A stretch of DNA of 63,085 nt, the filler included, from Chrysochromulina tobinii (Eukaryota): NCBI GenBank assembly GCA_001275005.1. It is 4 parts of 4 records of this genome, joined end to end, with 100 filler letters (N's around TTAATTAATTAA, not from the genome) between each part and the next. Parts side by side here need not be neighbours in the genome. Positions count along the whole stretch, not along the records: positions 16,846 to 31,567 come from JWZX01000680.1; 3 more parts are not named here. The stretch is one strand, 5' to 3'. Shown here one piece after another: positions 1 to 63,085 of the stretch (position 1 is the first letter of the stretch; the number at the start of each line of letters is the position of its first letter). The translations under genes and the position numbers were made by a program. The notes beneath the pieces are model-generated. The model did not search any database. It had not been told where the DNA came from and saw nothing but the letters and a program-made list of their open reading frames with translations.

Positions 1-2
1 CG

Positions 3-245
3 CCGTCGCCGCCGCCGCCATCGCCGCCACCGTTTCCGCCCCCACCGTATCAGTTCACGTGGTTTGAAACGGCCGCCGCAGTGGCGGTCTTCTTTGCCAT
101 CCTCACCTTCACTTGCTACCTCCTCAAACACGTGGTCAATAACGTCCACCACTTCAAGAAGAAGCCGTCGCTGCCTGCCACCCCGGCGGGTATAACCATG
201 ACCATGGTCACACCGGCGACGGCCGTGCCCCAATCGGCCGTCTGA
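3..245 (+). CDS. 3' end of a Pro-rich single-pass membrane protein (5' truncated by window edge)
   Basis: Frame from 3 reads PSPPPPSPPPFPPPPYQFTWFETAAAVAVFFAILTFTCYLLKHVV...PQSAV*: SPPPP linker, hydrophobic TM segment, basic tail; TGA at 243-245. Not in the ORF track because it has no start. Confidence 0.7.
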   Translation, partial: PSPPPPSPPPFPPPPYQFTWFETAAAVAVFFAILTFTCYLLKHVVNNVHHFKKKPSLPATPAGITMTMVTPATAVPQSAV

Positions 246-2446
246 GAAAGATACGCTGCTGATTGCAGATGGCCTCGCCACGTGTGGGCGGGAGCGTACG
301 GCGGTCGTTCCCGCCGAAGGCAGGGCGTGTGGCCGCATGCCCCGGGGGCCGGAGCAGTCAGTGCTGCCGGGAGCACTGCTGCAGGGGCATGGGCATGAGT
401 ATGGGTGTGGCTGGGCAGGCTGACATCCGCCCGCCAAAACATGCCGCACGGAGGGTATTGGCGACAAGAGGGGGTGAATCGGCAGGTTCCGGACGCACAC
501 GGCAGGGAGGTACCCAGCTTAAAGGTACGATCGCCAGTGCCCGTAGTCGAGCGTTGCGTGGGCCGTGGTGGACTTGGGTGCTCTCCTGGCGTCTGGGAAG
601 TGGCGGGGCGCGCGGCGGCGCGCGGGCCGCGCGCCCGCCGCATATGAGCCCGCGAGACACTTGGCCCATGAAGTCAAAGTAGGGGGGGCGCGTGCGGGGG
701 TCTGTGTGGAGTCACATCAGTCGGACAGTGTGCGGAGCCATGAGCCCATGAAGTTTAATCAGTTCAAGGAGGGTGGCCGGCGCGGGCGGGTATCTGTGTG
801 GGGAGTCACATCAGTGGAACAGTAGTGCGGTCCAGGCGCCTCGTCAGACGCCCTCGTCCGGTCACCCGAAAACGGACTCGACGGTCTCTTAGTACAATTG
901 TACTTAGACCGCAAGACGCAGTAGACGGTCGACGCTCGTCCTCGTGGCTCGACCGCGCCGTATAGGCGGGCAGGATCTGCATCACGTCGTCTGGCGTAGG
1001 GAGTTAGTCGGGAGCGGATGCCGTCGATGCATGCCCATGATAATGCCCCGTCCGTAGTACCATACTTTTGTCGATACTTTTGCACACACACGAAATAAAC
1101 GGTGATCTCAGATCGGTCTGACGCTCGTCTCGTGGGCGATGTCGGGTAACACGCATGTGTGCGTTGTGGTTACTTTTAACTTTAATTCGCTCAGCCCTCA
1201 GAACGTGCAGAACGGGCATGGCGCGCTGCACACTAGCATGCAGCCGCCCACCGCAGCGCCGCTGTTCCGCTGCAACCGTTCGGTACGCACCTGCACTTCA
1301 ACGACGAGCACACGGCACCCACCATGCTGTCATTTTCTGGATTTGCCGCCTCCGCGTCCGCTGCCTTGGCGCCGCCGCGGCAGCCGCCGAGGAGCCACTC
1401 GATGCTAGCTTTGAAGGCCCCTCACCCAACACCTTGACTTTGCCACCGTCGTTGGTGGCGGGTCGAGGCAAGGGCGGCGGGCGCGGTGGTGGCGGGGAGG
1501 CCGTCGAGGCTGGCACATCCCCTACATCCCCTATCCCCCCCCCCCCAGCACCCCCTAGCACATACCTAGCAACCCCCCCTACATCCCCTATCACATTACC
1601 AGTGGACGGCCGTGGACGCATCGGCGGCAAGGGTGGCAAAGGCGCCGCCCCTTTGAGCCCCACACCAGCTCGTCCTGTGCCCGTCGCTGGTGCGCGAACA
1701 CGAAGCGTCGGATGAAACGAACCTTGATCCAACCGATATGTGAGTGGATGCAGAAGGCGCGGAAGCCGCTTTCGTCTTCGCGCACTGGCACCACGCGCGC
1801 CAATGAGCATATCAGCCCAGGAATGATGATCCCCTCGAGATCAATCTCATTCGTGTATAGGAATGCGCCGCTCAGCTGGCGCCCGCTCTGGCTGCTTACG
1901 CAGCGCCACCGTGCGCAGGCCCGAATACGTTACGTTCCATAAGTTCCAACTGCATCCTTTCTTAAAGGCCTTCGAGCGCCGCTCCTGCTCGAGAGTCAGT
2001 AGAGAGTCAGGTCGGTCCAGCACGGCCGTCCATCGAACTCGGTCGTCAAACGTAGACGCGAGTCTGTGCATGGACCATTGGAATGAATGTCCATGCAAAA
2101 ATCGATGAAAACCAGATCAGAGTCGTCTGCATCTTTGAAGTGCACGACAAGGTCCGCCAGATGATCACCCCACAGGCTCGGGTGCTCTCTTGTCACACTT
2201 AGGTGGATGACGTTGTAGGTCTCCATGGTGGTGCGCCGGCGTGGTAGGCGTGCCGTGGGATCCATGGCGCTGTCGGAAGAATCTTGCGCTCTTCATGAAG
2301 CGTGCGCAAGTACCCAAGAAGAATGAATTGGAGCTGCGCATCATCTGCTCATTGAACCCTTCATCGTCCCAACCAGGGTCGGCTCCATCAGCACCAAGCG
2401 CAACGGTTGACCAGGAAGTCAACGGCAGCGGCGGAAGGGGCGGCTG

Positions 2447-3631
2447 CTACTTCTTTTCTGCCGCCACCGCCCGTGCCGCTGCCACCATCCCCGAATCCGC
2501 CTCCCGACGCAGGCGCGCGTTGAGCTCCACCAAACCGAAGCTTGTCACCCAAGCATCGTACTCAGACGTTACTGCAAAGCCCGACTCAACAAACGGAGGA
2601 ATTCTGAAGGGCAGAGCTCCATGCTTGCTGCGCGTGATCTTGAGCAGGATGAACACGTTTGAAAGCTCGTTGTCGCCCAACGTGTACATGATGCTGTCGA
2701 CCGAAGGCTTGTCGAAAGAAATCTGCTCGCAGACGAGCTGCACATCTGCGCAGCCGCTGATGAGCTCTGACACACCACTCCGACGGATGTTGTTGAGCAA
2801 GTAGCACGCCCCATCCTCTTCAAGAAACGAAGACAGGACGCCAAGCAGCTGTGCAGCACCTTCTATGCTGTAAATGAGCTCGGAGCCAATGATCACGTCG
2901 AACTTCTTGGCTGAGGTCGTCGGCTTCGTGCCATCGGCACGTTCCCTCTTCATGCATTGGCCTTCTTGCAGTTCTTCTTGAAATGGCCATCGGCACGTTG
3001 CCTCCTGAGGTTTTGTCCAGTCGAGATCCCATACCGAGAGTGCGCCTCCGTCGATGGAGCCCAGATTTGCATGCACGTTCTCGAGAAGCAAGTCCAGGAG
3101 CGAGGGCGCTGAGTCATCCACGAAATGGCCCTGAAACTCCGACATTACGATTTCGCGCGGGCCAGCTGATTTGGCAATGGCAAGGCCAAGTAAGCCGCAG
3201 CCAGCTCCAAGCTCGAGCACCGAACGATCCGTAAAGATGTCTAGGTTCTGGAAGGCCCACTGCAACTGTACCAATGCGCCTTCCCACACACGAGAGCCAG
3301 TGTGCGTGCCGCATTCCTTGATCAGCAACGGCGTCACAGCAGTGAGGCTCCCGGACGAGATCCACTTCGCATAGCCGCGGACCTCTCTGCCACCCACTGC
3401 CTCTGAGTGACAACTTTGCTGAAGCGCTTTAGCCGCTCGAGCTTGGTCGGGACCCATCGGCATGCAAGCCACTGACGTGTCCGGCTCTGTCCATGGATCC
3501 TGGTTCAACGCCTCCTCGGTGCTGCAGTACGTCAGAAACGCAGGGAACACGGTGGCAATTGACGACAGCTTCGAGTCGCTAGGCACCAGGATCAGCAGTG
3601 GTTCGTATAGAACCCAAAGTCGAGTCGCCAT
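2447..3631 (-). CDS. Class I SAM-dependent protein-lysine methyltransferase (Methyltransf_16/METTL21-like)
   Basis: Motifs TGSRVWEGAL, VLELGAGCGLLGL, DLDW, FDVIIGSELIY; first ATG (MATRLW) at 3631. Confidence 0.85.
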   Translation of the reverse strand: MATRLWVLYEPLLILVPSDSKLSSIATVFPAFLTYCSTEEALNQDPWTEPDTSVACMPMGPDQARAAKALQQSCHSEAVGGREVRGYAKWISSGSLTAVTPLLIKECGTHTGSRVWEGALVQLQWAFQNLDIFTDRSVLELGAGCGLLGLAIAKSAGPREIVMSEFQGHFVDDSAPSLLDLLLENVHANLGSIDGGALSVWDLDWTKPQEATCRWPFQEELQEGQCMKRERADGTKPTTSAKKFDVIIGSELIYSIEGAAQLLGVLSSFLEEDGACYLLNNIRRSGVSELISGCADVQLVCEQISFDKPSVDSIMYTLGDNELSNVFILLKITRSKHGALPFRIPPFVESGFAVTSEYDAWVTSFGLVELNARLRREADSGMVAAARAVAAEKK

Positions 3632-4042
3632 TGCTGCGCGATCGCGCGGAGGACAAGGATTTAGCGGAGTGCCAGCAGGGCGTGCAGGAAAGGCGCGCGG
3701 GTGGTGGGAACGGGATGCCGAAAAGGTCAGCTCAGAAGAGATTTGCACGCTCGCTACTGAGACCGGGAAGCTCGGTACTGGCGTGGCCTCCCTTGCGCGC
3801 TGCCCAGGGCCGCGTAGGTGGCGTGCGTTCCCGCGCCAACGAAGGGTCCCTGCCTTTCTGGTAAACTCACTTTACGTTAGAATTTAGATGACGCCCGCCG
3901 ACCCATCCCGTCGGACTCGACCCGCGTGACGTAACACAGTACGCATGCCGGTTGCATGCGGGCGACTATATGGGGTCGTTACCCACAAGCGACGCCGTTC
4001 ACTCCGGCTACCCGAAACCCCCTCCACCCTCTGACCTCACAC

Positions 4043-6256
4043 TCACGAAGTTGAAGAAGGCATCGAACCCCCCAACCACTGGTCGGTGACGCTCGCCGCC
4101 ACGACTTCATTCACGAGGAATGCGGCAAGGTCCTGGCTGTCAAAGTAGGACGTGTGGGCTTGCAGCGCGGCCGTGTACTCGAGCGCGGCATCCAACGTAG
4201 ATTCCTGCAGCATCCAGTCCACACGCTCGCCCTGGTTGACGGCGAACCCACCGTGATCGTCGAGTGCACTTGTCGTCGGGTGCGTCCCTGCCGCCGCGGC
4301 CTCCTCCGCGAGCGTATCGATCCCGAAGAGCGACGCCATCGAGTTGAACGAGTCGGTGACAGCCATCTTGGCGCTCTCGGCGGCAGCGCTCACGGCCATC
4401 TTGGCACTTTCGGCTGGATGGCTGAGTGCCATCTGGACGGATTTGCCCGCGGCGCTCGCGACCTGTTGAGCCTGCTGCGCTTGTTGGACGACTCCCTGCA
4501 GGTCCTGGCGCAACTTAATGTGTAGGCGCATCCCACCCTTGCCGGCGCCCGCGTGGGGAACGTACCGTGGCTGCGCATCGAGCGCCTTGCGAGCGCGCGC
4601 CCAGCCATGGCCGCCGCCTCCATCCTCGGCGCCCTCCGTGGATGGGCCCTCCTCATCCGTCGGAGAGAGCAGCGGCTCGAGCCGGTAAGCCACTGGGTCG
4701 TTGCGTGCAAACACGTTGAAGAGGCGAGCACAAGACGGGCGCAGCGAAAACGTCGGGCCGAGCCTGTGGCCACGTACAGCGACAAAGAAAGCCACAGGCG
4801 AGCCAAGGAGCACGAGGGCCGAGATGTGGCAGTTGAGCCGCCCGGGCCCCTCCGCGCTCGCAACGGCAGCGCCCGTGTGGCTGCCGCCGCCGCTTGCGCA
4901 GCTGCTTGCGCCGGCGGTGGGTGCAGCAAGCGCCTCTGGGCGTGCGGCAAGGTTTGATTGGTCGTCGCAGCTGGCCGCCGCCGCGGTAGCCTCGTTCTGC
5001 GCGCGAAGGATGTCAAAGGTGATGAGGGAGCCAAGGGAATGGCCGCACAAGATCACAGGTCCGGCAAAGCCAGGGTGCTGCTGCTGCCACGCGCGATAGA
5101 TCTCGTTGATCCGGGCGACCACGCGTCCCTGGATCGCGAGCCGGTGGTGCGCTTGCTCGTAGAGGAGCACGTCGGCGAGCACCTCGTTGGCGAATTGGCG
5201 GATGAGGGGAGTGGAGCTCAGCGTGATGCGCGACAGGGTGCGAACCGCCTCCTGTGCCGCGCGGTCGCTGCGTACGCCCGTGTCCCAAGTGACAGGCAAG
5301 ATTTCCACACGCCGCAGCTCGGAGGCGCCGTGAGCACTCGCGCCGCCGTGAGCACTCGCGCCGCCGTGAGCGCTCGCGCCGCCGTGGGCGCTCGCAGCCA
5401 CGGCCGCCCTGGCCGCAAGACCTCGCAATTGGTCGCAGCCCGCTTCGATGGTCTTCAGTCCGAGTACGTTGTCGCCCTTGCGCCATAGTGCCTCTCCAAT
5501 GCCGTGGACGAGCAGCACGAGAGCGCTCGGCGGCGCGCTCTCGACGCGGCACTCGTCCTCGGTGAGCGCCGGTAGGCTCGCACCGGCCCACCCTCGCGCA
5601 ATCGAGCACGAAGAGAAGAGAGGTAGCGCGCCCAACCATGACTTGTCGGCCGAGCGCATCTCCGCAGTGACGCCGCCCTTGCCATCCTTGCTCAGCAGGA
5701 CACTGAAGCGCCCATCCGCCACCACCACTCCTGTCGATGGCCTCAACGAGCCCCCGGCGACCGCGGCTGCTGCCATCGCTGCAGCCGCCGCAGAGGCGAG
5801 AGCTCCGGCCTGAGCAACGCCACCCGCATAAATAGCTTCAGCCGATGCGGCAACATCGGCCTGCTGCGCGGCGACCAGCCGTTCCAGGCCGGGACTGATC
5901 TGCTGCATGCGAAGCATCTCTTGCAGCCGCTCCTCCAAATTCACATTGTCGGCTGAGCCAAATGGCTGCCACTGCCCCTCAAGCTTGAAGCACCAGCGAG
6001 AACAGGCCAGCGGCGTAGGCGGCGCTTCGTGGAAGCACGGCACACACTCCCCGGCCCACCGGTTGTCGTTTCCACTCTGGGGCCACAGCCTCGCCTCGGA
6101 TCTGCCGCCGTCAAGAGGCACCTTGCGTGTGCCCGCACAGCGTGCTTTGGCAAGGCGCGTCTGCTCGTGCGGTCGCATGCGAATCCACCTTCCTTCCACG
6201 TGTACTAGCCACGCCTCGGGAACGTCGCCGAGCTTTAGCGTGCTGCTCGAGTACAT
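4043..6256 (-). CDS. DDHD-domain intracellular phospholipase A1 (DDHD1/DDHD2/SEC23IP-like)
   Basis: LVLLVHGIG, RVEILPVTW, lipase box GHSLGS, LGSPVAFF, NVFARNDPVAYRLEP, RVDWMLQE, AHTSYF; likely ATG (MYSSSTL) at 6256; internal ASAHGG repeats. Confidence 0.88.
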   Translation of the reverse strand: MYSSSTLKLGDVPEAWLVHVEGRWIRMRPHEQTRLAKARCAGTRKVPLDGGRSEARLWPQSGNDNRWAGECVPCFHEAPPTPLACSRWCFKLEGQWQPFGSADNVNLEERLQEMLRMQQISPGLERLVAAQQADVAASAEAIYAGGVAQAGALASAAAAAMAAAAVAGGSLRPSTGVVVADGRFSVLLSKDGKGGVTAEMRSADKSWLGALPLFSSCSIARGWAGASLPALTEDECRVESAPPSALVLLVHGIGEALWRKGDNVLGLKTIEAGCDQLRGLAARAAVAASAHGGASAHGGASAHGGASAHGASELRRVEILPVTWDTGVRSDRAAQEAVRTLSRITLSSTPLIRQFANEVLADVLLYEQAHHRLAIQGRVVARINEIYRAWQQQHPGFAGPVILCGHSLGSLITFDILRAQNEATAAAASCDDQSNLAARPEALAAPTAGASSCASGGGSHTGAAVASAEGPGRLNCHISALVLLGSPVAFFVAVRGHRLGPTFSLRPSCARLFNVFARNDPVAYRLEPLLSPTDEEGPSTEGAEDGGGGHGWARARKALDAQPRYVPHAGAGKGGMRLHIKLRQDLQGVVQQAQQAQQVASAAGKSVQMALSHPAESAKMAVSAAAESAKMAVTDSFNSMASLFGIDTLAEEAAAAGTHPTTSALDDHGGFAVNQGERVDWMLQESTLDAALEYTAALQAHTSYFDSQDLAAFLVNEVVAASVTDQWLGGSMPSSTS

Positions 6257-6457
6257 GCTGCGCGCTCGGGTCACAGCTGTGCGAGGTCGGCGGGCGCTCG
6301 TCTTCCGTCTCCAGGAAATCAAGACACAAGAGGGCAGAGCGCGGAGCTGTGAAAACGACAGACGTTCACAGCTCTCCATGAACTCGATGTCCTAGCCCTT
6401 CCTTTTACGAACTACACCGGGTTCGGCACCCCTGATTCAGACCCTCGGAGCCAGCCA

Positions 6458-7700
6458 TCAAGCCGTGCATTCTGCTGGCGATGGGGATGGGGTTCGTCTT
6501 GTCATCTTGTCATCGGCCCATGGGTTATCATCGTGCCTCGCTGGCGAGAGAGGCGCCTCCTCCAGGTCCTCCTTATGATGCTCCACATGGTGCGCCTGGC
6601 CTCTGCCCGTCCACTCAGATCCGAAGCTCTCCTCGTCATAGCGCCCGCTCTCTTGTGCCGTGAAGACCTCATCCTCAGACTGAGACTCCGAGATTCGACT
6701 CAGCCGATCCGAAAACATGGGCACCAACGAGTCGAAGCTCCGGCTTACCAGAATATGCTTGGCTGGCCGGCCACCGGGGGCGTGCAGCTTGCTGCTCCGG
6801 AAGCGCAAGGCGTCGTGCCATTGGGACGCATGCCAGTGCGTGGGCGTCGTCTCGGCCCAACCCGAGTCTGCCATGGCCGCTTTGAGAGTGGCACACGAAT
6901 GCAGCAGCGCCATGAGTACGCACACTCCAAAGCACATGCTGAAGGCCACTGGGAGCCACCCGATGGCAAGGTCGCTTCCGAACGATGGGACCGCGTGCAC
7001 GTCGACGGGCAGTCCTTCGTGAAGGAAATCAACCCCATTCGGCGAAATCCACGCTGTGAGGACGTCACCCCCGCGCCCGCGTGCGCCGCTCGCCAGAAGC
7101 CCGCCCGCCTTCGAGAGCAGATCAGGCGTCTTACATTGTAGCCACGTCTCGTTCTCGTTCGAGGGACGCTTGAACCTCCATGAGTCGGACCGTGCGACGA
7201 TGACGGCCGACACGACGACGAGCTTGTGCTTGTCACCGCGGTCGGCACCTGCGAAACGGCAGCGCGCAAGATGATCCCGGCCGCCGTTGATTTCCGTCGA
7301 CGGCCAATCAACCACTGCAAAGACTATGGGCACGCTTCCCGCTGACACCGGCACGCGTTGCGGCGAGAGCCAGAGCAGTGAAGGCGAACGGTAGAAGGCG
7401 AACGAAGCATGAGTGGGACGAACAGTGTGCCCAGACCGATGGATGATGGATAACGGCAGAGTGGTCTCGTTGGCTACTGGTGGAGTACAGCGCGTTCTTA
7501 GCCTTCTCCGCTGAGCCTTCTCGCGCTGCCGTCGTGGTGTCCTCGGCGGTCCCGGCCCCGCGTGGTACCAGAGAGCAGTTGAGCCGCGCTTTGCCGACGA
7601 GCACATCGTGTGCCGCTCCAAAGTCACGGTGGTGCAGGATGAATAGGGCGGTTCCTCCGCTCAACGGTCCGAAGGCCGGACGTAGGTCGAGTGATGTCAT
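6458..7700 (-). CDS. IPT/TIG-domain single-pass membrane protein, split across two frames (short intron or frameshift near 7490-7565)
   Basis: MTSLDLRPAFGPLSGGT (IPT start) is in one frame; RCTPPV...FAFY, LSPQRVP, ARCRF, LQCKTP, ISPNGVDF and TM WLPVAFSMCFGVCVLMALL are in the 6458..7627 frame. Confidence 0.55.
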
Positions 7701-7900
7701 GTCACGCGCAGTGGTCGCCACCCGTCCGGGCAATGGACGGATCGCGACCCACCAGGCAGACTCTCTGCAAAGTCTTATCGTGCCGTCTGCGCGTTGTTCT
7801 GAGCTTGATGGTGACCGGCAGTGCGCGCGCTTCGACGCGTTGTGTTGAACGTGCGTGATTGGCAAACTTCACGCTCCCGCGCCGCACCCGCTGGAAGGCC

Positions 7901-10900
7901 ATGACGTTGCTCGAGCTGTGCGCCGCCTCCAAGTGGGAGGAGGTGCTCAAGCTCAAGAGCTTTCCTCCCGAGCAGGTGCACCTGTCCACCAAAGACGAGG
8001 GATGGACGCCGCTACACTATGCCTGCATCGAAGAGCAGCTTGCCGTGGTCAAGCGGCTGCTCAAGGAGGGCGCTGATCCGTCCTCGGGCGACAGTGAGGG
8101 GACGACAGCCGTCCACATCGCGGCGACGCTGCCTTCTGTCGCGATGCTGCGAGCGCTCTTTGAGGGTGCTGCCGTGAAAGTCAACCCCGATCAGGGTGAC
8201 AGGAATGGCAGCACGGCACTGCATCTTGCCGCGGACGTGGTGGAGAAAGACGCAATCGCTGAGGCCGCCGAATGCATCGCGGTGCTTCTCGAAAGGGGGG
8301 CTTCGGCTTCGGCCAAAGACAAGAGCGGCAAGACGCCGCTCGACCTCGCCAAGCACGACGAGATTCGTGACGCGCTCGCTGGCACGAAGCTGTCCGCTCG
8401 CGTGGCACGCCGGCTCGCAGGCAAAAAGGGCGGGGCGTCCGACGACGCGTCAGCCGACGCCGTCGCCGGCCCTACCACCGCCCCCGCATCAGCGCCGAGC
8501 GCCGAGCCACCCTCGACACCACGTGGTTCCCTCAAGCGCGGGAGCAAGCGCACGCAGGTGGGCGTGCTGAATGTCGCTGGTGCCGATTCGAGCGCGAGCG
8601 GCGGCGCCAAGGCGGAGAAGGCGAAGAAGGCGGACGAGGCAGCCGCCGCGACCGAAACCAAGGCGGGGCTGCAACGGCGGCGCCGCCCAGGCACGGGTGC
8701 CAGCGCTGCGGGCGGCGGCGCTGGCGCGGCCGCTGCGAGTGGCAGTGGCAGCCCCAAAAAGGAGCGCCGGACGCGCACGAGTGGAGGCGCGGCCGCAGGT
8801 GCGGCGGGCGGTTCCGGCGTCGGCGACGCCTCCGCAGAGGCGCAGACGAGCCGCCTTGAGCAGATGCTCATCGAGGAGCTCGAGGCCGACGATGCGGCGG
8901 GCGGCATCACATTCGACTTGGCGCTCGAGCTGCTGCCGCCCGAGCACGCCAAGGACGCGCGTCGCCGCGCCGCCGCTTCCACGAAGAAAAAGGGCGGCGA
9001 GGGAGCTGGCGCCGAGCAAGATCCCGAGGAGGCGATCGCGTATGACGTGGCGAGTGGCGACGCTACGCTGACGCGCACGGCGCTGCTGCAGCGCGTGCGT
9101 GCGCCCTCGGTGGGACTGGAGACGCGCTTGGTGTGGCACCCAACAGCGGAGAATGTGGCTTTCCTCCTCGTGGGCGCGAGCCTCCCGCGGCTGGCGCGCG
9201 AGGCCGAGCGGATCGACTGGCCCATGCAGCTGCGCCCCGGTCTCGAGGAGCGGTTGCACCTCGAGCGCGAGCAGCAGCATGGGGGCCAGGATGAGGCGGC
9301 GGCCGAGGCTGTAGCAGCCGAGCTCGAGGCGCTCGAGGCGCTCGACGGCAGGGACACCGCGTACGCCCCCTACCGACGGCGCGTGCACCGCCTCTACCAG
9401 CTCGGCGCCCCTCCCCACGTCTTCGCGTGCGCCGCGCGCGCACACATCCTCACATCCATCCTCGAGGCACCGCAAGCGGTGGGCGGCGCAGAGCTCTCTC
9501 TGTCGACCCTCGAGCGCTCGCGCGTCGTGCAGCAGGTCTTCGCGCTGCATGACATGCGCGAGCGGCGCGCGCTTGAGGAGCGATGGTCCGCCTCGGCCTC
9601 GCTCGGCCTCGCGCCCGCCCCGCTCACCGAGCTCTACAATTATTTTGGCGCCGAGTACGCGCTCTACTTCGCCTTCCTGCGCCGCTTCTCACAGTGGCTC
9701 TGGGCGCCGGCGGCGCTCGGGCTCGTGCTCTTCGTGTTTAACGAGACCGAGTACGCGGGGCAGGAGTCGGTCTGGCAGGCCCTCTACTGCCTGCTCATCG
9801 TGCTCTGGGCCTCGGCGTTCCTGCAGCACTGGACGCGCACCCAGGCCGGCCTCTGCCACCAGTGGGCGATCAACGACGGCCACGGGCCGCACGCGGCTGC
9901 AAGCGACCCGACCGCGACGGCGGGCGAGGCGCCCGCGGCCGAGCGCGAGGAGTTCGTGGCTGCCAACCACGCGGTCGGCTTCTACACGTCGAACGACGAC
10001 TTTGTGGCCCTCGATGCAGAGGTGGTGCCAGATGGCGTGCCGTTGCCGCTCGTGGGCGTCTTCGGCCGTCGGGAGCGGCTGCGGCGGCTCATGCTCTCGT
10101 GGGCCGTGCTCGTCGCATTCGTGGCGGCCGCCGTGTGCGCGCAGCTCGGGCTGCTCCTCGGCCGATCGCTGCTCATCACGCGGGGGCCCAGCGCCTGGTG
10201 GAGCGGCCAGATCCTCGGCAGCCTCTTCACCGCCGTTGTGGTCGAACTCTTCGACGCGGTCCTCCGACCACTCGTCGACGCGCTGCTCGCATGGCAGAAC
10301 CACCGCTCCGCCGCGCGCCATGAAGTCCACTTTGCACAGCAGCTCTTCTTCGCCGCCTTCTGCAACCGCTTCTTCTCGCCGCTGTACCTGACGCTGCTCA
10401 AGCCGCTCTCGCTCCACTACCTCTTCCACAGCGCCGACACGCCCGGCGCCGTGCTCGAGGTTTGCTACGATCGCGACGGCAGTCCGTCCGACAGCTGCGC
10501 CGAGGAGCTCACCACGCTCGTGGGCGCGCTGGTCATCGTGAATTGCGTCGTGCAGAACGGGATCGAGTACGCGTCGGCCACGCGCGCCCTCAGCCGGCTG
10601 CAGCGGACACCGGGCGGCCGCGTGACCCATGAGGCGTCGATGGGCTCGGCCCAGTCGGCTGGCGGCGAGTTCTCGGAGCTCATCATGTCGTACGCGATGG
10701 TGGCTCTCTTCGGTGGCGCGTTCCTGCCCGCCGCCGCGTTCGCGCTGATCAACAACGCACTCGAGGCGCGCCTGGACTCGCATGCCTTCCTTCGCTGCCA
10801 GCAGCGGCCGCGTATGCAGCTCTCGCACCTGATGGCGACGTGGCGTCCAGTGCTCCAGCTCATCTCGCTGCTCGCGATCGTGACGAACACGGTGCTCGTG

Positions 10901-13795
10901 TGCCACGCATTCACGACGCTGCCCATGCTCTTCGGGGCACGCGGCGGGCACGAGTACGCGATGGGGATGGTCATCGAGCACGTGCTGCTCGCGCTCAAGC
11001 TGCTCCTCGACCTGAGCTTGGCGGACGTGCCAGCGGAAAGGATCGCCGAAACTGCCAAGCAGCGCAAGCTGCTGCGCTACGCCGAGCTCGCGCGCAGCCC
11101 GCTGCCCGCGCCGCCGCGCCTCGCCGCCGACGCCGAGGCGGCGGCGGACGCGGCGCGACAGGCGGAGGAGGAGGCCGAGGAGGACGATGAGCCTGTGGAC
11201 GAGCCGCACAAGGAGGAGAAGCTCTCAGAGCTCGGTCTGCTCCGCTCCTTTATGCCGGGGCCCAATGAGGAGAACGGCGGCGCCGGCGCGCGCGACATTG
11301 CGCGCAAGCTGCAGGAGGCCTCGCAGCCCCTGCCCGACACGCGCGGTGCCTCGCCTGCTGAGGTCGAGCGCATCGCCAAGCAGCAGCGCAAGCAGCTCAA
11401 GCAGCGGCGCAAGCTCGTGCTGCAGCTCGGCTGGACGCCGCGCCGTGCGCTCGCGCGCGCCTCGTCGAGCCTCGGGTTCACCGACGTCATCTGCCTGCTT
11501 CCGATGCTGATGCTCTGGCTCGTCATGATCGCGATCGGCATCCTGGGCGGCCAGTACGGCAATCCCGAGCGCCTCTTTTTCGGCATCGACTACGAGCGCA
11601 ACACGTGCGGCTCGACTAACGCGTACAGCTACCCGCTGCGCTACGACACGACGCGCTCTGAGACCTTCCCGTACGCGATCCGCCTGCCCAATGCACGTTT
11701 CTCAAGCGTCCTCGACGATGCCACGCAGGCGCAGCTCCGGGCGCGCCAGCTGCGCACGGGTGAGCGCAACCTCGCGGGGAGCAAGAACTGGTGGTACAGT
11801 CCGGCGAGCGACTCACACTGGCTGCTCGCGTACGCGGACCCGGCCACGCGCCTTGGCGTGTGCGTAGCCGCGTGCCCTCGGCCTCGGCAGCTCGGCTCTG
11901 AGCAGCTCTGCACCTACGACGCGAGCCCCGTAGCCGTGGGCGGCACTGGCGCCACCGCCAGCGCCTCCAGGCGCTGCTATCCCGCGTACGCGAGCGTCGC
12001 GATGCACGGCTATTGCGTCCCCACCACGCCCGCGCCGCAGGCGGCTTACCACGCGGCAGGCGTCAACATCTCCGCCTCCGAGCTCAACGCCCTTCGCACC
12101 TCGCTTCTCCACGAGGACGGGCGCTACTTTGACGCCATCTTTGGCGATGTGGTCCTCGTGTGGCAACTGCTGCTCGGCTGCCCGATCGTGGCCGCGGTGC
12201 TCGCGTTTGCGTGGGCCTACGGCTCGGTGATCCAGCCCGCGGCCCTCTACGGGCTCGCTGTGCTCATTTGCGTCGTCTCGTCCTCCGGCCTGACCTACGT
12301 CTTCTGGAGCGGAGGCGAGAGGTTTGCGGAGGACGTGGCCGCGAGCGACCTAGGCGCAAGCGCCCAAGACGACGGCCTCTGGATCGGGCGCAATCGCGCA
12401 TGGCTCGAGAACACGGGCTACGTGCTCGTCGCGTGCACCGCCGCCCTGCCCATCGCGAGCGTTCTGCTCGGGCGCTTGTGCCTGCCCTCGTTGCCGCTGC
12501 TACAGGTGGCGGGTCCGCTGCTGCTGGGCACACCGGCCGCGATGGTCGGTCCGGCGCTCTGCGTGATCGCGCAGCTGCTCTTCGCGGCGCTCTGGGTCTG
12601 GGGCGCGGCGTACCTCGCTTCGAGCGGCATGGTCGAGCTCACGCACGCCGAGGGCTACGCGCGCCCCACGTTCGACTCCGGCGTCAAGCTGCTCCTGATC
12701 GTCTGGGCCCTTGGCGGGATCTGGACGTTCGCCTTCATACGCCACCTCGGGCTCCTCGCCGCCGCGGGCCCGCTCGCGCGCGGCTATTGGCTGTCGGCCG
12801 AGCTGCGCGCGCAGCTGCCCGCGCCGCCGCTGTACGTGCGGTTGCTAGGTCCGTGGGTGCGAGTGGGCTCGGCGGCGGTGGGCGCGACGCTCCACTGCTC
12901 GGGCGCAAGCGCTCTCGTCGCCGTGCTGCAGAGCTTCGGCGTCCACCGGCTGGATGCGCTCGATGAGGCTGGGTACGTGAGTGTCGCGCTCTTTGGCACC
13001 GGGTATGTCGAAGGCTCGCGCTGGGCCACGTCGATCACCAGCCGCTTTGTGCCGCGCTTGCTCATGATGCAGGCCCGCTGCGGGCTCTATCTAAGTTTCT
13101 GCAAGCTTGCGTGCGCCATGGGGGCCACGGCGGTCGCCGCGGCCTTTCTAGCTGGCCATGAAGACTATGCCAGGCCGAGCGCGTTCGCGGCGGAGGCGGG
13201 CATCGCCTCCATTGTGATGCCACTCTTTGTCATCTTCGGCTTCACCTTCCAGATCGTGTCGACGGTGCTCTCGCCCGTGCAGCTCATGCTCTCGGCGGCC
13301 GTGCAGAGCTGGTGCCTCGACTACCAGCAGAACGTCGTCGAGCAGCAGCTGGGCGGCGCCACGTGGATGATGGGGGCCAGTGACCCCGAGGGCTCGCTCT
13401 CGCTCTTGATGGAGCTGCACGAGCTGCTCCTCGATGAGCTCGCTCAGGCGGCAAGCGAGCGCGAGCAGCAGCAGAGAGAGCTTGCGCAGCGCGCCGCCGC
13501 CGCCGCGCGCCGCGCCGCGCGCGATGCCGAGGGCATCGTCGCCCCGACTCGGAAGCGCGCGGACCAGAAGGTGGACCCTGGCACCGTTGTGGCTGAGGAG
13601 GTGAATCCCGGCAACGCCGTGGCCCGACCTGCCGCGTCCGCACCAATCTCGATCGAGAAGGACGAGGATGAGGACGAGTACGCGGACGTCGAGCTGACCG
13701 CGGCCGACGGCGGCGACGTTGAGGAGGCGCGTGACCTGAGCGCGGTAATGCCAGTGGAGTCGTCGAACCGGAGGCGGCGCCCGCCGAAGGCGTGA
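7901..13795 (+). CDS. Ankyrin repeat - anoctamin (TMEM16) - choline transporter-like (CTL/SLC44) fusion protein, ~1964 aa
   Basis: Ankyrin repeats (GWTPLHYA, GTTAVHIA, GSTALHLA, GKTPLDLA). Anoctamin motifs FALHD, YNYFGAEYALYFAFL, WQNHRS, EFSEL, NNALEARLD, IVTN, EH..DVP. CTL motifs FTDVICLL, GNPERLFFGIDYERNTCG, VCVAACP, YCVP. One uninterrupted ORF. Confidence 0.88.
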   Translation: MTLLELCAASKWEEVLKLKSFPPEQVHLSTKDEGWTPLHYACIEEQLAVVKRLLKEGADPSSGDSEGTTAVHIAATLPSVAMLRALFEGAAVKVNPDQGDRNGSTALHLAADVVEKDAIAEAAECIAVLLERGASASAKDKSGKTPLDLAKHDEIRDALAGTKLSARVARRLAGKKGGASDDASADAVAGPTTAPASAPSAEPPSTPRGSLKRGSKRTQVGVLNVAGADSSASGGAKAEKAKKADEAAAATETKAGLQRRRRPGTGASAAGGGAGAAAASGSGSPKKERRTRTSGGAAAGAAGGSGVGDASAEAQTSRLEQMLIEELEADDAAGGITFDLALELLPPEHAKDARRRAAASTKKKGGEGAGAEQDPEEAIAYDVASGDATLTRTALLQRVRAPSVGLETRLVWHPTAENVAFLLVGASLPRLAREAERIDWPMQLRPGLEERLHLEREQQHGGQDEAAAEAVAAELEALEALDGRDTAYAPYRRRVHRLYQLGAPPHVFACAARAHILTSILEAPQAVGGAELSLSTLERSRVVQQVFALHDMRERRALEERWSASASLGLAPAPLTELYNYFGAEYALYFAFLRRFSQWLWAPAALGLVLFVFNETEYAGQESVWQALYCLLIVLWASAFLQHWTRTQAGLCHQWAINDGHGPHAAASDPTATAGEAPAAEREEFVAANHAVGFYTSNDDFVALDAEVVPDGVPLPLVGVFGRRERLRRLMLSWAVLVAFVAAAVCAQLGLLLGRSLLITRGPSAWWSGQILGSLFTAVVVELFDAVLRPLVDALLAWQNHRSAARHEVHFAQQLFFAAFCNRFFSPLYLTLLKPLSLHYLFHSADTPGAVLEVCYDRDGSPSDSCAEELTTLVGALVIVNCVVQNGIEYASATRALSRLQRTPGGRVTHEASMGSAQSAGGEFSELIMSYAMVALFGGAFLPAAAFALINNALEARLDSHAFLRCQQRPRMQLSHLMATWRPVLQLISLLAIVTNTVLVCHAFTTLPMLFGARGGHEYAMGMVIEHVLLALKLLLDLSLADVPAERIAETAKQRKLLRYAELARSPLPAPPRLAADAEAAADAARQAEEEAEEDDEPVDEPHKEEKLSELGLLRSFMPGPNEENGGAGARDIARKLQEASQPLPDTRGASPAEVERIAKQQRKQLKQRRKLVLQLGWTPRRALARASSSLGFTDVICLLPMLMLWLVMIAIGILGGQYGNPERLFFGIDYERNTCGSTNAYSYPLRYDTTRSETFPYAIRLPNARFSSVLDDATQAQLRARQLRTGERNLAGSKNWWYSPASDSHWLLAYADPATRLGVCVAACPRPRQLGSEQLCTYDASPVAVGGTGATASASRRCYPAYASVAMHGYCVPTTPAPQAAYHAAGVNISASELNALRTSLLHEDGRYFDAIFGDVVLVWQLLLGCPIVAAVLAFAWAYGSVIQPAALYGLAVLICVVSSSGLTYVFWSGGERFAEDVAASDLGASAQDDGLWIGRNRAWLENTGYVLVACTAALPIASVLLGRLCLPSLPLLQVAGPLLLGTPAAMVGPALCVIAQLLFAALWVWGAAYLASSGMVELTHAEGYARPTFDSGVKLLLIVWALGGIWTFAFIRHLGLLAAAGPLARGYWLSAELRAQLPAPPLYVRLLGPWVRVGSAAVGATLHCSGASALVAVLQSFGVHRLDALDEAGYVSVALFGTGYVEGSRWATSITSRFVPRLLMMQARCGLYLSFCKLACAMGATAVAAAFLAGHEDYARPSAFAAEAGIASIVMPLFVIFGFTFQIVSTVLSPVQLMLSAAVQSWCLDYQQNVVEQQLGGATWMMGASDPEGSLSLLMELHELLLDELAQAASEREQQQRELAQRAAAAARRAARDAEGIVAPTRKRADQKVDPGTVVAEEVNPGNAVARPAASAPISIEKDEDEDEYADVELTAADGGDVEEARDLSAVMPVESSNRRRRPPKA

Positions 13796-14088
13796 GAAGT
13801 CAGAAGTCGTATCGTACACCGCTGATCGGCATATGATCGGCATTGCTGTCAGACTAGATGAGAGAACGCGCCCCCTTCGCCTACTTCCTTGTGTCACCTC
13901 CACACGTCATCGCGCATCGGTCATGACGTGGCCCCCACATGCAACGAGCAACCGTGCCAGGAACCGTGCCACGCCGCACCGGCCCATTCGTGCCGTCGAG
14001 TATCATTGTTTCAGACGGTCGAGAGTGTCAGTGTGCTTCTGTAATCCCGGTAATGCGTAATCGCGAAAAATATCACAGGACCCCCTGC

Positions 14089-14241
14089 TTGACCCAAGGG
14101 GGAGTGGTCTACTATTTTTCATGTTTATAAGGCCCTAACCCCACACCTGTTTGGGAACTGAATGGTTGACCCAAGGGGGAGTGGTCTACTATTTTTCATG
14201 TTTATAAGGCCCTAACCCCACACCTGTTTGGGAACTGAATG
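14089..14241. repeat. Tandem duplication, 2 x 77 bp, relatively AT-rich
   Basis: TTGACCCAAGGGGGAGTGGTCTACTATTTTTCATGTTTATAAGGCCCTAACCCCACACCTGTTTGGGAACTGAATG starts at 14089 and again at 14166. Confidence 0.95.
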
Positions 14242-14701
14242 CCTCTCACCCCAATCCGGAATCACAAGAGTGGACGACCCCTAGATACCTCCTGCCGGAT
14301 ATCCGCGCATCGATATGCGACACCAATGCCATCGTCCAGCAAAAGTGGTCGAGGTGCTGCTCAACCTCAAGTGACTGCTCAAGCACAGCCCTTCGCCCGC
14401 GGTGCACCTCGAGGTGCTCGGCCGCCGATGGCTCGCGCTCGCTCGCAACGAATCCGTGTCCAACCTCACGAGCACCCTCTTGGGAGACCGAGCCGATCGA
14501 CGATCATCATTCATCAACAAGATAGTAACAAGATTGATGGTGAGCTGCTCCCGGCAGGCTGCGCCGACGGGTTGCGCGACGACCTTGCACGCCTTTTCGG
14601 GGCTTGTGGGTGTGTTTCTGTTCGAGAGGGCCCTGAAACGAACGTACCGGTACGAACGAAGTTACGGCGGGAAATGATTTAGTTTTGTGAGCGAGAATTC
14701 T

Positions 14702-16099
14702 ATGTCTCTAATCTGCGATGTTGCGGAGCAGACTAGCTCGACTCCGTGCGTATTCCAACGCAGTTTTGGTTGCCGCGTCGGAGATGACGGAGTACGACAA
14801 CTGTGGATCCGCCATGGATGTGGTGGAACATTTGACTGTGATGGGAAACGCGTGGTTTGTACAAGACCGAGAGCCCTTCCGAGAGCTGATGAGTTGCATC
14901 ATTGTTCATGCGAACGCTCGTTCCTAGACACGCTTCCGGGCGGGGTTTGCGTCCGTGGAGGGCATACGCTCAGCAGCTCAGTAGCATTCTGGCATTTTAT
15001 CCACGGGCACTTGCTGCCAACGTTCGAGCTGATATCCACGCAAGGGCATTACCGGCCAGATCTGCAGTTGGTATTCGAGCAAAAGATATTCAACACATGG
15101 AGTAGACGATATATGGACTTCTACCGTGCCCTCTTCGATCTACCTGTTCAAATTGGCACACGTTGCAGTGGCACGCCGAGTCATTGGCTTGTAAAACCTT
15201 ATCCACGGTTTGACATGACGATCATGCGAGGTGACAATATTAAGAACATTGAAGAGTTCAAGCATGCGGACAACAGCTCGATTGCTGCCATGTGTGAGCA
15301 CATTCCGTCATTGCATATGGTCGCCGCTGCACGTCGCTATGCCCGGCCTCGCACCCAGAGGCTGTTGCAGATCGTGTTTGTACATCGCAACGCCACCGCC
15401 GAGTCGACACCTGAGGGGACGGTCCGAGGCATCGAGAACGTGGAGGAGGTAGTCGCTGATTTGAAGAGCTTGGCGCGAGGACGAGGAGCGATCCTCAAGC
15501 AGGTGGTCTTGGAGCGCTTGCCACCGCTCGCGCAGGTCGACTTGCTCCTGGAGACCGACGTGCTCATCTCGTACCACGGCTCGGGCCTCGGCGGTGGTCA
15601 CGTATGGATGCCTCCCGGGGGAGTCGTCGTCGAGATCATGCCACATAAGTTTGACTACTGCGTCGTGGCTACCTGTGTGGCACACTCTGGCAAAGCCCAC
15701 TTAATGGTGACCACGGCAGCCACACGGCTGGCAAGGAGGTGGAAGCCTGGGGGATGGTATGCCAAGGTTGGGGGGCCGCCTGGTCTCCGCAAGGTCCACT
15801 TGCCGTCGACCTTGCACACCATGCTCAGCCTTGCTCTTGCGGTTCCAAAGGAGATCACACCGCGCGAGGCCATACAAACTGCGGCTGCGCACCTGTGCAC
15901 GGAATCTGTCGGCAGAGGGCGCAAGGATTCTATTGGCGAGACGTGTAGACTCGCTTGCCAAGGCAAAAGCCTTCAAGTCTGGGAGAAGAAAACTGGGACT
16001 CGACGAGCCGCCCGCCCAGAGACCTACGATCGAGACTTACTACGTGCGAACCAACACAACTATAACACAACGTACATCAATGTAACAACGATATCGTAG
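14702..16099 (+). CDS. Glycosyltransferase family 61-like protein with an N-terminal Cys-rich module
   Basis: FWHFIHGHLLP, R.I.N..EV, QVDLLLETDVLISYHGSGL...WMPPGGVVVEI are typical of GT61; N-terminal C..QRSFGC...LWIRHGCGGTFDC. The true start may lie upstream. Confidence 0.75.
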   Translation: MSLICDVAEQTSSTPCVFQRSFGCRVGDDGVRQLWIRHGCGGTFDCDGKRVVCTRPRALPRADELHHCSCERSFLDTLPGGVCVRGGHTLSSSVAFWHFIHGHLLPTFELISTQGHYRPDLQLVFEQKIFNTWSRRYMDFYRALFDLPVQIGTRCSGTPSHWLVKPYPRFDMTIMRGDNIKNIEEFKHADNSSIAAMCEHIPSLHMVAAARRYARPRTQRLLQIVFVHRNATAESTPEGTVRGIENVEEVVADLKSLARGRGAILKQVVLERLPPLAQVDLLLETDVLISYHGSGLGGGHVWMPPGGVVVEIMPHKFDYCVVATCVAHSGKAHLMVTTAATRLARRWKPGGWYAKVGGPPGLRKVHLPSTLHTMLSLALAVPKEITPREAIQTAAAHLCTESVGRGRKDSIGETCRLACQGKSLQVWEKKTGTRRAARPETYDRDLLRANQHNYNTTYINVTTIS

Positions 16100-16745
16100 T
16101 ACAAGTACGTATTACTGTCACAGTCGAGACAGTGATCAGTGTGTACGACTGATAGCGATCTGGGTCGTCGAGAGAATGATCATGACCCGGGACGTCGCAC
16201 GGGTAGTAAACCCTTGAGTTCATCGCGCATCTCGATGCTTCAACCGCCGACACCGACGGGGGGTGCGAGGTGGAGGTCGCAATTGAGGGGTCGGGGACCG
16301 GACGACCGGTGGAATCGCGTCGGACCGACCACAGCGAGGTCTTCGATCAACACGGGATTGCGAAAACGGCTTTTAACAGTGCACTCGGCTTTAGCTCGAC
16401 GAGGCGGCCCCCTGGTACGCGAGGTGCGATTGAGTGACGAGGCGTGCGATTTTCGGCGATCGGCACACCCTGACACACTCGGCTACGGCTCGACCATCCT
16501 GGGCTCGCCCGAGGCGAGCGGACGGCTCACCCGAGGCGAGCGGGCTGCTCATAGGGCCCATGGGTGAAGGGTATGGGCAAGTGCGGCACCTATAGTACCG
16601 TAGTAACGGTAAAAGTTGGATTCGCGCTTGACTTGACTTGACTTTACACTGCTTCTCGCATAGAGGGTCTTTTCACACCTCCGCCCAGGGTGGCCTCCAG
16701 GGTGTTGCCCTATGCTCCCACGCGGTCCCCCCCACCCCACTAGGT

Positions 16746-16845
16746 NNNNNNNNNNNNNNNNNNNNNNNNNNNNNNNNNNNNNNNNNNNNTTAATTAATTA
16801 ANNNNNNNNNNNNNNNNNNNNNNNNNNNNNNNNNNNNNNNNNNNN
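16746..16845. other. Artificial contig linker
   Basis: 44 N + TTAATTAATTAA (stops in all six frames) + 44 N. Confidence 0.99.
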
Positions 16846-17937
16846 GGTGGCGGCGGCGGTGGCGGCGAGGCTCATGCACGCCGCGACGAGCGCCGCGCGC
16901 CGCGGACAGTTCCGTGAATGGCCGCCCATCGCGTTCGCACGCACGCTCTCGTACCTGTGGGGAAGTGGAGGGGGCGTCGTGGTGAGCACTTGCATGCACG
17001 AGGGGGAGACGCCCCCATCGCGTTCGCACGCACGCTCTCGTACCCGCACTCGTACTTGCACCTCCACACGAGCTCTGGGCCGGTGGGGCTGGTAGTACCG
17101 GTGGTAGTCGAGGCAGGGGGTTGGCGGGGCGGCGGGGCAGCCGACGCATGGGCCGGCGCGCCATCGTGGGCGCCCCTCGAGTCGGATGGGGCGCCGTCGT
17201 GGGCGCCGTCTGAGTCGGTCCAGGCGCCATCGTGGGCGCCCCTCGAGTCGGATGGGGCGCCGTCGTGGGCGCCGTCTGAGTCGGTCCAGGCGCCATCGTG
17301 GGCGCCCCTCGAGTCGGATGGGGCGCCGTCGTGGGCGCCGTCTGAGTCGGTCCAGGCGCAGATCGAGGCGCCGATCGAGGCACCGATGGACGCCAAGGTC
17401 GAGCGATCGAGCGCGCTGTGGTGAGCGCATGACGCGCTGTGATGAGCGGGTGGAGCGCTGTGGTGAGCGGATGGCGCTGCCCATGGTGCGCAGCGCGGCA
17501 GCATGTCCGACAGGCCGATCGCATTCACACCCGGAGCATTCACACCCGGCAGCATGTCCGACAGGCCGATCGCCGCTGCGACGGCGGACACTTCAGTGCA
17601 CTCCATCCCGATCGCCCAGGACGCGTCGTCGTGAGCGTCGCTCCTCCCCGTGTCGACGCTCACGACGACGCTGTCGTCCGCCGCGCCTGCCACTGCGCCT
17701 GCCGCGGCGCTCGCAGCGGCGCCTCCCATCACGGCCTCTCGACGCGCCGCAATGGCGGCCTGCAGCAGCTGCGCCGGCGGGATTGCATGCGATGTGCCCC
17801 GGAGCCGGCGCTCGCCTATTGCCAAATCGGGGATCCTATGAAGCCCTCGGTGCTTGTCGGGCAGGGTGCACCCGAATGTGCCGCATGCATCATCGCCGGG
17901 CCGCTTGATCTGCCTCTGCTGCTGCGGCCGAGGGCAT

Positions 17938-17968
<31 letters not shown>

Positions 17969-18536
17969 GTGAGGGCGGTGGCGGATGCAGCGGTGCCCGA
18001 GACGGCGCCGTCTCGTCCGCTGTGGCAGATGCCTTCATCTGCCACAGCGCCCGCCCTCGCCCTCGCCCTCGGTCTCGGCCTCGGCCTCGGCCACAATCTC
18101 GGCCATAATCTCGGCCTCGGCCTCGGCCATGGGGCCCCGGCTTCGGTTTCGGCTTGGGCGGTCCCACCGCAGCTGCAACGGTGCATGCGGCCGTGCATGC
18201 ATCCGGCATGTGCTCTTTCCATATTAGGACCTGCTCGCTGTGGAAGAGGCACGTGGTGTGGTCGTGTGGGAAATAAAGCTCCGTGAGCTCTCGGCGCCCC
18301 TGCCAGCTCGAACCGACGATGCGCGCGTCCCAGCTGTCCAGCGAACCTGATGAGGGCGCAATCAGTCAGACGCACTCAGGTGGCAATCAGAGGCCATCCG
18401 AGAACAGACGAGGCTTGTCCCAGCGCTCAGGTGTGAAGAGCGAACCTGGTGTGAAGAGGTGCGCGGGCACCCGTAGCCACGCGCCGATAGGCAGTCTATC
18501 CGCTGAGATGCCGCTGCTGCCGCCCTCGCAACACCC

Positions 18537-18576
<40 letters not shown>

Positions 18577-19304
18577 ATTCCAGAGCCGTCAGGCGCTACC
18601 CTGTCGTACTCGCCCTCGCTCGCCTGCGCGGCGACCCAGGGGTGAGCTGCGAAGCCGCGGTACTCCAAATCTTCGAGCGGCGCATGGCGCCTCGCATACG
18701 TCTCGTCGTCGCTCCCGTCCTCGCTCCCGTCCGCCTCGCCGTCCGCCTCCCCGTCCGCCTCTCCGTCCGCCTCGTCGGCCTGGTCCTCCTGCTGCTCGTC
18801 GCCCTCGCCTGCGCTGGTGCCGGCGCACGTTGACAACGGTGCAGGGAGGACGCGAAACGACGCGCGTGGCATCGCATCCGGCTTGATCGCTTGATCCATC
18901 GGCGGAAGCCGAAGCGCTGCAGCCCGGCAGATGGCAGCCGGGGAGATGACCGTGCCGTTGATGGACCACGCTTCGTCTTCGTCCGGCGCGACGCCGGCAT
19001 CTTGATCGCCCTGGGCAGTGGCAGCAGCTGGTCGATGCATCGCAACCCAAGCGTCCGCAGCCTCGATGGCGTCATGCCATGCCTGCCCTTGTCCACGCGC
19101 GGACATTGGGAGCGTCGGGAGATCTGCGTACGGCCGCAGCCTGCTCAGGCTGCACAGGCCTCGCTTGCTGTCGCCGAAGAAGAGGAGGGACGCGGTGGCG
19201 GTGTCGATGAACTGCACTATCGCAGGGTACCAAAGTCGCTTGCCGAGCCGGGCGAGCACGACGTCGCCGCGGACCAAACTGACACCATGGACAGGAGACA
19301 GCAT
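16846..19304 (-). CDS. PWWP-domain chromatin protein with Cys/His motifs (multi-exon, 3' truncated at contig end)
   Basis: GDVVLARLGKRLWYPAIV...LLFFGD...LRPY..WHDAIEAA (PWWP). Intron 18347-18445 joins it to the 16872..18209 frame. Intron 16955-17043 restores CKYECGYESVRANAMGGHSRNC. More introns are possible in 17160-17580. Confidence 0.72.
17157..17358. repeat. 66-bp tandem repeat x3 inside the PWWP gene
   Basis: Unit encodes TDSDGAHDGAPSDSRGAHDGAW on the minus strand. Confidence 0.9.
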
Positions 19305-19514
19305 GATCCGAAAGCAGGACCCCCACGCCTTGTGCGCCAGTTCGCTTCCACAGACGGCGGACGAAAAGCGGGGAGGAGGTTCTGGGCGTCGCTTTGGGAG
19401 GGGATGTTGCGATTAACGGCGCGGGAATCACGGAAAGTGTGAAATTCCACCCAGATTGACCCGAGACTTGTGGTGCGCTGCTTTTCTGCGGCAATTCCCA
19501 AGTGGCTTGACAAG

Positions 19515-22500
19515 ATGCACGCGGCAATGCTCCTCAGCTTGCTGTACCCGCCGATCACGGGCTACAGCGTGGCGTACGGCCCCGGGGCACACAGCGTGCC
19601 GCCGATCGCTCCGCAGCGGCGACCCGCGCCAGCGCGTGTGGCAGCTCTGAGGATGGAGGTGGAGGCGGCGGCGCCATCGGCGGTCCAGTTGGCTGTGTCC
19701 TCCACTTTCCAGCTCCCAGGTGGCAGCGCCGGCAGCAGCATAGGCAGCAGCAGCAGCGATGGCGGCGATGGCGGCGTCGGAGAGGAGGACTGGTCGTTCT
19801 GGCTGTCGCGCCCGCGATACGCCCGCTTGCGCGACATCGCCCTCTCCATCACCGTGCGAAGGACGGTCAACGAGGCCGAGCTCGCGCTCAAGCTCGCTCG
19901 GGAGTACTCGTCGAATCCGTCGCTGCTCCAGGATATCGACTTCTCGTCGCTGATCCTGCGGCTACAGAGAGACATCGACGTGAACAACGCGCCGCTCAGC
20001 GCCTCCGGGATGCTCTCGGCGGCCGAGCTCGACGAGATCTTGAAGCGCCAGATCGACGCGATCGCCGAGCTGAAGGCCAACCCTCTGGCGCTCGAGCTGG
20101 CGCTGGATGGAGCGGTGAGCGGCGCGGCGGGAAAGCTGCCCAAGCTGCGCCGCGTCATCTCGCGCGCTCGTGAGCTTCCGTTAACGATCGATCTGCCCGC
20201 CATCCAAGGAGACGGCGGTCTGGACTTCCGACTCGCTCTCAATGAGAGCAAGAATGTCGTCGAGGCGGTCCAGCAGGCGTGGCAGCGGCTGAGCGGCACG
20301 TCGCCCGAGAAAGAAGAGACTCTCATGACCCTCCAGCAAGAGTCGCGGGCGTTGCTCTCTCTACGCGCCGAGGCGACGAAACTCCGTGGAGGTGATGGCG
20401 TCTGATTGCCACTGATTGCCATTGATTGCCATTGATTGCCATTGATTGCCACTGATTGCCACTGATTGCCACTGATTGCCATCAGAGGCGACGAAACTCC
20501 GTGGAGGTGATGGCGTCTGATTGCCACTGATTGCCACTGATTGCCATTGATTGTCATTGATTGCCATTGATTGCCATTGATTGCCACTGATTGCCATCAG
20601 AGGCGACGAAACTCCGTGGAGGTGATGGCGTCTGATTGCCATTGATTGCCCTTGATTGCCATTGACTGCCATTGATTGCCATTGATTGCCATCAGAGGCG
20701 ACGAAACTCCGTGGAGGTGATGGCGTCCGATTGCCATGCGGCTGATGGCCACACGAGTGCAGCTGATTGCCACCCGACGCCCCTTGACGAACCCGACTCC
20801 CCTTTCGCAGGCATCAAGCTCGTGCAGCGCCAAAAGGAGCTCAAGGCGGCCTACCTAATTAGGTTTGGCACCTCGGCAGGATTGATGGAGGAGACGTTAC
20901 GCGCGGACGTGGCCATCTGCAAGCTCCAAAAGGAGCTCGGGCTCAAGTACGTTGATTGCCATTGATTGCCATTGATTGCCATTGATTGCAGATGATTGCC
21001 GATGATTGCCAATGATTCGCGAGCTGGAAGAGGGATCGTGGGCTCAAGTCCGCTCTCATCTTCGTGATTGCCTTATGATTGTGACTCGATTGCGACTGAT
21101 GATCCCTGATTGCGTCTCCCTAATATGGCAGGTCCGCTCTGCTCGAAATGGAGCGCATCTTCCTGACTCTCGAGTCTGAGCTCGCACTCACCTCGTCCCT
21201 CATCGACCAGGTGATTGATTACGTCTGATTGCATCCTGATGGGGACTGATTACTCTCGAGTCTGAGCTCGCACTCACCTCGTCCCTCATCGACCAGGTGA
21301 GGACCACTGAGGACCACTGAGGACCACTGAGTGCTATTTGATGACCTCCCATGACCTCCCATGACCTCCCATGACCACGGATGCTCCCCCGTCCGTCACC
21401 GGCCAGCTGCTCGAGGCCGTGCAGCGCTACGGCGAGATGGAGGCGAGATTGCACGCGATGGTGACCGAGGTGCAGCGAGATCAGCATGCACGCGTGGACG
21501 AGGATCAGCTACTTCAGCTCGAGCAGCAGATCTTCGTAGAGCTCTTGCAACTGGGGCTGCAGTCACAGGTAATTGACGACCTTTGAGTGCATTCTGACGA
21601 CATCCGATGACCTTTGAGAGCATACTGATGACATCCGATGACCTTTGAGAGCATGCTGATGACATCCGATGACCTTTGAGAGCATACTGATGGCATCCGA
21701 TGACCTTTGAGTGCATACTGATGACATCTGGTCGCATCTCGCAGGACACGGGTAGACCGGAAAGCTTCTCGTGGCCGCGCACGCGCGAGGCGCTCCAGGT
21801 CAATGCCAAGCGTGCCGGCGAAGGGCTTGCGTTCTACTCCCGAGGCCTCCGGCTCATGGGCGAGGATGTTCAGCTGATGGTCAATATGATCAGCCGCGCC
21901 GTCGTCCAAGGGTACGCTGATTGCGTCTGATTGCGTCTGATTGCGTCTAATTGCCTAATATGATCAGCCGCGCCGTCGTCCAAGGGTACGCCCAAGACGA
22001 CGCGAAGCTCTCTCACTGATGACTGATGACCTCACTGATGACCGTTGATCTCTCACTGATGGCCGTTGATTACCAAGGGTATGGGAAGCTCTCCCCACAG
22101 CAGAGGTAGGGGAGGCATGACAGTGCTCCCCACGGCGCCCTCTCCCCACAGGTACACCCTCAAGCCGCGGGAGGCGAAGTTGCTGCAGCGCATAGCCAAG
22201 GACCTCTTCACGCTCGTGCCCTTCGTCATCATCCTCATCATCCCTCTCTCGCCACTCGGGCATGTGCTCGTCTTCTCCTTCATCCAGCGCTTCTTCCCAG
22301 GTGATCTCCCGCTGATCTCCCGCTCATCTCTGACCTCGGATGACCTCGGATGACCTCGGATGATCACGGATGATCCCGGATGATCACGGATGATCTCGGA
22401 TGACACCTGATGACCCTTTGGAGTGCCTCTGAGCGCGATCTCGTCCTCGGCAGATTTCTACCCGTCGCAATTCACAGAGTCTCGTCAGAACATCATGTCG

Positions 22501-22849
22501 ATGTACTCGGCCATCACAGCCCCGAGCACAGGTGCGCTGACGAACCTCTGACGAACCTCTGATGACCTATGATTGCCTTCCTCATCACAGCCCCGAGCAC
22601 AGGTGCGCGGCTGAGCCTCGGTGCGGACCTCTGATGACCTATGATGAGGACCTCTGATTGCCTCCCTCATCAGGTGCGCGGCTGAGCCTCGGTGCGGACC
22701 CAGCAGAGCAGACGGAACAGGCGGGGGAGGTGGCGCAAGCAGTTGCGGGTGCGGTCATTGGCACCGAGGTGGCGCTGATGAAGGCCGAGGTGACGGAGAC
22801 GGGCAAGGCGGAGGCGGAGGCTACGGGCAAGGCGGAGACGAAGTCCTGA
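19515..22849 (+). CDS. LETM1-like protein, probably plastid-targeted; 8 exons
   Basis: Exons 19515-20391, 20811-20946, 21132-21210, 21407-21568, 21745-21911, 22152-22300, 22454-22531, 22674-22849, all GT-AG. Spliced C-terminal part reads [10 protein letters not shown]...[58 protein letters not shown] (LETM1-like). N-terminus looks like signal peptide plus transit peptide ending ALRM. Confidence 0.8.
20392..20810 (+). repeat. Intron built from (YTGATTGCCA)n 10-mers plus three copies of the exon end and donor
   Basis: Read directly from the sequence. Confidence 0.9.
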
Positions 22850-22976
22850 TCATGGCATGCTGGTGATGGCATGCTGATGATGGGCACTGTGGAGACAAAG
22901 TCATAAGTAGATAAAGGAGCAATGGCCGTCAGAAGCGTGAGTGCTGCGGCCGACACCGGCGCCGTTGGCGGCGCGA

Positions 22977-23081
22977 ATCACCGTAACGAAACGTCCATGG
23001 CCTGTGGGATCATCACCGTAACGAAACGTCCATGGCCTGTGGGATCATCACCGTAACGAAACGTCCATGGCCTGTGGGATC
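22977..23081. repeat. 35-bp perfect tandem repeat x3, downstream of the LETM1-like gene
   Basis: Unit ATCACCGTAACGAAACGTCCATGGCCTGTGGGATC, with no spacers. Confidence 0.95.
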
Positions 23082-23649
23082 AGCCTTTGGGACGCGATGA
23101 GGCCTCATGGCGGGCGTTATGAGGCGTCATGGCGGGCGCACACACGCACACACGCTATGAGCAGGCGCGCGCGTGCGGGGTGCCAGGTGAGAGAGAGAGA
23201 GAGAGGAGGACCTGAATCCCGCACTCTCGCAGTCACTTAGCCCCCCACTTTGCCTCCCCGCTTTGCCCCCCCCACCTCCAGCTGCTGGGGTGGGGGAAGA
23301 GCAGAGAGGACCTGAATCCCACAGTGCCGCCAGTTACTTTCGCCCCTCCCCCCTCAGTCTCGGGCGAGTGGTGAGACGAAGGTGCAGGAGCGCAACGGAC
23401 TGCGCGTACAGTGGGAGAATCGTCTCGGAATACATGTTGTAGTGCGTGTGTGTCGAATACATGTTGCACAGCAAAAACGAAAATACCGTCGTACAATTGT
23501 ACGACGTCCCCCCAATTGGATGAATTTTCTACTCAACTTTGTTGTCCGATTTGGAAAATCTCTGAAATCTCCGATGTGGCAAGTTGAAGTTTGAAAAAAG
23601 GGCGTTCGCGTGATTGAACACCCGATTGTGGAATCGCAAGTTTCGCGAC

Positions 23650-24003
23650 ATGCTTGAGGACTCTCTCGCGTCGCGGCTTGCCGAGAGGCGTCAGCTCAGT
23701 CAGCGCCGCCGCAGCGAAAGACCGGCTTCCCCCTGGGCTCAAGCGAGCATGAGCCTACGTACTCTATCACCTCTGTCACGTCGCGCAGAGACAGCGCGCA
23801 CGAAGTTGTTTTCCGATGAGAAGGAGCCCTTGGCCATGTTCTCGCCCGAATTCTTTTCGTTGGTGTACACCGAGCAGAAGCAAGATCGCGCGACCGGCAC
23901 CACGGAGCAGCAGAGGCGTGTGCTGCTCGCGCCCCGCTCACGCGATTCGTCGCCTCGACACGGGGGGACGCCATCACCGACGCTCGTACTCCCCATCTGG
24001 TAG
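23650..24003 (+). CDS. Hypothetical small protein (117 aa)
   Basis: ATG ORF (MLEDSLASRLAERR...) downstream of an AT-richer promoter-like stretch; no recognisable domain. Confidence 0.35.
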   Translation: MLEDSLASRLAERRQLSQRRRSERPASPWAQASMSLRTLSPLSRRAETARTKLFSDEKEPLAMFSPEFFSLVYTEQKQDRATGTTEQQRRVLLAPRSRDSSPRHGGTPSPTLVLPIW

Positions 24004-24636
24004 CCCCCCCCCCGTCGCGCGCTCGTGGGGATCCGCCCACATCCGAATGTCGACGATCTGCTCACCTACGGTCGGATAGGCTTCGATCGGGTAGGTGACG
24101 AACCCGGCCTCTCTGCTGACTAATGAGCTTCGCGGAGTGCTCTGCGATCTCATGCTCCGGTGTACCCTTGTAAAGGGTCTGGCTCAGTTGCGTGTGGCCT
24201 TCAGGATGAGCGTGACTCGCTCAGGCCGCGTACGGCTCCAGTGATGTCTACTTGTGCATTCCATGTATTCAGTGCGCGTGCGTGTCGGTGTGGAATCTGA
24301 CTCGTGCGCGTGCCGAGGTCAAAAGGGGAGGGGCTCAGGGCCGCCGGCTTGATGAACAAGCGGTGTCGTGTGTGTATCGGTCTGTATGGCGCTGGGTGTC
24401 TGCTGTGTCGGTCTCTCGCCGCCTTGAGCGCGGCGCGATCGTCGACGGTTCCTTATTTCTTCTAAGTCGAGAGTATCGGGAATAAATTTTAATATCCCGT
24501 ATGTGGTATGACTTCGATCGCCCGTCGCTAACGACACCTAAATAGAAACGATCAAAGGGATCGTGCGCGATCGCGATCGGGAGGCGAGATGTGGCGTGGA
24601 TCGACAAGTTGACTCTCGATACTCAAACTCGATCGG

Positions 24637-27600
24637 TCATCGCGTGCGCTTGGGCGCTGCTTTGGAGGGTTGCCTCGCTGTCGCGCCGCTCGACCCCTTG
24701 CGAGGCGTCGTCTTGGGCGCATGGCCGGACGAGGCTCGATCTCGCTTGGAGCTCGATCTCGGCTGAGCTGACGCCGCGCGCGGTGGCGTCGGGCTCGGCG
24801 GCGGCGGGTTCGGCGGCGGCAGCGGCGTGTGCCGCTGCCGCTTGCGTGCGGCCATGATGGTCTCGAATGCCATCTTTGTCTTCACGAAGACTTCGGTTGT
24901 ATCACGAGCCCTGTAATGACCGACGCAATCAGGTGGTCATCAGGAGTCATTATTAGTCATCAGGAGTCATCAGTAGTCACTCAGGGGGCAATCAGGTGTC
25001 ATCAGGAGTCACATCTCACGTTTGAGAGTCGAAGGCCGACGTTTTATCTGGGTGATAGACGAGCGACAGCTTCCGATATGCGGATTTCACTTCACTCGTC
25101 GAAGCGAAACGGCTGAGACCAAGCGTCGCGTATGACTCCACCAATGAGAGCCCGTCCCTCGCCCAGCGTGTGCCTGATGTGGACGAGAGACGAGGCGCCG
25201 TGGTGAGCACACGCATTCTCGGGCAGGAGCTGAGGGCATGGAAACCCCTTAATGTCCCAATCGAAGCATTTGGAGGTGCACTCAGAGGCACCCAGAGGCA
25301 CTCAGAGGCACTCAGAGGCACCCAGAGGCACTCAGAGGCACTCAGAGGCACTCAGACGCACCCAGAGGCACTCAGAGGCACTCAGAGGCAACCAGATGGG
25401 CACACCTTTAATGTCCCAATCGAAGCATTTGGAGGTGCGCCGGTCGCCACTGAAGATACACAAGCGCTCGAACGCCGTGCCGAGCGCGCGTGACCATTCG
25501 ATCTTGAGGCAGGCGTGCTCTTGCCAGCCACCGCCACCGAGCGCGTGAATGACGAACCTGGCGAGCCGATCGGGTCTGAGCATGCACATGCCGCCGCTGA
25601 CGAAACGCGCCGCGTTGAGCGTGCGCTCTCGCCCGTCGACGGTGAGTGGCACCTGATGAGGGAGGCAATCAGCCACCATTAGGACGCCATCAGTCGTACT
25701 CTGGACGTAATCAGTCCCCATCAGAATGCAATCAGACGTAACCGGTCCCCATCAGGATGCAATCTGACACAATCAGCGTACCGTCTGGCGCATGAGGAAT
25801 GCAATCAGCCTGATGAGGGAGGCAATCAGACACAATCAGCGTACCGTCTGGCGCATGAGGAATGCAATCAGCCTGATGAGGGAGGCAATCTGACACAATC
25901 AGCGTACCGTCTGGCGCATGAGCAGCCCTGCGAGCACCAGAGCCCAGAACGACGCGGCGACGAACCTGATGAGGGAGGCAATCAGTCTGATGAGGCATGC
26001 AATCAGATATGTGAGCCCAGAACGACGCGGCGACGCACGTGACGGCCAGTGCCGCGAGCAAAGAGCGGCGCGGCTGTCGTGTGGACGGACGTCGACGTAA
26101 CGACCGTAGATTGACCGCCATGGCCGCGAGCAGCAGAGGTAACGTGACGCCGCCGCGCCCGGCATCCGTCGCGGCGGCGGCGGCGCCGGGAAGCCAGAGG
26201 GGCGCATAGCCACACCTGATGAACGACACAATCAGAGGCCATCAGAGGCCATCAGAGGCCATCAGAGGCCATCAGAGGCCATTCAGAGGTCATCAGAGGC
26301 CATCAGAGGTCATCAGAGGTCATCAGAGGTCATCCGAGGTCATCCGAGGACATCCGTGGCCATCAGAGGTCACTCAGAGGCCATCAGAGGTCATTAGAGG
26401 TCATCAGAGGTGATCAGAGGTCATCAGAGGTCATCAGAGGTCGTCAGAGGTCATCAGAGGTCATCAGAGGTCATCAGAGGCATTTTGAGGTCATCAGAGG
26501 TCATCATCACCTCTCGATCACAGCGCCACCGAAAGCGCTCAGCGCGAGGAGCCTGTTGGGTACCGGTAGCCCCGTCGTGCCGGCAGCGAGGAAGAGGGTC
26601 AGCAGCGCGCAGCTTGCATGCACCTAATGAGGGACGCAATCAGAGGTATTTAGAGGTCCTCAGAAGAGGCACTCAGGGTTGCATGCATACAGTCATGCAC
26701 CTGATGAGGGACGCAATCAGAGGTATTTAGAGGTCCTCAGAAGAGGGTTGCATGCATACCGTCATACGGAGCGTGGGCGACAGCAATCAGTCTGATGAGG
26801 CATGTAATCAGAAGAGGCTCTCAGGGTTGCATGCATACCGTCATACGGAGCGTGGGCGACAGCAGTGGCGGGTCTAGACTGCTGCTGAAGCGCAGTGCGT
26901 GATATGTGAGCCACGAACCTGTATTCATGGTACAAGAGGCGACCCGTCGCTGTCAGTCGCCATCTGTCGCAATCAGACGCAATCCGACGCACTCAGTCGC
27001 GCTCAGTACGTGATGCGTGCGCCACGCACCCAGAGGCCATCAGAGGCGATACGCACCCTGAGCAATCAGTTTCAATCAAATGCAATCAAATGCAATCAGA
27101 GGCCATCAGAGGTCATCGGAGGCCATCAGAGGCGCCACGCACCCAGGGCAAGGTGCCAGCTCAGACTGATGAGGGAGGCAATCAGTCTGATGAGGCATGC
27201 AATCAGATATGTGAGCCACGCACCCAGGGCAAGGTGCCAGCTCAGACGATAGAGCAGCCGCACCGCGCCGGAGAGTACGCTGAGCTCCGAGGCCATCATC
27301 ACCGTCTCACTCGCTAGAGGCTGACCAGCGACGCTCTCAGCGCGAGTTGCCACATTTGGGGCGACCTTAGCGAGTTGCCATTTTTGGGTCGGCACAGCCG
27401 CCGCGCCGCCGTGGGCACCCCCCTTGTCAAGCACCGAGGCTAGCGAGGCTGGAGAGGCTTCGAGGCTAGCGAGGCTGGAGAAGGCCTTCGAAGCGTCTCT
27501 CGAGGCAGGCTTTGACGACACCGCACCTCGAAGCCTCGCGATGGCTCCGACGGCCCAAAGGCTCAGCTTGCCCACAGTGTCGAACGCGCCACCGCGGCTG

Positions 27601-28037
27601 CCGCCGCTCGGATGGGCTTCGGCCTCGGCCTGGCCGAGCTGTCGCACGTAGCTCGGGATGCGGAACGCGTCGCGCACCCAGCCGAGCAGGAACCCGTTGA
27701 GCGAGATCGACGAGACGAGCGCCTCGCAGTTCCGGCCGAGGTACAGATGATGTGCGCCGAAGATGCCAAAGAGGGCCCAGAGCACGTACGCGACGAGCAT
27801 CCGGAACACCGAGAACGGGACTCGCACGGCAGGAGCACCAGCCGGTGCGTGTGCCTCGTTGGGGACGGCGGCAGGCGCGGAAGCCGCCCGTGCTGCGCGC
27901 AGCTCTGAGGCGATCAGCAGCTCTCTGCGTGCTGAAACGGTCCGCCCGACGCCATGGAGCTGGCCATCAATGGCGGCGGTGCTGGAGAGCATGAGAAGCA
28001 GCAGGATGCCGGCTATGGGTGGCGAACTTCGTCTCAT
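24637..28037 (-). CDS. TM2-domain + multi-TM + C-terminal DnaJ protein (DNAJC22/wurst-like); 8 exons
   Basis: Introns 26919-27223, 26624-26838, 26216-26510, 25966-26038, 25653-25907, 25174-25405, 24911-25019. TM2 motif LVAYVLWALFGIFGAHHLYLGR...GWVRDAFRIPSYV; J domain YATLGL..SEVKSAYRKLSLVYHPDK..FVKTKMAFETI; signal-like N-terminus MRRSSPPIAGILLLLML. Confidence 0.82.
26216..26510 (-). repeat. Intron consisting almost entirely of (CTGATGRCCT)n 10-mers
   Basis: Read directly (plus strand CATCAGAGGT/C repeats). Confidence 0.9.
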
Positions 28038-28511
28038 TGTGGCTTTTGCAGTGGCTTTGAGGTACCGCATGTGAGGACGCCACCCTTCTGCGAGCGCGAG
28101 TGAATGGTCAACGGCGTGTGATGACGCGTGTGAATGGTCAACGGCACAGACGGCGCATTCTCTGCTCAAGCAAGGACAAAGTTTGTGGAGGTCCTGTAAA
28201 TCGTGACGCAAGGTTGGTAGTTGACCTACCTGACAACACGCGACAGAAGAACTGGCAGGTGCGTCGAAGCATTGCATGATAATGACGTGGCCCCGACCCA
28301 CCGCCATATCATAGCTGGACACGTCTCCGGGGATGGCAGGAGCAGGAACACGGCCAGGAACACGGCCCGAGCCACCGAACTCGCCGAGAGCACGTCGGAA
28401 CACATGTGTGTGCTGAGAGCACAGATCACAGCTCCGGGCGGGCGCTGTGGCGCTGAGGCAAGTATCTCCGCCCAAATCAGGCAAGTATCTCCGCTGTCTC
28501 GGGGCCGCCGT

Positions 28512-28600
28512 TAGGCGCTCTGCTGGGCACCCTCTGCTGCCGGTAGGCGCCCTGCTGGGCACCCTCTGCTGCTGTAGGCGCCCTGCTGGGCACCCTCTGC
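28512..28600. repeat. ~32-bp tandem repeat x3 downstream of the DEAD-box gene
   Basis: Unit approximately TAGGCGCCCTGCTGGGCACCCTCTGCTGCCGG. Confidence 0.85.
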
Positions 28601-28835
28601 CGCGTATGTCCACTCGTCCGCATGCCGCATGCATCGGCCGCCGCGCCGCGCCGTATCGAGCGCGCCGACGTCCTCATGCCGCATATGCATCGGCCGGTCT
28701 GACCGCGCCGTATCGGGCGCCCGCTGCGCACATCTCTCTCGCTCTCAGTGAGTCAGATGCCCCCTTACGCTCACACGCACGCACGCGCGCGCACCTCCCT
28801 CACCCTCTCTCGCGCGCGTAGGTGCGAACATCTGC

Positions 28836-31256
<2,421 letters not shown>

Positions 31257-31428
31257 GGACGGCGGTGTCGTGCGACGTCACCCAGGGGCTCGATTCCGCA
31301 AGAGACTGAAGATTCCTTTTGGACGAAAAACGGACGTCGACCCCCCCTACTAGAGTCTTCGCAAAACTTCCGAATCCAGCGTGAATATCCCGGCGTCTGT
31401 TTTGCGGAAATCCGCGCGATCGCGCCAA

Positions 31429-31567
31429 ATGCCGCCCAAGCGCGGCCGCTCGGCTGCCGAGGCCGAGGATGAGACGGCGCAGCTGCGCCGACACAAGAGC
31501 GCCTTCGAGGAGGCCATGAACGAGTTCCTCTGCCCCATCACCTTCTCGCTGCCCGTCGACCCCGTCA
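31429..31567 (+). CDS. U-box domain protein, 5' fragment (truncated at contig end)
   Basis: MPPKRGR...NEFLCPITFSLPVDPV matches the start of a U-box. Confidence 0.75.
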
Positions 31568-31667
31568 NNNNNNNNNNNNNNNNNNNNNNNNNNNNNNNNN
31601 NNNNNNNNNNNTTAATTAATTAANNNNNNNNNNNNNNNNNNNNNNNNNNNNNNNNNNNNNNNNNNNN
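31568..31667. other. Artificial contig linker
   Basis: 44 N + TTAATTAATTAA + 44 N. Confidence 0.99.
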
Positions 31668-31955
31668 AATACGCGTGGCAAAAGCCGCATTCGAGCCGGC
31701 ACACGGCACGCATGTGGGGCGTTCTCGGGATGAGCAAGTGTTCGGTTCGTACGAGTGTCAGCGTGCGTCGTCGTGCGCTCTCCATGCTACTCGGGCACTG
31801 TGTGTTAGGGCATGAGCCGCTCTCCGTGTGTGAGGTCGCGTGAACGGTTTCTTGGGTGGAAGGCCCGCGTCTAGCGGTTCACAGATCAGAATTTCAGACC
31901 CCCTGGTTCACCCGATCGGTCGAAGAGGCCCCTCCCTTTCCCGTTGCCTCGAGAA

Positions 31956-34541
31956 ATGACGGTGGCGATCCTCCCGGACGCGTCCGTGAACGTGTCGTCG
32001 GGTCGTACAGCGCCGGAACTGCCGCCAGCAGCACCTGCTGCGCCAACTGCGCCTGCTGCGACGCCGAAACGCCGTCCGGAGCCGCCCAAAATTGGCTTTG
32101 GACGCAGCGTCAACCCATCACACCGGCCAGCACCGCCGGCGCCGAGGCTCGTGGCCAATACTGATCCTCTGGAGGCGGCCATAGCTGAGTCGCAAAGCGG
32201 CGGTGGCGGCGGCACGGCCTCTCAGCCCGCTACGCCCGCCTCTGCGACGACCGCCCGGGTCGCTCCGAGCTTATCCTCGCGGCCGCACGGATTGCCGCAC
32301 GCGCCCGGGTCGCACCGAAAATATCCTCCTCTGTTGCGGCCGCCCGGCGAGCAATGGAAGCCCCCCGGCCTGCTCTCGAGCGCTAGCGGCACTGGTAGCG
32401 GCCTCGGGCAGCACATGCCGTATTCTCAGCCGTGGATGCGGCAGGGCCAGATTGCCCTCGACAATTGCGTGAAGCACATCGCGGAGCTCAAGTGCATGCT
32501 CCAGGTGCGCACGGACGAGCGCGACGCTAACCTCAAGCTCGCACAGCAGACAAACGAGCTCCTGCAGGAAGTGACGCGTGAGCGCACCCAGCTGCAGACC
32601 CAGATGCACGAGATGCAACTCGAGAAGGAGTCACTCCAGACGGAGGCACATATCGCGCGTGCAAACGCGGAGAAGGTGACTCGGGAGCTCCAGGAGGTGA
32701 CGCGTGTGCGCGAGCAGCTCACCGAGCGGCTCGCCGCCACGCAGACGGAGCTGAAGACGGCGCAGATTGACGCGGCCGGTGCGAAGCGCGCGCTCGAGGC
32801 GCAGTCGGAGCGCTTCGCCACTATGCACGCTACAACCATGCGTGCGGAGGCAGAGAAGGCGGCGGCAGAGGCGCTGACGCAACGGGTGGAGGCGGAGCGT
32901 GCGGCTGAAGTGTCGGCGCGGGAGGCGACCGAGAGGGCCATGGAGGAGGAGCGGGCCGCCAATGAGGCCGAGGCCGCGCGCGCAGAGGAGGAGCGCAAGC
33001 GGCGCGCGCTCTGCGCCGTCGAGGTACAGGACGACACTAGGGAGCTGCTCGAGATCGAGATTGCGGCTGCTCGCGCCGCTATGATGCCCTCGGTCGGCAA
33101 GGGCGGCAAGGAGGCCAAGCCGCGACCGATGCGCCTCGACGCCGACGGGAACGTGCTGACGCGCTTCAATGACCCGGAAGAACTCCTCCAGTACCTCGAA
33201 GAAGGCGAGCGCGGCACGAAGCCGCTCGTGACGCTGCTGCGCGCCTCGTGGCTACGAGCCAAGATGCCCGAGACACTGCCGCCCGACCGCTCGAAGCTCC
33301 CGGCGGAGGCGTTCATCTCCGCCTCCGAGCTACGCAAGATCTACAAGCAGAGCAAGGAGAAGAAGCGTAAGCTGCTACCGATCATCACCGTGCTGCATCC
33401 TAACTCGTCGCCACATGCCAAGGGCGGTCCTCACCCCGACGCCGAGGGCGCCATCGTGCAGACCGTGTGCGAAGCTCTCGACGAGCGGTGGGACCAGTTC
33501 ACGCGCAAGCGCGGCACCGGTGGCGACAGCGGCATCTCCGAGTTGGGCGTCTTCTTCGATTGGATTGCCTTCGGCGAGGGTAAGAGCGCCGCAGGCGTGA
33601 GCGCGGCTGCGGCCGCAGCTGCGGTCGAGGCCAGCGCGGCGGGCAGCAGCGGCGGGGGTGCCGCCGCTGCTGCCGGCGCCGGCGGCGGGAAACCGCCCAA
33701 GTGGGTGCAGGCCTTTGGTCTCTTCTATGCGCACGAGCTCGTGACTGTCTGGATGATCCCGGAGAAGAAGGACGCGCTCAGCAAGCAGTTCGATTACACG
33801 GGCGGCTGGGCGGCGGCTGAGCACCGGCTGGCCACACTCCTCAAGTCAACCTCGGACCTGTCGGGCTACTCGGGCCCTTGGCCACAGCTGCTCGACCTGT
33901 CCGAGGACATAGACTCGGAGCACAACGAACGCATCCACCGGCCCTCGCCCTCGGAGCCGCTCGCCTTCCGCACGCGCCACGAGTTTGGAACTGCCGCATA
34001 CGTGGAGGGAGAGGACGAGCGCGAGGTCGTGACTCATATGTATCGCGACGCGCTGGTCGAGATGTTCACGTGCGCGCAGGCGCTCACTTTCAACCGACTC
34101 GGCTGGCTAGATACGGATGCGTCGCGCCTCGCGCTGCTGCTGCCGCTCGGCAGCCAGGTGCAGGAGCTGCATCTCAGCTTCAACTCCATCGGTGACCAGG
34201 GCCTCTTCCTCCTCGCGCAGCGGATGACGCAGATGGTGCAGCTCAAGGTGCTCAACCTCGCGGGCAACCAGATCGGTGACCCTGGTGCCTCGCGCCTCTC
34301 AGGAGCACTCACCGAGGCCACCGCGTTGCAAAGCTCGCTGTTCAACCTCGACCTCGGCCAGAACAACATTGGCGACAAGGGCGCGCTTGCGCTCGCGGCC
34401 TCCGTCGGTGGCGACACGAAAATGGCGCTCAGGAAGCTCAACCTCAAGGGCAACCCCTTGAGCCCTGCCGCCAAAAAGGGTGTCACCAAGGCGCTCAAGA
34501 AGCAAGCCAAGGGAGGTGCTCCGGCGGCAACAGGGCGGTAG
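31956..34541 (+). CDS. Coiled-coil + HET-like domain + RI-type leucine-rich repeat protein
   Basis: Long coiled coil; central LLRASWL..LPAEAF..HPDAEG..GVFFDW..FYAH..GWAAAE block; C-terminal LRRs (LHLSFNSIGDQG, LNLAGNQIGDPG, LDLGQNNIGDKG, LNLKGN). Confidence 0.8.
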   Translation: MTVAILPDASVNVSSGRTAPELPPAAPAAPTAPAATPKRRPEPPKIGFGRSVNPSHRPAPPAPRLVANTDPLEAAIAESQSGGGGGTASQPATPASATTARVAPSLSSRPHGLPHAPGSHRKYPPLLRPPGEQWKPPGLLSSASGTGSGLGQHMPYSQPWMRQGQIALDNCVKHIAELKCMLQVRTDERDANLKLAQQTNELLQEVTRERTQLQTQMHEMQLEKESLQTEAHIARANAEKVTRELQEVTRVREQLTERLAATQTELKTAQIDAAGAKRALEAQSERFATMHATTMRAEAEKAAAEALTQRVEAERAAEVSAREATERAMEEERAANEAEAARAEEERKRRALCAVEVQDDTRELLEIEIAAARAAMMPSVGKGGKEAKPRPMRLDADGNVLTRFNDPEELLQYLEEGERGTKPLVTLLRASWLRAKMPETLPPDRSKLPAEAFISASELRKIYKQSKEKKRKLLPIITVLHPNSSPHAKGGPHPDAEGAIVQTVCEALDERWDQFTRKRGTGGDSGISELGVFFDWIAFGEGKSAAGVSAAAAAAAVEASAAGSSGGGAAAAAGAGGGKPPKWVQAFGLFYAHELVTVWMIPEKKDALSKQFDYTGGWAAAEHRLATLLKSTSDLSGYSGPWPQLLDLSEDIDSEHNERIHRPSPSEPLAFRTRHEFGTAAYVEGEDEREVVTHMYRDALVEMFTCAQALTFNRLGWLDTDASRLALLLPLGSQVQELHLSFNSIGDQGLFLLAQRMTQMVQLKVLNLAGNQIGDPGASRLSGALTEATALQSSLFNLDLGQNNIGDKGALALAASVGGDTKMALRKLNLKGNPLSPAAKKGVTKALKKQAKGGAPAATGR

Positions 34542-35024
34542 GCCAACAGGGACGATAGGCGCGGCGCGCGCACGCGAAGGGCGCGCGCAGCATGACCATG
34601 AGCGATGAGCAGTGCTCTTGCTCTTCAACTTCATCCCCCACGTCCCCGCCGGCGCCGGCATGCCGCTGGACCTTGTCAACTTGACATCCCTAATTTAGTA
34701 TTTACTGTGTTTGGGGAATAAACAAAAATCAGCACAGAAAACCATTATAGAAAAGCGAGGGCCGAGGCGCGAGCGGCGCGGGGCGATGCCAACGATCCTG
34801 AACGCTGCGTCCTGCGAACAACGGTCCGCTAGATCCGCCTGATCGCTGCTGGATCGACGCAGCCCGCACGATCGCACGTTCACGTTGATGACTATTGGCA
34901 GTCAGTTCACAGTTGGGGATGATGTGCAGTACAGGACTACTAAAAGAAAGTGCTGTGGGGGTAGATTGCCCAGGATTGCGTTGATGACGACCCTGGACCG
35001 CTCCGATGACGGTCCTCATCTATT

Positions 35025-35963
35025 ATGTCGCATGTGCGACGAGCCGCACGCGTCGCCGCAGCAGGCGTCGCAGGCTACGGTGGCATACGCATAATCGAGG
35101 AGTTGCTGCCTTTCGAAGCGTTCGACAATGCCTTGGGCATCACGCGGGAGTTCGAGGAGCGCCAGCTGTGGAGGGCGATGCAGACGACGGAATCGCAGCA
35201 GTGCCCTTCCGACCTGAGTGCAGTGCGTATAGACAACTCGAAGTCGATAAAATCGGGCGTCGCCTATGCGCTCAGCGAGACCGCGTACGATCGCCATCGT
35301 GCGCCGGATGATGCGCCAGCGCAGTTCACCGTAAGGAAGCAACCCTCGTCGGTGCCTCACTCAGGCGACGGTTGCCATTTGAAAGGCAAGTGCGCGCGCG
35401 GTTCGGTCGTCAGCTTCTACCAAGGGCCGGTGTACACGCCGATCACTGGGCGCATAAAATGCACCTTCGTTGCCACGTTCAGCGATTATGTCATCCAATT
35501 GGCTGACTCTTATGTCGTTGACGGCATCAACCCCGGGGGCACGGCAGAGGGCGCCGACGGCACTTCGTCCTTGTGTGGCGCTCTGTGCAATCACCCTCCG
35601 GCCGGCGTGCAGCCCAACGTCATGTTCTATCCCACTCTATGCGATTGCGACACGCTGCCCGCGGCCTCCGTCGAGGCACTCAGGCGCATCTCGTGGTACG
35701 ATTCGTCTCCTCTCACCTTTGATGGCACGCGCATGCAGCGTACGATCGCGCTTGTGGCTCTGCGTGATCTCGAGGACGAGGAGCTCTACGTCGACTACCG
35801 TTTCACGAACGCGACGCCCGATCTGCCCGACTGGTACAGCCACGTGGAGCGCGAGGGCGAGAAGCGCGACTGGGAGCCGTTCCATCGGCCCGGCTTCGAT
35901 CAACTGACAGAGAGCATGTCGGTCGTCGTGTGGCACGGGCTCTTGCGCTCGCCGCAACTTTGA
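35025..35963 (+). CDS. SET-domain protein (SETD9-like)
   Basis: GDGCHL.G...GSVVSFYQG, DYVIQ...VVDG, ALCNHPP...PNV, VALRDLEDEELYVDYRF, PDWY. Confidence 0.82.
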   Translation: MSHVRRAARVAAAGVAGYGGIRIIEELLPFEAFDNALGITREFEERQLWRAMQTTESQQCPSDLSAVRIDNSKSIKSGVAYALSETAYDRHRAPDDAPAQFTVRKQPSSVPHSGDGCHLKGKCARGSVVSFYQGPVYTPITGRIKCTFVATFSDYVIQLADSYVVDGINPGGTAEGADGTSSLCGALCNHPPAGVQPNVMFYPTLCDCDTLPAASVEALRRISWYDSSPLTFDGTRMQRTIALVALRDLEDEELYVDYRFTNATPDLPDWYSHVEREGEKRDWEPFHRPGFDQLTESMSVVVWHGLLRSPQL

Positions 35964-36548
35964 GCTTAGACGGCTCGAGGTGAGCGAGGTGTGGCGCAGA
36001 GCCAGCCCAGCTGCATCGCACATCTCTTGACCTTGACAGCTGTGCCGGAGACCTTTCCGAAAGCGGGGCTTTCACCCGAAACCGGTAAAGGGCGATCGCC
36101 GCGATCGGATCTCTGATGTCGTGTCGCGGCGCTGGCGCTCTGCTCACTGGACACTGCTCGGCTGGGACCCGCGTAGACGAGTGGAGTATTAAATTTTATC
36201 TTCCAATTATAACTGTGACAATTTTGGTGTTGATAGATCTCTTCTAAATGAACTAACAACCATCGAAGGCCTCGAATCGCACATGCTCAATACACCAAGC
36301 GTCTAGTACGTTCATCAGGCGAAACCGTTAACCCCAACCGGGACATCCGGAGCGGAGTCCCGCGACACACAGCAGAGACCGCGCTCGGCCCCCTCGCTGT
36401 CTGGCGAACAAACTTAATGAAACTGATGGCTGATGTAGCGAGACTGCGAATAAGCGTGACGTGCATGTGAATGTCGTGCAGAGGTCAGGCAGAGCAGCCG
36501 TCGAATACCTTCGTGGAAGTTGAGCGCTTTTTGCATGCGGCAACGTCA

Positions 36549-37616
36549 TCAGACGCCCGTGGCCGTGATCAACGCACCAGTAGAGCGCCGGCGATCGAAG
36601 CTAGCCTGGCGGCGCATCGCCACCCTCTGCGCCAAGGTGCGCGGCGTCGCCAAGGGCTCCGCATCGGCCGCGGTCGCCGCTGCTGCCGCGCCCTTTCCGG
36701 CGAGGGCCGGGACGGTGCTGCTGTCCATTGGTGCGCTCGGCGGGAAAGTAACGCACACGGGCTCGATGACGTCGACTGCGCCGAGCTGCCGCCCGGCGCA
36801 AAACGGCTCGAACTCGATCTCACTCGACGAGGACGTGTCGTCGGCCACGCCCTCGCCATTCTCCCTCGCAGTGTGCAGCTCGAACTGTCGTTCGAACTCG
36901 GCGATGCCGCTGTCGATGGCGATGCCGCCGCCAAAGACGGCGGACACGTGGCCGTCCTTGCCCACGATGGACTCGTAGCCACTCGAGGGCACGACCTTCG
37001 GCGGGCGGAAGCTGGAGGCGCCCTTCGAGAAGGACGTCACCACAGGCCGGTGGGGCGGCACCGCCACTCGCCCGACCTGCGGACGGGCGGGCGGCGCCTT
37101 TGCCTCGTTGGCCTCGTCGTCGCCGCCAACGTGGGGCCCCACGTCGCTGCTGCTGCTGCTGGGCGCACCCTGCTGCAGCTGGTACAGGAGTCGCATCGTT
37201 TCCGCCTTGCGCGCCGCCTCCTGCTCGGCCGCAGCGTCGTGGTCAAAGTACTCTAGCGGGTCCTCTTCCTCGTCCTCGTCGTCCTCCTCCTCTTCCTGGT
37301 CGGCATCGCAGCCGCCGCCCGTGTCGGAGTTGGCACAGTACATCGTGTTCATCCGGCGCGTGAGCTCCATTTGCTGCTCGAGCCAGCGCGCCTCGTCAAA
37401 ATCATCCTCCAGCTCTGCCTCCTCGCGCGATGTCTTTGCCCCCTTCTTCTTCGATTTTTTCTTGCTGGAGGCCTTCTTCTTCTTCGCAGGCTTCGGCGAG
37501 GGTTCCGCCGCCGTGCTCCCCGATGGCACACTGTTAGGCGTCGCCAGCGGCGAGCGCGTCAACGTTGGCTCCGCCTTACGTGACGAAGACGCACCCCTCC
37601 TCAGCAAGGAGGACAT
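36549..37616 (-). CDS. Hypothetical low-complexity protein (Lys-rich and acidic tracts)
   Basis: 355-aa ATG ORF with coding-like codon usage, KKKK NLS-like tract and poly-E/D; no domain recognised. Confidence 0.65.
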   Translation of the reverse strand: MSSLLRRGASSSRKAEPTLTRSPLATPNSVPSGSTAAEPSPKPAKKKKASSKKKSKKKGAKTSREEAELEDDFDEARWLEQQMELTRRMNTMYCANSDTGGGCDADQEEEEDDEDEEEDPLEYFDHDAAAEQEAARKAETMRLLYQLQQGAPSSSSSDVGPHVGGDDEANEAKAPPARPQVGRVAVPPHRPVVTSFSKGASSFRPPKVVPSSGYESIVGKDGHVSAVFGGGIAIDSGIAEFERQFELHTARENGEGVADDTSSSSEIEFEPFCAGRQLGAVDVIEPVCVTFPPSAPMDSSTVPALAGKGAAAAATAADAEPLATPRTLAQRVAMRRQASFDRRRSTGALITATGV

Positions 37617-37663
37617 GGGAACTACCAAAAATCCTCTGGTTCTCGTGCCAATTTCTTCGTTTC

Positions 37664-37740
37664 TTTTGGCCCCTCTTACAGTAAGAATTTCCTAGAGATT
37701 TGTTTTTTTGGCCCCTTTTACGGTAGGAATTTCCTAGAGA
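37664..37740. repeat. 42-bp-period imperfect duplication in a divergent intergenic region
   Basis: TTTTGGCCCCTCTTACAGTAAGAATTTCCTAGAGA versus TTTTGGCCCCTTTTACGGTAGGAATTTCCTAGAGA. Confidence 0.85.
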
Positions 37741-37875
37741 CATTGCGATACGATACTCGAAAGTGTCCACCCATTTCTTCCGCCGTTTTGGCCACTTTCA
37801 CTGCATGTTATTGCGTGACGCTCCGGAAATGTGTCGCACACTTTCTTCGGGCTTCCTCAATAGCCGCAATCGCTT

Positions 37876-40800
37876 ATGCGGCTGCTGCTCTTCCTCCCGA
37901 CCGCCGTGGCCGCTGCGCAGTCTCTGCGCGTGACGCCCGCGGTCGTCGACGTACATGGCGGCGTCGAGATCGAGCTCGCGCGCGACGGCAGCGCCTTTGA
38001 GTCACCCGTGCACGGCGAGGTGCACTGCCTCTTCGGCGTCGATTCGGTGCCGGGCGGGCTGCATCCAGACGGACGCTCAATCGTGTGCACGGTGCCGCCC
38101 GCGCCTGGCGGCCAGCTCGGCACCGTCGATGTCTCCGTACGCATCGACCCGCTCCCGGACGACCAGGGCAGCGCCACGGTCGTCTATTACGACGCCTCAA
38201 GCCTGCCAGTCATCTCCGAGGTGCGGCCACACTCGGCAGAGGGCGCGAGCCCGTCGCACGTGCGTGTGTTCGGATCCAATTTTGCACCGCTGTCTCACAC
38301 CATGCGCTGTTCCTTTGGCGAGGACGGGCCGACGGACGCCTCGTACGTCTCACCGACGGAGCTCGCTTGTGCTTCGCCAGAGGTGCCCAACGGTCCGAGC
38401 CATTCGGTTGACCTGCGCGTGTCGCTCGACGGCCGGCTCTTCTCGGCGCCCGGCGCGGAGACCTTCACCTTCACTAACATGCGCGTGCCGCCGAGCCTCA
38501 GCCGCCTCTCGCCGCAAATCGGGCCTGTGAGCGGTGGCATTGAGCTCACTCTCGTCGGACTGGGCTTCTCGCCGGCCCACGGCCGGCTGCAGTGCCTCTT
38601 CGAGGGTCTGCAAGCGACGGCGGCGTCCTTTGACTCGACCGAGCGCGTGCGCTGCGCCTCGCCCGCTGTGAGCAGCTCTGCCAAGGGCCCGGTCCGCTCC
38701 GTCGACGTGGCAGTCGGCGCCGTCGGCGGCGAGCCGCCTGTGTCGTCCAGCCTGCCGTTTACCTTCTACGACCCGGCACGGCCGCCCTCGATCAGTGAGG
38801 TGGTGCCTGCGTATGGCGACGTGCACGCGCCTCCGAGCATCGTGCTGCACGGTGCAGGCTTCGCTCCCGTGGGCGACCGCCTCGTCTGTCGTTTCGGCGG
38901 TGCGCAGCTCACCGCCGCCACGTTCGTGTCGACGTCCTCCATTCGCTGTGCAGCGCCGCCCGCCTCTGCGCTTACTGTCGGTCGCGTGAGTGTGATGGCG
39001 GCCATCGACGGCGGCGCCGCGCTGCCGCGCAAGGGATCTCCCGCCGAGATCGCCGCCGCCTCGCTCCTCATTTACGACGCCTCAGAGCCGCCGGTCGCCT
39101 CATCGGTCACGCCCGTCTTTGCGTCCGTCGGCGGAGGCGCCGTCCTCACGGTGAGCGGCGCCAACTTCGCGCCGACCCGACACCTAGGGTGTGTCTTTGA
39201 GCAAGTCGGCCTCACGCCCGCGACGCTCCTCGATGCGAGCACCCTCCGCTGCGCCGCGCCGCCCACCACCGCGCCGCTGACCACCAAGCTCGCCGTGACG
39301 CTCGACCACCTCACCCTCTCGGTGCCTGCGATCCCGTTCACCTTCCATGACCCGGAGGCAGGCGCCCTCGTGAGCGCGGTGCACCCGCCGTTTGTGCACT
39401 ACGCCGGCGGCACGCCGCTCGAGGTACGCGTGCACAACTACGATCCCACCGCCGACGTGGCTGCATGCGTCTTCTACCTCCCTGCGCACACGGACGGTGC
39501 CATTGCGCCTGCGCTCGCGACGGCGGCGACTCACACGATGGGTGAGACGGTGCGTTGCTTGAGCCCGCATGCCCCGCGGAGCTCGGTCGGCTCAGTGCGT
39601 CTGCGGCTGTGGGCCGCGCGTGCCGCGGAGCTCTCCCAGGGCGCACGCACATCGGATGGGCTCCTACAGGAAGCTCTGGATGCCGCCTCGGCTCCCGAGC
39701 GCGCACCCCAATTCGTTCTCTCGGCCGGCTCGGTCCCGCTCACCCTGTACGACATGGAGCGGCCGCCCACGGCGACGCGCCTAGTGCCGCGCTACGCCGG
39801 GCTGCCCACCGACGGCTCACCGGTCGATGTGCTCGTGCTCGGTACCAATTTTGCGCCCACGGACCTCGGCCTCGTGTGCCAGATTGACGAGCGCGGTTCC
39901 GGCGGGCCGGCGCGCTTCGTCAACGGCACCGCCGTCAGCTGCTCAGTGCCGCTGCCCGACGCGCCAAAGGACACGACCGTACGCGTCTCGGCCGACGGCG
40001 GCGTCACGTGGTCCGCGGCGCTGCCGTTCACCTTTTACGATCCGGACACGGCGCCTGTTGTTTTGGCCTCCCCGGCGGCGGTCGACGTCGCCGCGCTCGC
40101 GGCTTCAGGTGGGCAGGCAAGGCTGAGCCTGTGGGGATCCAACTTCGCGCCGACGGACGGTCTGCGCTGCGGCTTTGGCAGCTTCGACGATCACGGCGCG
40201 CAGGAGAGCGTGGTCGCGACCTTCGTCTCCGCCACCGAGATTGAGTGCCTGGCGCCGAGCCATTGGTGGGGCGTCGCGCGAGTGCGCGCGACGCACGACG
40301 GCGGCCAATATTGGTCGGAGGCGGGGCCTTCGATCACGCCGTACAATACGTCGCAGCAGGGGCTCATCACCTCGGTTGAGCCCGCCGCTCTGCCCGTCGA
40401 CGAGTCGGGTAGCGGTGGCGTGTCGCTCCGCGGCAAGCACTTCTTCCGACCGGCAGTCGATGGTGGCAAAAGCAGCGCCGCCGCGTTGCGCGTGTGCCGC
40501 TTCGTGCCGCTCCCGGCCGAGAGTTTGGGGGCTCGCCGTCGTGCGAGCACACACACACACACACACACCATACACGCGAGTCCGTCCACGAGTCTCGCCC
40601 CTGCCGCCGCGCCGTCCACCGTCGTGTCGCCCGCCACCATCTTCGACGACACGCACGCGCGCTGCGCGACGCCGACCGCTCTGCAGCCGCAGACGGCTGC
40701 GGTTTCGCTGAGCCTCGATGGGGGCGTCACCTTCGGCACTGCGGCCATCGTCACCTTCTATGACGACTCGTCGCCGCCTACCCTGCTCAGTGCGACGCCC

Positions 40801-43800
40801 ACCGACGGCGAGCGCTCGCAGGCAACGCTCGTCACGCTGCGTGGCTTCAACTTCAACCCGCCAAAGGCGCCGTCCGACTTGCTTTGCCGCTTCGGCGCCG
40901 TCGTCGCGCCTGCGACGTTTGTGCACTCGACATCGATCTCGTGCTACGCTCCGTCTGTGACGACCCTCGGTCAAGTGGCGCTCGACTTGTCCGACGACGG
41001 CGGACGCTCGTGGCCCACCGCCACCGCTCCGTCGAGTGCGAAGACGGCCGTGCCGAGCTCGATGCAGTTCGTGTACTACGATTCGGCAGTGCCGCCCACG
41101 CTCTCGTCCGCCGCACCCGCGGGCGCGTCCGTGGCGGGCGGCACTGCGCTCACGCTCTACGGCACGAATTTCGTGCCGCCGCGCGGCTACACCGCCCCCT
41201 CGGCCCGCGCGTCGTGCGTCTTCACCGCCGACGGCGCGATGCTCGCGAGCACGCCAGCGAGCTTTGGCTCGTTTGGGCACGTGGCCTGCTCCTCGCCTGC
41301 CGCCGCGAGCTCGAAGACCGACGCGACCCTCAGGGTCGTCTCAGCCGACGGCCTCTCCTCTTTGGGAATCCCCTTCACATTCTACGACGCAAGCGTGCCT
41401 CCCGCCCTCGTCTCGGTCACACCGGCCGGCCTGCCGCTTGGGAGCCGGCCTGTCACGTTGCAAGTGCACGGGCGCGGCTTCGCCCCCGTGGGCCTGCAGT
41501 GCCATTTTGGCAGGATGGTACCGACACCCGCGACCTTTGCCACCGCCTCACTCGTGCTCTGCAAGTCGCCCGGCGACGATGCCGGGTTCAGCGGCCCAAT
41601 TTCGCTGCCGCTCGTCGTCAGCCGCGACGGTGTCCGCTCCGATTTTCGCCTTGACGGCAATGCCGCCGACGCCGACGTCGACGCCGCAACGAGCGTGTCT
41701 CTGACCTTCTTTGAGCCGGACGCTATCCCGTCGACGACGAGCGCGCGCCCGCTAGCGGTCGACGTGCACGGCGGCACTACGCTCCTCCTTCATGGCACGG
41801 GGTTTCGTCCCGGAGGCTCCGAGATGAGGTGTACCATCGGCGGCTTGCACGTGCCCGCGCACTTCATCTCGCTCACTGAGGCGCGATGTGACGCCCCAAT
41901 GGGTGAACCCACCTGGGCCGGCTCCGCAGCGACGGTGCCCGTGTGCCTCGTGTACCACGACGGCGACAGCGGCCAGTGCGGCGCGCGCGTCACCTACAGT
42001 GATCCCACGGCCCCACCCGAGTTGATTGCGGTCTCGCCACGGTTGCTGACCCTCGGCTCGTCGGCCGTCATCTCGCTAAGCGGTGCCAATTTCGCACCGA
42101 CTGGTGCGCAGCTCGTGTGCCGCTTCGGCGGCCGCTCCGCCTCGCCCGTGCCCGCCTCGTTTGTGAGCGGCGATCAGGTGCTCTGCAACGCGCCGCCCGC
42201 AACGAGCCCGGCCACCACCACGCTCCAGATCTCCACCGACGGCGGCGCGAGCTTCTCGAGCGGGCTGCCGTTTGCCTACTACGATGCGACGCGCCCCGCG
42301 GAACTAGAGCGCGTGTGGCCACCCGTCGCTGGCCTGAAGGCACAAACCCGGCTGATGCTCACCGGCATCAACTTTGGGCCGACCGACGCGTTCGCGTGCC
42401 ACTTCGGCGCGCTCCCGCCTACGGCAGCGACGTACATCAACTCCTCGGCCGCCGTGTGCCACGCGCCCGCCTCGCCGACGGTCCAGTCGGTCGCCCTCTC
42501 CCTCACCCTCGACGGCACTACATGGTCGACGCGCACGTCCGACTTCACCTTCTACGACACCAGCGCGCCGCCCGCGGTCGAGGCCCTCTCGCGCGCCTTT
42601 GGCCGCGCCGACGGGGAGGACGGCGAACTGCTGACGCTCACCGGCTCCAATTTTGCGCCCACCGGCGCGGCGCTGCGCTGCCTCTTTGCGCCGCTGCCGG
42701 ATGCAGGCGCCGTCGCGAGCGAGGGCGCGGATGGCGACGAGAACGAGTTTGAAGGTCAGCCCGAACGCGCCTATCTGGGCTCCGGCCGCTTCCAGCGCCA
42801 GCCGGGTGCGCCAGTGTCGGCTGCGGCCACTTTCATCTCGATCACCCAGATCCGGTGTGCCGCGCCCATGACGGCACGCCCGTCCACCGCCGCGGTCTCG
42901 GCGAGCACCGACGGCGTGAGCTTCGGGCGCTCCACCGCCAACTATACGTACTACGACCCGAAGCTCACGCCCGTCGTCTCGCGCGTCGCGCCCGCGTACG
43001 GCGCGTACCTGTCGTCGACGGCTGTGACCGTGTACGGGCTCAACTTTGCACCAACCAGCTTGGGGCTGCACGTGCGCTTTGGCGACCTCGGCGTGAGCCG
43101 CGCGACCTTCGTCTCGTCGTCGATGGCGCTCGCGCGCACACCTATCCCATCCGCGGGTATCGAGTCGCTCTCGGTACCTGTCGAGGTGGCGCTCACGCCC
43201 GACGGCTTTGGCTCCGTGCCCTCTATTGCGGCGGTCGCCACGCCGGCGCTCTTCTCCTTCCACAACCCCTTCTCGCCGCCGCGGATCACGCAGATCAGCC
43301 CCACGAACCACCGGTGCGGCGACGGCGGCGCGTACGTGCGCGATGTGCGCACCAACGAGCGCATCGAGGTCGCGCGGCATGCGGTCGTCACCATCGAGGG
43401 CGCCAACTTTGCGCCAATGAAGCGGCTGAGCTGCAACTACCGGCGCACGGGCGAGACGCTCTTCGAGCAGTTTGAGCACTCGGTGCCCGCCTTTTTCCGC
43501 TCGGCGAGCGAGATCCGCTGCCCGATCCCTGCGATCACTTATGCGGACGACGGCAGCACGCGTACGTTGCAGATGTTCTTCTCCGTCTCCAACGACGGGG
43601 AGAATTACCGCTGGTCCAACTTTGTGTTCACGTACGAGGGCGGCTGCGAGCTGCCCACGTTCACGCACAGGATGTACAGGATCGTATACTCGCTGCTGAG
43701 CCTCCTTGCCGTCATCGTCGCGCTGCTGCTCGTGCTCGTCGTGTGCCGGCGCAACACAACGGTGCGCGCCCTGAACAAGGTCCTCTTCCGCGCGGTCGGC

Positions 43801-45858
43801 CTGCTGCCCGACGGTGCCGATGGTGCCGACGGCTCCGATAATGCCGGCTTCGTGGGCTACTTTTTCTCGCCGCGAGCGTCGCCCACAAAGGGCGACGGCG
43901 GCGGCGGTGGCCAGTGGCAGCGGCTCGTCGAGGAGGATGAGGAGGCTGGGGCTCCGGATGAGCGGAAACGGCGCCTCCTCGGCACAGGGACGCTCGAGGT
44001 GAGCATCCAGCGTGCCACGCGCCTGATGGCGGGCGACGCGGAGACGGGCCTCTCCGATCCGTACGTGTTACTCCAGATGAGTGGACAGCAAGACTGGCGC
44101 ACCAGGGTCGTGCCGCGCACGCTCGACCCGATCTGGAATGAGTCGCATCGCGTCGTGGTGGGCACGCTCAAAACGGTGCTCCAGTCTTCGTTAACCCTGA
44201 CGGTGATGGACCAGGACATCGGGCGCGACGCGGACAACTACCTGGGCGAGCTGGGCGTCGACCTGCAGCCGCTGCGCGATCGTGAGCGGATTATCCTCGA
44301 GCGCATGCCTCTCACGGCTGGCGGTGAGGGCACCATCACGGTTGAGGTGCGATGGATCCCCGACGCTTCTCCCGCCGCGCGTCAGCTCTTCAGCAGGACT
44401 GCCTCGGCGCAGCGCGGCAGCCGTGCCGATGAAACGTTCAAGGACTGGTGGGAGGCAGCCTCGCCGGTGCTCGGAGGCGCCTTCGATAAGATGAAGAGCG
44501 CGGTCAGCGAGGCCTCGCCCGTGATCGCGGCTAAGGTGAAGAGCTTCGTCGGTCTTGATGCCGAGGGTCAGCCGGTCGGCGCCGATGCCGCCTCGGACCA
44601 CGTGCCGGCGGCAGCGCCGCCGCCGCCAGCGCCGCCGCCGCCGCCGCCAGCGCCGCCGCTGCCGGAGGCGGTACCCACAAGCACACAGCCGTTGGGTCGC
44701 TCGCAGCCGCCAACGGCGGAGCGTTTACGTCAGCGGGGTACTCTCGAGGTGATGATCCTGAGCGCGGAAGGGCTGGTCGGTGGCGTGGCCGGTGCGCCGC
44801 CGAGTCCGATGGTCTCTTTGAAGCTCGGCGGGCGCAAGCTGTGGAAGAGCTCCGTACAGCGCTCAGCCAACCCCGACTGGGGCGAGGTGATGGCGGTCGA
44901 GGGGACCGTTGGTGAGCTGATCGCCGAACCGATGATCCTCAAGCTCATCGACCGCGATGCGCCTTCGTCGAGTGCGACCTCGGCGCAAGACGCCGTGGGA
45001 GGCCTCGCGGTGAGCCTCGCACCGCTCACGACGGCGTCTGCGATCGACTTTTTCCAGCAGCAGCTCGGGGCACCCGCGCCGCGCGGCACGACTATCTCGT
45101 TTACGGTCACGTTTGCGCCCGCGCCGCCGCGCCCGCCGCCGCCGCTCACAGTCCTCTCTCCTCCGCCCGCTGCCTCACCCAACCCTTCGGTGGCCGCGAG
45201 CACGGCCACCTCGGTGGCAGCCTCCCCCTCGAAGCTGGCCTCGACGCAGGACCGCGGCCAGGGCCGCATCAGCACGCCCCCCGCGTCGGCGATCGCCGAG
45301 ACGAGGAGGGCGGCCGCAGCGGCGGTCGCAGCAGCGGTCGCAGCAGCGGGCGCACCCGAGGACACGGCTGCCGGCACGCCCACGCCCGTGCCTGGGACCC
45401 CAAGCCGGCCGAGTCTCACTGGGACACTCGAGGTGCACCTGGTGCGCGCGAACGAGCTCATGTCGTCGGATTCCAACGGCATGTCCGACCCGTACGTGAC
45501 GCTCAAGGTGGGCAAGCACAAAGCGTGGAAGTCGTCGGTGCAGCAGAAGACGATCCACCCTGTGTGGGACGAGACGATGCGCATGGAGCACGTACGCCTT
45601 GATGAGGTGTGCGAGTCCATCCTGCAGATCAAGGTCTTCGACAAGGACTTTTTGGGCATGGGCGATGATCGGCTCGGGAACAAGCGCTTGCCGCTCTTTG
45701 CCCTCGCGCGCGAGCCCAACTACATGCTGCAGCTCCTCGACGAGCCGCTCGATGACGCCACTTGCGGCACCATCACGGTGCTCGTGCGCTTCGTCCCTGA
45801 TGGTTCGTTGGCTGCGCCGCCGCCCGAGACCGAGGCGAATGAAGTCTCCGCCCCTTAA
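37876..45858 (+). CDS. Giant type I membrane protein: signal peptide, ~18 IPT/TIG repeats, TM, three cytoplasmic C2 domains (2660 aa)
   Basis: Signal MRLLLFLPTAVAAAQ; repeated P..G...GG..LT..G.NFAP...C.FG...A.F.S...C.P...FTFYD units; TM about 43681-43746; C2 domains about 43985-44360, 44737-45120 and 45421-45800. Confidence 0.9.
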   Translation: MRLLLFLPTAVAAAQSLRVTPAVVDVHGGVEIELARDGSAFESPVHGEVHCLFGVDSVPGGLHPDGRSIVCTVPPAPGGQLGTVDVSVRIDPLPDDQGSATVVYYDASSLPVISEVRPHSAEGASPSHVRVFGSNFAPLSHTMRCSFGEDGPTDASYVSPTELACASPEVPNGPSHSVDLRVSLDGRLFSAPGAETFTFTNMRVPPSLSRLSPQIGPVSGGIELTLVGLGFSPAHGRLQCLFEGLQATAASFDSTERVRCASPAVSSSAKGPVRSVDVAVGAVGGEPPVSSSLPFTFYDPARPPSISEVVPAYGDVHAPPSIVLHGAGFAPVGDRLVCRFGGAQLTAATFVSTSSIRCAAPPASALTVGRVSVMAAIDGGAALPRKGSPAEIAAASLLIYDASEPPVASSVTPVFASVGGGAVLTVSGANFAPTRHLGCVFEQVGLTPATLLDASTLRCAAPPTTAPLTTKLAVTLDHLTLSVPAIPFTFHDPEAGALVSAVHPPFVHYAGGTPLEVRVHNYDPTADVAACVFYLPAHTDGAIAPALATAATHTMGETVRCLSPHAPRSSVGSVRLRLWAARAAELSQGARTSDGLLQEALDAASAPERAPQFVLSAGSVPLTLYDMERPPTATRLVPRYAGLPTDGSPVDVLVLGTNFAPTDLGLVCQIDERGSGGPARFVNGTAVSCSVPLPDAPKDTTVRVSADGGVTWSAALPFTFYDPDTAPVVLASPAAVDVAALAASGGQARLSLWGSNFAPTDGLRCGFGSFDDHGAQESVVATFVSATEIECLAPSHWWGVARVRATHDGGQYWSEAGPSITPYNTSQQGLITSVEPAALPVDESGSGGVSLRGKHFFRPAVDGGKSSAAALRVCRFVPLPAESLGARRRASTHTHTHTIHASPSTSLAPAAAPSTVVSPATIFDDTHARCATPTALQPQTAAVSLSLDGGVTFGTAAIVTFYDDSSPPTLLSATPTDGERSQATLVTLRGFNFNPPKAPSDLLCRFGAVVAPATFVHSTSISCYAPSVTTLGQVALDLSDDGGRSWPTATAPSSAKTAVPSSMQFVYYDSAVPPTLSSAAPAGASVAGGTALTLYGTNFVPPRGYTAPSARASCVFTADGAMLASTPASFGSFGHVACSSPAAASSKTDATLRVVSADGLSSLGIPFTFYDASVPPALVSVTPAGLPLGSRPVTLQVHGRGFAPVGLQCHFGRMVPTPATFATASLVLCKSPGDDAGFSGPISLPLVVSRDGVRSDFRLDGNAADADVDAATSVSLTFFEPDAIPSTTSARPLAVDVHGGTTLLLHGTGFRPGGSEMRCTIGGLHVPAHFISLTEARCDAPMGEPTWAGSAATVPVCLVYHDGDSGQCGARVTYSDPTAPPELIAVSPRLLTLGSSAVISLSGANFAPTGAQLVCRFGGRSASPVPASFVSGDQVLCNAPPATSPATTTLQISTDGGASFSSGLPFAYYDATRPAELERVWPPVAGLKAQTRLMLTGINFGPTDAFACHFGALPPTAATYINSSAAVCHAPASPTVQSVALSLTLDGTTWSTRTSDFTFYDTSAPPAVEALSRAFGRADGEDGELLTLTGSNFAPTGAALRCLFAPLPDAGAVASEGADGDENEFEGQPERAYLGSGRFQRQPGAPVSAAATFISITQIRCAAPMTARPSTAAVSASTDGVSFGRSTANYTYYDPKLTPVVSRVAPAYGAYLSSTAVTVYGLNFAPTSLGLHVRFGDLGVSRATFVSSSMALARTPIPSAGIESLSVPVEVALTPDGFGSVPSIAAVATPALFSFHNPFSPPRITQISPTNHRCGDGGAYVRDVRTNERIEVARHAVVTIEGANFAPMKRLSCNYRRTGETLFEQFEHSVPAFFRSASEIRCPIPAITYADDGSTRTLQMFFSVSNDGENYRWSNFVFTYEGGCELPTFTHRMYRIVYSLLSLLAVIVALLLVLVVCRRNTTVRALNKVLFRAVGLLPDGADGADGSDNAGFVGYFFSPRASPTKGDGGGGGQWQRLVEEDEEAGAPDERKRRLLGTGTLEVSIQRATRLMAGDAETGLSDPYVLLQMSGQQDWRTRVVPRTLDPIWNESHRVVVGTLKTVLQSSLTLTVMDQDIGRDADNYLGELGVDLQPLRDRERIILERMPLTAGGEGTITVEVRWIPDASPAARQLFSRTASAQRGSRADETFKDWWEAASPVLGGAFDKMKSAVSEASPVIAAKVKSFVGLDAEGQPVGADAASDHVPAAAPPPPAPPPPPPAPPLPEAVPTSTQPLGRSQPPTAERLRQRGTLEVMILSAEGLVGGVAGAPPSPMVSLKLGGRKLWKSSVQRSANPDWGEVMAVEGTVGELIAEPMILKLIDRDAPSSSATSAQDAVGGLAVSLAPLTTASAIDFFQQQLGAPAPRGTTISFTVTFAPAPPRPPPPLTVLSPPPAASPNPSVAASTATSVAASPSKLASTQDRGQGRISTPPASAIAETRRAAAAAVAAAVAAAGAPEDTAAGTPTPVPGTPSRPSLTGTLEVHLVRANELMSSDSNGMSDPYVTLKVGKHKAWKSSVQQKTIHPVWDETMRMEHVRLDEVCESILQIKVFDKDFLGMGDDRLGNKRLPLFALAREPNYMLQLLDEPLDDATCGTITVLVRFVPDGSLAAPPPETEANEVSAP

Positions 45859-45998
45859 CGCCCACGACGGCGTCCCCTTGACGGCGCCCGAGACCGAGGC
45901 GAATGAAGTCTCCGCCCCTTAACGCCCACGACGGCGTCCCCTTGACGAATGAAGTCTCCGCCCCTTAACGCCCACGACGGCGTCCCCTTGACGGCGCC
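45821..45998 (+). repeat. 64-bp tandem duplication (2 full + 1 partial) spanning the stop codon of the IPT-C2 gene
   Basis: CGCCCGAGACCGAGGCGAATGAAGTCTCCGCCCCTTAACGCCCACGACGGCGTCCCCTTGACG at 45821 and 45885; partial copy from 45946. Confidence 0.9.
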
Positions 45999-46565
45999 AC
46001 CGCCTTCGGCGCCGCCGATCGCATGGACTCGGATCCGCGAATACGTATCAGCCCCCGGGCGAGAGGCCCCACTCCCCTTCCCCACAGCCGCCTCGCTGCC
46101 GTCAGAGAGCCATGAGCACGCAAGGCGCGGTTAGGCGCGGTCCCAAAAGGGTTGAAGCCGTGGGCACCGCGCAGCCACAGGTCCAGGAGTGAAAAGGGGT
46201 GAATGCGTGTCCGGTGGCGGTGCTGGGATGTTCGTTGAACTCATGAAGATCTCGATTTCGATGTTTGGTGGCGAAAGAAACACGCACAGCTCAACGCACC
46301 GCAGCGGTGCGTACTTCACGGTGGTACGGACGCCGCACTGAAATTTGTATACGACCGGAACGGCATCACAGTCTATGCACTATCCGCAATCCGGGGTACG
46401 GGTAGAAGTCGACATGCAAGGACACCGGAGACCAGACCGTGCGGTGTATACACATTGCGGTATCCACACAATGTGTGCGGCCAACGTCGATACTTCGTGA
46501 GCGCTCAGCGCCCATGGCAGCGCCCCTCCAACCAAGCCCCTCCCTCGTTCTCTCGAGCCTCGTGC

Positions 46566-49500
46566 TCAGGCAGGCACGCTGTCGTTGCGACGCTTTGAGC
46601 ATGCCTTTTCGACATGAGACTGCAGGAAGACGACAAGATCAGGCGGGAACCTGGCCGCATCAGTTGTCGGTCCGGCATCGCGGCCAAGCTGCTTGTGGCA
46701 GGCAGGGCCTACCTTGCAAGGAGTTTCCTCGCTGCAGATCTTCTCTCCATTTTCTAGCTCCTTGATCAAGCTCTCGATATTTGTCCAGAAGAATGTAGGC
46801 TTCTCGTACTCCATCCCAAACTTGCAGTACGTCAGCTCCACTTGAGTTGCGCCAATTCCGCCATGATCCACAGGGACCTGCATCATCTTGAAGTGGATGA
46901 GCTTCTGCGCGTTCCCAACTGGGGCCTCCACAGTAAATTTGAAATCACTGTTGCCAGAGCGGCGCCGCTGGTTTTGACACACGTCCAAGATCCACTGTAG
47001 ATCGCTATTGTACTCTTTGCAGCAATCGTCGTAGCCGAGAAACGCAACTGGCATGTCGGTTTCTTTGCGCGGGTGCGCGGAGCCTGCTGCCCTGCTCACT
47101 GAGGTGCACTGTGGGCTGAAATGCGCGTAGTCGAGAGTGGGAAGGTCCTCAGGCTTGATGTCGCGGCACATGCAGAGTTCAAAGTAGACCGTGGCCTTCG
47201 AATTGGCCGCTGCCTGGCGCATCTGCGCTGCAGCCTCACCCGGCGGAGCGCCCACGCGCGGCTGAGTGAGCACATCGTTGTAATCAGGCGCTTTGCAGTC
47301 GCGCTCTATGATGAGCACCTCCGCACCCGACGAGTTGCAGCACTGAGTGGCAAGGCGGCCGGAGCCGGCAAAGGCCTCCATGATGCGCATCTTTCGCAGC
47401 GTCGTTCTCCGGCAAGGGAAGACCCTATTAGGCTGAACTGTGGGCCGCCTGACAGCAGCAGCAGGCGTGGCAGTTGCAGCCTCCTCATCGTCGTTTGCTG
47501 CTTGCCCCGCTGCACGCGGCGCCACGCACAGCGCCTCAGCCTCGCCCTCCTGCCCCAATGGGCCGTGGACCGCGCCATTTGCTGCGTCATCCACTTCTCC
47601 GCCAGCCGCCCCAGCCTCATCCTCTTCGCCCTCCTGCCCCAATGGGCCGTGGACCGCGCCATTTGCTGCGTCATCCACTTCTCCGCCAGCCGCCCCAGCC
47701 TCAGCATCCTCTTCGCCCTCCTGCCCCAACGGGCCGTGGACCGCGCCATTTGCTGCGTCATCAACTTCTCCGTCAGCCGTCCCAGCCTCATCCTCCTCTT
47801 CTTCTTCGCAAGATGCGCACGCGCTCCGCTTAATCGTCTTGGAACGCTTCTGATTCGTGCTGACTGCGATCATTGGGCGCTTGGACGTGGCTCCTGCACT
47901 GGTCGGTGGTAGTGGTGCGTCAGCGGTCACATCATTCAGCACCAGCCACTCACTCACTGGTGCAACCAGAATCGTGAGTGAGTGGCTGGCGTTCCTGCGC
48001 TCCTCGACAGCATCCTGGAATACGGTCCAGGGCAACATAAAGGACGGCGGCAAAGAGTTCAGGCCCATGTGCTTCATCAATCCGTCGAGATGCCCAAACG
48101 CCTGGTTTCGCCTACCCTGCAGCTCGAAGCCGCCCTTCAGCACCCACCAGTTGCGCGGCTGCTCAATGCGCTTATCGCTCAATATCATCACCTCGGGTAT
48201 CACGCGTGCACGGCAGTGTCTAAAGATCTCGCTCACGAGCCTAGTAGCTACGCCTTGCTTCTCGTAAGACGCCTTGACCGCAAACAGAAGCACCTCGAGC
48301 GCAATCGATTTGGAGCGTGAATTGGCGCGCACAATGCATGTGCACGCCGCCGCTATAACCTCCTCGCCCTGCACAATCAGTGCAAGGCCGAGGTTGTCAT
48401 GTTGGGAGTCGCCGGCTTGATTGTCCGCAAGCGGCTTGCTCTTCCCAGGCCGATAGTTGATCGCAACCTTCCCGAACTTGGACAAACCCAGTAGGCCCGG
48501 TACCAGCGCTTTGAACCACTCAACGTGGCCGAAGCGCTCTTCAAGCACGTCCTTCGCGCCCTGCAAGAGCTCTGGCTGCGTCTGCTTGAGGTCCTTGATC
48601 GTCTCGACGACTCCCTTTGCCCAACTTGGGATGTAATGCGACTCGTTCACCTCGTCGCTGGCCACCTCATTGTCCTCTTGCTGCACCTGGCGCAGCTCCT
48701 TCTCGTCATCCTCGCTGACAGCGGGCATGCGCGGACAATGCGGCATGTGCGTCTTAAGTCTCTTGAACGCCTGATGGCACCAAAGGCACGGGGAGGTTGC
48801 CGGCGCTCCTGCCGGCGCTCCCTCCGGCGGTTCCCTCGCCGCCTGCACCGGCTGCCCCTCCTCAGCTGCAGCTTCCTTGTCCTGATAGACACCATCCTCC
48901 CCCTGCAGCGTCGATGTGCTCGGGCGCGCATGAAGCTTGCAATTGCCCGGGTGTTCGAAACCACGCCCACACCGCGAATGTATGTAGCAGTGATCGAGTT
49001 CGCGGCATTTTTCTATACTCGGGTCATCCTCTGCATCCGGCGTTCCCTCCGTGATGCGCTTGCGATTTGGTAGTCGCTGGAGCTTCTTATGAGTCCCATA
49101 AGGCCGAAGGCGCACGACATCGCACACCAGCTCTTCCAAGACCTCGCGAGTCTTTGGATCGAGGAGATCAACGTTGAAGTGCCCAATGGCCATCTTCTTC
49201 GCAATGCGAGCCATCTGCCATGCACCGTCAAAAAGCACTTCCACCTCACTCGTACTTGGCAACAAATCCAGCCACGTCAACGGGGGCGGCGCCGGTCGTG
49301 TTCGCACTGTGCTGCGCATCTGCTGCTGCGACTTGAAGGCTCGCACCTCAAACCAGGTCGCAAAGGGTGGAATGAACAGGCCAGAGCCGGCGACACCAAA
49401 AGGATCGCTCTGGTGCTTGGCATGTGGCCAGGGCACGTTACGCACCCACTCAACGCCCTCGCTACTCAACGTAACGTGAGACTCGATCCAGCTTCTGTCG

Positions 49501-50710
49501 CCAGCCACTTTGGTGAGAATGATAGAGTCCCCATCGGCATTGAAGTGTGCTACTGTGGCCGGGCGCCACTTCATATGCTGGTGCCCCTCGTTGTCCTCAC
49601 CATCAATCTCACAGTGTGTTTCGACCCACACTCGGCTGCCAGCGACCAAGTTTGCAGCGCGGGCCTGAGCGTCAGCCAGCTGCAGCTGCGTTGGCGCAAA
49701 ACGGCTTGCCGTGGGCCCCGATGGAACCGGAGCACGAGCATTAGGCATGCAAGGAGGCAAGAGCACAATGCCATCCATGATGTAGGTGCTCTTGGTCCGA
49801 CGCTCGTTGAGCTGCCTGGTGGCGGCGGGAGGCCGCCCAAAGCGATCAGCAATGTCCTCGAGCGTCTCGTCATGACTGGCCTGATGGAACTCAGGCAGCA
49901 TGATGCACGAGTACGCCCTCAGCTTGCCAGTAAGGTTGAGGTCGCTGCTCGCAATCAGCTGCAGATAAGTTGCCAGCATAGGGTGGAGCGCACGCACGTC
50001 CTCCTGGAATTCAAGGATGACCTCAAGCACCGCCGCTGCAACCGCCTGATCGCTGTAGCTTGCATTCACGATGCTGCGGATGGTCTCGTTCTCCTTGCAC
50101 ACATACCGCCATGCGCCTGCCGGTGGCTGCGGCTCGTCGAGCGCCACATATGTGCCGCGAGTGCCTTTTGCCGCGAGTGCTGGACAGTCCAGCACGATCC
50201 CGGAGCGCCATGTGTCGTCTTCCAGTACCTCGACGAGGTCGTCCGGCTGCGCTGGAACCAGCCGGATGTGCGGCAGCGGTGGCCACTGGTACATGCTGAG
50301 TACTTTGGCGATTGCAGCCGTCACAAGCTTGGTCACGGCCGTAGGCGGCACGGTGAGCGTCGTGCATGCGCAAGCTGTGCAGTGCCAATCGCCCTCAGGG
50401 ATGGTCGAGAGCAGAGGTGTCACGCAATAAATGTGGTACCCTAGGTCGCAGCCATCGCAAATAAGCATCCGAGACTCGTCAGCCCCACCACCGCAGATAC
50501 CGCACGACATTGTTTCGATGTGCATCTCATACTCCTCAGCGAGCTTCATGGCCTCCTCAACAGCGGTTTTGTATTCCATCTGATCAGCCTGACTGTAGAC
50601 ACAGTGCGACGTATTCTTGAGCTTCTTGATCTCGCCGCTTTTGTCGCAAGGGTGTCGATCTGACCATGTCTTGAGGTCTTTCTCATTGAACACGTCACAG
50701 GGAGCCGTCG
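46566..50710 (-). CDS. Multidomain chromatin protein: PHD finger, LysM-like and Tudor/Agenet-like modules, GNAT acetyltransferase, C-terminal C5 DNA methyltransferase-like domain (5' truncated)
   Basis: PHD CGIC..MLICDGCDLGYHIYC..IPEGDWHCTAC; GNAT EVLLFAVKASYEKQGVATRL..WW..GF; MTase motifs EAFAGSG (I), SPQCTSVS (IV), TVEAP (VI), YCKFG..KPTFFWTN (VIII), ARFPPDL (X). The frame stays open to the contig edge. Confidence 0.8.
47545..47800. repeat. ~78-81-bp coding tandem repeat x3
   Basis: Encodes EEDEAGAAGGEVDDAANGAVHGPLGQEG units in the PHD-GNAT-MTase ORF. Confidence 0.9.
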
Positions 50711-50810
50711 NNNNNNNNNNNNNNNNNNNNNNNNNNNNNNNNNNNNNNNNNNNNTTAATTAATTAANNNNNNNNNNNNNNNNNNNNNNNNNNNNNNNNNN
50801 NNNNNNNNNN
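50711..50810. other. Artificial contig linker
   Basis: 44 N + TTAATTAATTAA + 44 N. Confidence 0.99.
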
Positions 50811-53496
50811 CGGCAGTGGTGAGGGCGAGGGCGGTGACTGCGAGGGCGAGGGCGGTGGAGGCGAGGGCGAGGGCGGTGGAGGCGAGGGCGAGGGCGGCGG
50901 CGGAGAGGGCGGCGGCGGCGAGGGTGGAGGCGGCGGAGAGAGTGGCGGCGGTGCCGGGCAAGTTGAGACTGTGCCAGAGACGTCGGTGGGGATTGTTGGC
51001 CAGGAGCAGACTGTGCCACCCTGAACATAGACACCGCCACCGGAGGCTGTGTTCCCACTGATGGTGCTCGATAAGATGGACACTCTGCCACTCGAGACAT
51101 AGACCGCCGCAGCTGTGTTGCCAGTGATGGTGCTCGATGAGATGGCCACTGTGCCGGAATTGACGGCGACACCGCCGCCTTGCCATCCAGCTGTGTTGCC
51201 ACTGATAGTGCACGATGAGATGGCCACTGTGCCTCCATAGACTGTGACACCACCGCCATAGTAACCTGTATTCCCGTAGATCGAGGAAGACGTTATCGTG
51301 ACCGTGCCGGACTCGACATAGACACCGCCTCCATAGGTAGCTGTATTCCCACTGATGGTGCACGATGAGATGACCACAGTGCTTCCCGTGACAGCGACAC
51401 CACCGCCATAGGTAGCTGTGTTGGAGTAGAACTGGGAGTTCACGATTGACACTGTGCCGTAAGGGTTGGAGACCCTTACACCACCGCCCCATCCGCTAGC
51501 TGTGTTCCCATAGATCGAAGAAAACGTTATCATGACCGTGCCAGAAGAGACGAGGATACCGCCTCCCTCCCCATATTGTTCGATGTTGCCTCCCGTGATG
51601 TTGAGCCCGATCAGTTGCACGACGGCGGCCGATGAGCCTGGGCTGATGTTCAGCACACGGCGCGGACTCCAGGCACTCGCTTGTGCGTGCAGCACGACCG
51701 AGCCTGCCACCGCCGCCTCGATGATGACGCTCCTGGTGATGCTGAGCTCGGCGGTGAGGTAGTAGGTCCCGGAGGCTAGGACGATGCGGCCGACGGCGGT
51801 GTTGGCGAGTGCACTGGTCAGGCCGGCAGTGTTGCTCACCGCCGCGGTCCCCGGCGGATACGGCGGCGGCGGCGGCGGCAACGATGCCGATGGCGGCAGT
51901 GGTGAGGGCGAGGGCGGTGACTGCGAGGGCGAGGGCGGTGGAGGCGAGGGCGAGGGCGGTGGAGGCGAGGGCGAGGGCGGCAAGCGCGGCGGCGAGGGCG
52001 GTGCCTTGGGATACATGTATGGCGCGTAGCTGATGGGGGTTATGACAAGTTGCCCATTTCCTGAATGAACTCCTTGCTGATTGAGCTCGATGTGGCCAGA
52101 AGCGAAGCTCGACCCTCCGCCAGCACCGCCCCCGCAAGTAGCACCCGGTTGAGAATCAAAGAATGCTGCGCCGCCAAAATACCCCCCCCCACCACCTGCA
52201 CAGTTGTACACGGTCGTGGGCACACACTGTCCGAAGCCATATCCGCCTCCATTTCCCAATCGGCCGTCACAACTCCCTGGGAAGTAAGGGGCAATGCCGC
52301 CCAGCAATTGGGTACCTCCTGTGTTGAGGCACTCCGCCATGTGCCCACCGCCACCGTTGCCACCAATTGGACCTCCTCCTGCGCCACCAGAAGACCAACT
52401 AGACGCTCCTCCACCACCGCCAGCGACGACCAGACGTGATGTGAGGTCGGTCAAACTGGTCCGGACGTCAGTTGCGCCGCCGCCAGGCGCAGCATTTAAC
52501 CATTGACCGGGATCAGGGGGCCGGCTTGGACCTCCTCCGTTGAATCCTCCCAGTATGGTCGAGATGGAGTAATCCGAATTGCGAGAGGCCCCTGCTCCGC
52601 CAACAAGGATATACAGCGTTTGACCGGCACTGACATTGATCAGCGCTGTGATACGGCCACCAAGACCTCCTGCGCCCCACTGGCCGGTGTTGTATCCTGT
52701 TCCTCCAGAGGCGCCATAAGCATCGATGCGAACCGAGGAAACAAATGGCGGAACGATGTAGGTCTGAGCCACACCGGAATACATGAATGTGGTCGCTGCT
52801 GGTATTGGTGGTCTTGAGGGCGATGGCGGTGGCGGCAACGGCGGCGACGGCAAAAATGGCGGTGATGGAGGCGACGCTGCCCCGCACCACGTGCGCATCA
52901 TCGAGACGAGCGGCGCTGGCGTGCTCGGCAGGCCGCCGCCGAGCCGCACGCCATCCAGCTGCGCCGGGCTGAGGGCGACGCCCCACACCAGCAGGTCCTT
53001 CATCTGGCCCGTGAACATCGGGTCGACAGACCAGTGGCTCTTGCCCACGTAGAGGTTCGAGCGGCTCACCGGCAGCGGAAAGCGCATCGACGACGTCGCC
53101 CCGACGCTCGCACCGTTCCAGTAGATCTGGGCGGGCCCGGAGGTGTCGGTGAGGCTCGCACGCGACTGCACGACCGCGACGTGAGTCCACACGTTTGCGG
53201 GGAATGATGGCGCCGAGCTTGCATAGAAGTGGGATTCGGAACTCCCATGAAACACCTGGTAGTACATTGGGGAATAAAATCCCAGGAGGACATTGTCTGC
53301 ATTTGGACCATAGCCGAAATCGATGACGCGATCCCAGGAATAGCCTGTCCTCGTGCGGTAGACCCACGCGCAGAGCGTGAAGCCAAGCCCCCCGCCGACG
53401 AGTCCGGTGCGCGACGTGGCCGTCAAGTAGGAGGTCGCCGCCCCGGTGAAGGTGTATGCGCCGCCGACGGCGCACGGAGAAGCCGGCGGCAGCGAG

Positions 53497-53528
<32 letters not shown>

Positions 53529-54171
53529 TGGCAGGAAAGGCGAGGGCGGCGGCGGCGGGCTCGGATCGGGCGATGGCGGTGGCGGCGAGGGTGGCGGAGG
53601 CGGTGATAGGTTCGGGCGGCTGGGGGGAAGGCGGCGGCGGCGAAAATGGAGGTCGAGGAGGAGATGGCGGCGACGCGCGGCATACGGCGCCATGATACGG
53701 AACAGGACATTGCCCATCGTTCCAGGCCCCACTCGCTAACATGAGGGCACAATTCTCACCGGTCCAGCCGTTTGTCTCACCAGGGGCCCAGTTGGAGTAG
53801 TCCCATGGAGTGCCGTCGGACCACCTCCAGGTGCCCTCGCTTACCGCGTCAGTCGCACCGATCCACGCGAAGGTGTTAGGGACGACGGCCCACACAGCGG
53901 CATTCTCTAGGGCGCTGTGGATGCTTGCGAGATCGCCGCCGAGAGCCTGGCACGCTGCGCGCCCAGCCGCCCACGAGCCGACGGTTGAAATGTAAACGAA
54001 TGGCGAGGGCGAGGGCGGCGGCGGCGAGGGCGAGGGCGGTGGCGGCGAGGGCGGCGATGGCAAAAGCGATGGGGGCGTTTGGCATTCAACGCTTGCCATC
54101 ATGTTGAAGCTGAGGAGCACAACCAGCCAGACTCTCCAGGGAGCACCTCCTGGCTGCGACAGCCCTCGCAT
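50811..54171 (-). CDS. Secreted/surface mosaic protein: C-type lectin, LamG/ConA-like, glycine-rich and beta-helix (Pmp-like) domains joined by SPPPP linkers; one frameshift near 53610-53630; 3' truncated
   Basis: Signal-like VWLVVLLSFNMMASVEC. C-lectin SWAAGRAACQALGGDLASIHS..WIG..WSDGT.WDYSNW..ENC..WND (frame 52513..55191). Then FTLCAWV..WTHVAVV..FTGQMKDL, YGASGG..GGGATDVR..LVVAGGGGG and SGNTA..GGGV repeats (frame 50763..53732). The start could be upstream, up to 54375. Confidence 0.75.
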
Positions 54172-54579
54172 GCTCCCACTTGCGCCGTGCATCCCCACTC
54201 GCATCGTGCTGCATAGCTGTGCTCGAAACAGCCCCATCGACCGCACGACGAGGCCAGCTGTCGCCAAGAAGACTCCAATCGAGAGGAGGCAACCGACGTT
54301 TGTGCAATCGGCGGTAAAAGAGGTCTGTGCGTCGGTGTTGCCCACCATCATGTCCGGGAAGAAGGAACCCAGCATCAGACCAGGAGGGCAGTGGGGCCGG
54401 CGGCTGGTGGGGGGGGGGCGTCCTGGCCTCATCCTCCACGAATACGCGCTATGTGTGAATATATCCATTCTGTGAATAAATTGGAAAGATAATATGAGTT
54501 GAAAGAAGGTCTTGATCAACCGTGCAAGATGCATAGGCCTACAGATCAATTTCACAGAAAAAACCCTGCTGCAAAAGAT

Positions 54580-55883
54580 ATGGGGTCCGCTTTTCTCTCT
54601 CACGTGTTCAGCCCTGTGAACGGCGCAGTCCTGGCCGTCGCGCTCGCCATCCTGCTCGCATGGCCGAGCAGAGAGTCGCACGCGACAGCCGATCCGGAAG
54701 CGGCGGCAGCGGAGGCAGACAGGCTGCGAGAGCGCTGGGACTCGCTCGGCGCGACCCTCAAGATGGCCAGCGGTGCGAGCGCACACTGGAGGCAGTTCCT
54801 CTTTGACCACTATGGCGCCGACGACAGGCAATACCACACGCTGCGGCATCTCACCGAGCTCTTCTGGCATCTGGACCGCGCCACGGCCAACGGGTGGCTC
54901 ACTCGGCCCGAGAACGTGGCCCTTGCCATCTGGTTCCATGACGTCATCTACCACGGCAAGAACGGGGAGGACGAGGAGGCGTCCGCGCTCGCGTTTGAGC
55001 GCTTCGGAAAGGAGGCTGGTCTCGACGCGAGCGACATCGCCTCGGTGGCCAGCTGGATCCGGCTGACGGCAACCCACAAGTGCTCTGAGGCTGAGCACGG
55101 GACGGACTGCTGCCTGTTCATGGACTTTGATATGGCGATCCTTGGCAAGCAATGGGACCGAACGTGGGAAGGCTGCCCGGTGGCGCCCCACACGGGCTAC
55201 AAGGACTATGCGCTACGTGACGTGCTCGGCGAGTACCGGAAGCTCAAGGGAGTTCCGAAGGTATACCTCTGATTGCCGCTGAGTGCCGCTGAGTGCCGCT
55301 GAGTGCCGCTGAGTGCCGCTGAGTGCCGCTGAGTGCCGCTGAGTGCCGCTGAGTGCCGCTGAGTGCCGCTGAGTACCGCTGAGTGACGCTGATTGCTGCT
55401 GAGTGCCGCTGAGTGCCGCTGAGTGCCGCTGAGTACCGCTGATTGCCACGGATCGCCTCCCCGATGGCCTTTCTGATGGCCGCCCTGATGACCTCCCTGA
55501 TCGCCTCCCCGATGGCCTCTCTGATGGCCGCCCTGATCGCCTCCCAGATGACCTCCCTGATACCAAGATAGCCGCCCTGATGGCTCCTCCCATCAGCCCC
55601 CTGATGGCCCCTCTCATCGGGCCCCTGATGGCCCCCTCCTCAGGTCTTCACGCGTCTCTTCGAGCACTCAGTTTGGAGTTATGGGCGAGCACGATTCTTA
55701 CTGGGCGCGAAGGCTCCCTTCAGTACCTCGGTGTACAAAGAGCAGTACGAGGCCGAGGCGCTACGAAATATCGCACGGGAGCTCGAGCACTGGCAGTCGA
55801 ACCAGTGGCGCTTCGAATGGTGCTTGGGCGGCTTGGTGACGTGGTCCATCCTGTATGCTCTACGACGGGTCTTGGTTTCGTAA
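54580..55883 (+). CDS. HD-superfamily metal-dependent phosphohydrolase (COG4339-like) with terminal hydrophobic segments; 2 exons
   Basis: RQYHTLRHL, AIWFHDVIY, EEASA, TATH, DFDMAILG. Intron 55261-55643; exon 2 reads VFTRLF..GRARFL..YEAEALRNIARE..TAA at 55881-55883. Confidence 0.82.
55269..55447 (+). repeat. Intronic (CTGAGTGCCG)n 10-mer array
   Basis: About 17 near-perfect units within intron 55261-55643. Confidence 0.95.
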
Positions 55884-56067
55884 AATCAGTTCGTAATCAC
55901 CGTCGGATCCACAACCTTCGCGTGCCCCAGCCAACCCCCAGGGCCCCGTGGCGTAGCGAGCTTCAGAGTAGGTGTCAGAGAGAAGTGACGTGACAATTCC
56001 ACAGTTCTGGTCTGTGGAATTTCCGAGGTCGACTGCGACGCTTGCCGACGCTCGCGCCGCAGGAGAC

Positions 56068-59000
56068 ATGGCCGAGGCGATGCTGGATGACGCCTTGATG
56101 CGAGAGGCGCTCGGTCTTCGCCGTCGCGGCGCCGTCAACTACACGCAGGAGCTCGTGCACGAAGACGAGCCAGAGCCTCCGAAAAAGCGCCGAGCGGGCG
56201 GAACCGCCGCGGGCGAAGGCTCCTCTCGGAGCGGCGCGCGCAAGCCAGCGGCCAGCAGCGCGCGCAAGCGCCGAACGCGTGGCGCCGACTCGGATGATGA
56301 CGACGACGATGACGATGAGGACGATGAGGACGAGGACTTTAGCGAGGACGAGCCGCCGCAGCGCAAGGCCAAAGGTCGTGGCTCGAAGGCCGCCCCGAGG
56401 CAGAGCGTGCGCTCGGAGCCGCGCGGCAAGTACAAGGAGCCGAGCGACGATGACGACGACTTCCACAGCGACGACGGCGACGAGCGCCGTGGCGGTGCGG
56501 CCGCGGTGGCCGCCGTGCAGTCGATCTACGACAAGATCCTCTCGCAGCGCCCGGCGGAGAAAGCAGGCGAGGAGGAGGGCGAGGTGGAGCCATCGGACAG
56601 CACCGAGTACCTCGCCAAGCCGCGCGGCAAGTGCGTCTGCGCCGCCGCCGCTGCGTGCCGTGCGCGTCTCGCCGTGCCGTCGCCAGCCCGTTGGTCTGCG
56701 CCCCGCGATGGCTCGTGTGCACTGCACCCGGCCCTGCCGCTGCCCACCTGCCGCTGCCCACCTGCCGCTGCTCACCTGCCCCTGCCGCCGCCGGCTTCCA
56801 ACGATGATTCGATTCCGTGCGCTCGTGTTGCCTGGTTGTCTGCCATTTCCTCTCTGCCTGCGCCTTGGCCGCCGTCGTCCTGTGATGAGAGCGCTCATCA
56901 CATAGTGAGCCACCCCCCTTTATTGGGGCGTGCCTCTCTTCTCTGATGATCCAACGAAGCTTCAGTTTGAGAATACCTGAGGACTGCCCGTCTGGCTGTG
57001 CAGCGCTGGCTGGCTGCTTGGCTGCTTGGCTGCTTGGCTGGCGAGCTGTGGCTGGCTGGCTGTGCCTCTCTCTGCACGTGGCTGCCTGGCAGTCTGTCTG
57101 GCAGTCCTGCCTGGCTGTCTGTCTGACTGACTGGCAGACTGTGTCTCGGTTGCGACACGAGCGCACGCGTGTCCGGCGCCCGTCTCGGCGCCTATCTCGG
57201 CCCCTTTCCCCACACCATGCCCACTGCACCCTCTCATCGCCACCGCTCCATTCCTCTCGCGTCCTCCCCCCCTCCACCCAGGTCGTACATACATTGCGTG
57301 TGGATCCCAGAAGAGCAGGTGCTTGAAGACACACCTGATGACACCTGATGGCACCTGATGACACCTGATGACGCCTGATGACGCCTGGCTGATGACTCTC
57401 GGATGACCTCTCCGATGGCTGCAGGTCCTCGCCGACCATCAAGGCCTCGCACGCCTGCGCCGCTGGCAGAAGCAATGGTCCATGCTGCAGGAAGAGTTCC
57501 GGTACGGCATACTCACTCGGAGTGCCTCTGATGACTGACGAGCGTACTCACTCGGAGTGCCTCTGATGACTGACGAGCGTACTCACTCGGAGTGCCTCTG
57601 ATGACGACACTCATTTGCATCCGAGTGCGTCTGATGGCGACACCGATGGCGTGTGCATGCAGGTACGATGCACTCAAGGCGGCCGAGTGGGAGCCCTACC
57701 CTCAGGAATGGGAACAAGTCGAGCGCGTGGTGGCACAGCGATGCGAGGCGCCGGGCGAGATTGAATACCTCATCAAGTGGCGGCAACTCACCTATGCAGA
57801 TGCGAGCTGGGAGCTGGCCGAGGTGTGATTGCCATCTGATTTCCATCTGAGGCCCATCTGCGTGCCATCTGAGGGCCGTCTAATGGCCTCCACCATCAGG
57901 ATGTGCACGACGACGACGCGATCACAGCCTTCGAGCAACGGCAGCAGAGGCCGACACATGAATGGTACACCAAGCCGCTCGCGTCGGGCCGGAAGGAGCG
58001 TACCCCGTGGGCGAAATGCGCTTCGTCACCCGCCTACAAGGGCAGCAACACGCTGCGCGAGTATCAGCTCGAAGGTCTCAATTGGCTCTCCTTCTGCTGG
58101 CACACGAAAGTCAACTCGATCCTGGCGGATGAGATGGGGCTGGGCAAGACGATCCAATCGGTCTCGCTCCTCAATTATCTGTTTGAGAAGCAGGGTGTGT
58201 GGGGACCGTATCTGGTGGTGGCGCCGCTCTCCACGCTGCCGCACTGGCAGGTGTGTGTCGCTGAGTGCCGCTGAGTGCTGCTGAGTGACGCTGAGTGCTG
58301 CTGAGTGACGCTGAGTGACGCTGAGTGACGCTTGCCACTTCCGCAACGGCAGCGCGAGCTCGAGAGCTGATGGCCTCTAATGACTCGGATTCGCCTCGAA
58401 TGAGCTCTGATTGCCTCCCTCATCAGCGCGAGCTCGAGAGCTGGACCAAGCTGAACACGGTCATCTACCATGGTTCGAAGGAAGCACGCCAAGCGATCCT
58501 GCAGCACGAGTGGTGGTTTGAGGACGATGCGACCGGTGGCCGTTCCAAGAAGGGGGCGCAGCTGCACAAGTTCAATGTGCTCTTGACCACGTACGTCGCC
58601 TCTGATGACCCCCTATGACCTCCGATGACCTCCGATGACCTCCGATGACCTCCGATGACCTCCGATGACCTCCGATGACCGCCGATGACCGCCGATGACC
58701 GCCGATGACCTCCAATCGCCTCGCTCATCAGGTATGAGATGGTCAACCTGCCGTACGCGCCCGGCGAGCCTCACCTCGCCTCGACGCACTGGCGCTGCCT
58801 CGTCGTCGACGAAGCTCATCGACTGAAGAACTCGGACTCCAAGCTCAATCAAGAACTCGAAAAGTTCACGACTGACCATATGCTGCTGCTCACCGGCACC
58901 CCGCTGCAGAACAACCCGACTGAGCTGTATAGTCTGCTGCACGTAGCGTCACCGGCCGAGTTCCCCTCGTTCGAAGCCTTCGAAGGGCGCTTCGGCGACC

Positions 59001-62000
59001 TGTCGACGAAGAAGAACGTGGAGAAGCTCCATGCGGCCATGCGCCCGTACTTTCTGCGCCGCATGAAGGCGGACGTTGAGAAGTCGGTGCCTCCGAAGGA
59101 GGAGATCGTGGTGCAAGTCGAGCTCACGTCGACGCAGAAGCAGTGGTGAGCCGAATCTCGGAGTGAATCTCGGAGTGAATCTTGGGGGTGTCCTCCGGAT
59201 GACCCTGATGACCCTCTGATGACCCTCCGAGGACCCTCTGATGACCCTCTGATGACCCTCTGATGACCCTCTGATGGCCCTCTGAGGACCCTCTGATGGC
59301 CCTCTGAGGACCCCTCCGAGGACCGCGTCTGAGCGCCTCCTTAATGACCTCCCTCATCAGGTACCGTGCCATCTACGAGCGGAACCTTACCTTCCTCAAG
59401 ACCCAGGCGACGCCCAACGGCCCCGCGCACGGGCCCTCGCTTATGAACATCGTCATGGAGCTGCGCAAGTGCTGCAACCACCCTTTCCTCATCGAAGGTG
59501 CTGAGGCGCAGATTCTGCGCCAGACGGGCGTCGTACCGGGCGGTTCGGTAGGCGACGTGCTCGTCTCTTCGGCAGGCAAGATGGTGCTCGTCAACAAGCT
59601 GCTGCCCAAGCTGCGCAAGCAAGGGCGCAAGGTCCTCATCTTCTCGCAGGTGAGATGGCTCCCTGATTTCACAGATGGCTCCCTGATTTCACAGCAGGTG
59701 AGATGGCTCCCTGATGACGTTTGATTTCCAGTAGATGACCTCTCTGGGAAGGGTGCTCCTCTTCTCTTCTCATAGGGGAGAGTGCCCTCTGATGACAATC
59801 ATCAGAGTGCCCTCTGATGAAAATCATCAGATTGCCCTCTGATGACAATCATCAGATTGCCCTATGATGACCCTCTGATGAGACTCTGATGAGAAGGTGC
59901 TCCTCTACTCGCAGATGACGATGGTGCTCAACATCCTCGAGGATTACCTCCGCTGGCAAGCATATCCATACGAGCGCATCGACGGTTGCGTCAAAGGCAA
60001 CGATCGGCAAGCGGCCATCGACCGCTTCTCGCGACCCGAATCGGATCGGTTTGTCTTCTTGCTGTGCACCAAAGCGGGCGGCGTGGGGATCAATCTGACC
60101 GCCGCCGATACGGTCATCATCTACGACTCCGATTGGAACCCGCAGAACGATCTGCAAGCGCAGGCTCGCTGCCACCGCATCGGACAGACGCGTCCCGTGC
60201 AGGTGAGTCCACTATCGAGCATCGATGGCCCCTGACTGCCCCTGATGGCCCTTATGACCCCTGATGGCACCTGATGGCCCCTGATGGCCCCGCCCAGGTC
60301 TACCGGCTCGTGACGCGCAACTCGTACGAGGAGATCATGTTCGAGAAGGCGTCGCTCAAGCTGGGCCTCGACCAGGCGGTCCTGTCGGGCATCGAGTCCG
60401 CTGGCGCCAAGAAGTTGAGCGGCAAGGAGATCTCAGCGCTGCTCCGACATGGCGCGTACGGCGCGCTGGCGAACGAAGAGGACGCGACGCAATTCACCGA
60501 GGCGTCGATTGACGAGATCCTGTCGAGATCGTCCAAGACGGTCGTGCACGACGCCAAGCAGGCCGAGGGAAAGTCCACTTTCTCGCACGCGCACTTTGCG
60601 GTCGCGGTGGGAGGGACGGACGTCTCCGTGGACGATCCCGAGTTCTGGACCAAGGTGGGGTTCGTCAACCAGCAGGCGGACGAGAGCCAGCAGAAGGTGA
60701 CGAATTTGGGAGAGCGCAAGCGCAAGCAGGTGCGCTGAGTGCATGCTGATTGCCTCCCTCATTCAGGTGGGGCGCGCCTCGGGGTGGACGGGCTATTCTC
60801 TGAGTGCCTCGCTGAGTGCATGCTGATTGCCTCCCTCATCAGGTGGCTCGCCTCGGGATGGACGGCGCCCTCTTTGATGACGAAGAGGACGAGGCGAGCG
60901 CCAACATCCAGGCGGACCGAATGTTCACAGCGCTGTGCCGTTTTGGTTGGCATCGTGCAGCCGAGCTGCCCTCGATCGCGCGCGTGCATCCGCACTCGTC
61001 CGAGGATGCGATCAAGCTGAGCGCCCACTACCTGTGCCAATGCGCAGCACAGGTAGCTCCGGTGGCTGACAAGTGGCCCGTGGTGCTCGCGGCGAGCGCG
61101 GTGGTTACAGCCGGCGGGAGCAAGCCTCCGAAACCGATGCAATCGTTGCGGGTGCGCGAGCGCATAGAGAAGAAGGCTCGGCATGACCTGCTGCGCTTAC
61201 ACCAGCTGCACGCCCTGCATGCGTTCGTCCTGCGCCAACCCGCGATGGCCGCCGCGTGCGCCGTCCCGGGCGACGTTGGGGACGAGGGCGGCGTGGGCGG
61301 CGTGGGTAGCAGCAGCGCCCTTGGTGGCAGCGCCCGTGAGGCGGAGGCGAGGTGCGTTCAGCTGCTGCTCGACTCCGAGAGTGCGTCGACGGCGGCGGGT
61401 TGGGGCTCTTCGCTGCTGGGCCGGGCGTGTGCGGCGCTGCAGCCGCTGCTAGACGACGTCAAGGGCGCCCCGCCTGCGCCGGCGTGGGGCGCCCAGCACG
61501 ATGCGAGGCTGCTCATTGGCGTGTACGTGCATGGCTGGGGCCACTACGACCTCCTTCGCAAGCACGATGCGCTATGGCAGTTTGCAACGGCGCTGGAGGA
61601 GGGTGCCGACGCGGACGCGGCGGCGGCGGGCGGAGCATGGGGCGGCGGCGCGTGGCCCGAGACCAAAGTGCTCGAGAGGCGCGTGAACGCGCTGTTCAAA
61701 AGGGTGCCCGGCGCGGCGCCGCCTAAAGAGCTCGGCAGCGGCGGCGGTGGCGGCGGCGAGGGTGGCGAGGGAGCGTCTTCCCGCGCGGACGCGAAGGATG
61801 GCAGCGCCGGCGGGGGGGCGAAGCGCAAACGGAAAGTGGAGAAGGTGCAGCCGGACGACGACGACGACGAGGAAGAGGAGGACGAGGACGAGGACGAGGA
61901 GGATGAGGATCGTCCCTATAAGCCCATGAAGAAGGGCTCGGTCAAGAAGGAGCCCTCGCTCAAGAAGGCCGCAGGCGCCAAGAAGGCGACTGGCGGCGCG

Positions 62001-63085
62001 AGCGGCGCTAGCAGCAATGGCGCTGGCGAGCGCAGCGAGCGCGCCGGCGCTGGTGGCGCAGCCGGTGGCGGCAAGGCGCCGACTCGGGAGCCGACCCGGG
62101 AGGAGATTGCATCGGAGCGCGAGGCGGCGCGAAAGGACCTGACCGAGCTGCTGCTTGCCTTCGGGCTGCCGACGTCGGATGACGATTGGGAGAGAGTACG
62201 CCAGCACGCGACTACGGCCTCGCTCAAGAAGAGCCCAGCCGAGGCACTGCGCAAGGGCGGCGAGCGTTTGGCCAAGGAGTGGGAGCTCGATGCCAAGTCC
62301 AAGAATGAGGAGACGTCGAGAGAGGCGAAGCAGCGGCTCACTCGCCTCGACATCGTCGCCACGCTCCGCCGCTTCATCGATCGCAACCCGCGACCCGACG
62401 TGGGCGCTCCATCCTTGGAAAAGGAGGACCCGATGCCCTCCTGGTGGCAGCCACCTACCCACGACGCAGCTCTGGTGCACGGCGTGCTCAAGCATGGGTT
62501 CCCCAAAGGGAACGAGGGATGGAAGGCCATCTACTCCGACCTTGAGGTCTTCGCGTCGCCCGCGGCCAAGGCGAGTCCGCCGTCCAAGATGGCCTCTCTC
62601 AAGCGGCTCAAGCGCATCCATCTCGCCATGACGCCGTCAAAGGCAGCCGCGCCCAAGACGGCGCCCAAGGCTCTCAAGCAGCCGCCCGCGTGGATGCTCG
62701 CGCCGCCCCCCGCCTCCGCAGCGGCGCAGAGAGCTGCCAAGGAAGCGGCCGCCGCCGCCGCGGCCGCACTGGCGGCCAAGGAGGCCGCCGACGCCGGCGC
62801 GACCGGCGTGTCGGGCGGAGGAGCGGCGGCGCCTGCCGCCGCGGCGGGCGGCTCGAGCGCTGGGCCGGCGGCGGCGCCCACGACGGCGCCCAGCGGACCG
62901 GTGACCGTCGCGACTCTCTCGTCGCTCTCGAGGGTCGGAGTGCCTCTGAGCGATGCACTTGAGAGCAGCCGCTCCCATAAGCCCACACCAGAAGGTGCCA
63001 AGCCCACACCAGAAGGTGCCAAGCCCAAGAACAAGGCGGCGACGGCGGCGGCGAGCACAGCAGGGGTGGCGAGCACGCCGCCGCC
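56068..63085 (+). CDS. CHD-family chromatin remodeler (double chromodomain SNF2 ATPase, CHD6-9/kismet-like); at least 11 exons, 3' end beyond the window
   Basis: Introns 56631-57281, 57319-57424, 57502-57662, 57823-57899, 58251-58426, 58591-58731, 59146-59360, 59650-59914, 60203-60297, 60730-60842. Motifs [96 protein letters not shown]. Confidence 0.93.
58601..58710 (+). repeat. Intronic (CCGATGACCT/G)n 10-mer array
   Basis: About 11 units within intron 58591-58731. Confidence 0.95.

What the first reader, a model, noticed from the sequence alone, without database searches (positions are those of the whole stretch)
7901..13795. Ankyrin-anoctamin-choline transporter-like triple fusion in one ORF
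Seen: a single stop-free ORF with ankyrin repeats (~7990-8380), a full TMEM16/anoctamin unit (~9120-11030) and a CTL/SLC44 unit (~11477-13324). The anoctamin retains residues equivalent to the Ca2+ site (QNGIE, EFSEL, NNALEARLD). The CTL half keeps the N-terminal TDV/G.P.RL..G.D..NTCG motif and Cys loop but looks divergent and shortened around RVGSAAVG / GYVSVALFG. Known: TMEM16 proteins are Ca2+-activated channels or scramblases, and SLC44 proteins are choline/ethanolamine transporter-like; I know them as separate proteins. Inference: Ca2+-gated scrambling or ion flux physically coupled to headgroup transport.
Basis: partly seen in the sequence, partly recalled or inferred. Interest (0 to 1): 0.8.

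Follow-up and report, generated by a model that had tools for sequence, protein, structure and literature searches.

The report
Haptophyte ankyrin-TMEM16-CTL fusion protein
One gene of the alga Chrysochromulina encodes ankyrin repeats, a TMEM16/anoctamin membrane protein and a choline-transporter-like (CTL/SLC44) membrane protein in a single chain, an arrangement shared by other haptophyte algae that likely ties calcium-gated lipid scrambling to the still unexplained CTL family.

Summary
Window 7901-13795 (+) is one stop-free 1,964-codon frame. It carries ankyrin repeats, a full TMEM16/anoctamin unit (Pfam 2.7e-59) and a full but divergent CTL/SLC44 unit (Pfam 6.6e-15). The predicted CTL fold matches human CTL1 at Z 17.1.

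The organism is a Chrysochromulina (haptophyte). The same three-part architecture occurs in C. parva, Prymnesium parvum and Diacronema lutheri, and the anoctamin+CTL pair in five unnamed metagenome proteins. That spans both haptophyte classes.

The 140-residue linker is itself conserved: 44-61% identity in three partial relatives that read from anoctamin into CTL. It also keeps coding GC3, so the fusion is real and not a read-through of two genes. A single transcript was not shown directly, because RNA contigs leave 11099-11190 unbridged. The NCBI model's three in-frame "introns" are probably coding.

The TM7 and TM8 Ca2+-site acidic residues are kept; the TM6 register is ambiguous.

"Headgroup transport" is doubtful. 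A 2026 study found no choline transport by CTL1, PNS1 or CherI. None of CTL1's nine pocket residues is identical here.

Best reading (inferred): a Ca2+-activated scramblase with a built-in CTL lipid-handling module. No searched paper describes the fusion. It is a new variant of known kinds.

The parts
7901..13795 (+). Whole coding sequence: 1,964 codons plus stop, apparently without introns.
   Evidence: Searches show the open frame. It is co-linear with the 1,964-aa C. parva gene model and the 1,966-aa P0002. N- and C-termini align with relatives. In-frame GC3 is 0.72-0.98 across the ORF, against 0.50-0.72 in the flanks.
7946..8380 (+). Cytosolic ankyrin repeats (about 3-4).
   Evidence: Pfam Ank_2 4.1e-16 (best stretch residues 16-92, two stretches), Ank 5.2e-15 and Ank_5 2.4e-13. 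The end near residue 160 is read from the sequence.
8408..9100 (+). Ala/Gly/Ser-rich low-complexity spacer, residues 170-400.
   Evidence: Composition is A 23%, G 14%, S 9%. It aligns poorly among relatives. It contains the NCBI model's first 'intron', 8558-8839.
9137..9565 (+). TMEM16 N-terminal cytosolic domain (Anoct_dimer), residues 413-555.
   Evidence: Pfam PF16178 at 1.6e-4, 22.1 bits against a cut-off of 22. Conserved in Prymnesium. Contains model 'intron' 2, 9383-9466.
9635..11056 (+). TMEM16/anoctamin transmembrane domain, residues 579-1052.
   Evidence: Pfam PF04547 at 2.7e-59. PDB sequence search: ANO10 7.5e-28, ANO1 3.8e-19, nhTMEM16 6.8e-19. The AF2 model of residues 651-1850 matches TMEM16K 6r7y at Foldseek E 2.9e-10, prob 1.00.
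10553..10567 (+). TM6 motif QNGIE (residues 885-889), candidate Ca2+ ligands.
   Evidence: QNxxE is present in 7 of 8 prymnesiophyte-type rows and QxxE in 3 of 5 pavlovophyte-type rows. The register against TMEM16A N650/E654 is ambiguous.
10667..10681 (+). TM7 motif EFSEL (E923, E926).
   Evidence: Aligned to TMEM16A E702 and E705. The second E is present in 12 of 13 family rows and the first acidic residue in 11 of 13.
10751..10777 (+). TM8 motif NNALEARLD (E955, D959).
   Evidence: Aligned to TMEM16A E734 and D738. Both acidic residues are present in 12 of 13 family rows.
11057..11476 (+). Conserved cytosolic linker between the two membrane units, residues 1053-1192. Motifs: DVPA, KQRKLLRYAEL, LSELGLLRSF, WTPxxAL.
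   Evidence: Identity over about 155 residues is 61% (P0168), 58% (P0009), 44% (P0011), 32.5% (P0008) and 28% (P0004). GC3 is 0.88-0.92. The only Met in it (M1118) is not conserved. In the AF2 model the C-terminal part of the linker is helical with block pLDDT of 80-91.
11477..13450 (+). CTL/SLC44-type unit with ten predicted helices, residues 1193-1850.
   Evidence: AF2 model has pLDDT 88.3 and pTM 0.89. VIA-align: hCTL1 9qu3 at Z 17.1 (323 of 362 residues aligned), 7wwb at Z 15.6, yeast PNS1 9f63 at Z 15.2, next best Z 6.1. Pfam PF04515 covers residues 1532-1807. A profile including canonical CTLs hits CTL1 at 1.8e-101.
11576..12073 (+). Cys-containing extracellular or lumenal domain between M1 and M2 of the CTL unit (about residues 1226-1391).
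   Evidence: The AF2 model has beta strands between helices M1 and M2. The motif G.P.RL..G.D..NTCG aligns with canonical CTLs. Human CTL1 has the same placement (PMC13160678 section 8).
13451..13792 (+). Acidic, Ala-rich C-terminal tail ending in RRRRPP (13769-13786).
   Evidence: Composition. RRRRP lies within the last 10 residues in the window protein, P0002, P0004, P0006 and P0007, but not in P0008.

Best explanation
This is one real, apparently intronless gene of a Chrysochromulina (haptophyte) that encodes ankyrin repeats, a complete TMEM16/anoctamin and a complete but divergent CTL/SLC44 membrane unit in a single 1,964-residue chain; it is predicted to act as a Ca2+-activated lipid scramblase whose covalently attached CTL unit would work in the same membrane as a lipid- or headgroup-handling partner rather than as an independent choline importer.

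Shown:
- the open frame and the three domain families;
- the CTL fold and the TMEM16 fold for TM3-10;
- the conserved linker;
- the same architecture in four named haptophyte species of two classes, and the anoctamin+CTL pair in five unnamed metagenome proteins;
- retention of the TM7 and TM8 Ca2+-site acidic residues.

Inferred:
- TMEM16's C-terminus and CTL's N-terminus both face the cytosol, so the 140-residue linker would be cytosolic and both units would sit in one bilayer.
- TMEM16 proteins are dimers, so the protein would likely be a dimer carrying two CTL units.
- Ca2+ binding at TM6-8 would open the TMEM16 groove for lipids, possibly with ion leak.
- The CTL unit's family is known for a conserved hydrophobic groove holding lipid or sterol densities. 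It would supply, sense or bind choline-type or other lipids next to the scrambling path.
- The ankyrin repeats would anchor or regulate the assembly.
For: Fusion is real.
- Co-linear Pfam hits lie in one frame.
- All four relatives returned for the full length carry PF04547, Ank and PF04515. They are C. tobinii, a 99%-identical ENA protein, Prymnesium parvum and Diacronema lutheri.
- The C. parva model is also 1,964 aa.
- 8 of 21 scanned representatives carry Anoctamin plus Choline_transpo at E <= 0.001, and 4 of those also carry Ank.
- The partial ORFs P0168, P0009 and P0011 run from anoctamin TM7-10 through the linker into CTL M1.
- The linker is 44-61% identical to those three, and its GC3 is 0.88-0.92.
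- M1118 is not conserved, so there is no conserved internal start codon.
- RNA-library contigs cover both halves with no splice joints.

TMEM16 half looks competent.
- Pfam 201.7 bits.
- The best solved sequence match is the ER scramblase TMEM16K, at 7.5e-28, and it is also the top Foldseek match.
- E923/E926 and E955/D959 align with TMEM16A E702/E705 and E734/D738. They are kept in 11-12 of 13 family rows.
- A Dictyostelium TMEM16 homolog forms a scramblase (PMC5812556, title and abstract seen in the listing).

CTL half is a full CTL fold but an unlikely choline carrier.
- Z 17.1, 15.6 and 15.2 to CTL1, CTL1 and PNS1, with the next best at 6.1.
- PMC13160678 reports no choline or ethanolamine transport by CTL1, PNS1 or CherI, lipid/sterol densities in a conserved groove, and speculates about a lipid-homeostasis role.
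- 0 of 9 CTL1 pocket residues are identical here (hand-mapped).
Against: - No experiment and no direct test of activity exists for either half.
- A single transcript is not shown. In the six runs laid, no listed contig piece spans 11099-11190. The contigs are short and could include DNA.
- The stop-free linker alone is weak evidence, since 17% of such windows are open.
- The TM6 ligand register is ambiguous. HMMER places Q885 opposite E654.
- Scramblase versus channel cannot be told from sequence.
- The pocket comparison is weak evidence, because CTL1 and PNS1 themselves share only one pocket residue. The paper does not exclude transport under other conditions.
- The two-domain AF2 model has pTM 0.69. 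That neither proves nor excludes a fixed interface between the halves.
- The unnamed metagenome proteins have no taxonomy, so 'haptophyte-wide' rests on four named species.
Confidence: 0.55

Rival explanations
1. The CTL half is an active transporter of choline, ethanolamine or a related onium compound. The fusion would then couple Ca2+-gated scrambling or ion flux to headgroup uptake for phospholipid synthesis.
For: The full CTL fold is present. PF04515 scores above its cut-off. Earlier literature summarised in PMC13160678 reported choline or ethanolamine uptake for CTL1, CTL2 and CherI. Five of the nine pocket positions carry conservative replacements: N>D, Q>E, N>Q, E>Q, M>L (hand-mapped).
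Against: CTL1, PNS1 and CherI showed no uptake in oocytes, and the bowl fold fits no known transport mechanism. 0 of 9 pocket residues are identical, and the only pocket residue shared by CTL1 and PNS1 (Tyr495) is Ala here. The Cys-rich M7-M8 segment is missing. PF04515 scores 55.6 bits here against 321-384 bits for canonical CTLs.
Confidence: 0.2
2. The TMEM16 half works mainly as a Ca2+-activated ion channel (anion or cation), not as a scramblase. The CTL and ankyrin parts would serve in targeting or regulation, for example in Ca2+ signalling at the flagellar, haptonemal or plasma membrane.
For: The same Ca2+-site residues serve channels and scramblases. ANO1 aligns at 3.8e-19, and TMEM16A structures are among the Foldseek matches.
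Against: The best sequence and structure matches are scramblases: TMEM16K first, then TMEM16F and nhTMEM16. From recall, dedicated TMEM16 Cl- channels are known only from vertebrate TMEM16A/B. Sequence cannot decide this.
Confidence: 0.1
3. A mainly structural, non-catalytic membrane scaffold or contact-site tether, in the manner of yeast Ist2 (from recall: a TMEM16 homologue with a long tail and a basic end that binds another membrane). The ankyrin repeats and the basic C-terminal RRRRPP would be the attachment points.
For: There are long disordered spacers and a conserved basic motif at the very C-terminus. N-terminal ankyrin repeats are present. One family member (P0044) has lost the TM7 and TM8 acidic residues yet keeps the architecture.
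Against: The Ca2+-site residues are kept in 11-12 of 13 family rows, which argues for a working Ca2+ site. The Ist2 comparison is recalled and was not tested here. An Arg-rich end could equally be an ER-retention signal.
Confidence: 0.08
4. An artefact: two neighbouring genes (ankyrin-anoctamin and CTL) that merely share a frame across a stop-poor, GC-rich spacer and were merged by ORF reading.
For: 17% of 138-codon windows in this window are stop-free. An ATG (M1118) lies in the linker. In the six runs laid, no listed contig piece spans 11099-11190.
Against: The linker is conserved as protein at 44-61% identity in relatives and keeps coding GC3. The same order and frame occur in Prymnesium, Diacronema and five unnamed metagenome proteins at 24-57% identity. 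M1118 is R, Y or R in relatives. Three partial ORFs from relatives read straight across the junction.
Confidence: 0.04

Closest known systems
Human TMEM16K/ANO10 (ER lipid scramblase) and fungal nhTMEM16/afTMEM16
   Same: TMEM16 transmembrane domain with an N-terminal cytosolic domain. Best solved matches by sequence (5oc9, 7.5e-28) and by fold (6r7y, E 2.9e-10). TM7 ExxE and TM8 ExxxD Ca2+ residues are kept.
   Different: Here the TMEM16 carries N-terminal ankyrin repeats and a second ten-helix membrane protein fused to its C-terminus. Sequence identity is only 15-19% in the structural alignments. The TM6 ligand register is unclear.
Human CTL1/SLC44A1 (7wwb, 9qu3), yeast Pns1 (9f63), Arabidopsis CherI
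   Same: Ten-helix bowl fold with an extracellular domain between M1 and M2 (Z 17.1, 15.6 and 15.2). The N-terminal CTDV...G.P.RL..G.D..N.CG motif and the G(S/T)...G motif are shared with canonical CTLs.
   Different: Fused behind a TMEM16. PF04515 scores only 55.6 bits. About 26 residues, including the Cys-rich segment before M8, are missing. 0 of 9 CTL1 pocket residues are identical.
Database records of the same family: C. tobinii 'D chain transport protein' (P0003), C. parva Chrpa1 model (P0165), Prymnesium parvum AB1Y20_007472 (P0004), Diacronema lutheri KFE25_008260 (P0005)
   Same: The same three-part architecture. P0003 is 100% identical to the window's product in all aligned columns.
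   Different: These records carry only automatic names. No paper found describes them. P0003 lacks three in-frame pieces that its gene model treats as introns.
Yeast Ist2 (TMEM16 homologue acting as an ER-plasma-membrane tether; recalled, not tested)
   Same: A TMEM16 core with a long C-terminal extension and a basic end.
   Different: Ist2's extension is a disordered tail, not a second membrane protein. There are no ankyrin repeats. The resemblance is from memory only.

Membership tests
TMEM16/anoctamin (PF04547) | Sequence match to the family model above the curated cut-off over nearly its whole length. | tested here: met
   201.7 bits against 28, covering profile positions 2-458 of 460.
TMEM16/anoctamin (PF04547) | TMEM16 transmembrane fold. 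| tested here: met
   An AF2 model of residues 651-1850 (TM3-10 only; TM1-2 not modelled) has TMEM16K, F, A, nhTMEM16 and afTMEM16 filling the listed Foldseek matches. Best is 6r7y at E 2.9e-10, prob 1.00, rmsd 6.8 over 371 columns.
TMEM16/anoctamin (PF04547) | Acidic Ca2+ ligands in TM7 (ExxE) and TM8 (ExxxD). | tested here: met
   E923, E926, E955 and D959 align with TMEM16A E702, E705, E734 and D738. They are kept in 11-12 of 13 family rows.
TMEM16/anoctamin (PF04547) | TM6 Asn/Glu Ca2+ ligands (TMEM16A N650, E654). | tested here: inconclusive
   HMMER pairs N880 with N650 and Q885 with E654. The family-conserved motif QNxxE (7 of 8 prymnesiophyte-type rows) would fit if shifted by four residues.
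TMEM16/anoctamin (PF04547) | Ca2+-dependent lipid scrambling or ion conduction; homodimer. | not testable with these tools
   Needs reconstitution, electrophysiology and a structure.
CTL/SLC44 (PF04515) | Sequence match to the family model above the curated cut-off. | tested here: met
   55.6 bits against 26.9, covering profile positions 26-324 of 326. This is weak beside the 321-384 bits of canonical CTLs.
CTL/SLC44 (PF04515) | Ten-helix bowl fold with an extracellular domain between M1 and M2. | tested here: met
   The model has pLDDT 88.3. Z 17.1 to 9qu3 (323 of 362 residues aligned, model residues 29-694), Z 15.6 to 7wwb and Z 15.2 to PNS1; the next entry is at Z 6.1.
CTL/SLC44 (PF04515) | N-terminal TM1 motif and Cys-containing loop shared with canonical CTLs. 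| tested here: met
   FTDV...GNPERLFFGIDYERNTCG aligns with CTDV...G.P.RL.YG.DY.GN.CG of P0064, P0072 and P0122.
Canonical CTL1-like subgroup (proposed choline carriers) | CTL1 putative pocket residues Q404, K491, N494, Y495, Q498, N533, D537, E591, M592. | tested here: not met
   The window has L, H, D, A, E, Q, G, Q, L at these positions, so 0 of 9 are identical (hand-mapped; residue list from PMC13160678 section 8). This is not a family-defining feature: CTL1 and PNS1 share only Tyr495.
Canonical CTL1-like subgroup (proposed choline carriers) | Cys-rich segment before M8. | tested here: not met
   Absent in all prymnesiophyte-type rows. There are 28 residues between the flanking motifs here against 54 in P0064.
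Canonical CTL1-like subgroup (proposed choline carriers) | Choline or ethanolamine transport. | not testable with these tools
   This is disputed even for CTL1, PNS1 and CherI.
Ankyrin repeat proteins | Ank-family profile matches above the cut-offs. | tested here: met
   Ank_2 59.7 bits against 27.3, Ank 55.2 against 21.1 and Ank_5 50.5 against 27.

The most novel reading that the evidence does not exclude
The haptophyte fusion is a Rosetta stone for the whole CTL/SLC44 family. On this reading CTL proteins are not choline carriers. They are partners or co-catalysts of TMEM16-type lipid scramblases. Unfused CTLs and TMEM16s would then cooperate physically in other eukaryotes too, for example CTL1/2 with TMEM16K/F in animals, Pns1 with Ist2 in yeast, and CherI with the plant TMEM16.
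Probability: 0.15. Interest if true: 0.85.

Novelty: new variant of a known kind. Interest (0 to 1): 0.6.

Why it matters
What CTL/SLC44 proteins do is an open question. A 2026 structural and biochemical study found no choline transport and could only speculate about lipid homeostasis (PMC13160678).

A fusion kept in both haptophyte classes, with a conserved linker, is the classical kind of evidence that two proteins work together. Here the partner is a TMEM16, the family of Ca2+-gated lipid scramblases. That gives a concrete and testable hypothesis for CTL function. It also provides a natural single-chain construct for reconstitution and cryo-EM.

From general knowledge: haptophytes are globally important, bloom-forming and partly toxic algae with unusual membrane lipids. 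A large Ca2+-regulated lipid-handling protein specific to them is of physiological interest in its own right.

The finding also corrects the public C. tobinii gene model.

Tried and rejected
- Whole-genome look-up: no genome is held for this window.
- Transcript continuity: the six runs laid (X1, X2, X3, X9; X3, X9, X11, X15) gave only short contigs. No listed piece spans 11099-11190, a GC-rich, low-complexity stretch where X15 shows unrelated high-depth pieces with loose ends. This says nothing either way about a single mRNA.
- Complex prediction of TMEM16 TM3-10 (residues 725-1052) against the CTL unit (residues 1190-1850): verdict 'no answer', score 0.00 against a mark of 0.34, and the alignments were not used. 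This is no evidence for or against contact.
- Two-domain AF2 model (residues 651-1850): pTM 0.69. No inter-domain error map is available, so it is inconclusive on a fixed interface.
- Profile A3 against the PDB was swamped by ankyrin/DARPin hits, and no TMEM16 alignment was printed.
- A term search of the TMEM16K paper for Ca2+-ligand residues found none, so the TM6 register stays open.
- The 'shorter' homologue search across the junction gave five unnamed proteins and no new named taxa.
- ESM Atlas search of the junction: best scores 0.78-0.79, below the lead threshold.
- Earlier-findings look-ups: none by words, and one unrelated note on an intron elsewhere in this genome.
Foldseek 'pdb' was used instead.
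- A prokaryotic or viral origin was rejected. All close relatives are haptophyte proteins.
Full report
**The observation**

Between 7859 and 13795 the + strand is open for 1,978 codons. The first ATG is at 7901, giving 1,964 residues. The region is 68-71% G+C, and such DNA is poor in stop codons. Across the six frames of this window, 2,125 of 12,534 windows of 138 codons (17%) are stop-free. An open frame alone therefore proves little.

The content of the frame is what counts. Pfam finds, in order:
- ankyrin repeats (Ank_2 at 4.1e-16, best stretch residues 16-92);
- the TMEM16 N-terminal domain (Anoct_dimer, residues 413-555, 22.1 bits against a cut-off of 22);
- a nearly full-length Anoctamin domain (residues 579-1052, 201.7 bits, profile positions 2-458 of 460);
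- Choline_transpo (residues 1532-1807, 55.6 bits against 26.9).

**Organism and gene model**

The product is 100% identical, in every aligned column, to a Chrysochromulina tobinii protein named 'D chain transport protein' (P0003, 1,797 aa). That protein lacks three pieces. The pieces are 8558-8839, 9383-9466 and 11027-11161. Each begins with GT, ends with AG and is a multiple of three in length. They are therefore predicted in-frame introns.

They are probably coding, for these reasons:
- The C. parva model (1,964 aa) and a 99%-identical ENA protein (1,966 aa) keep them.
- The second and third pieces align with Prymnesium and other relatives.
- RNA-library contigs run unspliced across two donor sites. 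These are X9 record 27 (9285-9466) and X2 record 13 (10853-11098).
- X1 record 2 runs 76 bases into the first piece.
- No splice joint was reported in either laying.

**Is the fusion real?**

Several lines of evidence say yes.

1. All four full-length relatives found carry the same three families: C. tobinii, the ENA protein, Prymnesium parvum (2,104 aa, 37% identity) and Diacronema lutheri (2,095 aa, 26%). Diacronema belongs to Pavlovophyceae and Chrysochromulina to Prymnesiophyceae. The architecture therefore spans both classes of Haptophyta.
2. An exhaustive HMMER search with residues 851-1964 found 1,388 proteins at E <= 0.001. I scanned 21 of them, or of the earlier hits, with Pfam. Eight carry Anoctamin plus Choline_transpo: P0004, P0005, P0008, P0023, P0029, P0033, P0044 and P0046. 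P0046's CTL hit is below Pfam's cut-off. Four of the eight also carry Ank.
3. By BLAST the eight fall into a prymnesiophyte-type group and a Diacronema-like group.
4. Three partial ORFs from relatives read straight from anoctamin TM7-10 through the linker into CTL M1. They are P0168, P0009 and P0011, at 44-61% identity.
5. The linker (residues 1053-1192) is conserved as protein: 61%, 58%, 44%, 32.5% and 28% identity to P0168, P0009, P0011, P0008 and P0004. Shared motifs are DVPA, KQRKLLRYAEL, LS(D/E)LGLLRSF and WTPxxA.
6. In-frame GC3 stays at 0.88-0.92 through the linker, against 0.50-0.72 in the flanks.
7. The only Met in the linker (M1118) is R, Y or R in relatives, so there is no conserved internal start.

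A direct proof of one mRNA is still missing. In the six runs laid, no listed contig piece spans 11099-11190. I put the read-through artefact at about 4%.

**The TMEM16 half**

The best solved sequence matches are ANO10/TMEM16K (7.5e-28), ANO1 and nhTMEM16. An AF2 model of residues 651-1850 has pLDDT 79.9 and pTM 0.69. Its best Foldseek match is TMEM16K (6r7y, E 2.9e-10), followed by TMEM16F, TMEM16A, nhTMEM16 and afTMEM16.

In the alignment with TMEM16A, EFSEL pairs with E702 and E705, and NNALEARLD pairs with E734 and D738 (numbering counted from the printed chain positions). These acidic residues are kept in 11-12 of 13 family rows. P0044 has lost them.

TM6 is ambiguous. HMMER pairs Q885 with E654. 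The family-conserved motif is QNxxE, present in 7 of 8 prymnesiophyte-type rows. It would match N650 and E654 if shifted by four residues.

**The CTL half**

Sequence evidence alone is modest: CTL1 at 3.8e-4. The fold is clear. An AF2 model of residues 1150-1870 has pLDDT 88.3 and pTM 0.89. It aligns with human CTL1 at Z 17.1 (323 of 362 residues), with a second CTL1 entry at Z 15.6, and with yeast PNS1 at Z 15.2. The next entry scores Z 6.1. Foldseek agrees: only those three entries have E <= 0.001.

The unit has M1, a Cys-containing domain between M1 and M2, and nine further helices, as described for CTL1. It is nevertheless a divergent branch:
- The Cys-rich segment before M8 is missing. 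There are 28 residues between the flanking motifs here against 54 in a canonical CTL (hand count).
- By my hand mapping of the profile alignment, none of the nine CTL1 pocket residues is identical.

**What is known about CTLs**

I read sections 8, 10 and 11 of PMC13160678 (2026). The authors found no choline or ethanolamine uptake by CTL1, PNS1 or CherI in oocytes. They describe a bowl fold that fits no known transport mechanism. They saw lipid- or sterol-like densities in a conserved hydrophobic groove. They speculate about a regulatory or lipid-homeostasis role, while not excluding transport under other conditions.

It also makes the partner in this fusion, a lipid scramblase family, more telling.

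**Mechanism (inferred)**

Both junction ends face the cytosol: the TMEM16 C-terminus (family knowledge) and the CTL N-terminus (topology). The linker would therefore be cytosolic, and both units would lie in one membrane.

I propose a Ca2+-activated scramblase whose attached CTL unit binds, senses or feeds lipids beside the scrambling path. The ankyrin repeats would anchor or regulate the assembly. My confidence in the whole statement is 0.55. Rivals are:
- an active choline-type carrier coupled to scrambling (0.2);
- a Ca2+-activated ion channel (0.1);
- an Ist2-like scaffold (0.08);
- an artefact (0.04).

**Novelty**

The proteins are in public databases under automatic names. Six full-text searches found no description of an anoctamin-CTL fusion. 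Neither did term searches inside the anoctamin-superfamily survey PMC5868767 or the C. tobin genome paper PMC4580454. Subscription-only papers and InterPro architecture tables were not searchable.

I rate the finding a new variant of known kinds. Its interest is as a natural 'Rosetta stone' for the disputed CTL family.

Noticed in passing
window 8558-8839, 9383-9466, 11027-11161: The public C. tobinii gene model (P0003) removes these three in-frame GT..AG pieces as introns. They are kept in the C. parva model. The second and third are conserved as protein in relatives, and RNA-library contigs run into them unspliced. They are probably coding.
   Followed up: partly
window 4043-6379 (-): An upstream 778-aa ORF on the other strand carries a DDHD domain (1.2e-29), the domain of phosphatidic-acid-preferring phospholipase A1-type proteins, so it is also lipid-related. 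Other neighbours are a lysine methyltransferase-like ORF (2447-3748, -) and a GT61 glycosyltransferase-like ORF (14687-16099, +).
   Followed up: no
window 13769-13786: A basic RRRRP(P) motif lies within the last 10 residues of the window protein, P0002, P0004 (Prymnesium), P0006 and P0007, but not P0008. It could be an Arg-based retention signal or a lipid-binding end.
   Followed up: partly
P0044 (1,778 aa, unnamed metagenome protein): This is a Diacronema-like family member that keeps the anoctamin+CTL architecture but has lost the TM7 and TM8 acidic Ca2+ residues (AMNAL and NNFNSMRGA).
   Followed up: partly
P0036 (2,374 aa, unnamed): This protein has five Anoctamin-profile stretches and two Anoct_dimer stretches (1,214 bits). 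It appears to hold about three TMEM16 units in tandem in one chain, without a CTL.
   Followed up: no
P0015 (879 aa, unnamed): An F5/8 type C (discoidin) domain is followed by a CTL C-terminal half that is 47-54% identical to that of the fusion protein P0008. It may be another architecture of the fused-type CTL, or a mis-called ORF.
   Followed up: no
window 8923 and 11415 (run X9): One RNA-library contig (depth 12.2) has pieces lying at 11415 and back at 8923, with 21 other letters between them (table 5c). It is probably a chimera or a low-complexity match.
   Followed up: no

Follow-up and report, generated by a model that had tools for sequence, protein, structure and literature searches.

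It has long been asked how new spliceosomal introns originate, and in most introns no trace of their origin is left. Recursive splice sites, at which an AG|GT is regenerated, are found in the long introns of Drosophila and vertebrates, which measure tens of kilobases. The systems closest to the one described here are the introners, the neointrons of Daphnia pulex and the fungal stwintrons. Introners are short, multi-copy intron families whose insertion is bracketed by a target duplication; in the available parts of the sources, these duplications are fixed and short (3-8 nt in dinoflagellates, 4 bp in Chrysochromulina), and many published families have terminal inverted repeats (bioRxiv 10.1101/2020.10.14.339549; PMC9860276). 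Introners occur in Micromonas, Aureococcus, Symbiodinium, Polarella and a Chrysochromulina MAG. Introner families of unknown mechanism, some of them from non-LTR retrotransposons, are described in the available part of PMC12130899, and the insert family presented below was not found there.

In Daphnia pulex, neointrons are attributed to the repair of staggered double-strand breaks, and alleles with and without the intron occur. Their repeats are 4-12 bp long, most of the inserted DNA has no known source, and one category, called 'staggered then staggered', consists of repeated staggered breaks inside young introns (PMC4202315, available in part). An internal copy of a whole exon junction is not described for these neointrons in the available part of PMC4202315. 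In fungal stwintrons, one intron is nested in, or abuts, the splice site of another, the inner intron is removed first and so rebuilds the outer donor, and similar copies are present at new positions (PMC12403724, available in part). Regarding haptophyte intron arrays, nothing relevant was found in the literature searched.

The window, that is, the whole stretch of DNA analysed here (63,085 nt from Chrysochromulina tobinii, assembly GCA_001275005.1), contains a LETM1-like gene of eight RNA-supported exons, read in a single open frame that starts at the ATG at 19515 and stops in exon 8; exon 6 presents a Pfam LETM1_RBD match (25.6 bits versus a cut-off of 25.3). Coordinates refer to the plus strand unless the minus strand is indicated. 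Intron 2 of this gene (20947..21131, 185 nt) has GT..AG ends and agrees with the open frame, and 20946 is joined to 21132 by RNA contigs in 4/4 runs, which upholds the splice sites assumed in the initial annotation. Inside this intron, at 21040..21056, there is an exact 17-nt copy of the exon 2/exon 3 junction, GGGCTCAAGTCCGCTCT, whose coordinates and sequence had been given correctly in that annotation. Positions 21040-21047 are GGGCTCAA and positions 21048-21056 are GTCCGCTCT, while the edges of the intron read GGGCTCAA|GTACG at the donor and GGCAG|GTCCGCTCT at the acceptor. At its centre the copy reads CAA|GT, with no AG. The stretch 20994-21086 is without RNA contig cover, a fact with no bearing on the copy.

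The copy lies between two segments, named X-left and X-right. A left repeat composed of the exon 2 end GGGCTCAA and the donor GTACG (20939..20951) matches 21040-21052 in 12/13 positions, 10 nt of them exact (GGGCTCAAGT), and the sole mismatch is donor position +3, which is A in 20939-20951 and C in the internal copy. X-left (20949..21039, 91 nt) combines an array of the 10-mer TTGATTGCCA with a unique tail, and the array shares 89-97% identity with those of intron 1. On the other side, X-right (21057..21131, 75 nt) ends in CTGATTGCGTCTCCCTAATATGGCAG, which is the source of a branch-point-like CTGAT, the pyrimidine tract and the acceptor, and it is followed by the exon 3 start (21132..21140), whose 9 nt GTCCGCTCT are identical to 21048-21056.

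Intron 7 of the same gene (22532..22673) carries a longer copy, exact over 47 nt (22583..22629), which holds AG|GT and is made of 20 nt of the exon 7 end and 27 nt of the exon 8 start. RNA contigs join 22528/22531 to 22671/22674 in 3/4 runs. This intron is formed by two halves of exactly 71 nt each, with a 16-nt stretch common to both, and by two direct repeats with the same spacing of 71: one of 26 nt (20 nt of the exon end plus GTGCGC) and one of 30 nt (CAG plus 27 nt of the exon start). Its first 6 nt are identical to the first 6 nt of exon 8. The inserted segment (X) of the first half shows 95.7% identity over 46 nt to the start of an intron of a DEAD-box gene (30427-30382, minus strand), and on this ground the exon 8 start, which the first 20 nt of this X seem to resemble, was rejected as its origin.

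The remaining copy is in a CHD-type helicase gene, in an intron of 176 nt (58251..58426) delimited by homology and open frame, its splice sites resting on homology: the exon ending ...PHWQ aligns to residues 727-794 of the CHD4 chain 6ryr_W and the exon starting RELESW to residues 795-853, so that CHD4 residues 794|795 meet at the junction. The frame of the seven-intron CHD model is uninterrupted. The copy (58338..58369, 32 nt) matches the spliced junction in 29/32 positions, with 12/15 in the left arm and 17/17 in the right arm, and so extends beyond the 58348-58369 given in the initial annotation; the earlier statement that just 2 nt separate it from the acceptor was therefore too modest, given a left arm of 15 nt. 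It is followed at 58370..58443 by a 54-nt X ending CTGATTGCCTCCCTCAT and the second copy of a 20-nt repeat, CAGCGCGAGCTCGAGAGCTG, which consists of CAG plus 17 nt and in this second copy contains the acceptor in use.

To count such matches, introns were curated by RNA joints, frame continuity and homology; a dynamic-programming gene finder was dropped, as it gave too many predictions on this GC-rich DNA, on either strand, and did not reproduce the RNA-supported model. In the curated set, 20 introns of the window that come from repeat-rich genes and of which 13 rest on frame continuity, not RNA, a junction-spanning exact match of at least 14 nt was present in 4/20 cognate introns (one of the four being really a donor-side duplication) versus 0/380 non-cognate pairs, with a non-cognate maximum of 8 nt. 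The comparison of cognate with non-cognate introns proposed in the initial annotation was thus strongly positive on this set, and its argument that recurrence goes beyond chance gains a third copy in intron 7. Local alignment scores were 34, 49 (CHD) and 94, versus maxima of 21-24 in 300 shuffles each (24 for CHD). Chance is excluded as the source of the junction copies. The three copies, of 17, 32 and 47 nt, hold a single junction each and end where the flanking duplications end. Furthermore, 10/20 curated introns contain an exact copy of at least 14 nt of their own flanking exon, versus 0/380 non-cognate pairs, and in 20/20 the upstream exon ends in AG or the downstream exon starts with GT, giving AG...AG or GT...GT edges. 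These edges and copies, together with the secondary internal repeats, are the features of staggered-break neointrons in Daphnia; unlike in Daphnia, repeats of up to 49 nt occur here, and the inserts can be assigned to recognisable families carried by introns.

In all three copies, each arm forms a direct repeat with the exon edge on its side, and this repeat crosses the splice site. The left arm pairs with the end of the exon and the first bases of the intron, the right arm with the downstream exon start (plus CAG in 2/3 cases), and in introns 2 and 7 it is the outermost donor and acceptor that are joined in RNA. Two overlapping target-site duplications at one junction would leave the unsplit ancestral sequence in the middle. 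The internal copy is therefore probably the original, uninterrupted exon sequence, left between two target-duplicating DNA insertions, and the source of the junction copies is likely DNA, not spliced RNA. The initial annotation had rightly noted that neither genomic splice junction alone explains the intron-2 match; the two junctions together do so through the overlapping duplications, and its implied idea of a copy of the spliced RNA junction gives way to this.

For intron 2, a first insertion, that of X-right with its CTGAT branch-point-like motif, pyrimidine tract and CAG, would have duplicated GTCCGCTCT, and the upstream copy of GTCCGCTCT would have served as donor, creating an 84-nt intron. 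The target duplicated by a second insertion, that of X-left, would then have been GGGCTCAAGTCCG, which straddles the exon/intron edge. Its upstream copy would have become the new donor, with a later change from C to A at +3, and the stranded middle copy, spliced out with the intron, could drift neutrally. In the CHD intron, the order may have been the reverse: an older, donor-carrying insert first, whose 15-nt duplication is now 12/15, and a younger acceptor-side insert second, with a perfect 20-nt duplication. In intron 7, the 26- and 30-nt duplications would both span the same AG|GT. This two-event model corresponds to the scheme of figure 3F for Daphnia in the available part of PMC4202315. 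Several points count against it. The arms of the intron-2 copy are short (10 and 9 nt exact), to our knowledge no characterised transposase makes duplications of 9-49 nt, and no reverse transcriptase or endonuclease gene was found in the window.

The same footprint is repeated elsewhere in the window, where short CTGAT-rich intron modules (X) are repeatedly bracketed by direct target duplications (R) of 9-49 nt in the arrangement [R][X][R]. One-sided footprints are commoner than junction copies, with about eight further events in the same genes, and internal direct repeats are found in introns 1, 2, 3, 5 and 7 of the LETM1-like gene, in the CHD introns at 58251 and 60730 and in the minus-strand introns at 27223, 26838 and 25907. 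The R lengths within the window are 9, 10, 20, 23-26, 26, 30, 31, 33, 35, 42 and 49 nt, and no fixed duplication length of the transposase type was found there. X segments from introns of different genes share 95-100% identity.

In intron 3, an 86-nt unit (21215..21300) comprises a 37-nt X, 32/33 identical to 25741-25709 of the minus strand, and the second copy of a 49-nt repeat made of the exon 3 end and the donor GTGA. Intron 1 contains the exon 1 end plus donor (at least 33 nt) four times, with 10-mer arrays between them (20370..20727); it is a true tandem amplification of a 95-115-nt unit, and the first of the four repeated donors is the one used in RNA contigs. At 21883..21991, a 35-nt repeat of the exon 5 end and donor GTACGC surrounds a 39-nt X, and the first donor is used in 3/4 RNA runs. 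On the minus strand, a predicted 73-nt intron (25966..26038) would consist of a 26-nt target duplication, with 1 mismatch at donor +3, and a 47-nt X ending CTGATTGCCTCCCTCATCAG, and this X (26012-25966) is 47/47 identical to 27212-27166. Another predicted intron of 89 nt (16956..17044, minus strand) presents a perfect target duplication of 30-31 nt starting GTACGAG and a 58-nt X of a different family, ending CCCCACAG; its removal would restore the reading frame. A predicted intron of mirror type (25248..25405, minus strand) has an X that starts GTGTGCCC and carries a CTCTGAGTGC array, and its acceptor AG is supplied by a 31-nt copy of the upstream exon end.

R can give either splice site. It provides the donor GT in 16956-17044, in 25966-26038, in both halves of intron 7 and in the right half of intron 2, and the acceptor AG in 25248-25405 and in the left half of the CHD intron. 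The single mismatches between the donor-side and exon copies (intron 2, 27223 and 26038) are located at donor +3 in 3/3 cases, with a purine in the donor copy. The 20-mer CTGATTGCCTCCCTCATCAG occurs 17 times with at most 3 mismatches (8 exact) in four genes and on both strands, versus 0.01 expected in 63 kb, and at 9/17 of these sites the 30 nt after the CAG have an exact copy of at least 17 nt, situated 30-118 nt upstream of the motif.

The intron-2 copy is also present in four other metagenome assemblies (L001, L003, L004 and L005), so it is not an assembly artefact. In L004, the 17-mer carries 1 substitution relative to the window and the whole 185-nt intron 6 differences, while exons 2 and 3 have none; judged from these differences, the stranded copy appears to evolve like intron sequence. 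In L003, the array of X-left is longer by two units. Against the two-step reading stands the fact that no allele with one insert only was seen: L003 and L004 both carry the complete structure of intron 2, the one of the three introns that other strains covered, and the two-step order is therefore inferred. In intron 3, the 86-nt X+R unit is missing from L004 (about 97% identical), whose sequence there is an exact empty site, CGACCAG|GTGA|GGACCACTG. The difference corresponds to a secondary insertion in an existing intron and may be a gain or a loss; loss by deletion between the 49-nt repeats would produce just such an empty site. Finally, the exon-end-plus-donor unit of intron 1 is found in 2, 2, 4 and at least 4 copies in four assemblies (2 in both L003 and L004, at least 4 in L002).

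Concerning the known systems, this locus resembles the introners in having many similar copies in introns of unrelated genes and flanking duplications with a recruited splice site. The introner logic appears here in both orientations, as an end in ...CTCATCAG with a GT-starting duplication and as a GTGTG... start with an AG-ending duplication. Unlike in introners, the duplications measure 9-49 nt and vary per event, the 5' part of the insert is variable and its 3' end fixed, and there are 10-nt CTGAT arrays. Unlike in stwintrons, RNA contigs show the outermost sites joined directly, and the inner ones are redundant. The intron-7 copy is like a recursive site in having a formal AG|GT, whose use would regenerate the same exon end; unlike the introns with recursive sites, those described here measure 142-185 nt, and AG|GT is present in the intron-7 copy only, the one in intron 2 being without AG.

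Among the alternatives, the one that survives best is one episode of replication or repair in which several template switches guided by microhomology (MMBIR/FoSTeS or polymerase-theta templated insertion) copied pieces of other introns and twice returned to the gene at an upstream point, which would produce both duplications and the middle copy at once. Short bases common to the insert edges and the putative sources are as this process would leave them (GGCTC at the left edge of the 26038 intron; CATCA and GTRCGC in the first half of intron 7), and the equal 71-nt halves of intron 7, with their common 16 nt, hint that the events in that intron were not independent. Moreover, the copy at 26012-25966 carries 9 nt, TCACATATC, that are exon-derived in its source, as expected of copying from a locus and not from a master element. 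Nevertheless, we consider a single episode unlikely: the CHD duplications, 12/15 on the left versus 20/20 on the right, suggest different ages, one-sided events occur alone and one of them is polymorphic by itself, and the duplication adjoining the same CAG end at 9 of the 17 motif copies argues for a defined insert terminus, not arbitrary switch points.

An RNA origin, by insertion into the intron of a reverse-transcribed fragment of spliced mRNA or by a template switch between pre-mRNA and mRNA, would account for the identity of the copy with the spliced sequence, and an RNA intermediate could explain why the arrays and inserts all run in the same sense as their genes, whichever the strand. 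It is, however, unnecessary, as the ancestral unsplit exon has the same sequence, and very improbable. It leaves unexplained the 6 nt shared by the starts of intron 7 and exon 8 and the intron ends that repeat exon ends, and the one-sided duplications of exon end plus donor include intron bases absent from mRNA. The copies span just 17-47 nt, and none among the curated introns reaches a second junction, the mark of a retroposed cDNA.

Highly improbable, too, is a plain tandem duplication of an AGGT-containing exon segment followed by divergence of its intronic part (the Rogers model). Intron 7, whose junction holds AG|GT and whose two periods are both 71 nt, and the tandem amplification of intron 1 recall this model, but what lies between the perfect repeats has no relation to the adjacent exon sequence and is 95-100% identical to other introns, a combination that uniform divergence cannot give, and the intron-2 copy has CAA|GT instead of AG. 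The least probable reading is that the copy is kept for a function, as a recursive (two-step) AG|GT splice site or a splicing-factor decoy. In its favour are the complete AG|GT of the 47-nt copy, with a CTGAT/pyrimidine module upstream, and one RNA contig of a single run (X13) that lacks only the second 71-nt half of intron 7. This contig, however, may be a graph chimera, and in the other 3 runs the product is that of one-step splicing; moreover, CAA|GT cannot be an acceptor and the intron-2 copy is substituted in L004.

Regarding the route of the two proposed insertions, a target-primed or staggered-break insertion would fit better than a cut-and-paste transposase, because the duplications are long and variable and the commonest insert has a defined 3' end. 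Events of this kind are already known from introners and from the staggered-break neointrons of Daphnia; what is unusual is the long, variable duplications. Together with a 3' splice-module end that is fixed, they are at odds with the transposase-type introners known to date and point to a repair-based or target-primed route. We offer, as a tentative and rather doubtful generalisation, that this haptophyte-type alga may have an undescribed active process that copies half- or mini-intron modules of about 40-60 nt into genes with target duplications of 9-49 nt, making introns of about 66-89 nt, and that repeated hits on the same junction might give larger introns with a fossil of the pre-intron exon. 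The modules would be of two classes, one ending in the complete 3' splice module CTGATTGCCTCCCTCATCAG and the other starting GTGTG..., and the fixed 3' and variable 5' ends could be the mark of a target-primed insertion for which excised intron RNA might serve as template.

If the two-insertion explanation is true, the internal copy preserves the gene sequence as it was before the interruption, with the flanking duplications as marks of each insertion. One genome would then suffice for reading how, and in what order, introns were gained and grew, and strains that differ at these sites would allow tests. Duplicated donors, duplicated acceptors and junction copies of 30-50 nt also confuse gene prediction and short-read transcript assembly. 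In one run (X12), an RNA contig skips 74 nt at 21882-21957; stepwise splicing or an allele was rejected as an explanation of this contig and of that of X13, given that the repeats involved, 47 nt in common with the spliced mRNA for X13 and 35 nt for X12, are longer than the sampled 31-letter words, so that graph chimeras are possible.

The copy of the exon 2/exon 3 junction reported by the initial annotation inside intron 2 (20947-21131) of the LETM1-like gene was recovered in both sequence and position, as GGGCTCAA|GTCCGCTCT at 21040-21056 on the plus strand. The splice sites assigned to this intron also held, with RNA contigs joining 20946 to 21132 across GT..AG ends in all four of the four runs, and the stretch is present in 17 public sequencing runs, 6 of them RNA. 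Read together, the eight exons of the gene keep one frame open between the ATG at 19515 and a stop in exon 8, and exon 6 matches Pfam LETM1_RBD at 25.6 bits (cut-off 25.3). Five of the remaining six introns show RNA joints in 3 or 4 of 4 runs, and for intron 3 the support consists of one contig and of a loose end at 21210 whose sequence continues into the start of exon 4. In every intron of this gene with duplicated donors, the outermost (first) donor is the one joined in RNA. The intron 2 copy is also found in four further metagenome assemblies (L001, L003, L004 and L005). Over 20700-23500, L001 and L005 do not differ from the window and bring no further information. L004 is 94-98% identical over the aligned parts, with a C-to-A change within the 17-nt copy, 6 differences in the 185 nt of the intron and none in exons 2 and 3. 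Judging from the L004 comparison, the stranded copy drifts as intron sequence does.

The junction copies are neither chance nor artefact. Local alignment of junction against intron gave scores of 34, 49 and 94, versus shuffle maxima of 21-24 (300 shuffles each). The comparison of cognate and non-cognate introns proposed by the initial annotation was made on 20 curated introns, namely seven with RNA support, seven of the CHD gene (based on frame continuity, one also on homology) and six of a minus-strand gene (frame continuity only). In this set, which comes from repeat-rich genes because the DEAD-box gene, intron 16956-17044, the upstream CHD introns and all genes of pieces 1 and 3 lie outside it (the pieces, separated by N runs, are 1-16745, 16846-31567, 31668-50710 and 50811-63085), enrichment was found: junction-spanning exact matches of at least 14 nt occur in 4/20 cognate pairs (17, 22, 33 and 47 nt) versus 0/380 non-cognate ones (maximum 8 nt). 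The 33-nt match, in intron 5, is really a donor-side duplication, which only seems to span the junction because the donor GTAC equals the start of the next exon by coincidence. Exact copies of at least 14 nt taken from the 40 nt of exon that flank the same intron are present in 10 of the 20 cognate cases and 0/380 non-cognate ones (maximum 12 nt).

Intron 7 (22532-22673) is a third case, far stronger than intron 2 and the CHD intron, since 22583-22629 (plus strand) reproduces the junction exactly over 47 nt, 20 nt from exon 7 and 27 nt from exon 8. This middle copy is the union of two repeats, one of 26 nt (CATCACAGCCCCGAGCACAG + GTGCGC) and one of 30 nt (CAG + GTGCGCGGCTGAGCCTCGGTGCGGACC), and for this reason the intron opens with the same 6 nt as exon 8 and closes with the same 3 nt as exon 7. 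Each half of the intron is exactly 71 nt, and a 16-nt stretch is common to both. One RNA contig (run X13) suggests stepwise use of the internal AG|GT, but this contig may be a chimera of the assembly, as these 47 nt are common to the internal copy and the true spliced mRNA.

The second site described initially belongs to a CHD-type chromatin remodeller, whose exon ending PHWQ aligns with residues 727-794 of CHD4 (6ryr_W) and whose exon starting RELESW aligns with residues 795-853, so that the junction of intron 58251-58426 would be fixed by homology to CHD4; the frame is uninterrupted through the seven-intron model. The match to the spliced junction was borne out here, but its extent had been understated: it covers 32 nt (58338-58369, plus strand) with 29/32 identities, 12/15 in the left arm and 17/17 in the right. 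The right repeat is 20/20, CAG included, and the left arm abuts an insert starting GTGTG. Two other introns of this gene, both on the plus strand, also carry internal copies. In 59650-59914 the terminal 21 nt (AAGGTGCTCCTCTACTCGCAG) agree at 17/21 positions with those of the upstream exon (AAGGTCCTCATCTTCTCGCAG). They resemble an old acceptor-supplying duplication and also provide an alternative, in-frame acceptor; a third, more decayed copy lies near 59745. Intron 60730-60842 opens on a 37-nt unit whose ends are intron-like (GTGCGC...CTCATTCAG); next come a decayed copy of the start of the downstream exon and then the second copy of a 30-nt module. The two module copies match at 30/30 positions, and the exon-derived copy that separates them is diverged.

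A search for non-tandem direct repeats (repeats of period ≤12 discarded) revealed a recurring structure in which a gene stretch R of 9-49 nt occurs twice with an insert X of 32-128 nt between, and R crosses or touches a splice site in all cases. Donor-side R, comprising the exon end and first intron bases, was found in introns 1 (at least 33 nt, four copies), 3 (49 nt) and 5 (35 nt), and on the minus strand at 27223 (33 nt), 26838 (42 nt) and 25907 (31 nt). Acceptor-side R occurs at CHD 58350/58424 (20 nt, CAG plus exon start) and at 60733/60810 (30 nt). Some units are predicted to be whole young introns: 16956-17044 (minus strand, 89 nt) consists of a perfect 30-31-nt duplication starting GTACGAG and a 58-nt X ending CCCCACAG, and 25966-26038 (minus strand, 73 nt) of a 26-nt duplication with one mismatch and a 47-nt X; each 71-nt half of intron 7 is also of this kind. 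In a mirror type, X starts GTGTG and the duplication provides the AG, as in 25248-25405 (minus strand, with R of 31 nt) and on the left side of the CHD intron. Repeat spacings show a cluster at 63-89 nt in spite of the variation in R and X. In 20/20 curated introns the upstream exon ends in AG or the downstream exon starts with GT (12 of each, 4 both). The donor-side copies of intron 2, 27223 and 26038 are one base off the exon copy, always at donor +3 and with a purine in the donor copy, which may reflect later tuning of the recruited donor. Downstream of 25248-25405, to about 24500 on the minus strand, the six-exon open frame does not run into the following DnaJ-like frame (SYATLGL...YHPDK), and another small intron or a different acceptor is likely there.

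Near-copies of the X segments occur in other introns, without exception in sense relative to the gene that carries them. The X of intron 3 matches 25741-25709(-) at 32/33 positions. The X in the first half of intron 7 shows, over 46 nt, 95.7% identity with the opening 58 nt of an intron in a DEAD-box gene (30432-30376(-)), and the X of 25966-26038 matches 27212-27166 at 47/47 positions and contains 9 nt (TCACATATC) which at the source are an old duplication of the downstream exon. The 20-mer CTGATTGCCTCCCTCATCAG, a branch-point-like CTGAT followed by a pyrimidine tract and CAG, occurs 17 times (≤3 mismatches) versus 0.01 expected, and 0/100 shuffles reach 17. At 9/17 sites the 30 nt after the CAG have an exact copy of at least 17 nt, 30-118 nt upstream of the motif, so the insert has a defined 3' end abutting the duplication and a variable 5' part. 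X of 16956-17044 seems to come from a second abundant repeat family without CTGAT arrays, since over 16956-17013 in runs X1 and X11, 14-15 DNA contigs per run match to 16997 and continue into unlike sequence, and the summed depth of bin 16846-17336, which does not equal copy number, is about 40x that of neighbouring bins.

Strain differences were also observed. In L004, the 86-nt unit that the window carries in intron 3 (the 37-nt X plus the second copy of the 49-nt repeat) is missing and the sequence reads as an exact empty site, ...CATCGACCAG|GTGA|GGACCACTG, a difference that may reflect either gain or loss of the unit; the R-X-R junctions of this intron are spanned by an RNA-library contig (21185-21281). 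Exon-end-plus-donor units of intron 1 number two in L003, two in L004, at least four in L002 and four in the window. Strain variation extends even to the last bases ahead of an acceptor, as L004 (3690-3710 versus window 21396-21406) carries 11 additional bases (CCTCACATTCA) directly before the CAG of intron 3.

The best explanation, which we consider probable, is that two insertions of intron-derived modules, each duplicating its target, left the ancestral junction stranded between them. R-X-R units would arise by insertion of foreign intron DNA, and the junction copy would be the place where two of them overlap. Intron 2 has a left repeat, GGGCTCAAGT, of 10 nt exact (12/13 if GTACG versus GTCCG is counted), a 91-nt left insert (20949-21039), a 75-nt right insert (21057-21131) and a 9-nt right repeat, GTCCGCTCT. 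The right insert ends in the CTGAT, pyrimidine tract and CAG module and the GT comes from the duplication, so it is the only one of the two that can form a working intron by itself; the middle copy reads CAA|GT and is thus unusable as an acceptor. For these reasons the right insert would have come first and the left one second. In the CHD intron the left insertion would have preceded the right one, in agreement with its decayed left and perfect right duplications. Since alleles holding a single half of intron 2 are absent from the strain assemblies compared, the two-step build of introns 2, 7 and CHD is read from anatomy. A single complex event with template switching would also fit, and short bases in common at some insert edges (GGCTC, CATCA) agree with it. 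Copying from spliced RNA, a reading implied by the initial annotation, gives no reason why the ends of intron 7 equal the exon 8 start and exon 7 end, and it is superfluous if junction copies are overlaps of two duplications.

As in introners, one splice site is recruited from the target duplication. However, in the parts of this literature consulted, introner duplications are short and fixed (3-8 nt in Symbiodinium/Polarella, 4 bp in a Chrysochromulina genome; bioRxiv 10.1101/2020.10.14.339549; PMC9860276), in contrast to the variable 9-49 nt found here, and further families are retrotransposon-derived or of unknown mechanism (PMC12130899). As far as the available text describes them, Daphnia neointrons carry, at their far end, direct repeats that copy 4-12 bp of the terminal exon sequence, and staggered events recur inside new introns (PMC4202315), which is the scheme proposed here. 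Neither a whole-junction internal copy nor duplications up to 49 nt were found described in the portions of the literature searched, and the supplementary datasets of PMC12130899 may list haptophyte families. What makes the finding of moderate to good interest is that these introns document internally how they arose and that their mode of insertion seems different from that of described introners.

Regarding the window as a whole, the DNA is eukaryotic with a GC content of 64%, and CTGAT-containing 10-nt units in tandem arrays fill the introns of genes on two pieces. No reverse transcriptase, transposase or endonuclease genes were found in it, and Pfam searches of nine long frames gave cellular domains only. 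Two long intron-free frames on the plus strand, 7859-13795 (1,978 aa, with ankyrin, anoctamin and choline-transporter-like domains together) and 37864-45858 (2,664 aa, with TIG and C2 domains), adjoin genes with one intron per 80-400 nt, a sharp contrast in intron density between neighbours. Moreover, a perfect 77-nt tandem duplication at 14089-14241 is AT-richer (TTGACCCAAGGGGGAGTGG...TTTTTCATGTTTATAAGG...) than its GC-rich surroundings. Between them, 45821-45998 and 47542-47801 hold perfect tandem repeats of 64 nt and 46 nt and an 84-87-nt repeat in three copies (94%), all of them outside the CTGAT-array introns.

What the first reader, a model, noticed from the sequence alone, without database searches (positions are those of the whole stretch)
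20392..60297. Intronic tandem arrays converge on ~10-nt period, sense orientation and a YTGA core
Seen (gene-sense units): YTGATTGCCA (20400-20690, 20952-21010), CTGAGGACCA and ATGACCTCCC (21300-21375), CGGATGAYCW (22335-22405), CTGAGTGCCT (25280-25390), CTGATGRCCT (26230-26505), CTGAGTGCCG (55269-55447), CTGATGACAC (57335-57380), CTGAGTGACG (58261-58330), CCGATGACCT (58601-58710), the 11-mer CTGATGACCCT (59200-59320) and CTGATGGCCC (60230-60290). The sequences differ but the period is shared. Because 10 mod 3 = 1, three consecutive units place TGA in all three frames. Inference: these could be multiplied branch-point-like sites, an NMD safeguard against intron retention, helical-period nucleosome signals, or the footprint of a repeat-adding or slipping polymerase.
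Basis: partly seen in the sequence, partly recalled or inferred. Interest (0 to 1): 0.72.

Follow-up and report, generated by a model that had tools for sequence, protein, structure and literature searches.

The report
Branch-point repeats from intron-making insertions
In this alga many introns are filled with 10-letter repeats resembling the splicing branch-point signal, and these likely come from a process that makes new introns by duplicating a short stretch of a gene and inserting a copy of another intron's tail between the two copies.

Summary
All 12 arrays lie in modelled introns on the sense strand, with period 10 (one 11); 12 of the window's 29 modelled introns are bridged by RNA contigs. 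The organism is of the Chrysochromulina tobinii/parva group. The units are variants of the first 10 letters of a stereotyped intron end, CTGATKRCCTCCCTCATCAG (branch-like A at -17).

In 147 metagenome loci carrying this end, young-looking introns have one build: a 10-38 nt duplication of the downstream exon start, which supplies the GT/GC donor, plus a 26-99 nt filler of 1-6 units and the acceptor. One such 79-nt intron is absent from a 97%-identical allele. Unit number differs between alleles. Relatives' ORFs run through most array-bearing intron positions.

Best reading: ongoing intron gain and renewal, probably by templated repair of staggered breaks, followed by slippage. Stops in all three frames look like a by-product of the TGA core.

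It resembles introners but fails fixed target duplication and end-to-end similarity. The scan found the duplication-flanked introns before on another piece of this genome (e1-2577349). Strand-biased 10-11 bp intronic repeats are recalled from Emiliania huxleyi (paper not held).

The parts
19517..22846 (+). Gene A (about 606 aa; LETM1-like by my recall, no Pfam hit on the one exon tested), 7 introns
   Evidence: open frame after splicing; RNA contigs of 3 runs join 6 of the 7 introns
20392..20810 (+). Intron A1: YTGATTGCCA arrays; exon end + donor + array repeated about 2.8 times (115-nt unit, 20370-20692)
20947..21131 (+). Intron A2: TTGATTGCCA array; holds a short exon-end/exon-start junction copy
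   Evidence: junction copy read directly from the sequence
21211..21406 (+). Intron A3: 45-nt exon-end copy, CTGAGGACCA and ATGACCTCCC arrays
   Evidence: no RNA joint listed for this one
22301..22453 (+). Intron A6: CGGATGAYCW array (decayed branch core)
22532..22673 (+). Intron A7: two nested events; 27-nt copy of the downstream exon start (22603-22629) + 44-nt filler ending in the stereotyped acceptor; also a 20-nt exon-end copy
   Evidence: RNA joint
24640..28085 (-). Gene B (about 654 aa open frame; TM2-like start and J-domain-like end by my recall), 7 introns
   Evidence: best open frame among the splice combinations tried; not RNA-confirmed
25174..25405 (-). Intron B6: CTGAGTGCCT array followed by a 31-nt exon-end copy; second type of 3' end (CTCACCACGGCG)
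25966..26038 (-). Intron B4 (73 nt): 26-nt copy of the downstream exon start (one change, improving the donor) + filler; shares 52 nt with intron B1, 1.2 kb upstream
26216..26510 (-). Intron B3: about 27 copies of CTGATGRCCT
   Evidence: summed DNA contig depth 60,775 in this bin against about 45 in exons
26919..27223 (-). Intron B1: 32-nt duplication across the donor with filler, unit arrays; likely donor of the B4 filler
28830..31250 (-). Gene C, DEAD-box helicase (about 590 aa), 4 introns (30433-30290, 30119-29916, 29869-29802, 29537-29312)
   Evidence: the C. tobinii protein P0145 aligns across all four junctions
55261..55643 (+). Intron E1: CTGAGTGCCG array (17.9 copies) and 12-nt unit array, in a 306-aa gene
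56069..63085 (+). Gene F, CHD-type chromatin remodeller (at least 1671 aa), 10 introns
   Evidence: RNA contig record coordinates fit removal of F5-F10
56631..57281 (+). Intron F1: the only CHD intron without CTGA-type arrays; position apparently shared with a distant relative
57319..57424 (+). Intron F2: CTGATGACAC array
58251..58426 (+). Intron F5: CTGAGTGACG array; 17-nt exon-start copy (58353-58369) + 57-nt filler giving a new acceptor
58591..58731 (+). Intron F6: CCGATGACCT array; position apparently shared with one relative (P0006)
59146..59360 (+). Intron F7: 11-nt CTGATGACCCT array; position apparently shared with two relatives (P0003, P0007)
60203..60297 (+). Intron F9: CTGATGGCCC array
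60823..60842 (+). Example of the stereotyped 20-nt intron end CTGATTGCCTCCCTCATCAG (branch-like A at -17, acceptor AG)
   Evidence: RNA contigs join at 60726/60840

Best explanation
The arrays are tandem copies of the branch-point-like start of a stereotyped intron end, and they likely arise from an intron-making insertion process that duplicates 10-38 letters of a gene and fills the gap with sequence copied from the tail of another intron. Shown: the build [copy of downstream exon start, beginning GT/GC] + [filler of 1-6 units ending CCTCCCTCATCAG]; one presence/absence case; unit-number differences between alleles; splicing of the arrays' introns in RNA contigs. Inferred: a staggered break or paired nicks give the duplication; a repair polymerase primes on short homology in another intron (more often than chance a neighbour) and copies its last 30-70 letters; in exons only products that start with GT/GC and end at AG survive, which fixes the sense orientation; new introns are born at about 50-110 nt and lengthen by slippage of the 10-nt unit; further events at exon-intron borders add the exon copies seen inside introns and also re-dress old introns. 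On this reading the last unit is predicted to be the working branch point, and the upstream units are mostly neutral or spare.
For: (1) In 145 predicted introns ending YCATYAG, the next exon starts with GT in 99 (20 of 144 in other introns; GT is 4.7% of coding positions), and intron positions +3 to +14 match the exon start locus by locus (z 3.1-8.8), with no match on the upstream side. The signal persists in introns not picked by the search motif: GT in 39 of 61. (2) A copy of at least 12 nt upstream occurs at 32% of 301 such ends against 2% of 614 exonic CAG controls. 35 clean events: duplication 10-38 nt, filler 26-99 nt, total 50-109 nt, donors 30 GT and 5 GC. (3) L040 carries a 79-nt intron (28-nt perfect duplication + 51-nt filler, in-frame stop if unspliced) that L068 lacks exactly; flanks are 292 of 300 identical. 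Its filler begins like that of the neighbouring intron about 440 nt away. (4) Long matches go with short introns: median 84 nt (n=23) against 156 nt (n=105), Spearman -0.23, p=0.004. (5) Unit number differs between alleles: 80 nt in L002/L004, 10 nt in L062/L130; read-through tails into intron C1 differ among 5 near-identical proteins. (6) Genomic-looking ORFs of relatives run through F2-F10 (P0005) and C1-C4 (P0151); C1 is crossed by 5 genomic-looking relatives. (7) Rare 16-mers are shared by 13 of 273 and 8 of 148 same-strand neighbour pairs against 324 of 31,054 pairs from different loci. (8) 11 of 29 window introns hold an exon copy of at least 12 nt, control mean 0.085.
Against: The 29 window introns alone show no clear position-wise match to the next exon (most z below 2.3), so most are older or overwritten. 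F7, and probably F6, carry arrays and the stereotyped end, yet their positions appear shared with other lineages, so the signature does not always mean gain. Only one presence/absence case was found among six cross-record pairs aligned, with no reads to exclude precise loss or an assembly collapse in L068. That the relatives' ORFs were called on DNA is inferred from non-homologous tails and contig length. Microhomology at the duplication/filler joint is weak: mean 2.0 against 1.3 +/- 0.26 in shuffles, testable in 17 of 35 events. Most neighbour pairs share nothing rare. Match length against unit count is not significant (p=0.11). No enzyme was identified and no branch point was mapped.
Confidence: 0.62

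Rival explanations
1. Renewal only: the intron positions are old, and local tandem duplications across the acceptor plus deletions between short matches overwrite intron bodies, so that intron starts come to resemble exon starts without any gain.
For: 43 of 97 ends with a copy of at least 12 nt are whole-junction tandem duplications. F1, F6 and F7 positions appear shared with relatives. Window introns C3, C4, B1 and B4 match the next exon only from +3 or +4 while the first letters fit the donor consensus.
Against: It does not explain why 99 of 145 downstream exons start with GT and mirror the donor consensus to +6. It does not explain the intron-less L068 allele or relatives that lack most positions. 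Of 9 long matches with a non-GT exon start, 7 have GC in the exon, as expected for a GC donor later changed to GT.
Confidence: 0.15
2. A non-autonomous mobile element (introner; SINE-like, target-primed reverse transcription) carries the units and the acceptor and inserts with a variable target duplication; the 7-bp inverted repeat CTGATGA...TCATCAG is its recognition structure.
For: Constant 3' end with variable 5' end and variable duplication length resemble target-primed insertion. The hairpin is perfect in the CTGATGACC form (-7.0 kcal/mol). Introners are reported in Chrysochromulina MAGs and E. huxleyi (PMC9860276).
Against: Shared sequence is limited to the last 20 nt (pairwise identity 0.99, 0.87, then 0.40, 0.32); all 35 filler starts differ; 2 of 35 begin with the left inverted end. 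The commonest end pairs only 5 bp (-1.3 kcal/mol). No copies in the window's 10 kb of intergenic DNA.
Confidence: 0.13
3. The arrays are selected splicing or surveillance signals: multiple branch points or binding sites that mark introns in a GC-rich genome, or stop codons in all frames against retained introns.
For: Strong sense bias; 221 of 253 unit-bearing introns have stops in all frames; two JGI gene calls look like transcripts with retained introns F3, F4 or F7.
Against: 41% of upstream units (389 of 958) have lost yTrAy, whole arrays are CCGAT or CGGAT types, and 21 of 264 array units have no stop. Copy number is labile between alleles. Introns without arrays exist (F1, C3). This reading does not account for the exon duplications; it can add to the best explanation as secondary selection.
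Confidence: 0.07
4. Helical-period nucleosome positioning signals.
For: The period of 10-11 equals one helical turn.
Against: Such signals work on either strand (established knowledge), yet the arrays are 211:8 sense and absent from the window's intergenic DNA. The period equals the length of the branch-point unit upstream of the stereotyped end.
Confidence: 0.03

Closest known systems
Introners that carry the 3' splice site and take the 5' splice site from the target duplication (Symbiodinium; Polarella glacialis classes 4/5 and 6/8/10): PMC9860276 (passages; supplement rows) and bioRxiv 10.1101/2020.10.14.339549 (abstract and part 1 of 2 of Results)
   Same: Donor recruited from the 5' end of the duplicated target, acceptor carried by the inserted sequence, mRNA restored exactly.
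   Different: There the duplication has a fixed length per family (3, 4, 5 or 8 nt in the part read) and the Symbiodinium elements have inverted ends. Here it is 10-38 nt and variable, only the last 20 nt are shared, and the body is a locally amplified 10-nt unit.
Chrysochromulina sp. MAG introners (PMC9860276 Fig. 2C legend; Supplementary Table 5 rows)
   Same: Same genus, intron gain by insertion, no terminal inverted repeats, strongly genic.
   Different: The illustrated family has a 4-bp duplication, carries the 5' site and co-opts the 3' site: the reverse of this case. C. tobinii and C. parva appear in the list of screened genomes; 'tobin' occurs once in the file, not in Table 5 (file cut when stored). 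I saw no element sequences, so overlap with other MAG families is not excluded.
Daphnia pulex neointrons from staggered double-strand-break repair (PMC4202315; abstract and sections 19 and 23)
   Same: Direct repeats at intron ends, polymorphic new introns, repeated secondary insertions that lengthen young introns.
   Different: Daphnia repeats are 4-17 nt and most inserts had no identified source. Here the insert comes from other introns' 3' ends and supplies a ready acceptor.
Intron gain by tandem genomic duplication of an AGGT-containing exon segment (review PMC3443670; passages)
   Same: Duplicated exon sequence supplies splice sites; intron C3 and some unit-bearing introns take the acceptor from a copy of the upstream exon end (class U).
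   Different: Here non-exonic filler lies between the copies, and AG before the donor is not required (52 of 145).
10-11 bp strand-biased intronic tandem repeats of Emiliania huxleyi (Read et al. 2013, Nature; recalled, not held)
   Same: As I recall it: the same period, intronic location and strand bias in a haptophyte, with function left open.
   Different: I could not read it or compare unit sequences. I do not recall a link to exon duplications or intron birth there.

Membership tests
Introner (transposon-derived) | Family members similar end to end | tested here: not met
   35 young fillers: identity 0.99 and 0.87 in the last 20 nt, 0.40-0.31 beyond, 0.25 at the 5' end
Introner (transposon-derived) | Locus-specific target-site duplication that supplies a splice site | tested here: met
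Introner (DNA transposon type) | Fixed duplication length per family | tested here: not met
   10-38 nt in 35 events; exact prefix 2-29 nt in 97 introns
Introner (DNA transposon type) | Terminal inverted repeats at the element ends | tested here: not met
   2 of 35 fillers start with the left end; the inverted pair is internal to the last 20 nt
Introner | Presence/absence between close relatives | tested here: met
   one case, L040 against L068; no raw reads
Introner | Copies outside genes and a cognate autonomous element | not testable with these tools
   no whole genome held; none in 10 kb of intergenic window DNA
Intron gain by staggered-break repair | Direct repeats flanking a filler, variable length | tested here: met
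Intron gain by staggered-break repair | Microhomology and templated filler at the joints | tested here: inconclusive
   mean 2.0 against 1.3 nt, 17 of 35 testable; neighbour sharing 3-5 fold enriched
Intron gain by staggered-break repair | Dependence on a repair polymerase such as Pol theta | not testable with these tools
   needs mutants or break assays
U2-type branch point | yTrAy motif at a fixed short distance from the acceptor AG | tested here: met
   A at -17 in 126 of 156 such introns (biased by the search motif); 31 of 61 without the motif. The consensus itself is recalled.
U2-type branch point | Lariat formed at that adenosine | not testable with these tools
   only assembled contigs of RNA runs were available
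Known structured RNA (for example a box C/D snoRNA) | Rfam match | tested here: not met
   0 matches at gathering score in the window

The most novel reading that the evidence does not exclude
Introns breed introns without a transposon: the tail of a spliced-out intron or pre-mRNA primes target-primed DNA synthesis at staggered nicks in transcribed genes, with repeated realignment on the 10-nt branch unit writing the arrays, so that a splice-signal cassette spreads itself across the genome and continually creates and rewrites introns in haptophytes.
Probability: 0.17. Interest if true: 0.88.

Novelty: new variant of a known kind. Interest (0 to 1): 0.63.

Why it matters
How new spliceosomal introns arise is a long-standing question. 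Most documented mass gains come from transposons, and break-repair gains rarely have an identifiable insert. Here the insert source (other introns' tails), the duplicated target and a polymorphic allele are all visible in a culturable alga with public genomes, so gain can be counted and tested. It would also give a cause for the strand-biased 10-11 bp intronic repeats recalled from E. huxleyi. It warns that introner screens based on end-to-end similarity can miss such a process, and that gene callers are misled by duplicated junctions (my HMM split A1, A5, A7 and F8 at such copies).

Tried and rejected
No whole genome was held, and the metagenome records behind the loci could not be searched, so the genome-wide histogram rests on the window plus 328 kb of motif-selected loci.

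Viral contigs: 0 matches for the 20-nt end and 0 for a three-unit pattern. Prokaryote genomes: 14 single matches, against about 17 expected by my own arithmetic, treated as chance.

P0001 and P0122 read through F5/F6 (and F4) but stop at F7. Their contigs differ by 77 nt, the length of F4, so I read them as partly spliced RNA and did not count them as DNA alleles. A DNA-run contig that skips 25249-25407 between 31-nt repeats was rejected as a likely assembly collapse. 20 of 43 'intergenic' arrays in the loci had period 10; most lie at locus edges or in short loci where the HMM fails, but a few (L024, L043) remain unexplained. An assembly artefact for the arrays is unlikely: they recur in many records and in alleles 94-99% identical, although some DNA runs may be the source of this window. 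A box C/D or other Rfam RNA reading found no support.

Literature: 10 searches listed no paper on these arrays or on long variable duplications in Chrysochromulina introns. The library lacks most subscription papers; Read et al. 2013 was not held. Passages of the C. tobin genome paper (PMC4580454), its organelle paper (PMC4226036), the Phaeocystis genome paper (PMC11347835) and the Daphnia repeat survey (PMC3152781) gave nothing on this.


Full report
Setting. The window is GC-rich eukaryotic DNA joined from contigs by N linkers. A CHD exon falls in a 90% cluster with Chrysochromulina tobinii KOO35978.1 and a C. parva protein, and a DEAD-box exon is 100% identical to a C. tobinii protein. No whole genome was held.

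Observation. All 12 named arrays are present. I modelled five genes with 29 GT-AG introns, and each gene gives one open frame (A 606 aa, E 306, F 1671, C 590; B 654). RNA contigs from three runs join across 6 of 7 introns of gene A. Record coordinates of RNA contigs fit removal of F5-F10. B, C and E are not RNA-confirmed. In the window, period 10 is found in 22 of 41 intronic, 0 of 37 exonic and 0 of 5 intergenic arrays, and 29 of 31 intronic arrays of period 9-12 are sense. Summed DNA contig depth over array bins reaches thousands to 60,775 against about 45 in exons, so the units are common across the genome; this depth is not a copy number.

What the unit is. Many introns end in CTGATKRCCTCCCTCATCAG (17 window matches, 0.01 expected). 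I merged overlapping loci and dropped 12 redundant ones, leaving 122 sequences of 328 kb, and predicted 394 introns with an HMM trained on the window. Period 10 is found in 176 of 293 intronic arrays and 3 of 216 exonic ones; orientation is 211 sense, 8 antisense, 14 ties. The commonest units (CTGATGACCT 42, CTGATGGCCT 17, CTGATTGCCT 13) are the first 10 letters of the stereotyped end. A yTrAy adenosine sits at -17, with echoes at -27, -37 and -47; 569 of 958 upstream units keep yTrAy. That this is the branch point follows from the general consensus (recalled) and is not mapped.

In introns ending YCATYAG the next exon starts with GT in 99 of 145 cases, its consensus mirrors the donor (GTGCGC), and the intron start matches it locus by locus to +14; nothing similar is seen on the upstream side, and other introns show little of it. 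At 301 such ends, 32% have an upstream copy of at least 12 nt of what follows, against 2% of 614 controls. Of these 97, 43 are whole-junction tandem duplications and 54 are not. 35 clean cases have 10-38 nt of duplication, 26-99 nt of filler with 1-6 units, and a total of 50-109 nt. Fillers share only the last 20 nt. Where the exon does not start with GT, long matches mostly have GC in the exon (7 of 9), as expected for GC donors later improved. In the window, 11 of 29 introns hold an exon copy of at least 12 nt (control 0.085); A7, B4 and F5 show the build directly. The 29 window introns as a set do not show a clear position-wise match.

Evidence of ongoing change. L040 has a 79-nt intron with a perfect 28-nt duplication and a stop if unspliced; L068 lacks it exactly, with 292 of 300 flanking letters identical. 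Its filler starts like that of the intron about 440 nt away, which three alleles share. This is the only presence/absence case in six cross-record pairs. Unit number differs by 80 nt in L002/L004 and by 10 nt in L062/L130. Introns with long matches are short (median 84 nt against 156 nt), which fits birth near a minimum size and later growth. Neighbouring same-strand introns share rare 16-mers about 5 times more often than introns of different loci at the strictest setting (about 3 times at the laxest), though most pairs share none; B4 shares 52 nt with B1.

Relatives. ORFs of 57-80% identical relatives whose ends look like intron read-through were aligned to the spliced proteins. P0005 (19-kb contig) begins at the F1 position and crosses F2-F10. 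F1 is the one CHD intron without the arrays. F2, F3, F5, F8, F9 and F10 are not interrupted in any relative that spans them. F7 appears shared with P0003 and P0007, and F6 with P0006. P0151 crosses C1-C4; C1 is crossed by P0147, P0149, P0150, P0151 and P0154. That these were called on DNA is inferred. So most array introns look lineage-specific, while at least one old position has been re-dressed or was gained in parallel.

Mechanism. Shown: the build, the polymorphism, the splicing. Inferred: staggered breaks with templated fill from another intron's tail, selection in exons for products that splice out exactly, then slippage. Whether the template is DNA or RNA, and which polymerase acts, is open; junction microhomology is only weakly above chance. 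Stops in all three frames (221 of 253 against 131 shuffled) follow from the TGA core and may be useful without being the cause. A nucleosome role was not tested and fits the strand bias poorly.

Comparison. It works like introners that carry the acceptor and take the donor from the duplication (PMC9860276; bioRxiv 10.1101/2020.10.14.339549) but fails fixed duplication length, terminal inverted repeats and end-to-end similarity. It resembles Daphnia break-repair introns (PMC4202315), but with longer repeats and an identifiable, splice-ready insert. The period and strand bias are recalled as reported for E. huxleyi; that paper was not held. I had reached the duplication signature before seeing it; it led me to the dinoflagellate preprint. 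It is an AI note on overlapping public data and is not independent support. It reads the insert as a mobile sequence; my similarity test favours copying from other introns.

Verdict. Real and more than chance; a new variant of known intron-gain processes; the arrays are best read as its footprint. Interest 0.63.

Noticed in passing
window 22120-22151 (+), 29312-29345, 29802-29830, 25174-25205, 16955-16995 (-): A second stereotyped intron end (GTGCTCACCACGGCG ... CCCCACAG, branch-like CTCAC); 28 predicted in the loci, with a weaker version of the same duplication signature.
   Followed up: partly
window 29802-29869 (-): Intron C3 (68 nt) repeats the upstream exon end at its 3' end and the downstream exon start from +3 at its 5' end, so both splice sites may come from one duplicated junction.
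   Followed up: partly
window 7901-13792 and 37876-45855 (+): Very long intronless ORFs (1964 and 2660 aa) lie between genes with 4-10 introns; intron density is strongly clustered.
   Followed up: no
window about 16745-16846, 31568-31668, 50711-50810: N runs with an internal TTAATTAATTAA linker: the window joins four contigs, so gene order across them is not evidence.
   Followed up: no
window 46569-50579 (-): A 1337-aa ORF with lower GC3 (0.68) and an 84-87 nt internal triplication (47542-47801); not identified.
   Followed up: no
window 14089-14241, 22977-23082, 45821-45993: Perfect tandem duplications of 35-77 nt outside introns and without filler, which suggests a high general duplication rate.
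   Followed up: no
protein P0146 against window 30433: An 80%-identical relative appears to enter an intron two codons before the C1 position, and its read-through (VIANHL) could encode the same unit family: a possible independent gain nearby.
   Followed up: no
proteins P0123, P0124: The public C. tobinii and C. parva CHD models start with the upstream gene E and skip exons 2-3 of my model, which suggests annotation errors at these introns.
   Followed up: partly
window 18347-18445 and 16955-17043 (-): A sixth gene, cut by the contig end, has two predicted introns of the same two end types.
   Followed up: no

Follow-up and report, generated by a model that had tools for sequence, protein, structure and literature searches.

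A compound intron of Chrysochromulina tobinii that carries a copy of its own spliced exon-exon junction, a probable remnant of two target-duplicating insertions at one site

The origin of new spliceosomal introns is a long-standing question, and several ways in which introns may be gained have been put forward. Introners are spliceosomal introns derived from transposons, which have been described in algae and other eukaryotes, including a family in Chrysochromulina sp. (Gozashti et al. 2022, PMC9860276). The passages of that study on insertion sites give target duplications of 3-9 bp, fixed within a family, and characterize the Chrysochromulina family by a 4-bp duplication and by an element that carries the 5' splice site. 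The evidence for introners is mostly statistical. Another model, reviewed by Yenerall and Zhou (2012, PMC3443670), invokes the insertion of a transposon into an AGGT protosplice site, and in the model of Rogers an intron is gained by tandem duplication of an exon segment that contains AGGT (PMC3443670; see also the accounts of tandem-duplication intron gain in Hellsten et al. 2011, PMC3265369, and Ma et al. 2016, PMC4974935).

The window analysed here, a stretch of 63,085 nt of Chrysochromulina tobinii DNA with a GC content of 0.56-0.71 per 2 kb, contains eukaryotic genes whose numerous short introns are occupied by tandem repeats of 10-11 nt. The gene that hosts the intron of interest is LETM1-like, as indicated by the match of its exon 6 to Pfam PF07766 (E = 1.1e-5; score 25.6 bits, cut-off 25.3). 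The gene model (see the table) was derived from the pieces of RNA records (19516-20389 and 22671-23006 are found in one 1980-nt record), from their joints and from the sequence; introns 1-4 were placed by length bookkeeping and reading frame and not by listed RNA joints, and exons 2-4 have a combined length of 377 nt, which is what the RNA record demands. A search against Rfam returned a single sub-threshold match, to a C/D-box RNA in intron 6 (19 bits versus a gathering score of 45 bits).

Inside intron 7 of this gene, positions 22583-22629 reproduce letter for letter two segments in succession, the final 20 nt of exon 7 (segment A, 22512-22531) and the opening 27 nt of exon 8 (segment B, 22674-22700), and the original prediction, made from the sequence alone, that this intron carries a 47-nt copy of its own spliced junction is thereby confirmed by exact identity. 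Within the window, A occurs twice, B twice and A+B once, counting exact copies, and by our own arithmetic the number of extra copies expected by chance is about 6e-8 for a 20-mer and about 4e-12 for a 27-mer. A repeat search resolves the 47-mer into the middle part common to two overlapping direct repeats, each with a spacing of 71. The first pairs 22512-22548 with 22583-22619, is exact over its first 26 nt and covers positions -20..+6 of the junction, and the second pairs 22600-22629 with 22671-22700, is exact over 30 nt and covers positions -3..+27. Their overlap is the 9-nt sequence CAGGTGCGC, which had been reported at both junctions of the intron; it is indeed present at both, and its nine letters fit either side of the RNA joint. 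The order along the region is therefore A+GTGCGC, core 1, A+GTGCGC with the rest of B, core 2, and CAG+B, and the four repeat copies have kept 100% identity. As read from the sequence, the intron would consist of two adjoining 71-nt units, and with either one taken out, the other would still form an intact intron with unchanged surroundings.

Coordinates of the features discussed in the text (positions in the window)
Feature	Position	Strand	Basis or remark
Exon 1 (end)	20391	+	gene model
Intron 1	20392-20810	+	gene model
Exon 2	20811-20946	+	gene model
Intron 2	20947-21131	+	gene model
Intron 2 junction copy, 17 nt (8 nt of exon 2 + 9 nt of exon 3, exact)	21040-21056	+	own-junction alignment
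Exon 3	21132-21210	+	gene model
Intron 3	21211-21406	+	gene model
Exon 4	21407-21568	+	gene model
Intron 4	21569-21744	+	gene model
Exon 5	21745-21911	+	gene model, RNA joint
Intron 5	21912-22151	+	gene model, RNA joint
Exon 5 tail + GTACGC, 35-nt exact copy in intron 5	21957-21991	+	74 nt from the original
Exon 6	22152-22300	+	gene model, RNA joint
Intron 6	22301-22453	+	gene model, RNA joint
Exon 7 (78 nt)	22454-22531	+	RNA pieces 22451-22528 in X12 and X13, 3-nt ambiguity; reading frame
Intron 7 (142 nt, GT..AG)	22532-22673	+	RNA joint; CAGGTGCGC at both junctions
Target duplication 1, first copy (A+GTGCGC, 26 nt)	22512-22537	+	exact repeat with 22583-22608; holds the used 5' splice site
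Core 1 (45 nt)	22538-22582	+	with GTGCGC before and CATCA after, element E1
47-nt junction copy (A+B)	22583-22629	+	overlap of duplication 1, second copy (22583-22608), with duplication 2, first copy (22600-22629)
Core 2 (41 nt)	22630-22670	+	3' part with the next CAG is the family 3' end CTGATTGCCTCCCTCATCAG (22654-22673)
Target duplication 2, second copy (CAG+B, 30 nt)	22671-22700	+	exact repeat with 22600-22629
Unit 1, 71-nt GT..AG (GTGCGC + core 1 + copy of A)	22532-22602	+	read from sequence
Unit 2, 71-nt GT..AG (copy of B + core 2 + CAG)	22603-22673	+	read from sequence
Exon 8	22674-22849	+	gene model
Intron of the DEAD-box gene, 144 nt	30290-30433	-	E1 at the start, then a decayed duplicate of the tail of its own exon, 20-mer CTGATTGCCTCCCTCATCAG at the end

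Splicing removes the entire 142 nt. Seventeen sequencing runs (11 DNA and 6 RNA, all in the form of contigs) contain at least half of the sampled words of positions 19000-24000, and two of the DNA runs (X1 and X11) and two of the RNA runs (X12 and X13) were aligned to positions 21750-23050 at 99% likeness. One contig in each RNA run (893 nt in X12, 1980 nt in X13) joins 22528 to 22671, a joint that skips 142 nt and that, with the cut shifted three places rightward, corresponds to the GT..AG intron given in the table. The X12 and X13 contigs also join 21910 to 22151 and 22297 to 22451, across the two upstream introns, and the joint of intron 7 is absent from DNA runs X1 and X11. The second copy of target duplication 2, at whose first position, 22671, the RNA piece begins, holds the used 3' splice site and the start of exon 8. 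Positions 22542-22629 are uncovered by the RNA contigs, which alone says little, as it is the joint across the intron that counts. Since the RNA records of both runs pass from exon 7 to exon 8 without an extra 47 nt, these transcripts do not contain the copy as an exon, and the possibility raised with the original prediction, that the segment is a separate exon of a different gene structure, fails. As to the DNA, a 336-nt contig (22336-22671) with 0 differences and 0 gaps, which spans core 1, the 47-mer and core 2, is present in X1, possibly the window's own source sample, and in X11. The region is rich in repeats and short-read contigs break around it, which could raise the suspicion of an assembly artefact; the repeats of 26 and 30 nt, however, are shorter than 31-letter words, and the structure is found whole and without a single difference in contigs of two DNA runs, which at the level of contigs speaks against an error of this particular assembly. 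We consider that an artefact or a small extra exon is barely conceivable as the source of the copy. The contigs of X1 and X11 represent the full form only, without an intron-less joint, although contigs by their nature cannot show absence.

Both cores are drawn from sequences repeated at unrelated loci; they are mobile or copied and have not grown locally. The 20-mer CTGATTGCCTCCCTCATCAG, at the 3' end of unit 2, is found in the window 7 times exactly and 17 times with up to 3 mismatches, against 0.01 expected from shuffles, and 3' ends of this type are present at no fewer than 135 metagenome loci. Core 1 is a part of the 56-nt element E1 (GTGCGC + core 1 + CATCA), which can be aligned, with 54 of 57 columns identical, to the first part of an intron that belongs to a DEAD-box helicase gene at a distance of 8 kb (30433-30376 on the - strand); the exon lengths of that gene agree with record 14 of RNA contig X12. 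No close copies of E1 were found among the 135 metagenome loci listed, and the two copies on which the E1 family is based are both in the window, which counts against the reading of E1 as a mobile family. Elsewhere in the window, a 47-nt element occurs without any difference at two sites, 25963-26012 and 27167-27214, and is flanked at each by its own host repeats (23 and 33 nt), and ten further host-sequence repeats of 20-49 nt, with spacings of 73-89, are located around CTGAT-rich cores. The element is predicted to bring the acceptor CATCAG along with a pyrimidine run and a CTGAT that resembles a branch point, with the donor probably supplied by the duplicated target. It has no terminal inverted repeats, only an internal 8-bp pair TGATGAGG/CCTCATCA, and no transposase or reverse transcriptase was linked to it. 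The left edge of the 47-mer adjoins the canonical 3' end of E1, within 1 nt of the end of E1 in the DEAD-box gene, and its right edge adjoins core 2, which is shortened at the 5' side in appearance.

The shared spacing invites an explanation by tandem duplication or unequal exchange of a 71-nt intron flanked by CAGGTGCGC..., with parts of the product overwritten later. Both repeat pairs have a spacing of 71, the region can be read as 2.7 units of period 71, and a true tandem duplication across an exon-intron border does exist in intron 1 (period 115, 95% matches). Nevertheless, the units are not alike throughout: units 1 and 2 have 26 + 19 nt in common exactly, while 11 of the 21 positions between differ in spite of the identical flanks, and with the period of 71 only 30 nt are common to unit 2 and unit 3. 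The interior of unit 1 matches the intron of the unrelated DEAD-box gene, as described above, and two further replacements would be needed. In addition, a misalignment of the 30-nt repeats would place ...CATCAG followed by B in the middle of the intron and not A followed by B, an objection that also tells against misalignment via CAGGTGCGC, one of the origins suggested in the original prediction. An exchange of this kind is in our view very unlikely.

The generality of the duplications was assessed in metagenome contigs, which were scanned with an 18-letter 3' motif. The 135 loci that the scan listed contain 201 motif sites, 185 of them unique; the next letter is G (CATCAG) in 163 of the 185 and the next three are GGT in 97. 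Among the matches listed, 145 sites have the following G and full flanks, and 134 of them were retained after removal of near-duplicates. The sequence immediately after CATCAG is repeated exactly within 330 nt upstream over at least 12 nt in 36 of these 134 listed sites (over at least 16 nt in 35), compared with 7 of 134 when the sequence was taken 45 nt deeper in the exon and 1 of 134 when it was the exon start from another locus picked at random. Twelve of the 36 cases, plain tandem arrays or repeats far apart, were set aside, which leaves 24 simple cases, a few of them (L006, L013, L071 and L093) still array-like. Among these 24 as listed, the upstream copy begins with GT in 15 and with GC in 4, the duplication has a median length of 32 nt (range 18-59, mismatch-tolerant), and the spacing has a median of 72.5 (IQR 64-83), with 71 at the mode. 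Across loci, the length of the duplication varies from 13 to 59 nt, the 3' end of the element is constant and its 5' ends are variable. The simple introns at the loci listed are composed of a copy of the head of the next exon and a core ending with CATCAG, placed between the two exons, which is the same build as that of unit 2 (cf. L026, L097, L114 and L120). The lengths of duplication and core are negatively correlated (r = -0.55, p = 0.005, n = 24, a few tandem arrays included), which hints at a constraint on the total length added. A blastn search for the orthologous LETM1 locus among the 135 metagenome loci listed did not find it, and the same loci provided no presence/absence pairs, the two candidates being internal repeats.

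Copies of the spliced junction recur in other introns. For each of the 7 introns of the host gene, the spliced junction (30+30 nt) was aligned to the intron itself, and junction-spanning copies were detected in 3 of the 7 (introns 2, 5 and 7), compared with none in 42 cross-pairings and none in 7 alignments with the halves swapped. The copy in intron 5 (29+8 nt, one mismatch) is ambiguous because the donor GTACGC resembles the head of exon 6. In an annotation-free scan of the window with 8+8-nt arms, in which GC-rich exons create a chance background of 16-18 nt and only copies in GT..AG register and longer ones were used, the GT..AG register was observed only at introns 2 and 7 among 74 registers of the + strand. 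In a different gene, L085 comprises three tandem units of exon tail and intron, then 15 nt of exon tail with 29 nt of the next exon, and ends with a core finishing in the 20-mer, a compound build like that of the focal intron. Among the loci listed, two of the three matches of the GT/GC..AG type (L078 and L133) do not share the strand of the motif and were dropped. The search for junction words that had been proposed for the whole genome with the prediction covered the window and 135 listed metagenome loci, and junction copies recurred in both.

These copies bear on the suggestion that an intron-less template was used, that is, that a break in an older intron made of E1 and the second element was mended from the gene's own spliced mRNA or cDNA, with insertion of 47 nt. 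In its favour, the stretch matches the spliced sequence exactly, the RNA runs show that the gene is transcribed and spliced, and junction copies are present in intron 2 and in L085 as well. Such a patch, on the other hand, would need a break exactly at the canonical 3' end of E1. It would leave unexplained the many introns whose 5' end duplicates the head of the downstream exon and nothing else, where the contiguity is genomic, and also the copies of the exon tail alone in introns 1, 3 and 5, of which intron 1 has a four-copy array of the tail of exon 1. The 47-nt copy lacks the hallmarks of an RNA origin: it spans one junction, with neither a poly(A) or A-run nor a second exon junction, and its edges coincide with element ends. 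As far as can be judged by sequence comparison, these edges are where a target duplication would place them, and for a cDNA patch their positions would be a coincidence. We therefore find a patch of this type most improbable, and copying from spliced mRNA, cDNA or an uninserted allele, as envisaged in the original prediction, is not the leading explanation of a 47-mer that is the overlap of two duplications.

Its alternative reading, that the 47-mer is the pre-insertion sequence, is supported by the anatomy of the repeats around multi-copy cores, and with it the expectation that the copy is a clue to how such introns form. Each duplication brackets a multi-copy core, so that the contiguity of A and B can be that of the ancestral exon and no intron-less template is needed. 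In our opinion, the 47-mer is probably the original target, preserved in the middle when two insertions took place one after the other at a single AG|GT site; each insertion would have duplicated 26-30 nt of the target. In the first step, an element with CTGAT, a pyrimidine run and CATCAG would have entered the exon and duplicated CAG and the following 27 nt; the GTGCGC of the upstream copy would have become the 5' splice site of a 71-nt intron that starts with a copy of the head of exon 8, i.e. unit 2. In the second step, E1 would have entered across the border of exon 7 and this intron, duplicating 20 nt of the exon and GTGCGC and adding another 71 nt, i.e. unit 1. Given an intron of the first kind and an insertion with duplication over its 5' border, a copy of the junction inside the intron must appear. 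The first 5' site would be spliced to the last 3' site with removal of all the added sequence, and because of this the insertions would be neutral. An identical sequence would result if the steps had come in the reverse order, or if two alleles with one insertion each had recombined.

Two independent events do not account for the length of exactly 71 nt in both units, which is a coincidence under this history and counts against it, although 71 is at the mode of the spacings. The equal lengths, as well as the complete identity of the four repeat copies, as if they were of one age, and the presence of bases shared by element and target at every junction (GTGCGC, 6; CATCA, 5; ACC, 3; CAG, 3), would be accommodated by one complex event of replication or break repair, in which serial template switching mediated by microhomology created all 142 nt at once. 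The path would lead through A+GTGCGC to an E1-type intron, back to A and through A+B, to the second element, and back at CAG. It requires four switches, however, while single-unit introns built like unit 2 are frequent elsewhere, and single steps therefore clearly happen; compound arrays, such as L085 and the four copies of the exon tail in intron 1, also appear to have been built stepwise. We regard a single event as unlikely, and prefer the two successive insertions.

With respect to the chemistry of such insertions, the long and variable duplications, the constant 3' end, the variable 5' ends and the few bases shared at the junctions may suggest, if faintly, copying primed at a staggered break in place of a cut-and-paste transposase with a fixed stagger. 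The template could be the DNA of other introns, through template switching in repair or replication, or the RNA of an excised intron, through target-primed reverse transcription. Insertions of LINEs and SINEs by target-primed reverse transcription are characterized by target duplications of variable length, a constant 3' end at the downstream copy, 5' ends that are variable and look truncated, and microhomology at the 5' junction. The introns described here resemble this signature in their variable duplications, constant 3' end, variable 5' ends and microhomology, and differ from LINEs and SINEs in that the elements have 19-67 nt, no poly(A) and no reverse transcriptase found, and a 3' end that is a splice acceptor. 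A spread of introns by target-primed copying of excised intron RNA, similar to retroposition, with the 47-mer as a fossil of the empty site between two events, is a tentative and rather unlikely scenario. In its favour are the end of the mobile unit at the 3' splice site (CAG-3'), the start of full-length E1 at GT, the 5'-truncated look of the shorter copies, the long and variable duplications, and the few bases common at the junctions, which in combination are hallmarks of priming at a nick with a second nick placed loosely.

What is new here is a compound intron that keeps its own empty site and duplications that are tens of bases long and variable. Owing to the empty site kept between the two units, one can read off directly how long each duplication is and where it lies (-20..+6 and -3..+27 around AG|GT), and since duplications of such length and variability do not fit a transposase with a fixed stagger, they suggest another insertion chemistry. 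Compound introns of this kind are also ready markers, as alleles with 0, 1 and 2 units would time the steps and test the mechanism. A search of the literature found repeat-filled introns in haptophytes undescribed beyond the study of Gozashti et al. (PMC9860276), whose supplementary tables may list such families; its passages on insertion sites contain no description of a compound intron keeping an empty site, and the passages of PMC12130899 on target-site duplications make no mention of long variable ones.

As in the protosplice-site model, in the form presented in the relevant part of its review, the duplicated target holds AG|GT and splicing restores the coding sequence; the difference is that 26-30 nt around AGGT are duplicated and that two events are stacked at one site. 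The model of Rogers, as outlined in the sources cited above, shares with the focal intron the copy of the downstream exon at the intron start and the restoration of the mRNA by splicing at the duplicated AG|GT, and differs in that 41-45 nt per unit are not derived from the exon and are multi-copy intron sequence. A plain tandem duplication of an exon segment with AGGT was rejected as a candidate, because only 26-30 nt of each 71-nt unit belong to the host and the cores match introns of other genes. The system described in the pertinent passages of PMC3020277 (2011) and PMC3443670 likewise has direct repeats around the new sequence and microhomology at the junctions, but here the repeats are long, and the filler is recurrent with a constant 3' end and not unique. 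The focal intron resembles stwintrons (twin or nested introns, in the sense of the description in PMC12403724) in having two full GT..AG units at one intron position, either of which is removable with the other left intact; unlike the stwintrons of that description, its units adjoin and neither is located within a splice site of the other.

The closest likeness is to introners, as portrayed in the sections of PMC9860276 on their insertion. The system consists of near-identical short introns at unrelated sites, flanked by a target duplication, and one splice site comes from the element and the other from the duplicated target (here the 3' site from the element and GT from the duplication). Multi-copy sequence at non-homologous sites, a target duplication specific to each locus and removal by the spliceosome were all found, as opposed to a link to a transposon class, which was not. 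At 13-59 nt, the duplications greatly exceed those in the same sections in both length and variability, and the 5' part of the element is variable. Judged by these features, the system works like an introner family, with unusually long and variable duplications.

In both DNA runs, a 36-nt contig that spans the 3' end of the focal intron (intron 7 of the LETM1-like gene, which holds a 47-nt copy of its own spliced junction) together with GTGC of exon 8 has a word depth about 14-15 times that of its neighbours (1625 vs about 105 and 650 vs about 48, respectively), a value that does not equal copy number. The raised depth indicates that this exact end, including the first bases of exon 8, recurs elsewhere in the genome. 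The 20-mer that forms the constant 3' end of the multi-copy intron element lies on the sense strand wherever the strand of the gene is known, intron-internal copies included; no antisense copies were seen among the 17 matches in the window (63 kb), the gene strand being established only for the LETM1-like (+) and DEAD-box (-) genes.

Exon-tail copies are also present in other introns of the LETM1-like gene. At intron 1, the final 22 nt of exon 1 together with the donor (GAGGCGACGAAACTCCGTGGAG followed by GTGATGGCGTC) are found four times, spaced by 115, 115 and 95; this is a genuine tandem array, with 95% matches at a period of 115 in TRF. CCATCAG precedes every internal copy, so that each constitutes a potential 21-nt in-frame pseudo-exon. 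Intron 3 contains an exact 49-nt copy of the exon 3 tail plus GTGA, located 86 nt downstream of the original, and the 37-nt core between both copies differs from the sequence that follows the second one.

Positions in the window of the features described in this section
Feature	Position	Strand
36-nt contig	22642-22677	
Exon 1 tail copies	20370-20735	+
Exon 3 tail copies	21166-21300	+
Intron with direct repeat, DEAD-box gene	29802-29869	-
Duplication plus element, TM2-domain gene	27134-27247	-
Open frame, TM2-domain gene	27126-28673	
Perfect tandem repeat, 35 nt x 3	22977-23082	
Perfect tandem repeat, 77 nt x 2	14089-14241	
Paired 44-N runs	16746-16845	
Paired 44-N runs	31568-31667	
Paired 44-N runs	50711-50810	
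Intronic 10-11-nt units (example)	20402-20692	
Intronic 10-11-nt units (example)	22331-22415	
Intronic 10-11-nt units (example)	26231-26506	
Intronic 10-11-nt units (example)	55269-55447	

In the DEAD-box gene, a direct repeat about 24 nt long spans the two junctions of a 68-nt intron (CTTCTTCACAG followed by GTACGTGGCCGACGC, then CTTCTTCACAG followed by CGACGTGGCCGCGC). The core of this intron does not belong to the CTGAT type, and therefore long junction-spanning duplications may not be confined to a single element family. Within the long open frame of the TM2-domain gene, a 33-nt duplication and a 48-nt element add up to 81 nt, a multiple of 3; no GT..AG choice obviously gives back the original sequence, hence the addition may be retained as coding sequence or imprecisely spliced.

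Perfect tandem repeats occur outside introns as well: the 35-nt x 3 repeat sits just 3' of the LETM1-like stop codon, and the 77-nt x 2 repeat is AT-richer. The paired N runs, with 12 bases between the members of each pair, look like masks rather than assembly gaps; they coincide with the filler between the joined records. The 10-11-nt repeat units of introns across the window nearly all begin with CTGAY or CTGAG, starts that are similar to the branch-point consensus, and introns thus bear arrays of potential branch points.

What the first reader, a model, noticed from the sequence alone, without database searches (positions are those of the whole stretch)
25966..27223. One intron appears to have been copied from another intron 1.2 kb away in the same gene
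Seen: a 52-nt block at 25966-26017 is identical to 27166-27217 (gene-sense GGCTCACATATCTGATTGCATGCCTCATCAGACTGATTGCCTCCCTCATCAG). Its first 12 nt (GGCTCACATATC) derive from exon 2 (~26901-26912), which flanks intron 1 and not intron 4, so the direction is intron 1 to intron 4. The switch occurs at a GGCTC microhomology with the local duplication. Inference: the 73-nt intron 4 is a local exon duplication plus a template switch to a neighbouring intron that supplied the branch point and acceptor.
Basis: partly seen in the sequence, partly recalled or inferred. Interest (0 to 1): 0.8.

Follow-up and report, generated by a model that had tools for sequence, protein, structure and literature searches.

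The report
New intron copied from neighbouring intron
A 73-base intron in a haptophyte alga's membrane chaperone-like gene is cut out of the RNA, appears to be missing from close relatives, and was likely made when 26 bases of the exon were duplicated and 47 more were copied from another intron 1.2 kb upstream, a rare case where the raw material of a new intron can be traced.

Summary
The 52-nt blocks at 25966-26017 and 27166-27217 are identical, and they recur in independent assemblies and in RNA contigs.

- **The gene.** It lies on the minus strand and encodes a TM2 plus J-domain protein (DNAJC22-like). An NCBI-named protein places it in Chrysochromulina tobinii. My model has 8 exons and 7 GT..AG introns.
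- **Intron 4 (25966-26038, 73 nt).** It is a 26-nt copy of the start of exon 5, which supplies the GT donor, plus a 47-nt filler. With the shared GGCTC, that filler is identical to part of intron 1. Splicing restores the uninterrupted exon. An RNA contig of exactly the predicted spliced junction exists.
- **Relatives.** Four variant sequences read exon 4 straight into exon 5 while keeping introns 3 and 5.
- **Copy number.** A 22-nt core of the block occurs only in this gene across a 241-million-record metagenome collection, so it is not a genome-wide repeat.
- **The donor.** The donor block sits in an 81-nt insertion of the same build (33-nt duplication plus 48-nt filler) that also varies among relatives.
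- **Wider pattern.** A third partial copy lies in intron 2. The last 20 nt is a generic 3' intron module.

I rate this a new variant of a known kind, with interest 0.7.

The parts
24637..28070 (-). Coding region of a TM2 plus J-domain (DNAJC22-like) gene. Exons: 28070-27224, 26918-26839, 26623-26511, 26215-26039, 25965-25908, 25652-25406, 25173-25020, 24910-24637. The open reading frame is 649 aa.
   Evidence: Gene model and open frame. Pfam TM2 (3.3e-10) and DnaJ (2.5e-10). P0019, named by NCBI as a Chrysochromulina tobinii DNAJC22-like protein, is identical to the model in exact blocks covering 257 of its 264 residues.
25966..26038 (-). Intron 4, 73 nt, GTGCGT...CATCAG.
   Evidence: RNA run X12 contig record 14 is 58 nt. 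That equals the last 28 nt of exon 4 plus the first 30 nt of exon 5, and it was laid at 26013-26066 with 1 other letter and 4 loose letters, exactly as a spliced-junction unitig should behave. RNA unitigs break at 26037 and 25965 in X11 and X12. Removing the 73 nt keeps the frame open.
26013..26038 (-). Intron copy of the 26-nt local duplication (GTGCGTCGCCGCGTCGTTCTGGGCTC). It supplies the GT donor.
   Evidence: D16, spacing 73. It matches 25940-25965 at 25 of 26 positions. The one difference is G against T at intron position +3.
25940..25965 (-). Exon copy of the duplication (start of exon 5, GTTCGTCGCC...GGGCTC).
25966..26012 (-). 47-nt filler (ACATATC plus two 20-nt modules joined by A). 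With GGCTC at 26013-26017 it forms the 52-nt block. It carries CTGAT branch-type motifs and the CAG acceptor.
   Evidence: and 36 (modules at 25987-26006 and 25966-25985).
27166..27217 (-). Donor copy of the 52-nt block, inside intron 1.
   Evidence: It is identical in relative L003 and is translated as AWLTYLIACLIRLIASLIS in P0006-P0010.
26919..27223 (-). Intron 1, 305 nt.
   Evidence: RNA unitigs of X11, X12 and X13 stop at 27222, and X11/X12 unitigs at 26890, where the DNA run X1 carries on (table 8; X13's piece over 26890 is a shorter 26890-27080 record). That fits the junction 27224|26918. P0011 and P0019 both read LALG|SWLTYHALRF.
27134..27247 (-). Insertion of the same build: 33-nt duplicate 27215-27247 (end of exon 1 plus the first 9 nt of the intron), 48-nt filler 27167-27214, then the 33-nt duplicate again at 27134-27166. 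The period is 81 nt.
   Evidence: 27134/27215, 33 nt, spacing 81. It is absent from P0012-P0014 (LALG|AWRL*) and P0015-P0018 (LALG|ASDDL*).
26901..26918 (-). Start of exon 2, GTTCGTGGCTCACATATC. This is the template of the first 18 nt of intron 1 (17 of 18 identical) and the ultimate source of ACATATC.
   Evidence: D11.
26783..26811 (-). Third, partial copy of the core (CTGATTACATGCCTCATCAGACTGATTGC, 1 mismatch). It lies in intron 2 between two 42-nt duplicates (26744-26785, 26823-26864, period 79).
   Evidence: (D9). P0011 reads intron 2 without this 79-nt unit.
25653..25907 (-). Intron 5, 255 nt. It contains 2.7 copies of a 63-nt unit (25755-25922) that repeats the end of exon 5 plus the donor.
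   Evidence: The joint 25650->25906 (cut +2, GT..AG on the minus strand) appears in 3 of 4 RNA runs (table 5). The repeat unit is from TRF.

Best explanation
Intron 4 is a real, spliced 73-nt intron that was likely created in one DNA-level event: 26 nt of the exon were duplicated, and a 47-nt filler was copied between the two copies from intron 1 of the same gene, 1.2 kb upstream.

Inferred course of events:
1. A growing DNA strand, at a stalled fork or a break under repair, had copied the exon as far as ...CTGGGCTC.
2. It paired through the 5-nt microhomology GGCTC with the 5' part of intron 1.
3. It copied ACATATC plus two 20-nt CTGATTGC..CTCATCAG modules, up to a CAG.
4. It then rejoined the original template 26 nt behind the point where it had left.

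What the result provides: the upstream duplicate begins with GT and acts as the donor. The filler brings branch-type CTGAT motifs and the AG acceptor. Because the unit is exactly one period (73 nt), splicing gives back the uninterrupted exon.

Shown directly: the anatomy, the splicing, the absence from relatives' sequences, and the restriction of the core to this gene.

Inferred: a single event, a DNA rather than RNA copying step, the direction, and that the T-to-G difference at donor position +3 arose afterwards.
For: Anatomy: a 26-nt duplicate (25 of 26 identical) flanks 47 nt. With GGCTC this is 52/52 identical to 27166-27217. The period equals the intron length, 73 nt.

Splicing:
- The 58-nt junction contig is seen in RNA run X12.
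- Unitig breaks fall at 26037 and 25965 in X11 and X12.
- Removing the intron leaves a 649-aa frame open.

Recency and polymorphism: P0002-P0005 are 4 distinct sequences on 6 contigs from two sources. They start inside intron 3, read exon 4 directly into exon 5, and then continue into intron 5. Their alignment scores are 449-508 against the intron-removed window sequence and 326-330 against the intron-bearing one, which stops at LGSHI*.

Not a dispersed repeat: the 22-nt core gave 9 stretches in the metagenome collection, and all of them are this gene.

Direction: intron 1 carries GTGCGTGGCTCACATATC, which matches the start of exon 2 at 17 of 18 positions.

Same build elsewhere:
- The 81-nt unit in intron 1 is present in 5 of 13 haplotype clusters and absent in 7.
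- A 79-nt unit lies in intron 2.
- A 75-nt unit lies in exon 6 of haplotype P0022.
- Similar units occur in neighbouring genes at 21166, 21883, 22512 and 22600.
Against: - The right-hand junction (CATCAG|GTTCG) has no, or at most 1 nt of, microhomology. That is unusual for a purely microhomology-primed return.
- Both introns start with GTGCGT while both downstream exons start with GTTCGT. Either two identical T-to-G changes occurred, or the history differs, for example a 58-nt proto-intron copy followed by a 15-nt conversion.
- The copied block ends exactly at a CAG. An RNA 3' end would also explain this.
- Direct RNA support for intron 4 splicing is one contig in 1 of 4 runs, plus break points in 2 of 4. 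All of it comes from assembled contigs, not raw reads. The same libraries hold the unspliced form at similar depth.
- P0002-P0005 could in principle be partly spliced transcripts, since such contigs exist (L002). I could not fetch their DNA.
- The exon 1 tree of haplotypes is unresolved, and no contig links the intron 1 and intron 4 sites. The order of events therefore rests on structure alone.
Confidence: 0.62

Rival explanations
1. RNA-mediated copying. A reverse transcriptase would copy the 3' part of an excised or alternatively spliced intron 1 RNA ending in ...CATCAG. The copy would be inserted at a staggered nick (target-primed, giving the 26-nt target duplication), or recombined in as cDNA, with 5' truncation and microhomology at GGCTC.
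For: - The copied block ends exactly at a CAG acceptor-like site.
- Its 5' end is variable and microhomologous, while the 3' junction lacks microhomology.
- The duplications have variable length (26, 33, 42, 42 and 34 nt in the five units), resembling variable target duplications.
- All copies are in the sense orientation and within one transcript.
Against: - In today's gene the CAG at 27166 is internal to the 305-nt intron 1.
- RNA unitigs run on to 27222 with no branch at 27224, so no 58-nt excision product is seen.
- Neighbouring introns 3 and 5 are intact, so there is no cDNA-type intron loss.
- The intron 2 copy ends inside a module, not at a CAG.
- No reverse transcriptase gene or poly(A) trace lies at the site.
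Confidence: 0.15
2. A short non-autonomous mobile element (an introner-like unit whose 3' end is CTGATTGCCTCCCTCATCAG) inserts into genes with unusually long target duplications. Under this view both introns received related copies.
For: - The 20-nt module occurs 17 times at up to 3 mismatches in 63 kb, against 0.01 expected. Seven hits are exact. The hits outside this gene lie near 22.6, 30.3, 58.4 and 60.8 kb.
- The module begins with CTGAT and ends with ATCAG, which are 5-nt inverted ends.
- Similar duplicate-filler-duplicate units occur in neighbouring genes.
Against: - The specific 22-nt core is confined to this gene in the metagenome scan.
- The block carries 7-12 nt that derive from exon 2 of this gene.
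- The duplications are 26-42 nt and variable, against the 3-9 bp quoted for introners (PMC9860276, passage seen).
- C. tobinii appears only in that survey's list of screened genomes and nowhere else in the stored supplement (the file was cut when stored).
- The inverted ends fold no better than shuffled sequence (z about 0).
Confidence: 0.12
3. The direction is the reverse. Intron 4 formed first, taking ACATATC from exon 2 about 950 nt upstream through GGCTC. Its block was later copied into intron 1.
For: Both directions need one simple copy and one two-template event. No linked haplotype data decide between them. The exon 1 tree is unresolved.
Against: - It would be a coincidence that the block landed just after GTGCGTGGC and so rebuilt an 18-nt likeness (17 of 18) to the start of exon 2.
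- The intron 1 unit is found in 5 haplotype clusters, including diverged ones. Intron 4 is seen only in the window's type and in one 96%-identical variant.
Confidence: 0.06
4. Chance resemblance between low-complexity introns, or a mis-assembly.
For: Introns here are built from recurring 10-nt and 20-nt units.
Against: - The match is 52/52 and includes non-motif letters.
- No shuffle of 100 gave a match.
- The next longest dispersed intron matches are 20-23 nt.
- Both copies recur in independent assemblies and in RNA contigs.
Confidence: 0.01

Closest known systems
[quoted passage not shown]
   Same: A new intron flanked by a direct duplication of the target. Foreign filler lies between the two copies. 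Presence or absence varies among close relatives.
   Different: - The duplication is 26 nt, not a short repeat.
- The filler's template is identified, and it is another intron of the same gene.
- A 5-nt microhomology marks one junction.
- The filler, not chance, supplies the branch motif and acceptor.
Tandem genomic duplication model (duplicated AGGT gives both splice sites; PMC3443670)
   Same: An exon segment is duplicated. The unit removed equals one period, so the coding sequence is restored exactly. The donor comes from the duplicate.
   Different: Only 26 of the 73 nt are duplicated exon. The acceptor comes from imported intron sequence, not from a second AGGT.
Intron transposition: new introns homologous to other introns (Oikopleura, Mycosphaerella; Table 1 of PMC3443670)
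   Same: A new intron shares sequence with an older intron. Here the two are even in the same gene.
   Different: The copy is partial: 52 nt of a 305-nt intron. Its 5' end is a local exon duplicate. This signature is not expected from reverse splicing of a whole intron.
Introners (transposon-derived introns; PMC9860276 and PMC12130899, passages seen)
   Same: One splice site is carried by the inserted piece and the other is taken from the target duplication.
   Different: - Introners form multi-copy families with 3-9 bp target duplications and/or inverted ends.
- Here the core is confined to one gene and the duplications are 26-42 nt and variable.
- The introner family illustrated for a Chrysochromulina sp. 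MAG carries its 5' splice site, whereas this unit carries its 3' site.
Microhomology-mediated template switching and polymerase-theta templated insertions (named from my own knowledge; only listings and abstracts of PMC8654963 and PMC11724358 were seen)
   Same: Microhomology at the switch point. A templated patch is copied from nearby sequence in cis. A local duplication results. The intron 1 unit has a multi-template filler.
   Different: The outcome is a working intron. One junction lacks microhomology. The enzymes were not tested.

Membership tests
Spliceosomal intron (functional) | GT..AG ends, and removal from RNA leaves the reading frame open. | tested here: met
   The intron reads GTGCGT...CATCAG. 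A spliced-junction contig is present in RNA run X12, and break points appear in X11 and X12. The 649-aa frame is open only if the 73 nt are removed.
Recent intron gain | Absent at the same position in close relatives that keep the flanking introns. | tested here: met
   P0002-P0005 (4 variants, 6 contigs) read intron 3 end, then exon 4, then exon 5, then intron 5, without the 73 nt. Caveat: only the translated ORFs were seen, not the DNA. Partly spliced RNA is not formally excluded.
Tandem genomic duplication intron | The intron consists of duplicated exon sequence, with both splice sites coming from a duplicated AGGT. | tested here: not met
   Only 26 of 73 nt are an exon duplicate. The acceptor lies in the imported 47 nt.
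Intron gain by break repair with filler | A direct repeat of the target flanks inserted non-local DNA. | tested here: met
   A 26-nt repeat (25 of 26 identical) flanks a 47-nt filler whose source is 1.2 kb away.
Intron gain by break repair with filler | Origin in a double-strand break. | not testable with these tools
   The sequence alone cannot tell a break from a stalled fork.
Intron transposition by reverse splicing | The new intron is a whole copy of the source intron, with no target duplication. | tested here: not met
   52 nt of a 305-nt source are shared, and a 26-nt target duplication is present.
Introner / transposon-derived intron | A multi-copy family dispersed over the genome. | tested here: not met
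   The 22-nt core gave 9 stretches in the metagenome collection, all of them this gene. The generic 20-nt 3' module is multi-copy (17 hits in the window), so a wider family is not excluded.
Introner / transposon-derived intron | Short fixed target duplication (3-9 bp) and/or terminal inverted repeats. | tested here: not met
   The duplications are 26, 33, 42, 42 and 34 nt. The only inverted ends are 5-nt CTGAT/ATCAG, with folding z about 0.
Microhomology-mediated template switch | Microhomology at the junctions, and a template in cis. | tested here: inconclusive
   The left junction has 5 nt (GGCTC). The right junction has 0-1 nt. The template lies 1.2 kb upstream on the same strand.
DNAJC22-like protein (host gene) | An N-terminal TM2 domain and a C-terminal J domain. 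| tested here: met
   Pfam TM2 at 3.3e-10 and DnaJ at 2.5e-10. The NCBI name on P0019 agrees.

The most novel reading that the evidence does not exclude
In Chrysochromulina tobinii and its close relatives, introns seed further introns in cis. A copy-choice process, without transposase, keeps duplicating 26-42 nt of a target. Between the two copies it pastes a 33-50-nt piece, carrying branch point and acceptor, taken from an intron within a few kb. This creates new introns in exons, enlarges old introns, and explains why many introns end in the same 20 nt.
Probability: 0.4. Interest if true: 0.85.

Novelty: new variant of a known kind. Interest (0 to 1): 0.7.

Why it matters
How new spliceosomal introns arise is a long-standing open question. 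A 2012 review counted very few gains with a traceable mechanism: 5 for break repair and 14 for transposition (PMC3443670, Table 1 seen).

In this case every part of a young, working intron can be assigned a source:
- the donor comes from a duplicate of the exon;
- the branch point and acceptor come from a named stretch of another intron in the same gene;
- a microhomology marks the switch point;
- relatives lack the intron.

Several further insertions of the same build vary among haplotypes of this one gene, and more lie in neighbouring genes. The process therefore looks ongoing. It could be measured genome-wide or in mutation-accumulation lines of a culturable alga. It also warns annotators: the public gene model for this locus reads a piece of intron 4 (LIASLIR) as coding sequence.

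Tried and rejected
- **Emiliania as the source.** My first guess came from recalled 10-nt intron repeats. I dropped it when P0019 carried the NCBI name Chrysochromulina tobinii and matched the model exactly.
- **Whole genome.** None is held for this window, so no genome-wide census was possible.
- **First read laying (4.3 kb, 90% likeness).** The joint table was swamped by 10-nt repeat noise. Only the contig end points were usable.
- **The ~140-nt exon 4 upstream of the block (26066-26203).** It had no cover in RNA run X16 and low cover in X14. Nothing is concluded from that.
- **Hairpin or inverted-end role for the block.** DNA folds of intron 4, the 58-nt start of intron 1, and both strands of the 52-mer gave z from -0.01 to 0.33. 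I rejected this idea.
- **Rfam scan of the whole window.** No match.
- **Tree of exon 1 from 13 haplotype clusters, meant to give the polarity of the 81-nt unit.** It was unresolved. Carriers of the unit needed 4 changes on the tree, and P0009 grouped with the most divergent type. Recombination or chimeric contigs are likely, so the tree is not used as evidence.
- **Molecular clock from L003.** Exon 1 differs at about 22 of 850 sites, but the 200 nt around the block differ at none. The rates are too uneven to date anything.
- **P0001.** Its N-terminal half is unrelated sequence (rhodanese-like by my own reading, which I did not test). The contig is probably chimeric. Only its C-terminal part was used.
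- **Automatic survey of duplicate-filler-duplicate units.** It kept 41 of 106 candidates, but it is noisy. It mixes in coding repeats and missed intron 4's donor because of the mismatch. I use it only as a pointer.
- **Literature.** The Emiliania genome paper is not held. Searches for introners or intron gain in haptophytes, Emiliania or C. tobinii found no description of this pattern. The C. tobinii genome paper mentions introns once in its main text.
Full report
**Observation.** The two 52-nt blocks are there and are identical (25966-26017 and 27166-27217; family D4). In one search the pattern gave 2 matches at up to 3 mismatches, and 0 of 100 shuffles gave any. Among exact repeats of 20 nt or more in the window, it is the longest pair more than 400 nt apart, apart from runs of N and an 88-nt GGCGAGGGC-type repeat at 50811/51894. 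Other matches between separate introns are 20-23 nt.

It is not an assembly error. Both copies recur in three further assemblies at 99.98-100% identity (L004-L009). The intron 1 copy alone is covered by L001, which ends at 26408, and by a diverged relative (L003). The intron 4 copy is in a transcript-like contig (L002). In four RNA runs, 31-mer contigs bridge each of the four junctions. The only other context seen for the block is the other locus (tables 7, 8).

**Host gene and organism.** No genome is held for the window. I built a gene model on the minus strand from open frames, GT..AG sites and RNA contig ends. It has 8 exons, 7 introns of 305, 215, 295, 73, 255, 232 and 109 nt, and an open frame of 649 aa. 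Pfam finds TM2 in exon 1 and DnaJ in exon 7.

A database protein that NCBI names a DNAJC22-like protein of Chrysochromulina tobinii (P0019) is identical to my model in exact blocks covering 257 of its 264 residues. The window is therefore from that haptophyte or a near-identical strain. This replaces my first guess, Emiliania. The published genome is 59 Mb with 63.4% G+C, and its paper mentions introns once in the main text (PMC4580454, passages seen).

**RNA evidence.** All runs are kept as assembled 31-mer contigs. Evidence therefore comes from which contigs exist and where they end.
- *Intron 5 (25653-25907):* joined across in 3 of 4 RNA runs (table 5).
- *Intron 3:* joined in X14 (record 23 with its loose end).
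- *Intron 4:* run X12 holds a 58-nt contig. It was laid at 26013-26066 with one other letter and four loose letters. That is exactly what a contig made of the last 28 nt of exon 4 and the first 30 nt of exon 5 must look like. In X11 and X12 the flanking contigs stop at 26037 and 25965, the points where spliced and unspliced forms diverge.
- *Intron 1:* RNA contigs of X11, X12 and X13 stop at 27222, and those of X11 and X12 at 26890, whereas the DNA run goes on (table 8). This fits the junction 27224|26918. P0011 and P0019 also read that junction (LALG|SWLTYHALRF).

The libraries also hold unspliced forms at similar depth. The support for intron 4 is real but thin.

**Anatomy of intron 4.** In gene sense the region reads ...GCCGTCAC | GTGCGTCGCCGCGTCGTTCTGGGCTC ACATATC CTGATTGCATGCCTCATCAG A CTGATTGCCTCCCTCATCAG | GTTCGTCGCCGCGTCGTTCTGGGCTC TGGTG... 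(the single C at the ACATATC/module boundary belongs to both and is written twice).
- The first 26 nt of the intron repeat the first 26 nt of exon 5, with 25 of 26 identical.
- The next 47 nt, together with the preceding GGCTC, are the 52-nt block.
- One period is 73 nt, which equals the intron, so splicing restores the uninterrupted exon.
- The duplicate gives the donor. The filler gives CTGAT motifs and the CAG acceptor. Their branch-point role is inferred.

**The donor.** In intron 1 the block continues leftward as GTGCGTGGCTCACATATC. This matches the first 18 nt of exon 2 (GTTCGTGGCTCACATATC, 26918-26901) at 17 of 18 positions. The letters ACATATC therefore have a local template at intron 1, with 8 of 9 matching letters before them. 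They have none at intron 4. This makes intron 1 to intron 4 the more parsimonious direction.

The block sits in a unit of the same build. A 33-nt duplicate (the end of exon 1 plus 9 nt of intron) lies at 27215-27247 and again at 27134-27166, around a 48-nt filler, with a period of 81 nt.

ORF-type proteins from relatives' contigs show the state of this unit. Of 13 haplotype clusters:
- 5 carry the unit (P0006-P0010);
- 3 read LALG|AWRL* without it (P0012-P0014);
- 4, the most divergent, read LALG|ASDDL* (P0015-P0018);
- 1 has exon 1 joined to exon 2 (P0011).

**Relatives and intron 4.**
- P0001, a 96% identical variant, has the intron.
- P0002-P0005 form one 90% cluster of 4 distinct sequences on 6 contigs from two sources. 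By my estimate from the frame translation they are about 94% identical to the window in exon 4.
- They begin in the end of intron 3, read exon 4 directly into exon 5, and then continue through intron 5. Their alignment scores are 449-508 against the intron-removed window sequence and 326-330 against the intron-bearing sequence, which stops.
- Since L002 shows that partly spliced contigs exist, this is not proof. But L002 has lost intron 3 and kept intron 4, the opposite order.

**Not a dispersed repeat, but part of a pattern.** The 22-nt core of the block gave 9 stretches in the 241-million-record metagenome collection. All of them are this gene. Four of the assemblies carry the locus on contigs of 11-61 kb. 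I assume, but could not check, that they also hold the rest of the genome.
- A third, partial copy (29 nt, 1 mismatch) lies in intron 2 between 42-nt duplicates with a period of 79 nt. P0011 reads intron 2 without it.
- The last 20 nt, CTGATTGCCTCCCTCATCAG, is generic. It has 17 hits at up to 3 mismatches in the window against 0.01 expected. The hits outside this gene lie near 22.6, 30.3, 58.4 and 60.8 kb.
- Units of the same build occur in neighbouring genes. One example is 22512-22700, two 71-nt periods that would restore CACAG|GTGCGCGGC.
- One filler (35 nt, one difference) is shared between 21219 and 25707, in two genes on opposite strands.
- Other haplotypes carry a 75-nt unit inside exon 6 (P0022) or lack the 159-nt unit of intron 6 (P0023).

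**Mechanism.** The best-supported reading is a DNA-level copy-choice event, either at a stalled fork or during break repair. It involves a 5-nt microhomology at the outward switch, a templated patch from 1.2 kb upstream, and a return 26 nt behind the point of departure. The intron 1 unit needs three such switches: to exon 2, to a module source, and back.

Points against or still open:
- The return junction has no microhomology.
- Both introns begin GTGCGT while both exons begin GTTCGT.
- The copy ends at a CAG.

The last point keeps an RNA-templated route alive. A dedicated mobile element is less likely, for three reasons. The core is confined to one gene. The duplications are long and variable (26-42 nt, against 3-9 bp for introners; PMC9860276). 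And C. tobinii appears only in the list of genomes screened by that survey in the stored part of its supplement.

**Comparison and verdict.** The case combines features of two published proposals for intron gain: tandem genomic duplication and filler insertion at a repaired break (PMC3443670). It resembles the few reported new introns that are homologous to other introns. It fails the defining tests of pure tandem duplication, of whole-intron transposition and of introners.

I rate it a new variant of a known kind. The enzymology and the generality remain inferred.

Noticed in passing
window 25966-25985 and 16 other sites (e.g. 22654, 25653, 25810, 27166, 30290, 58407, 60823): A 20-nt module, CTGATTGCCTCCCTCATCAG, ends many introns. 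The hits outside this gene lie near 22.6, 30.3, 58.4 and 60.8 kb. There are 17 hits at up to 3 mismatches against 0.01 expected, and 7 are exact. The identity is too high for splice-signal selection alone.
   Followed up: partly
window 22512-22700 (+): Two adjacent 71-nt periods have the same build: duplicates of CATCACAGCCCCGAGCACAGGTGCGC and of GTGCGCGGCTGAGCCTCGGTGCGGACC around module-type fillers. Removing 142 nt would restore an uninterrupted sequence.
   Followed up: no
window 21219-21253 (+) and 25707-25741 (-): A 35-nt intron filler (TTACGTCTGATTGCATYCTGATGGGGACTGATTAC, one difference) is shared by two neighbouring genes on opposite strands, 4.5 kb apart. At 21166-21300 it lies between 49-nt duplicates of an exon end plus donor.
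   Followed up: partly
window 25755-25943, 26617-26767, 25246-25438: Introns 5, 2 and 6 carry repeated copies of exon ends or starts together with their splice sites (63-nt unit, 77-nt unit, and a 34-nt duplicate 159 nt apart). The copy number or presence of these units differs in L002, P0001, P0021 and P0023.
   Followed up: partly
P0022 (relative), equivalent to window about 25540-25590: Another haplotype has a 75-nt insertion in exon 6. It is a 42-nt duplicate (RPDRLARFVIHALG) plus a 33-nt module-type filler. It is in frame and could also be spliced from AG|GTTCGT to AG|GTTCGT.
   Followed up: no
P0019 (public gene model of this locus): The public model skips most of exon 1 after ARLRG and all of exon 4. 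It reads LIASLIR, which is part of the intron 4 filler, as a micro-exon. This is probably an annotation error caused by these introns.
   Followed up: partly
L003:1-640 against window upstream of 28100: The relative's contig has no similarity to the window upstream of the transcript start, although exon 1 is about 97% identical. This is either a structural difference or a chimeric contig.
   Followed up: no
window 16801, 31567, 31623, 50766: Runs of N of about 45 nt. These are gaps or withheld stretches.
   Followed up: no
window 28836-29847 (-): The neighbouring gene upstream encodes a DEAD-box-type helicase (Helicase_C, 8.3e-23) with a glycine-rich tail. Its introns also hold short repeats.
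   Followed up: no
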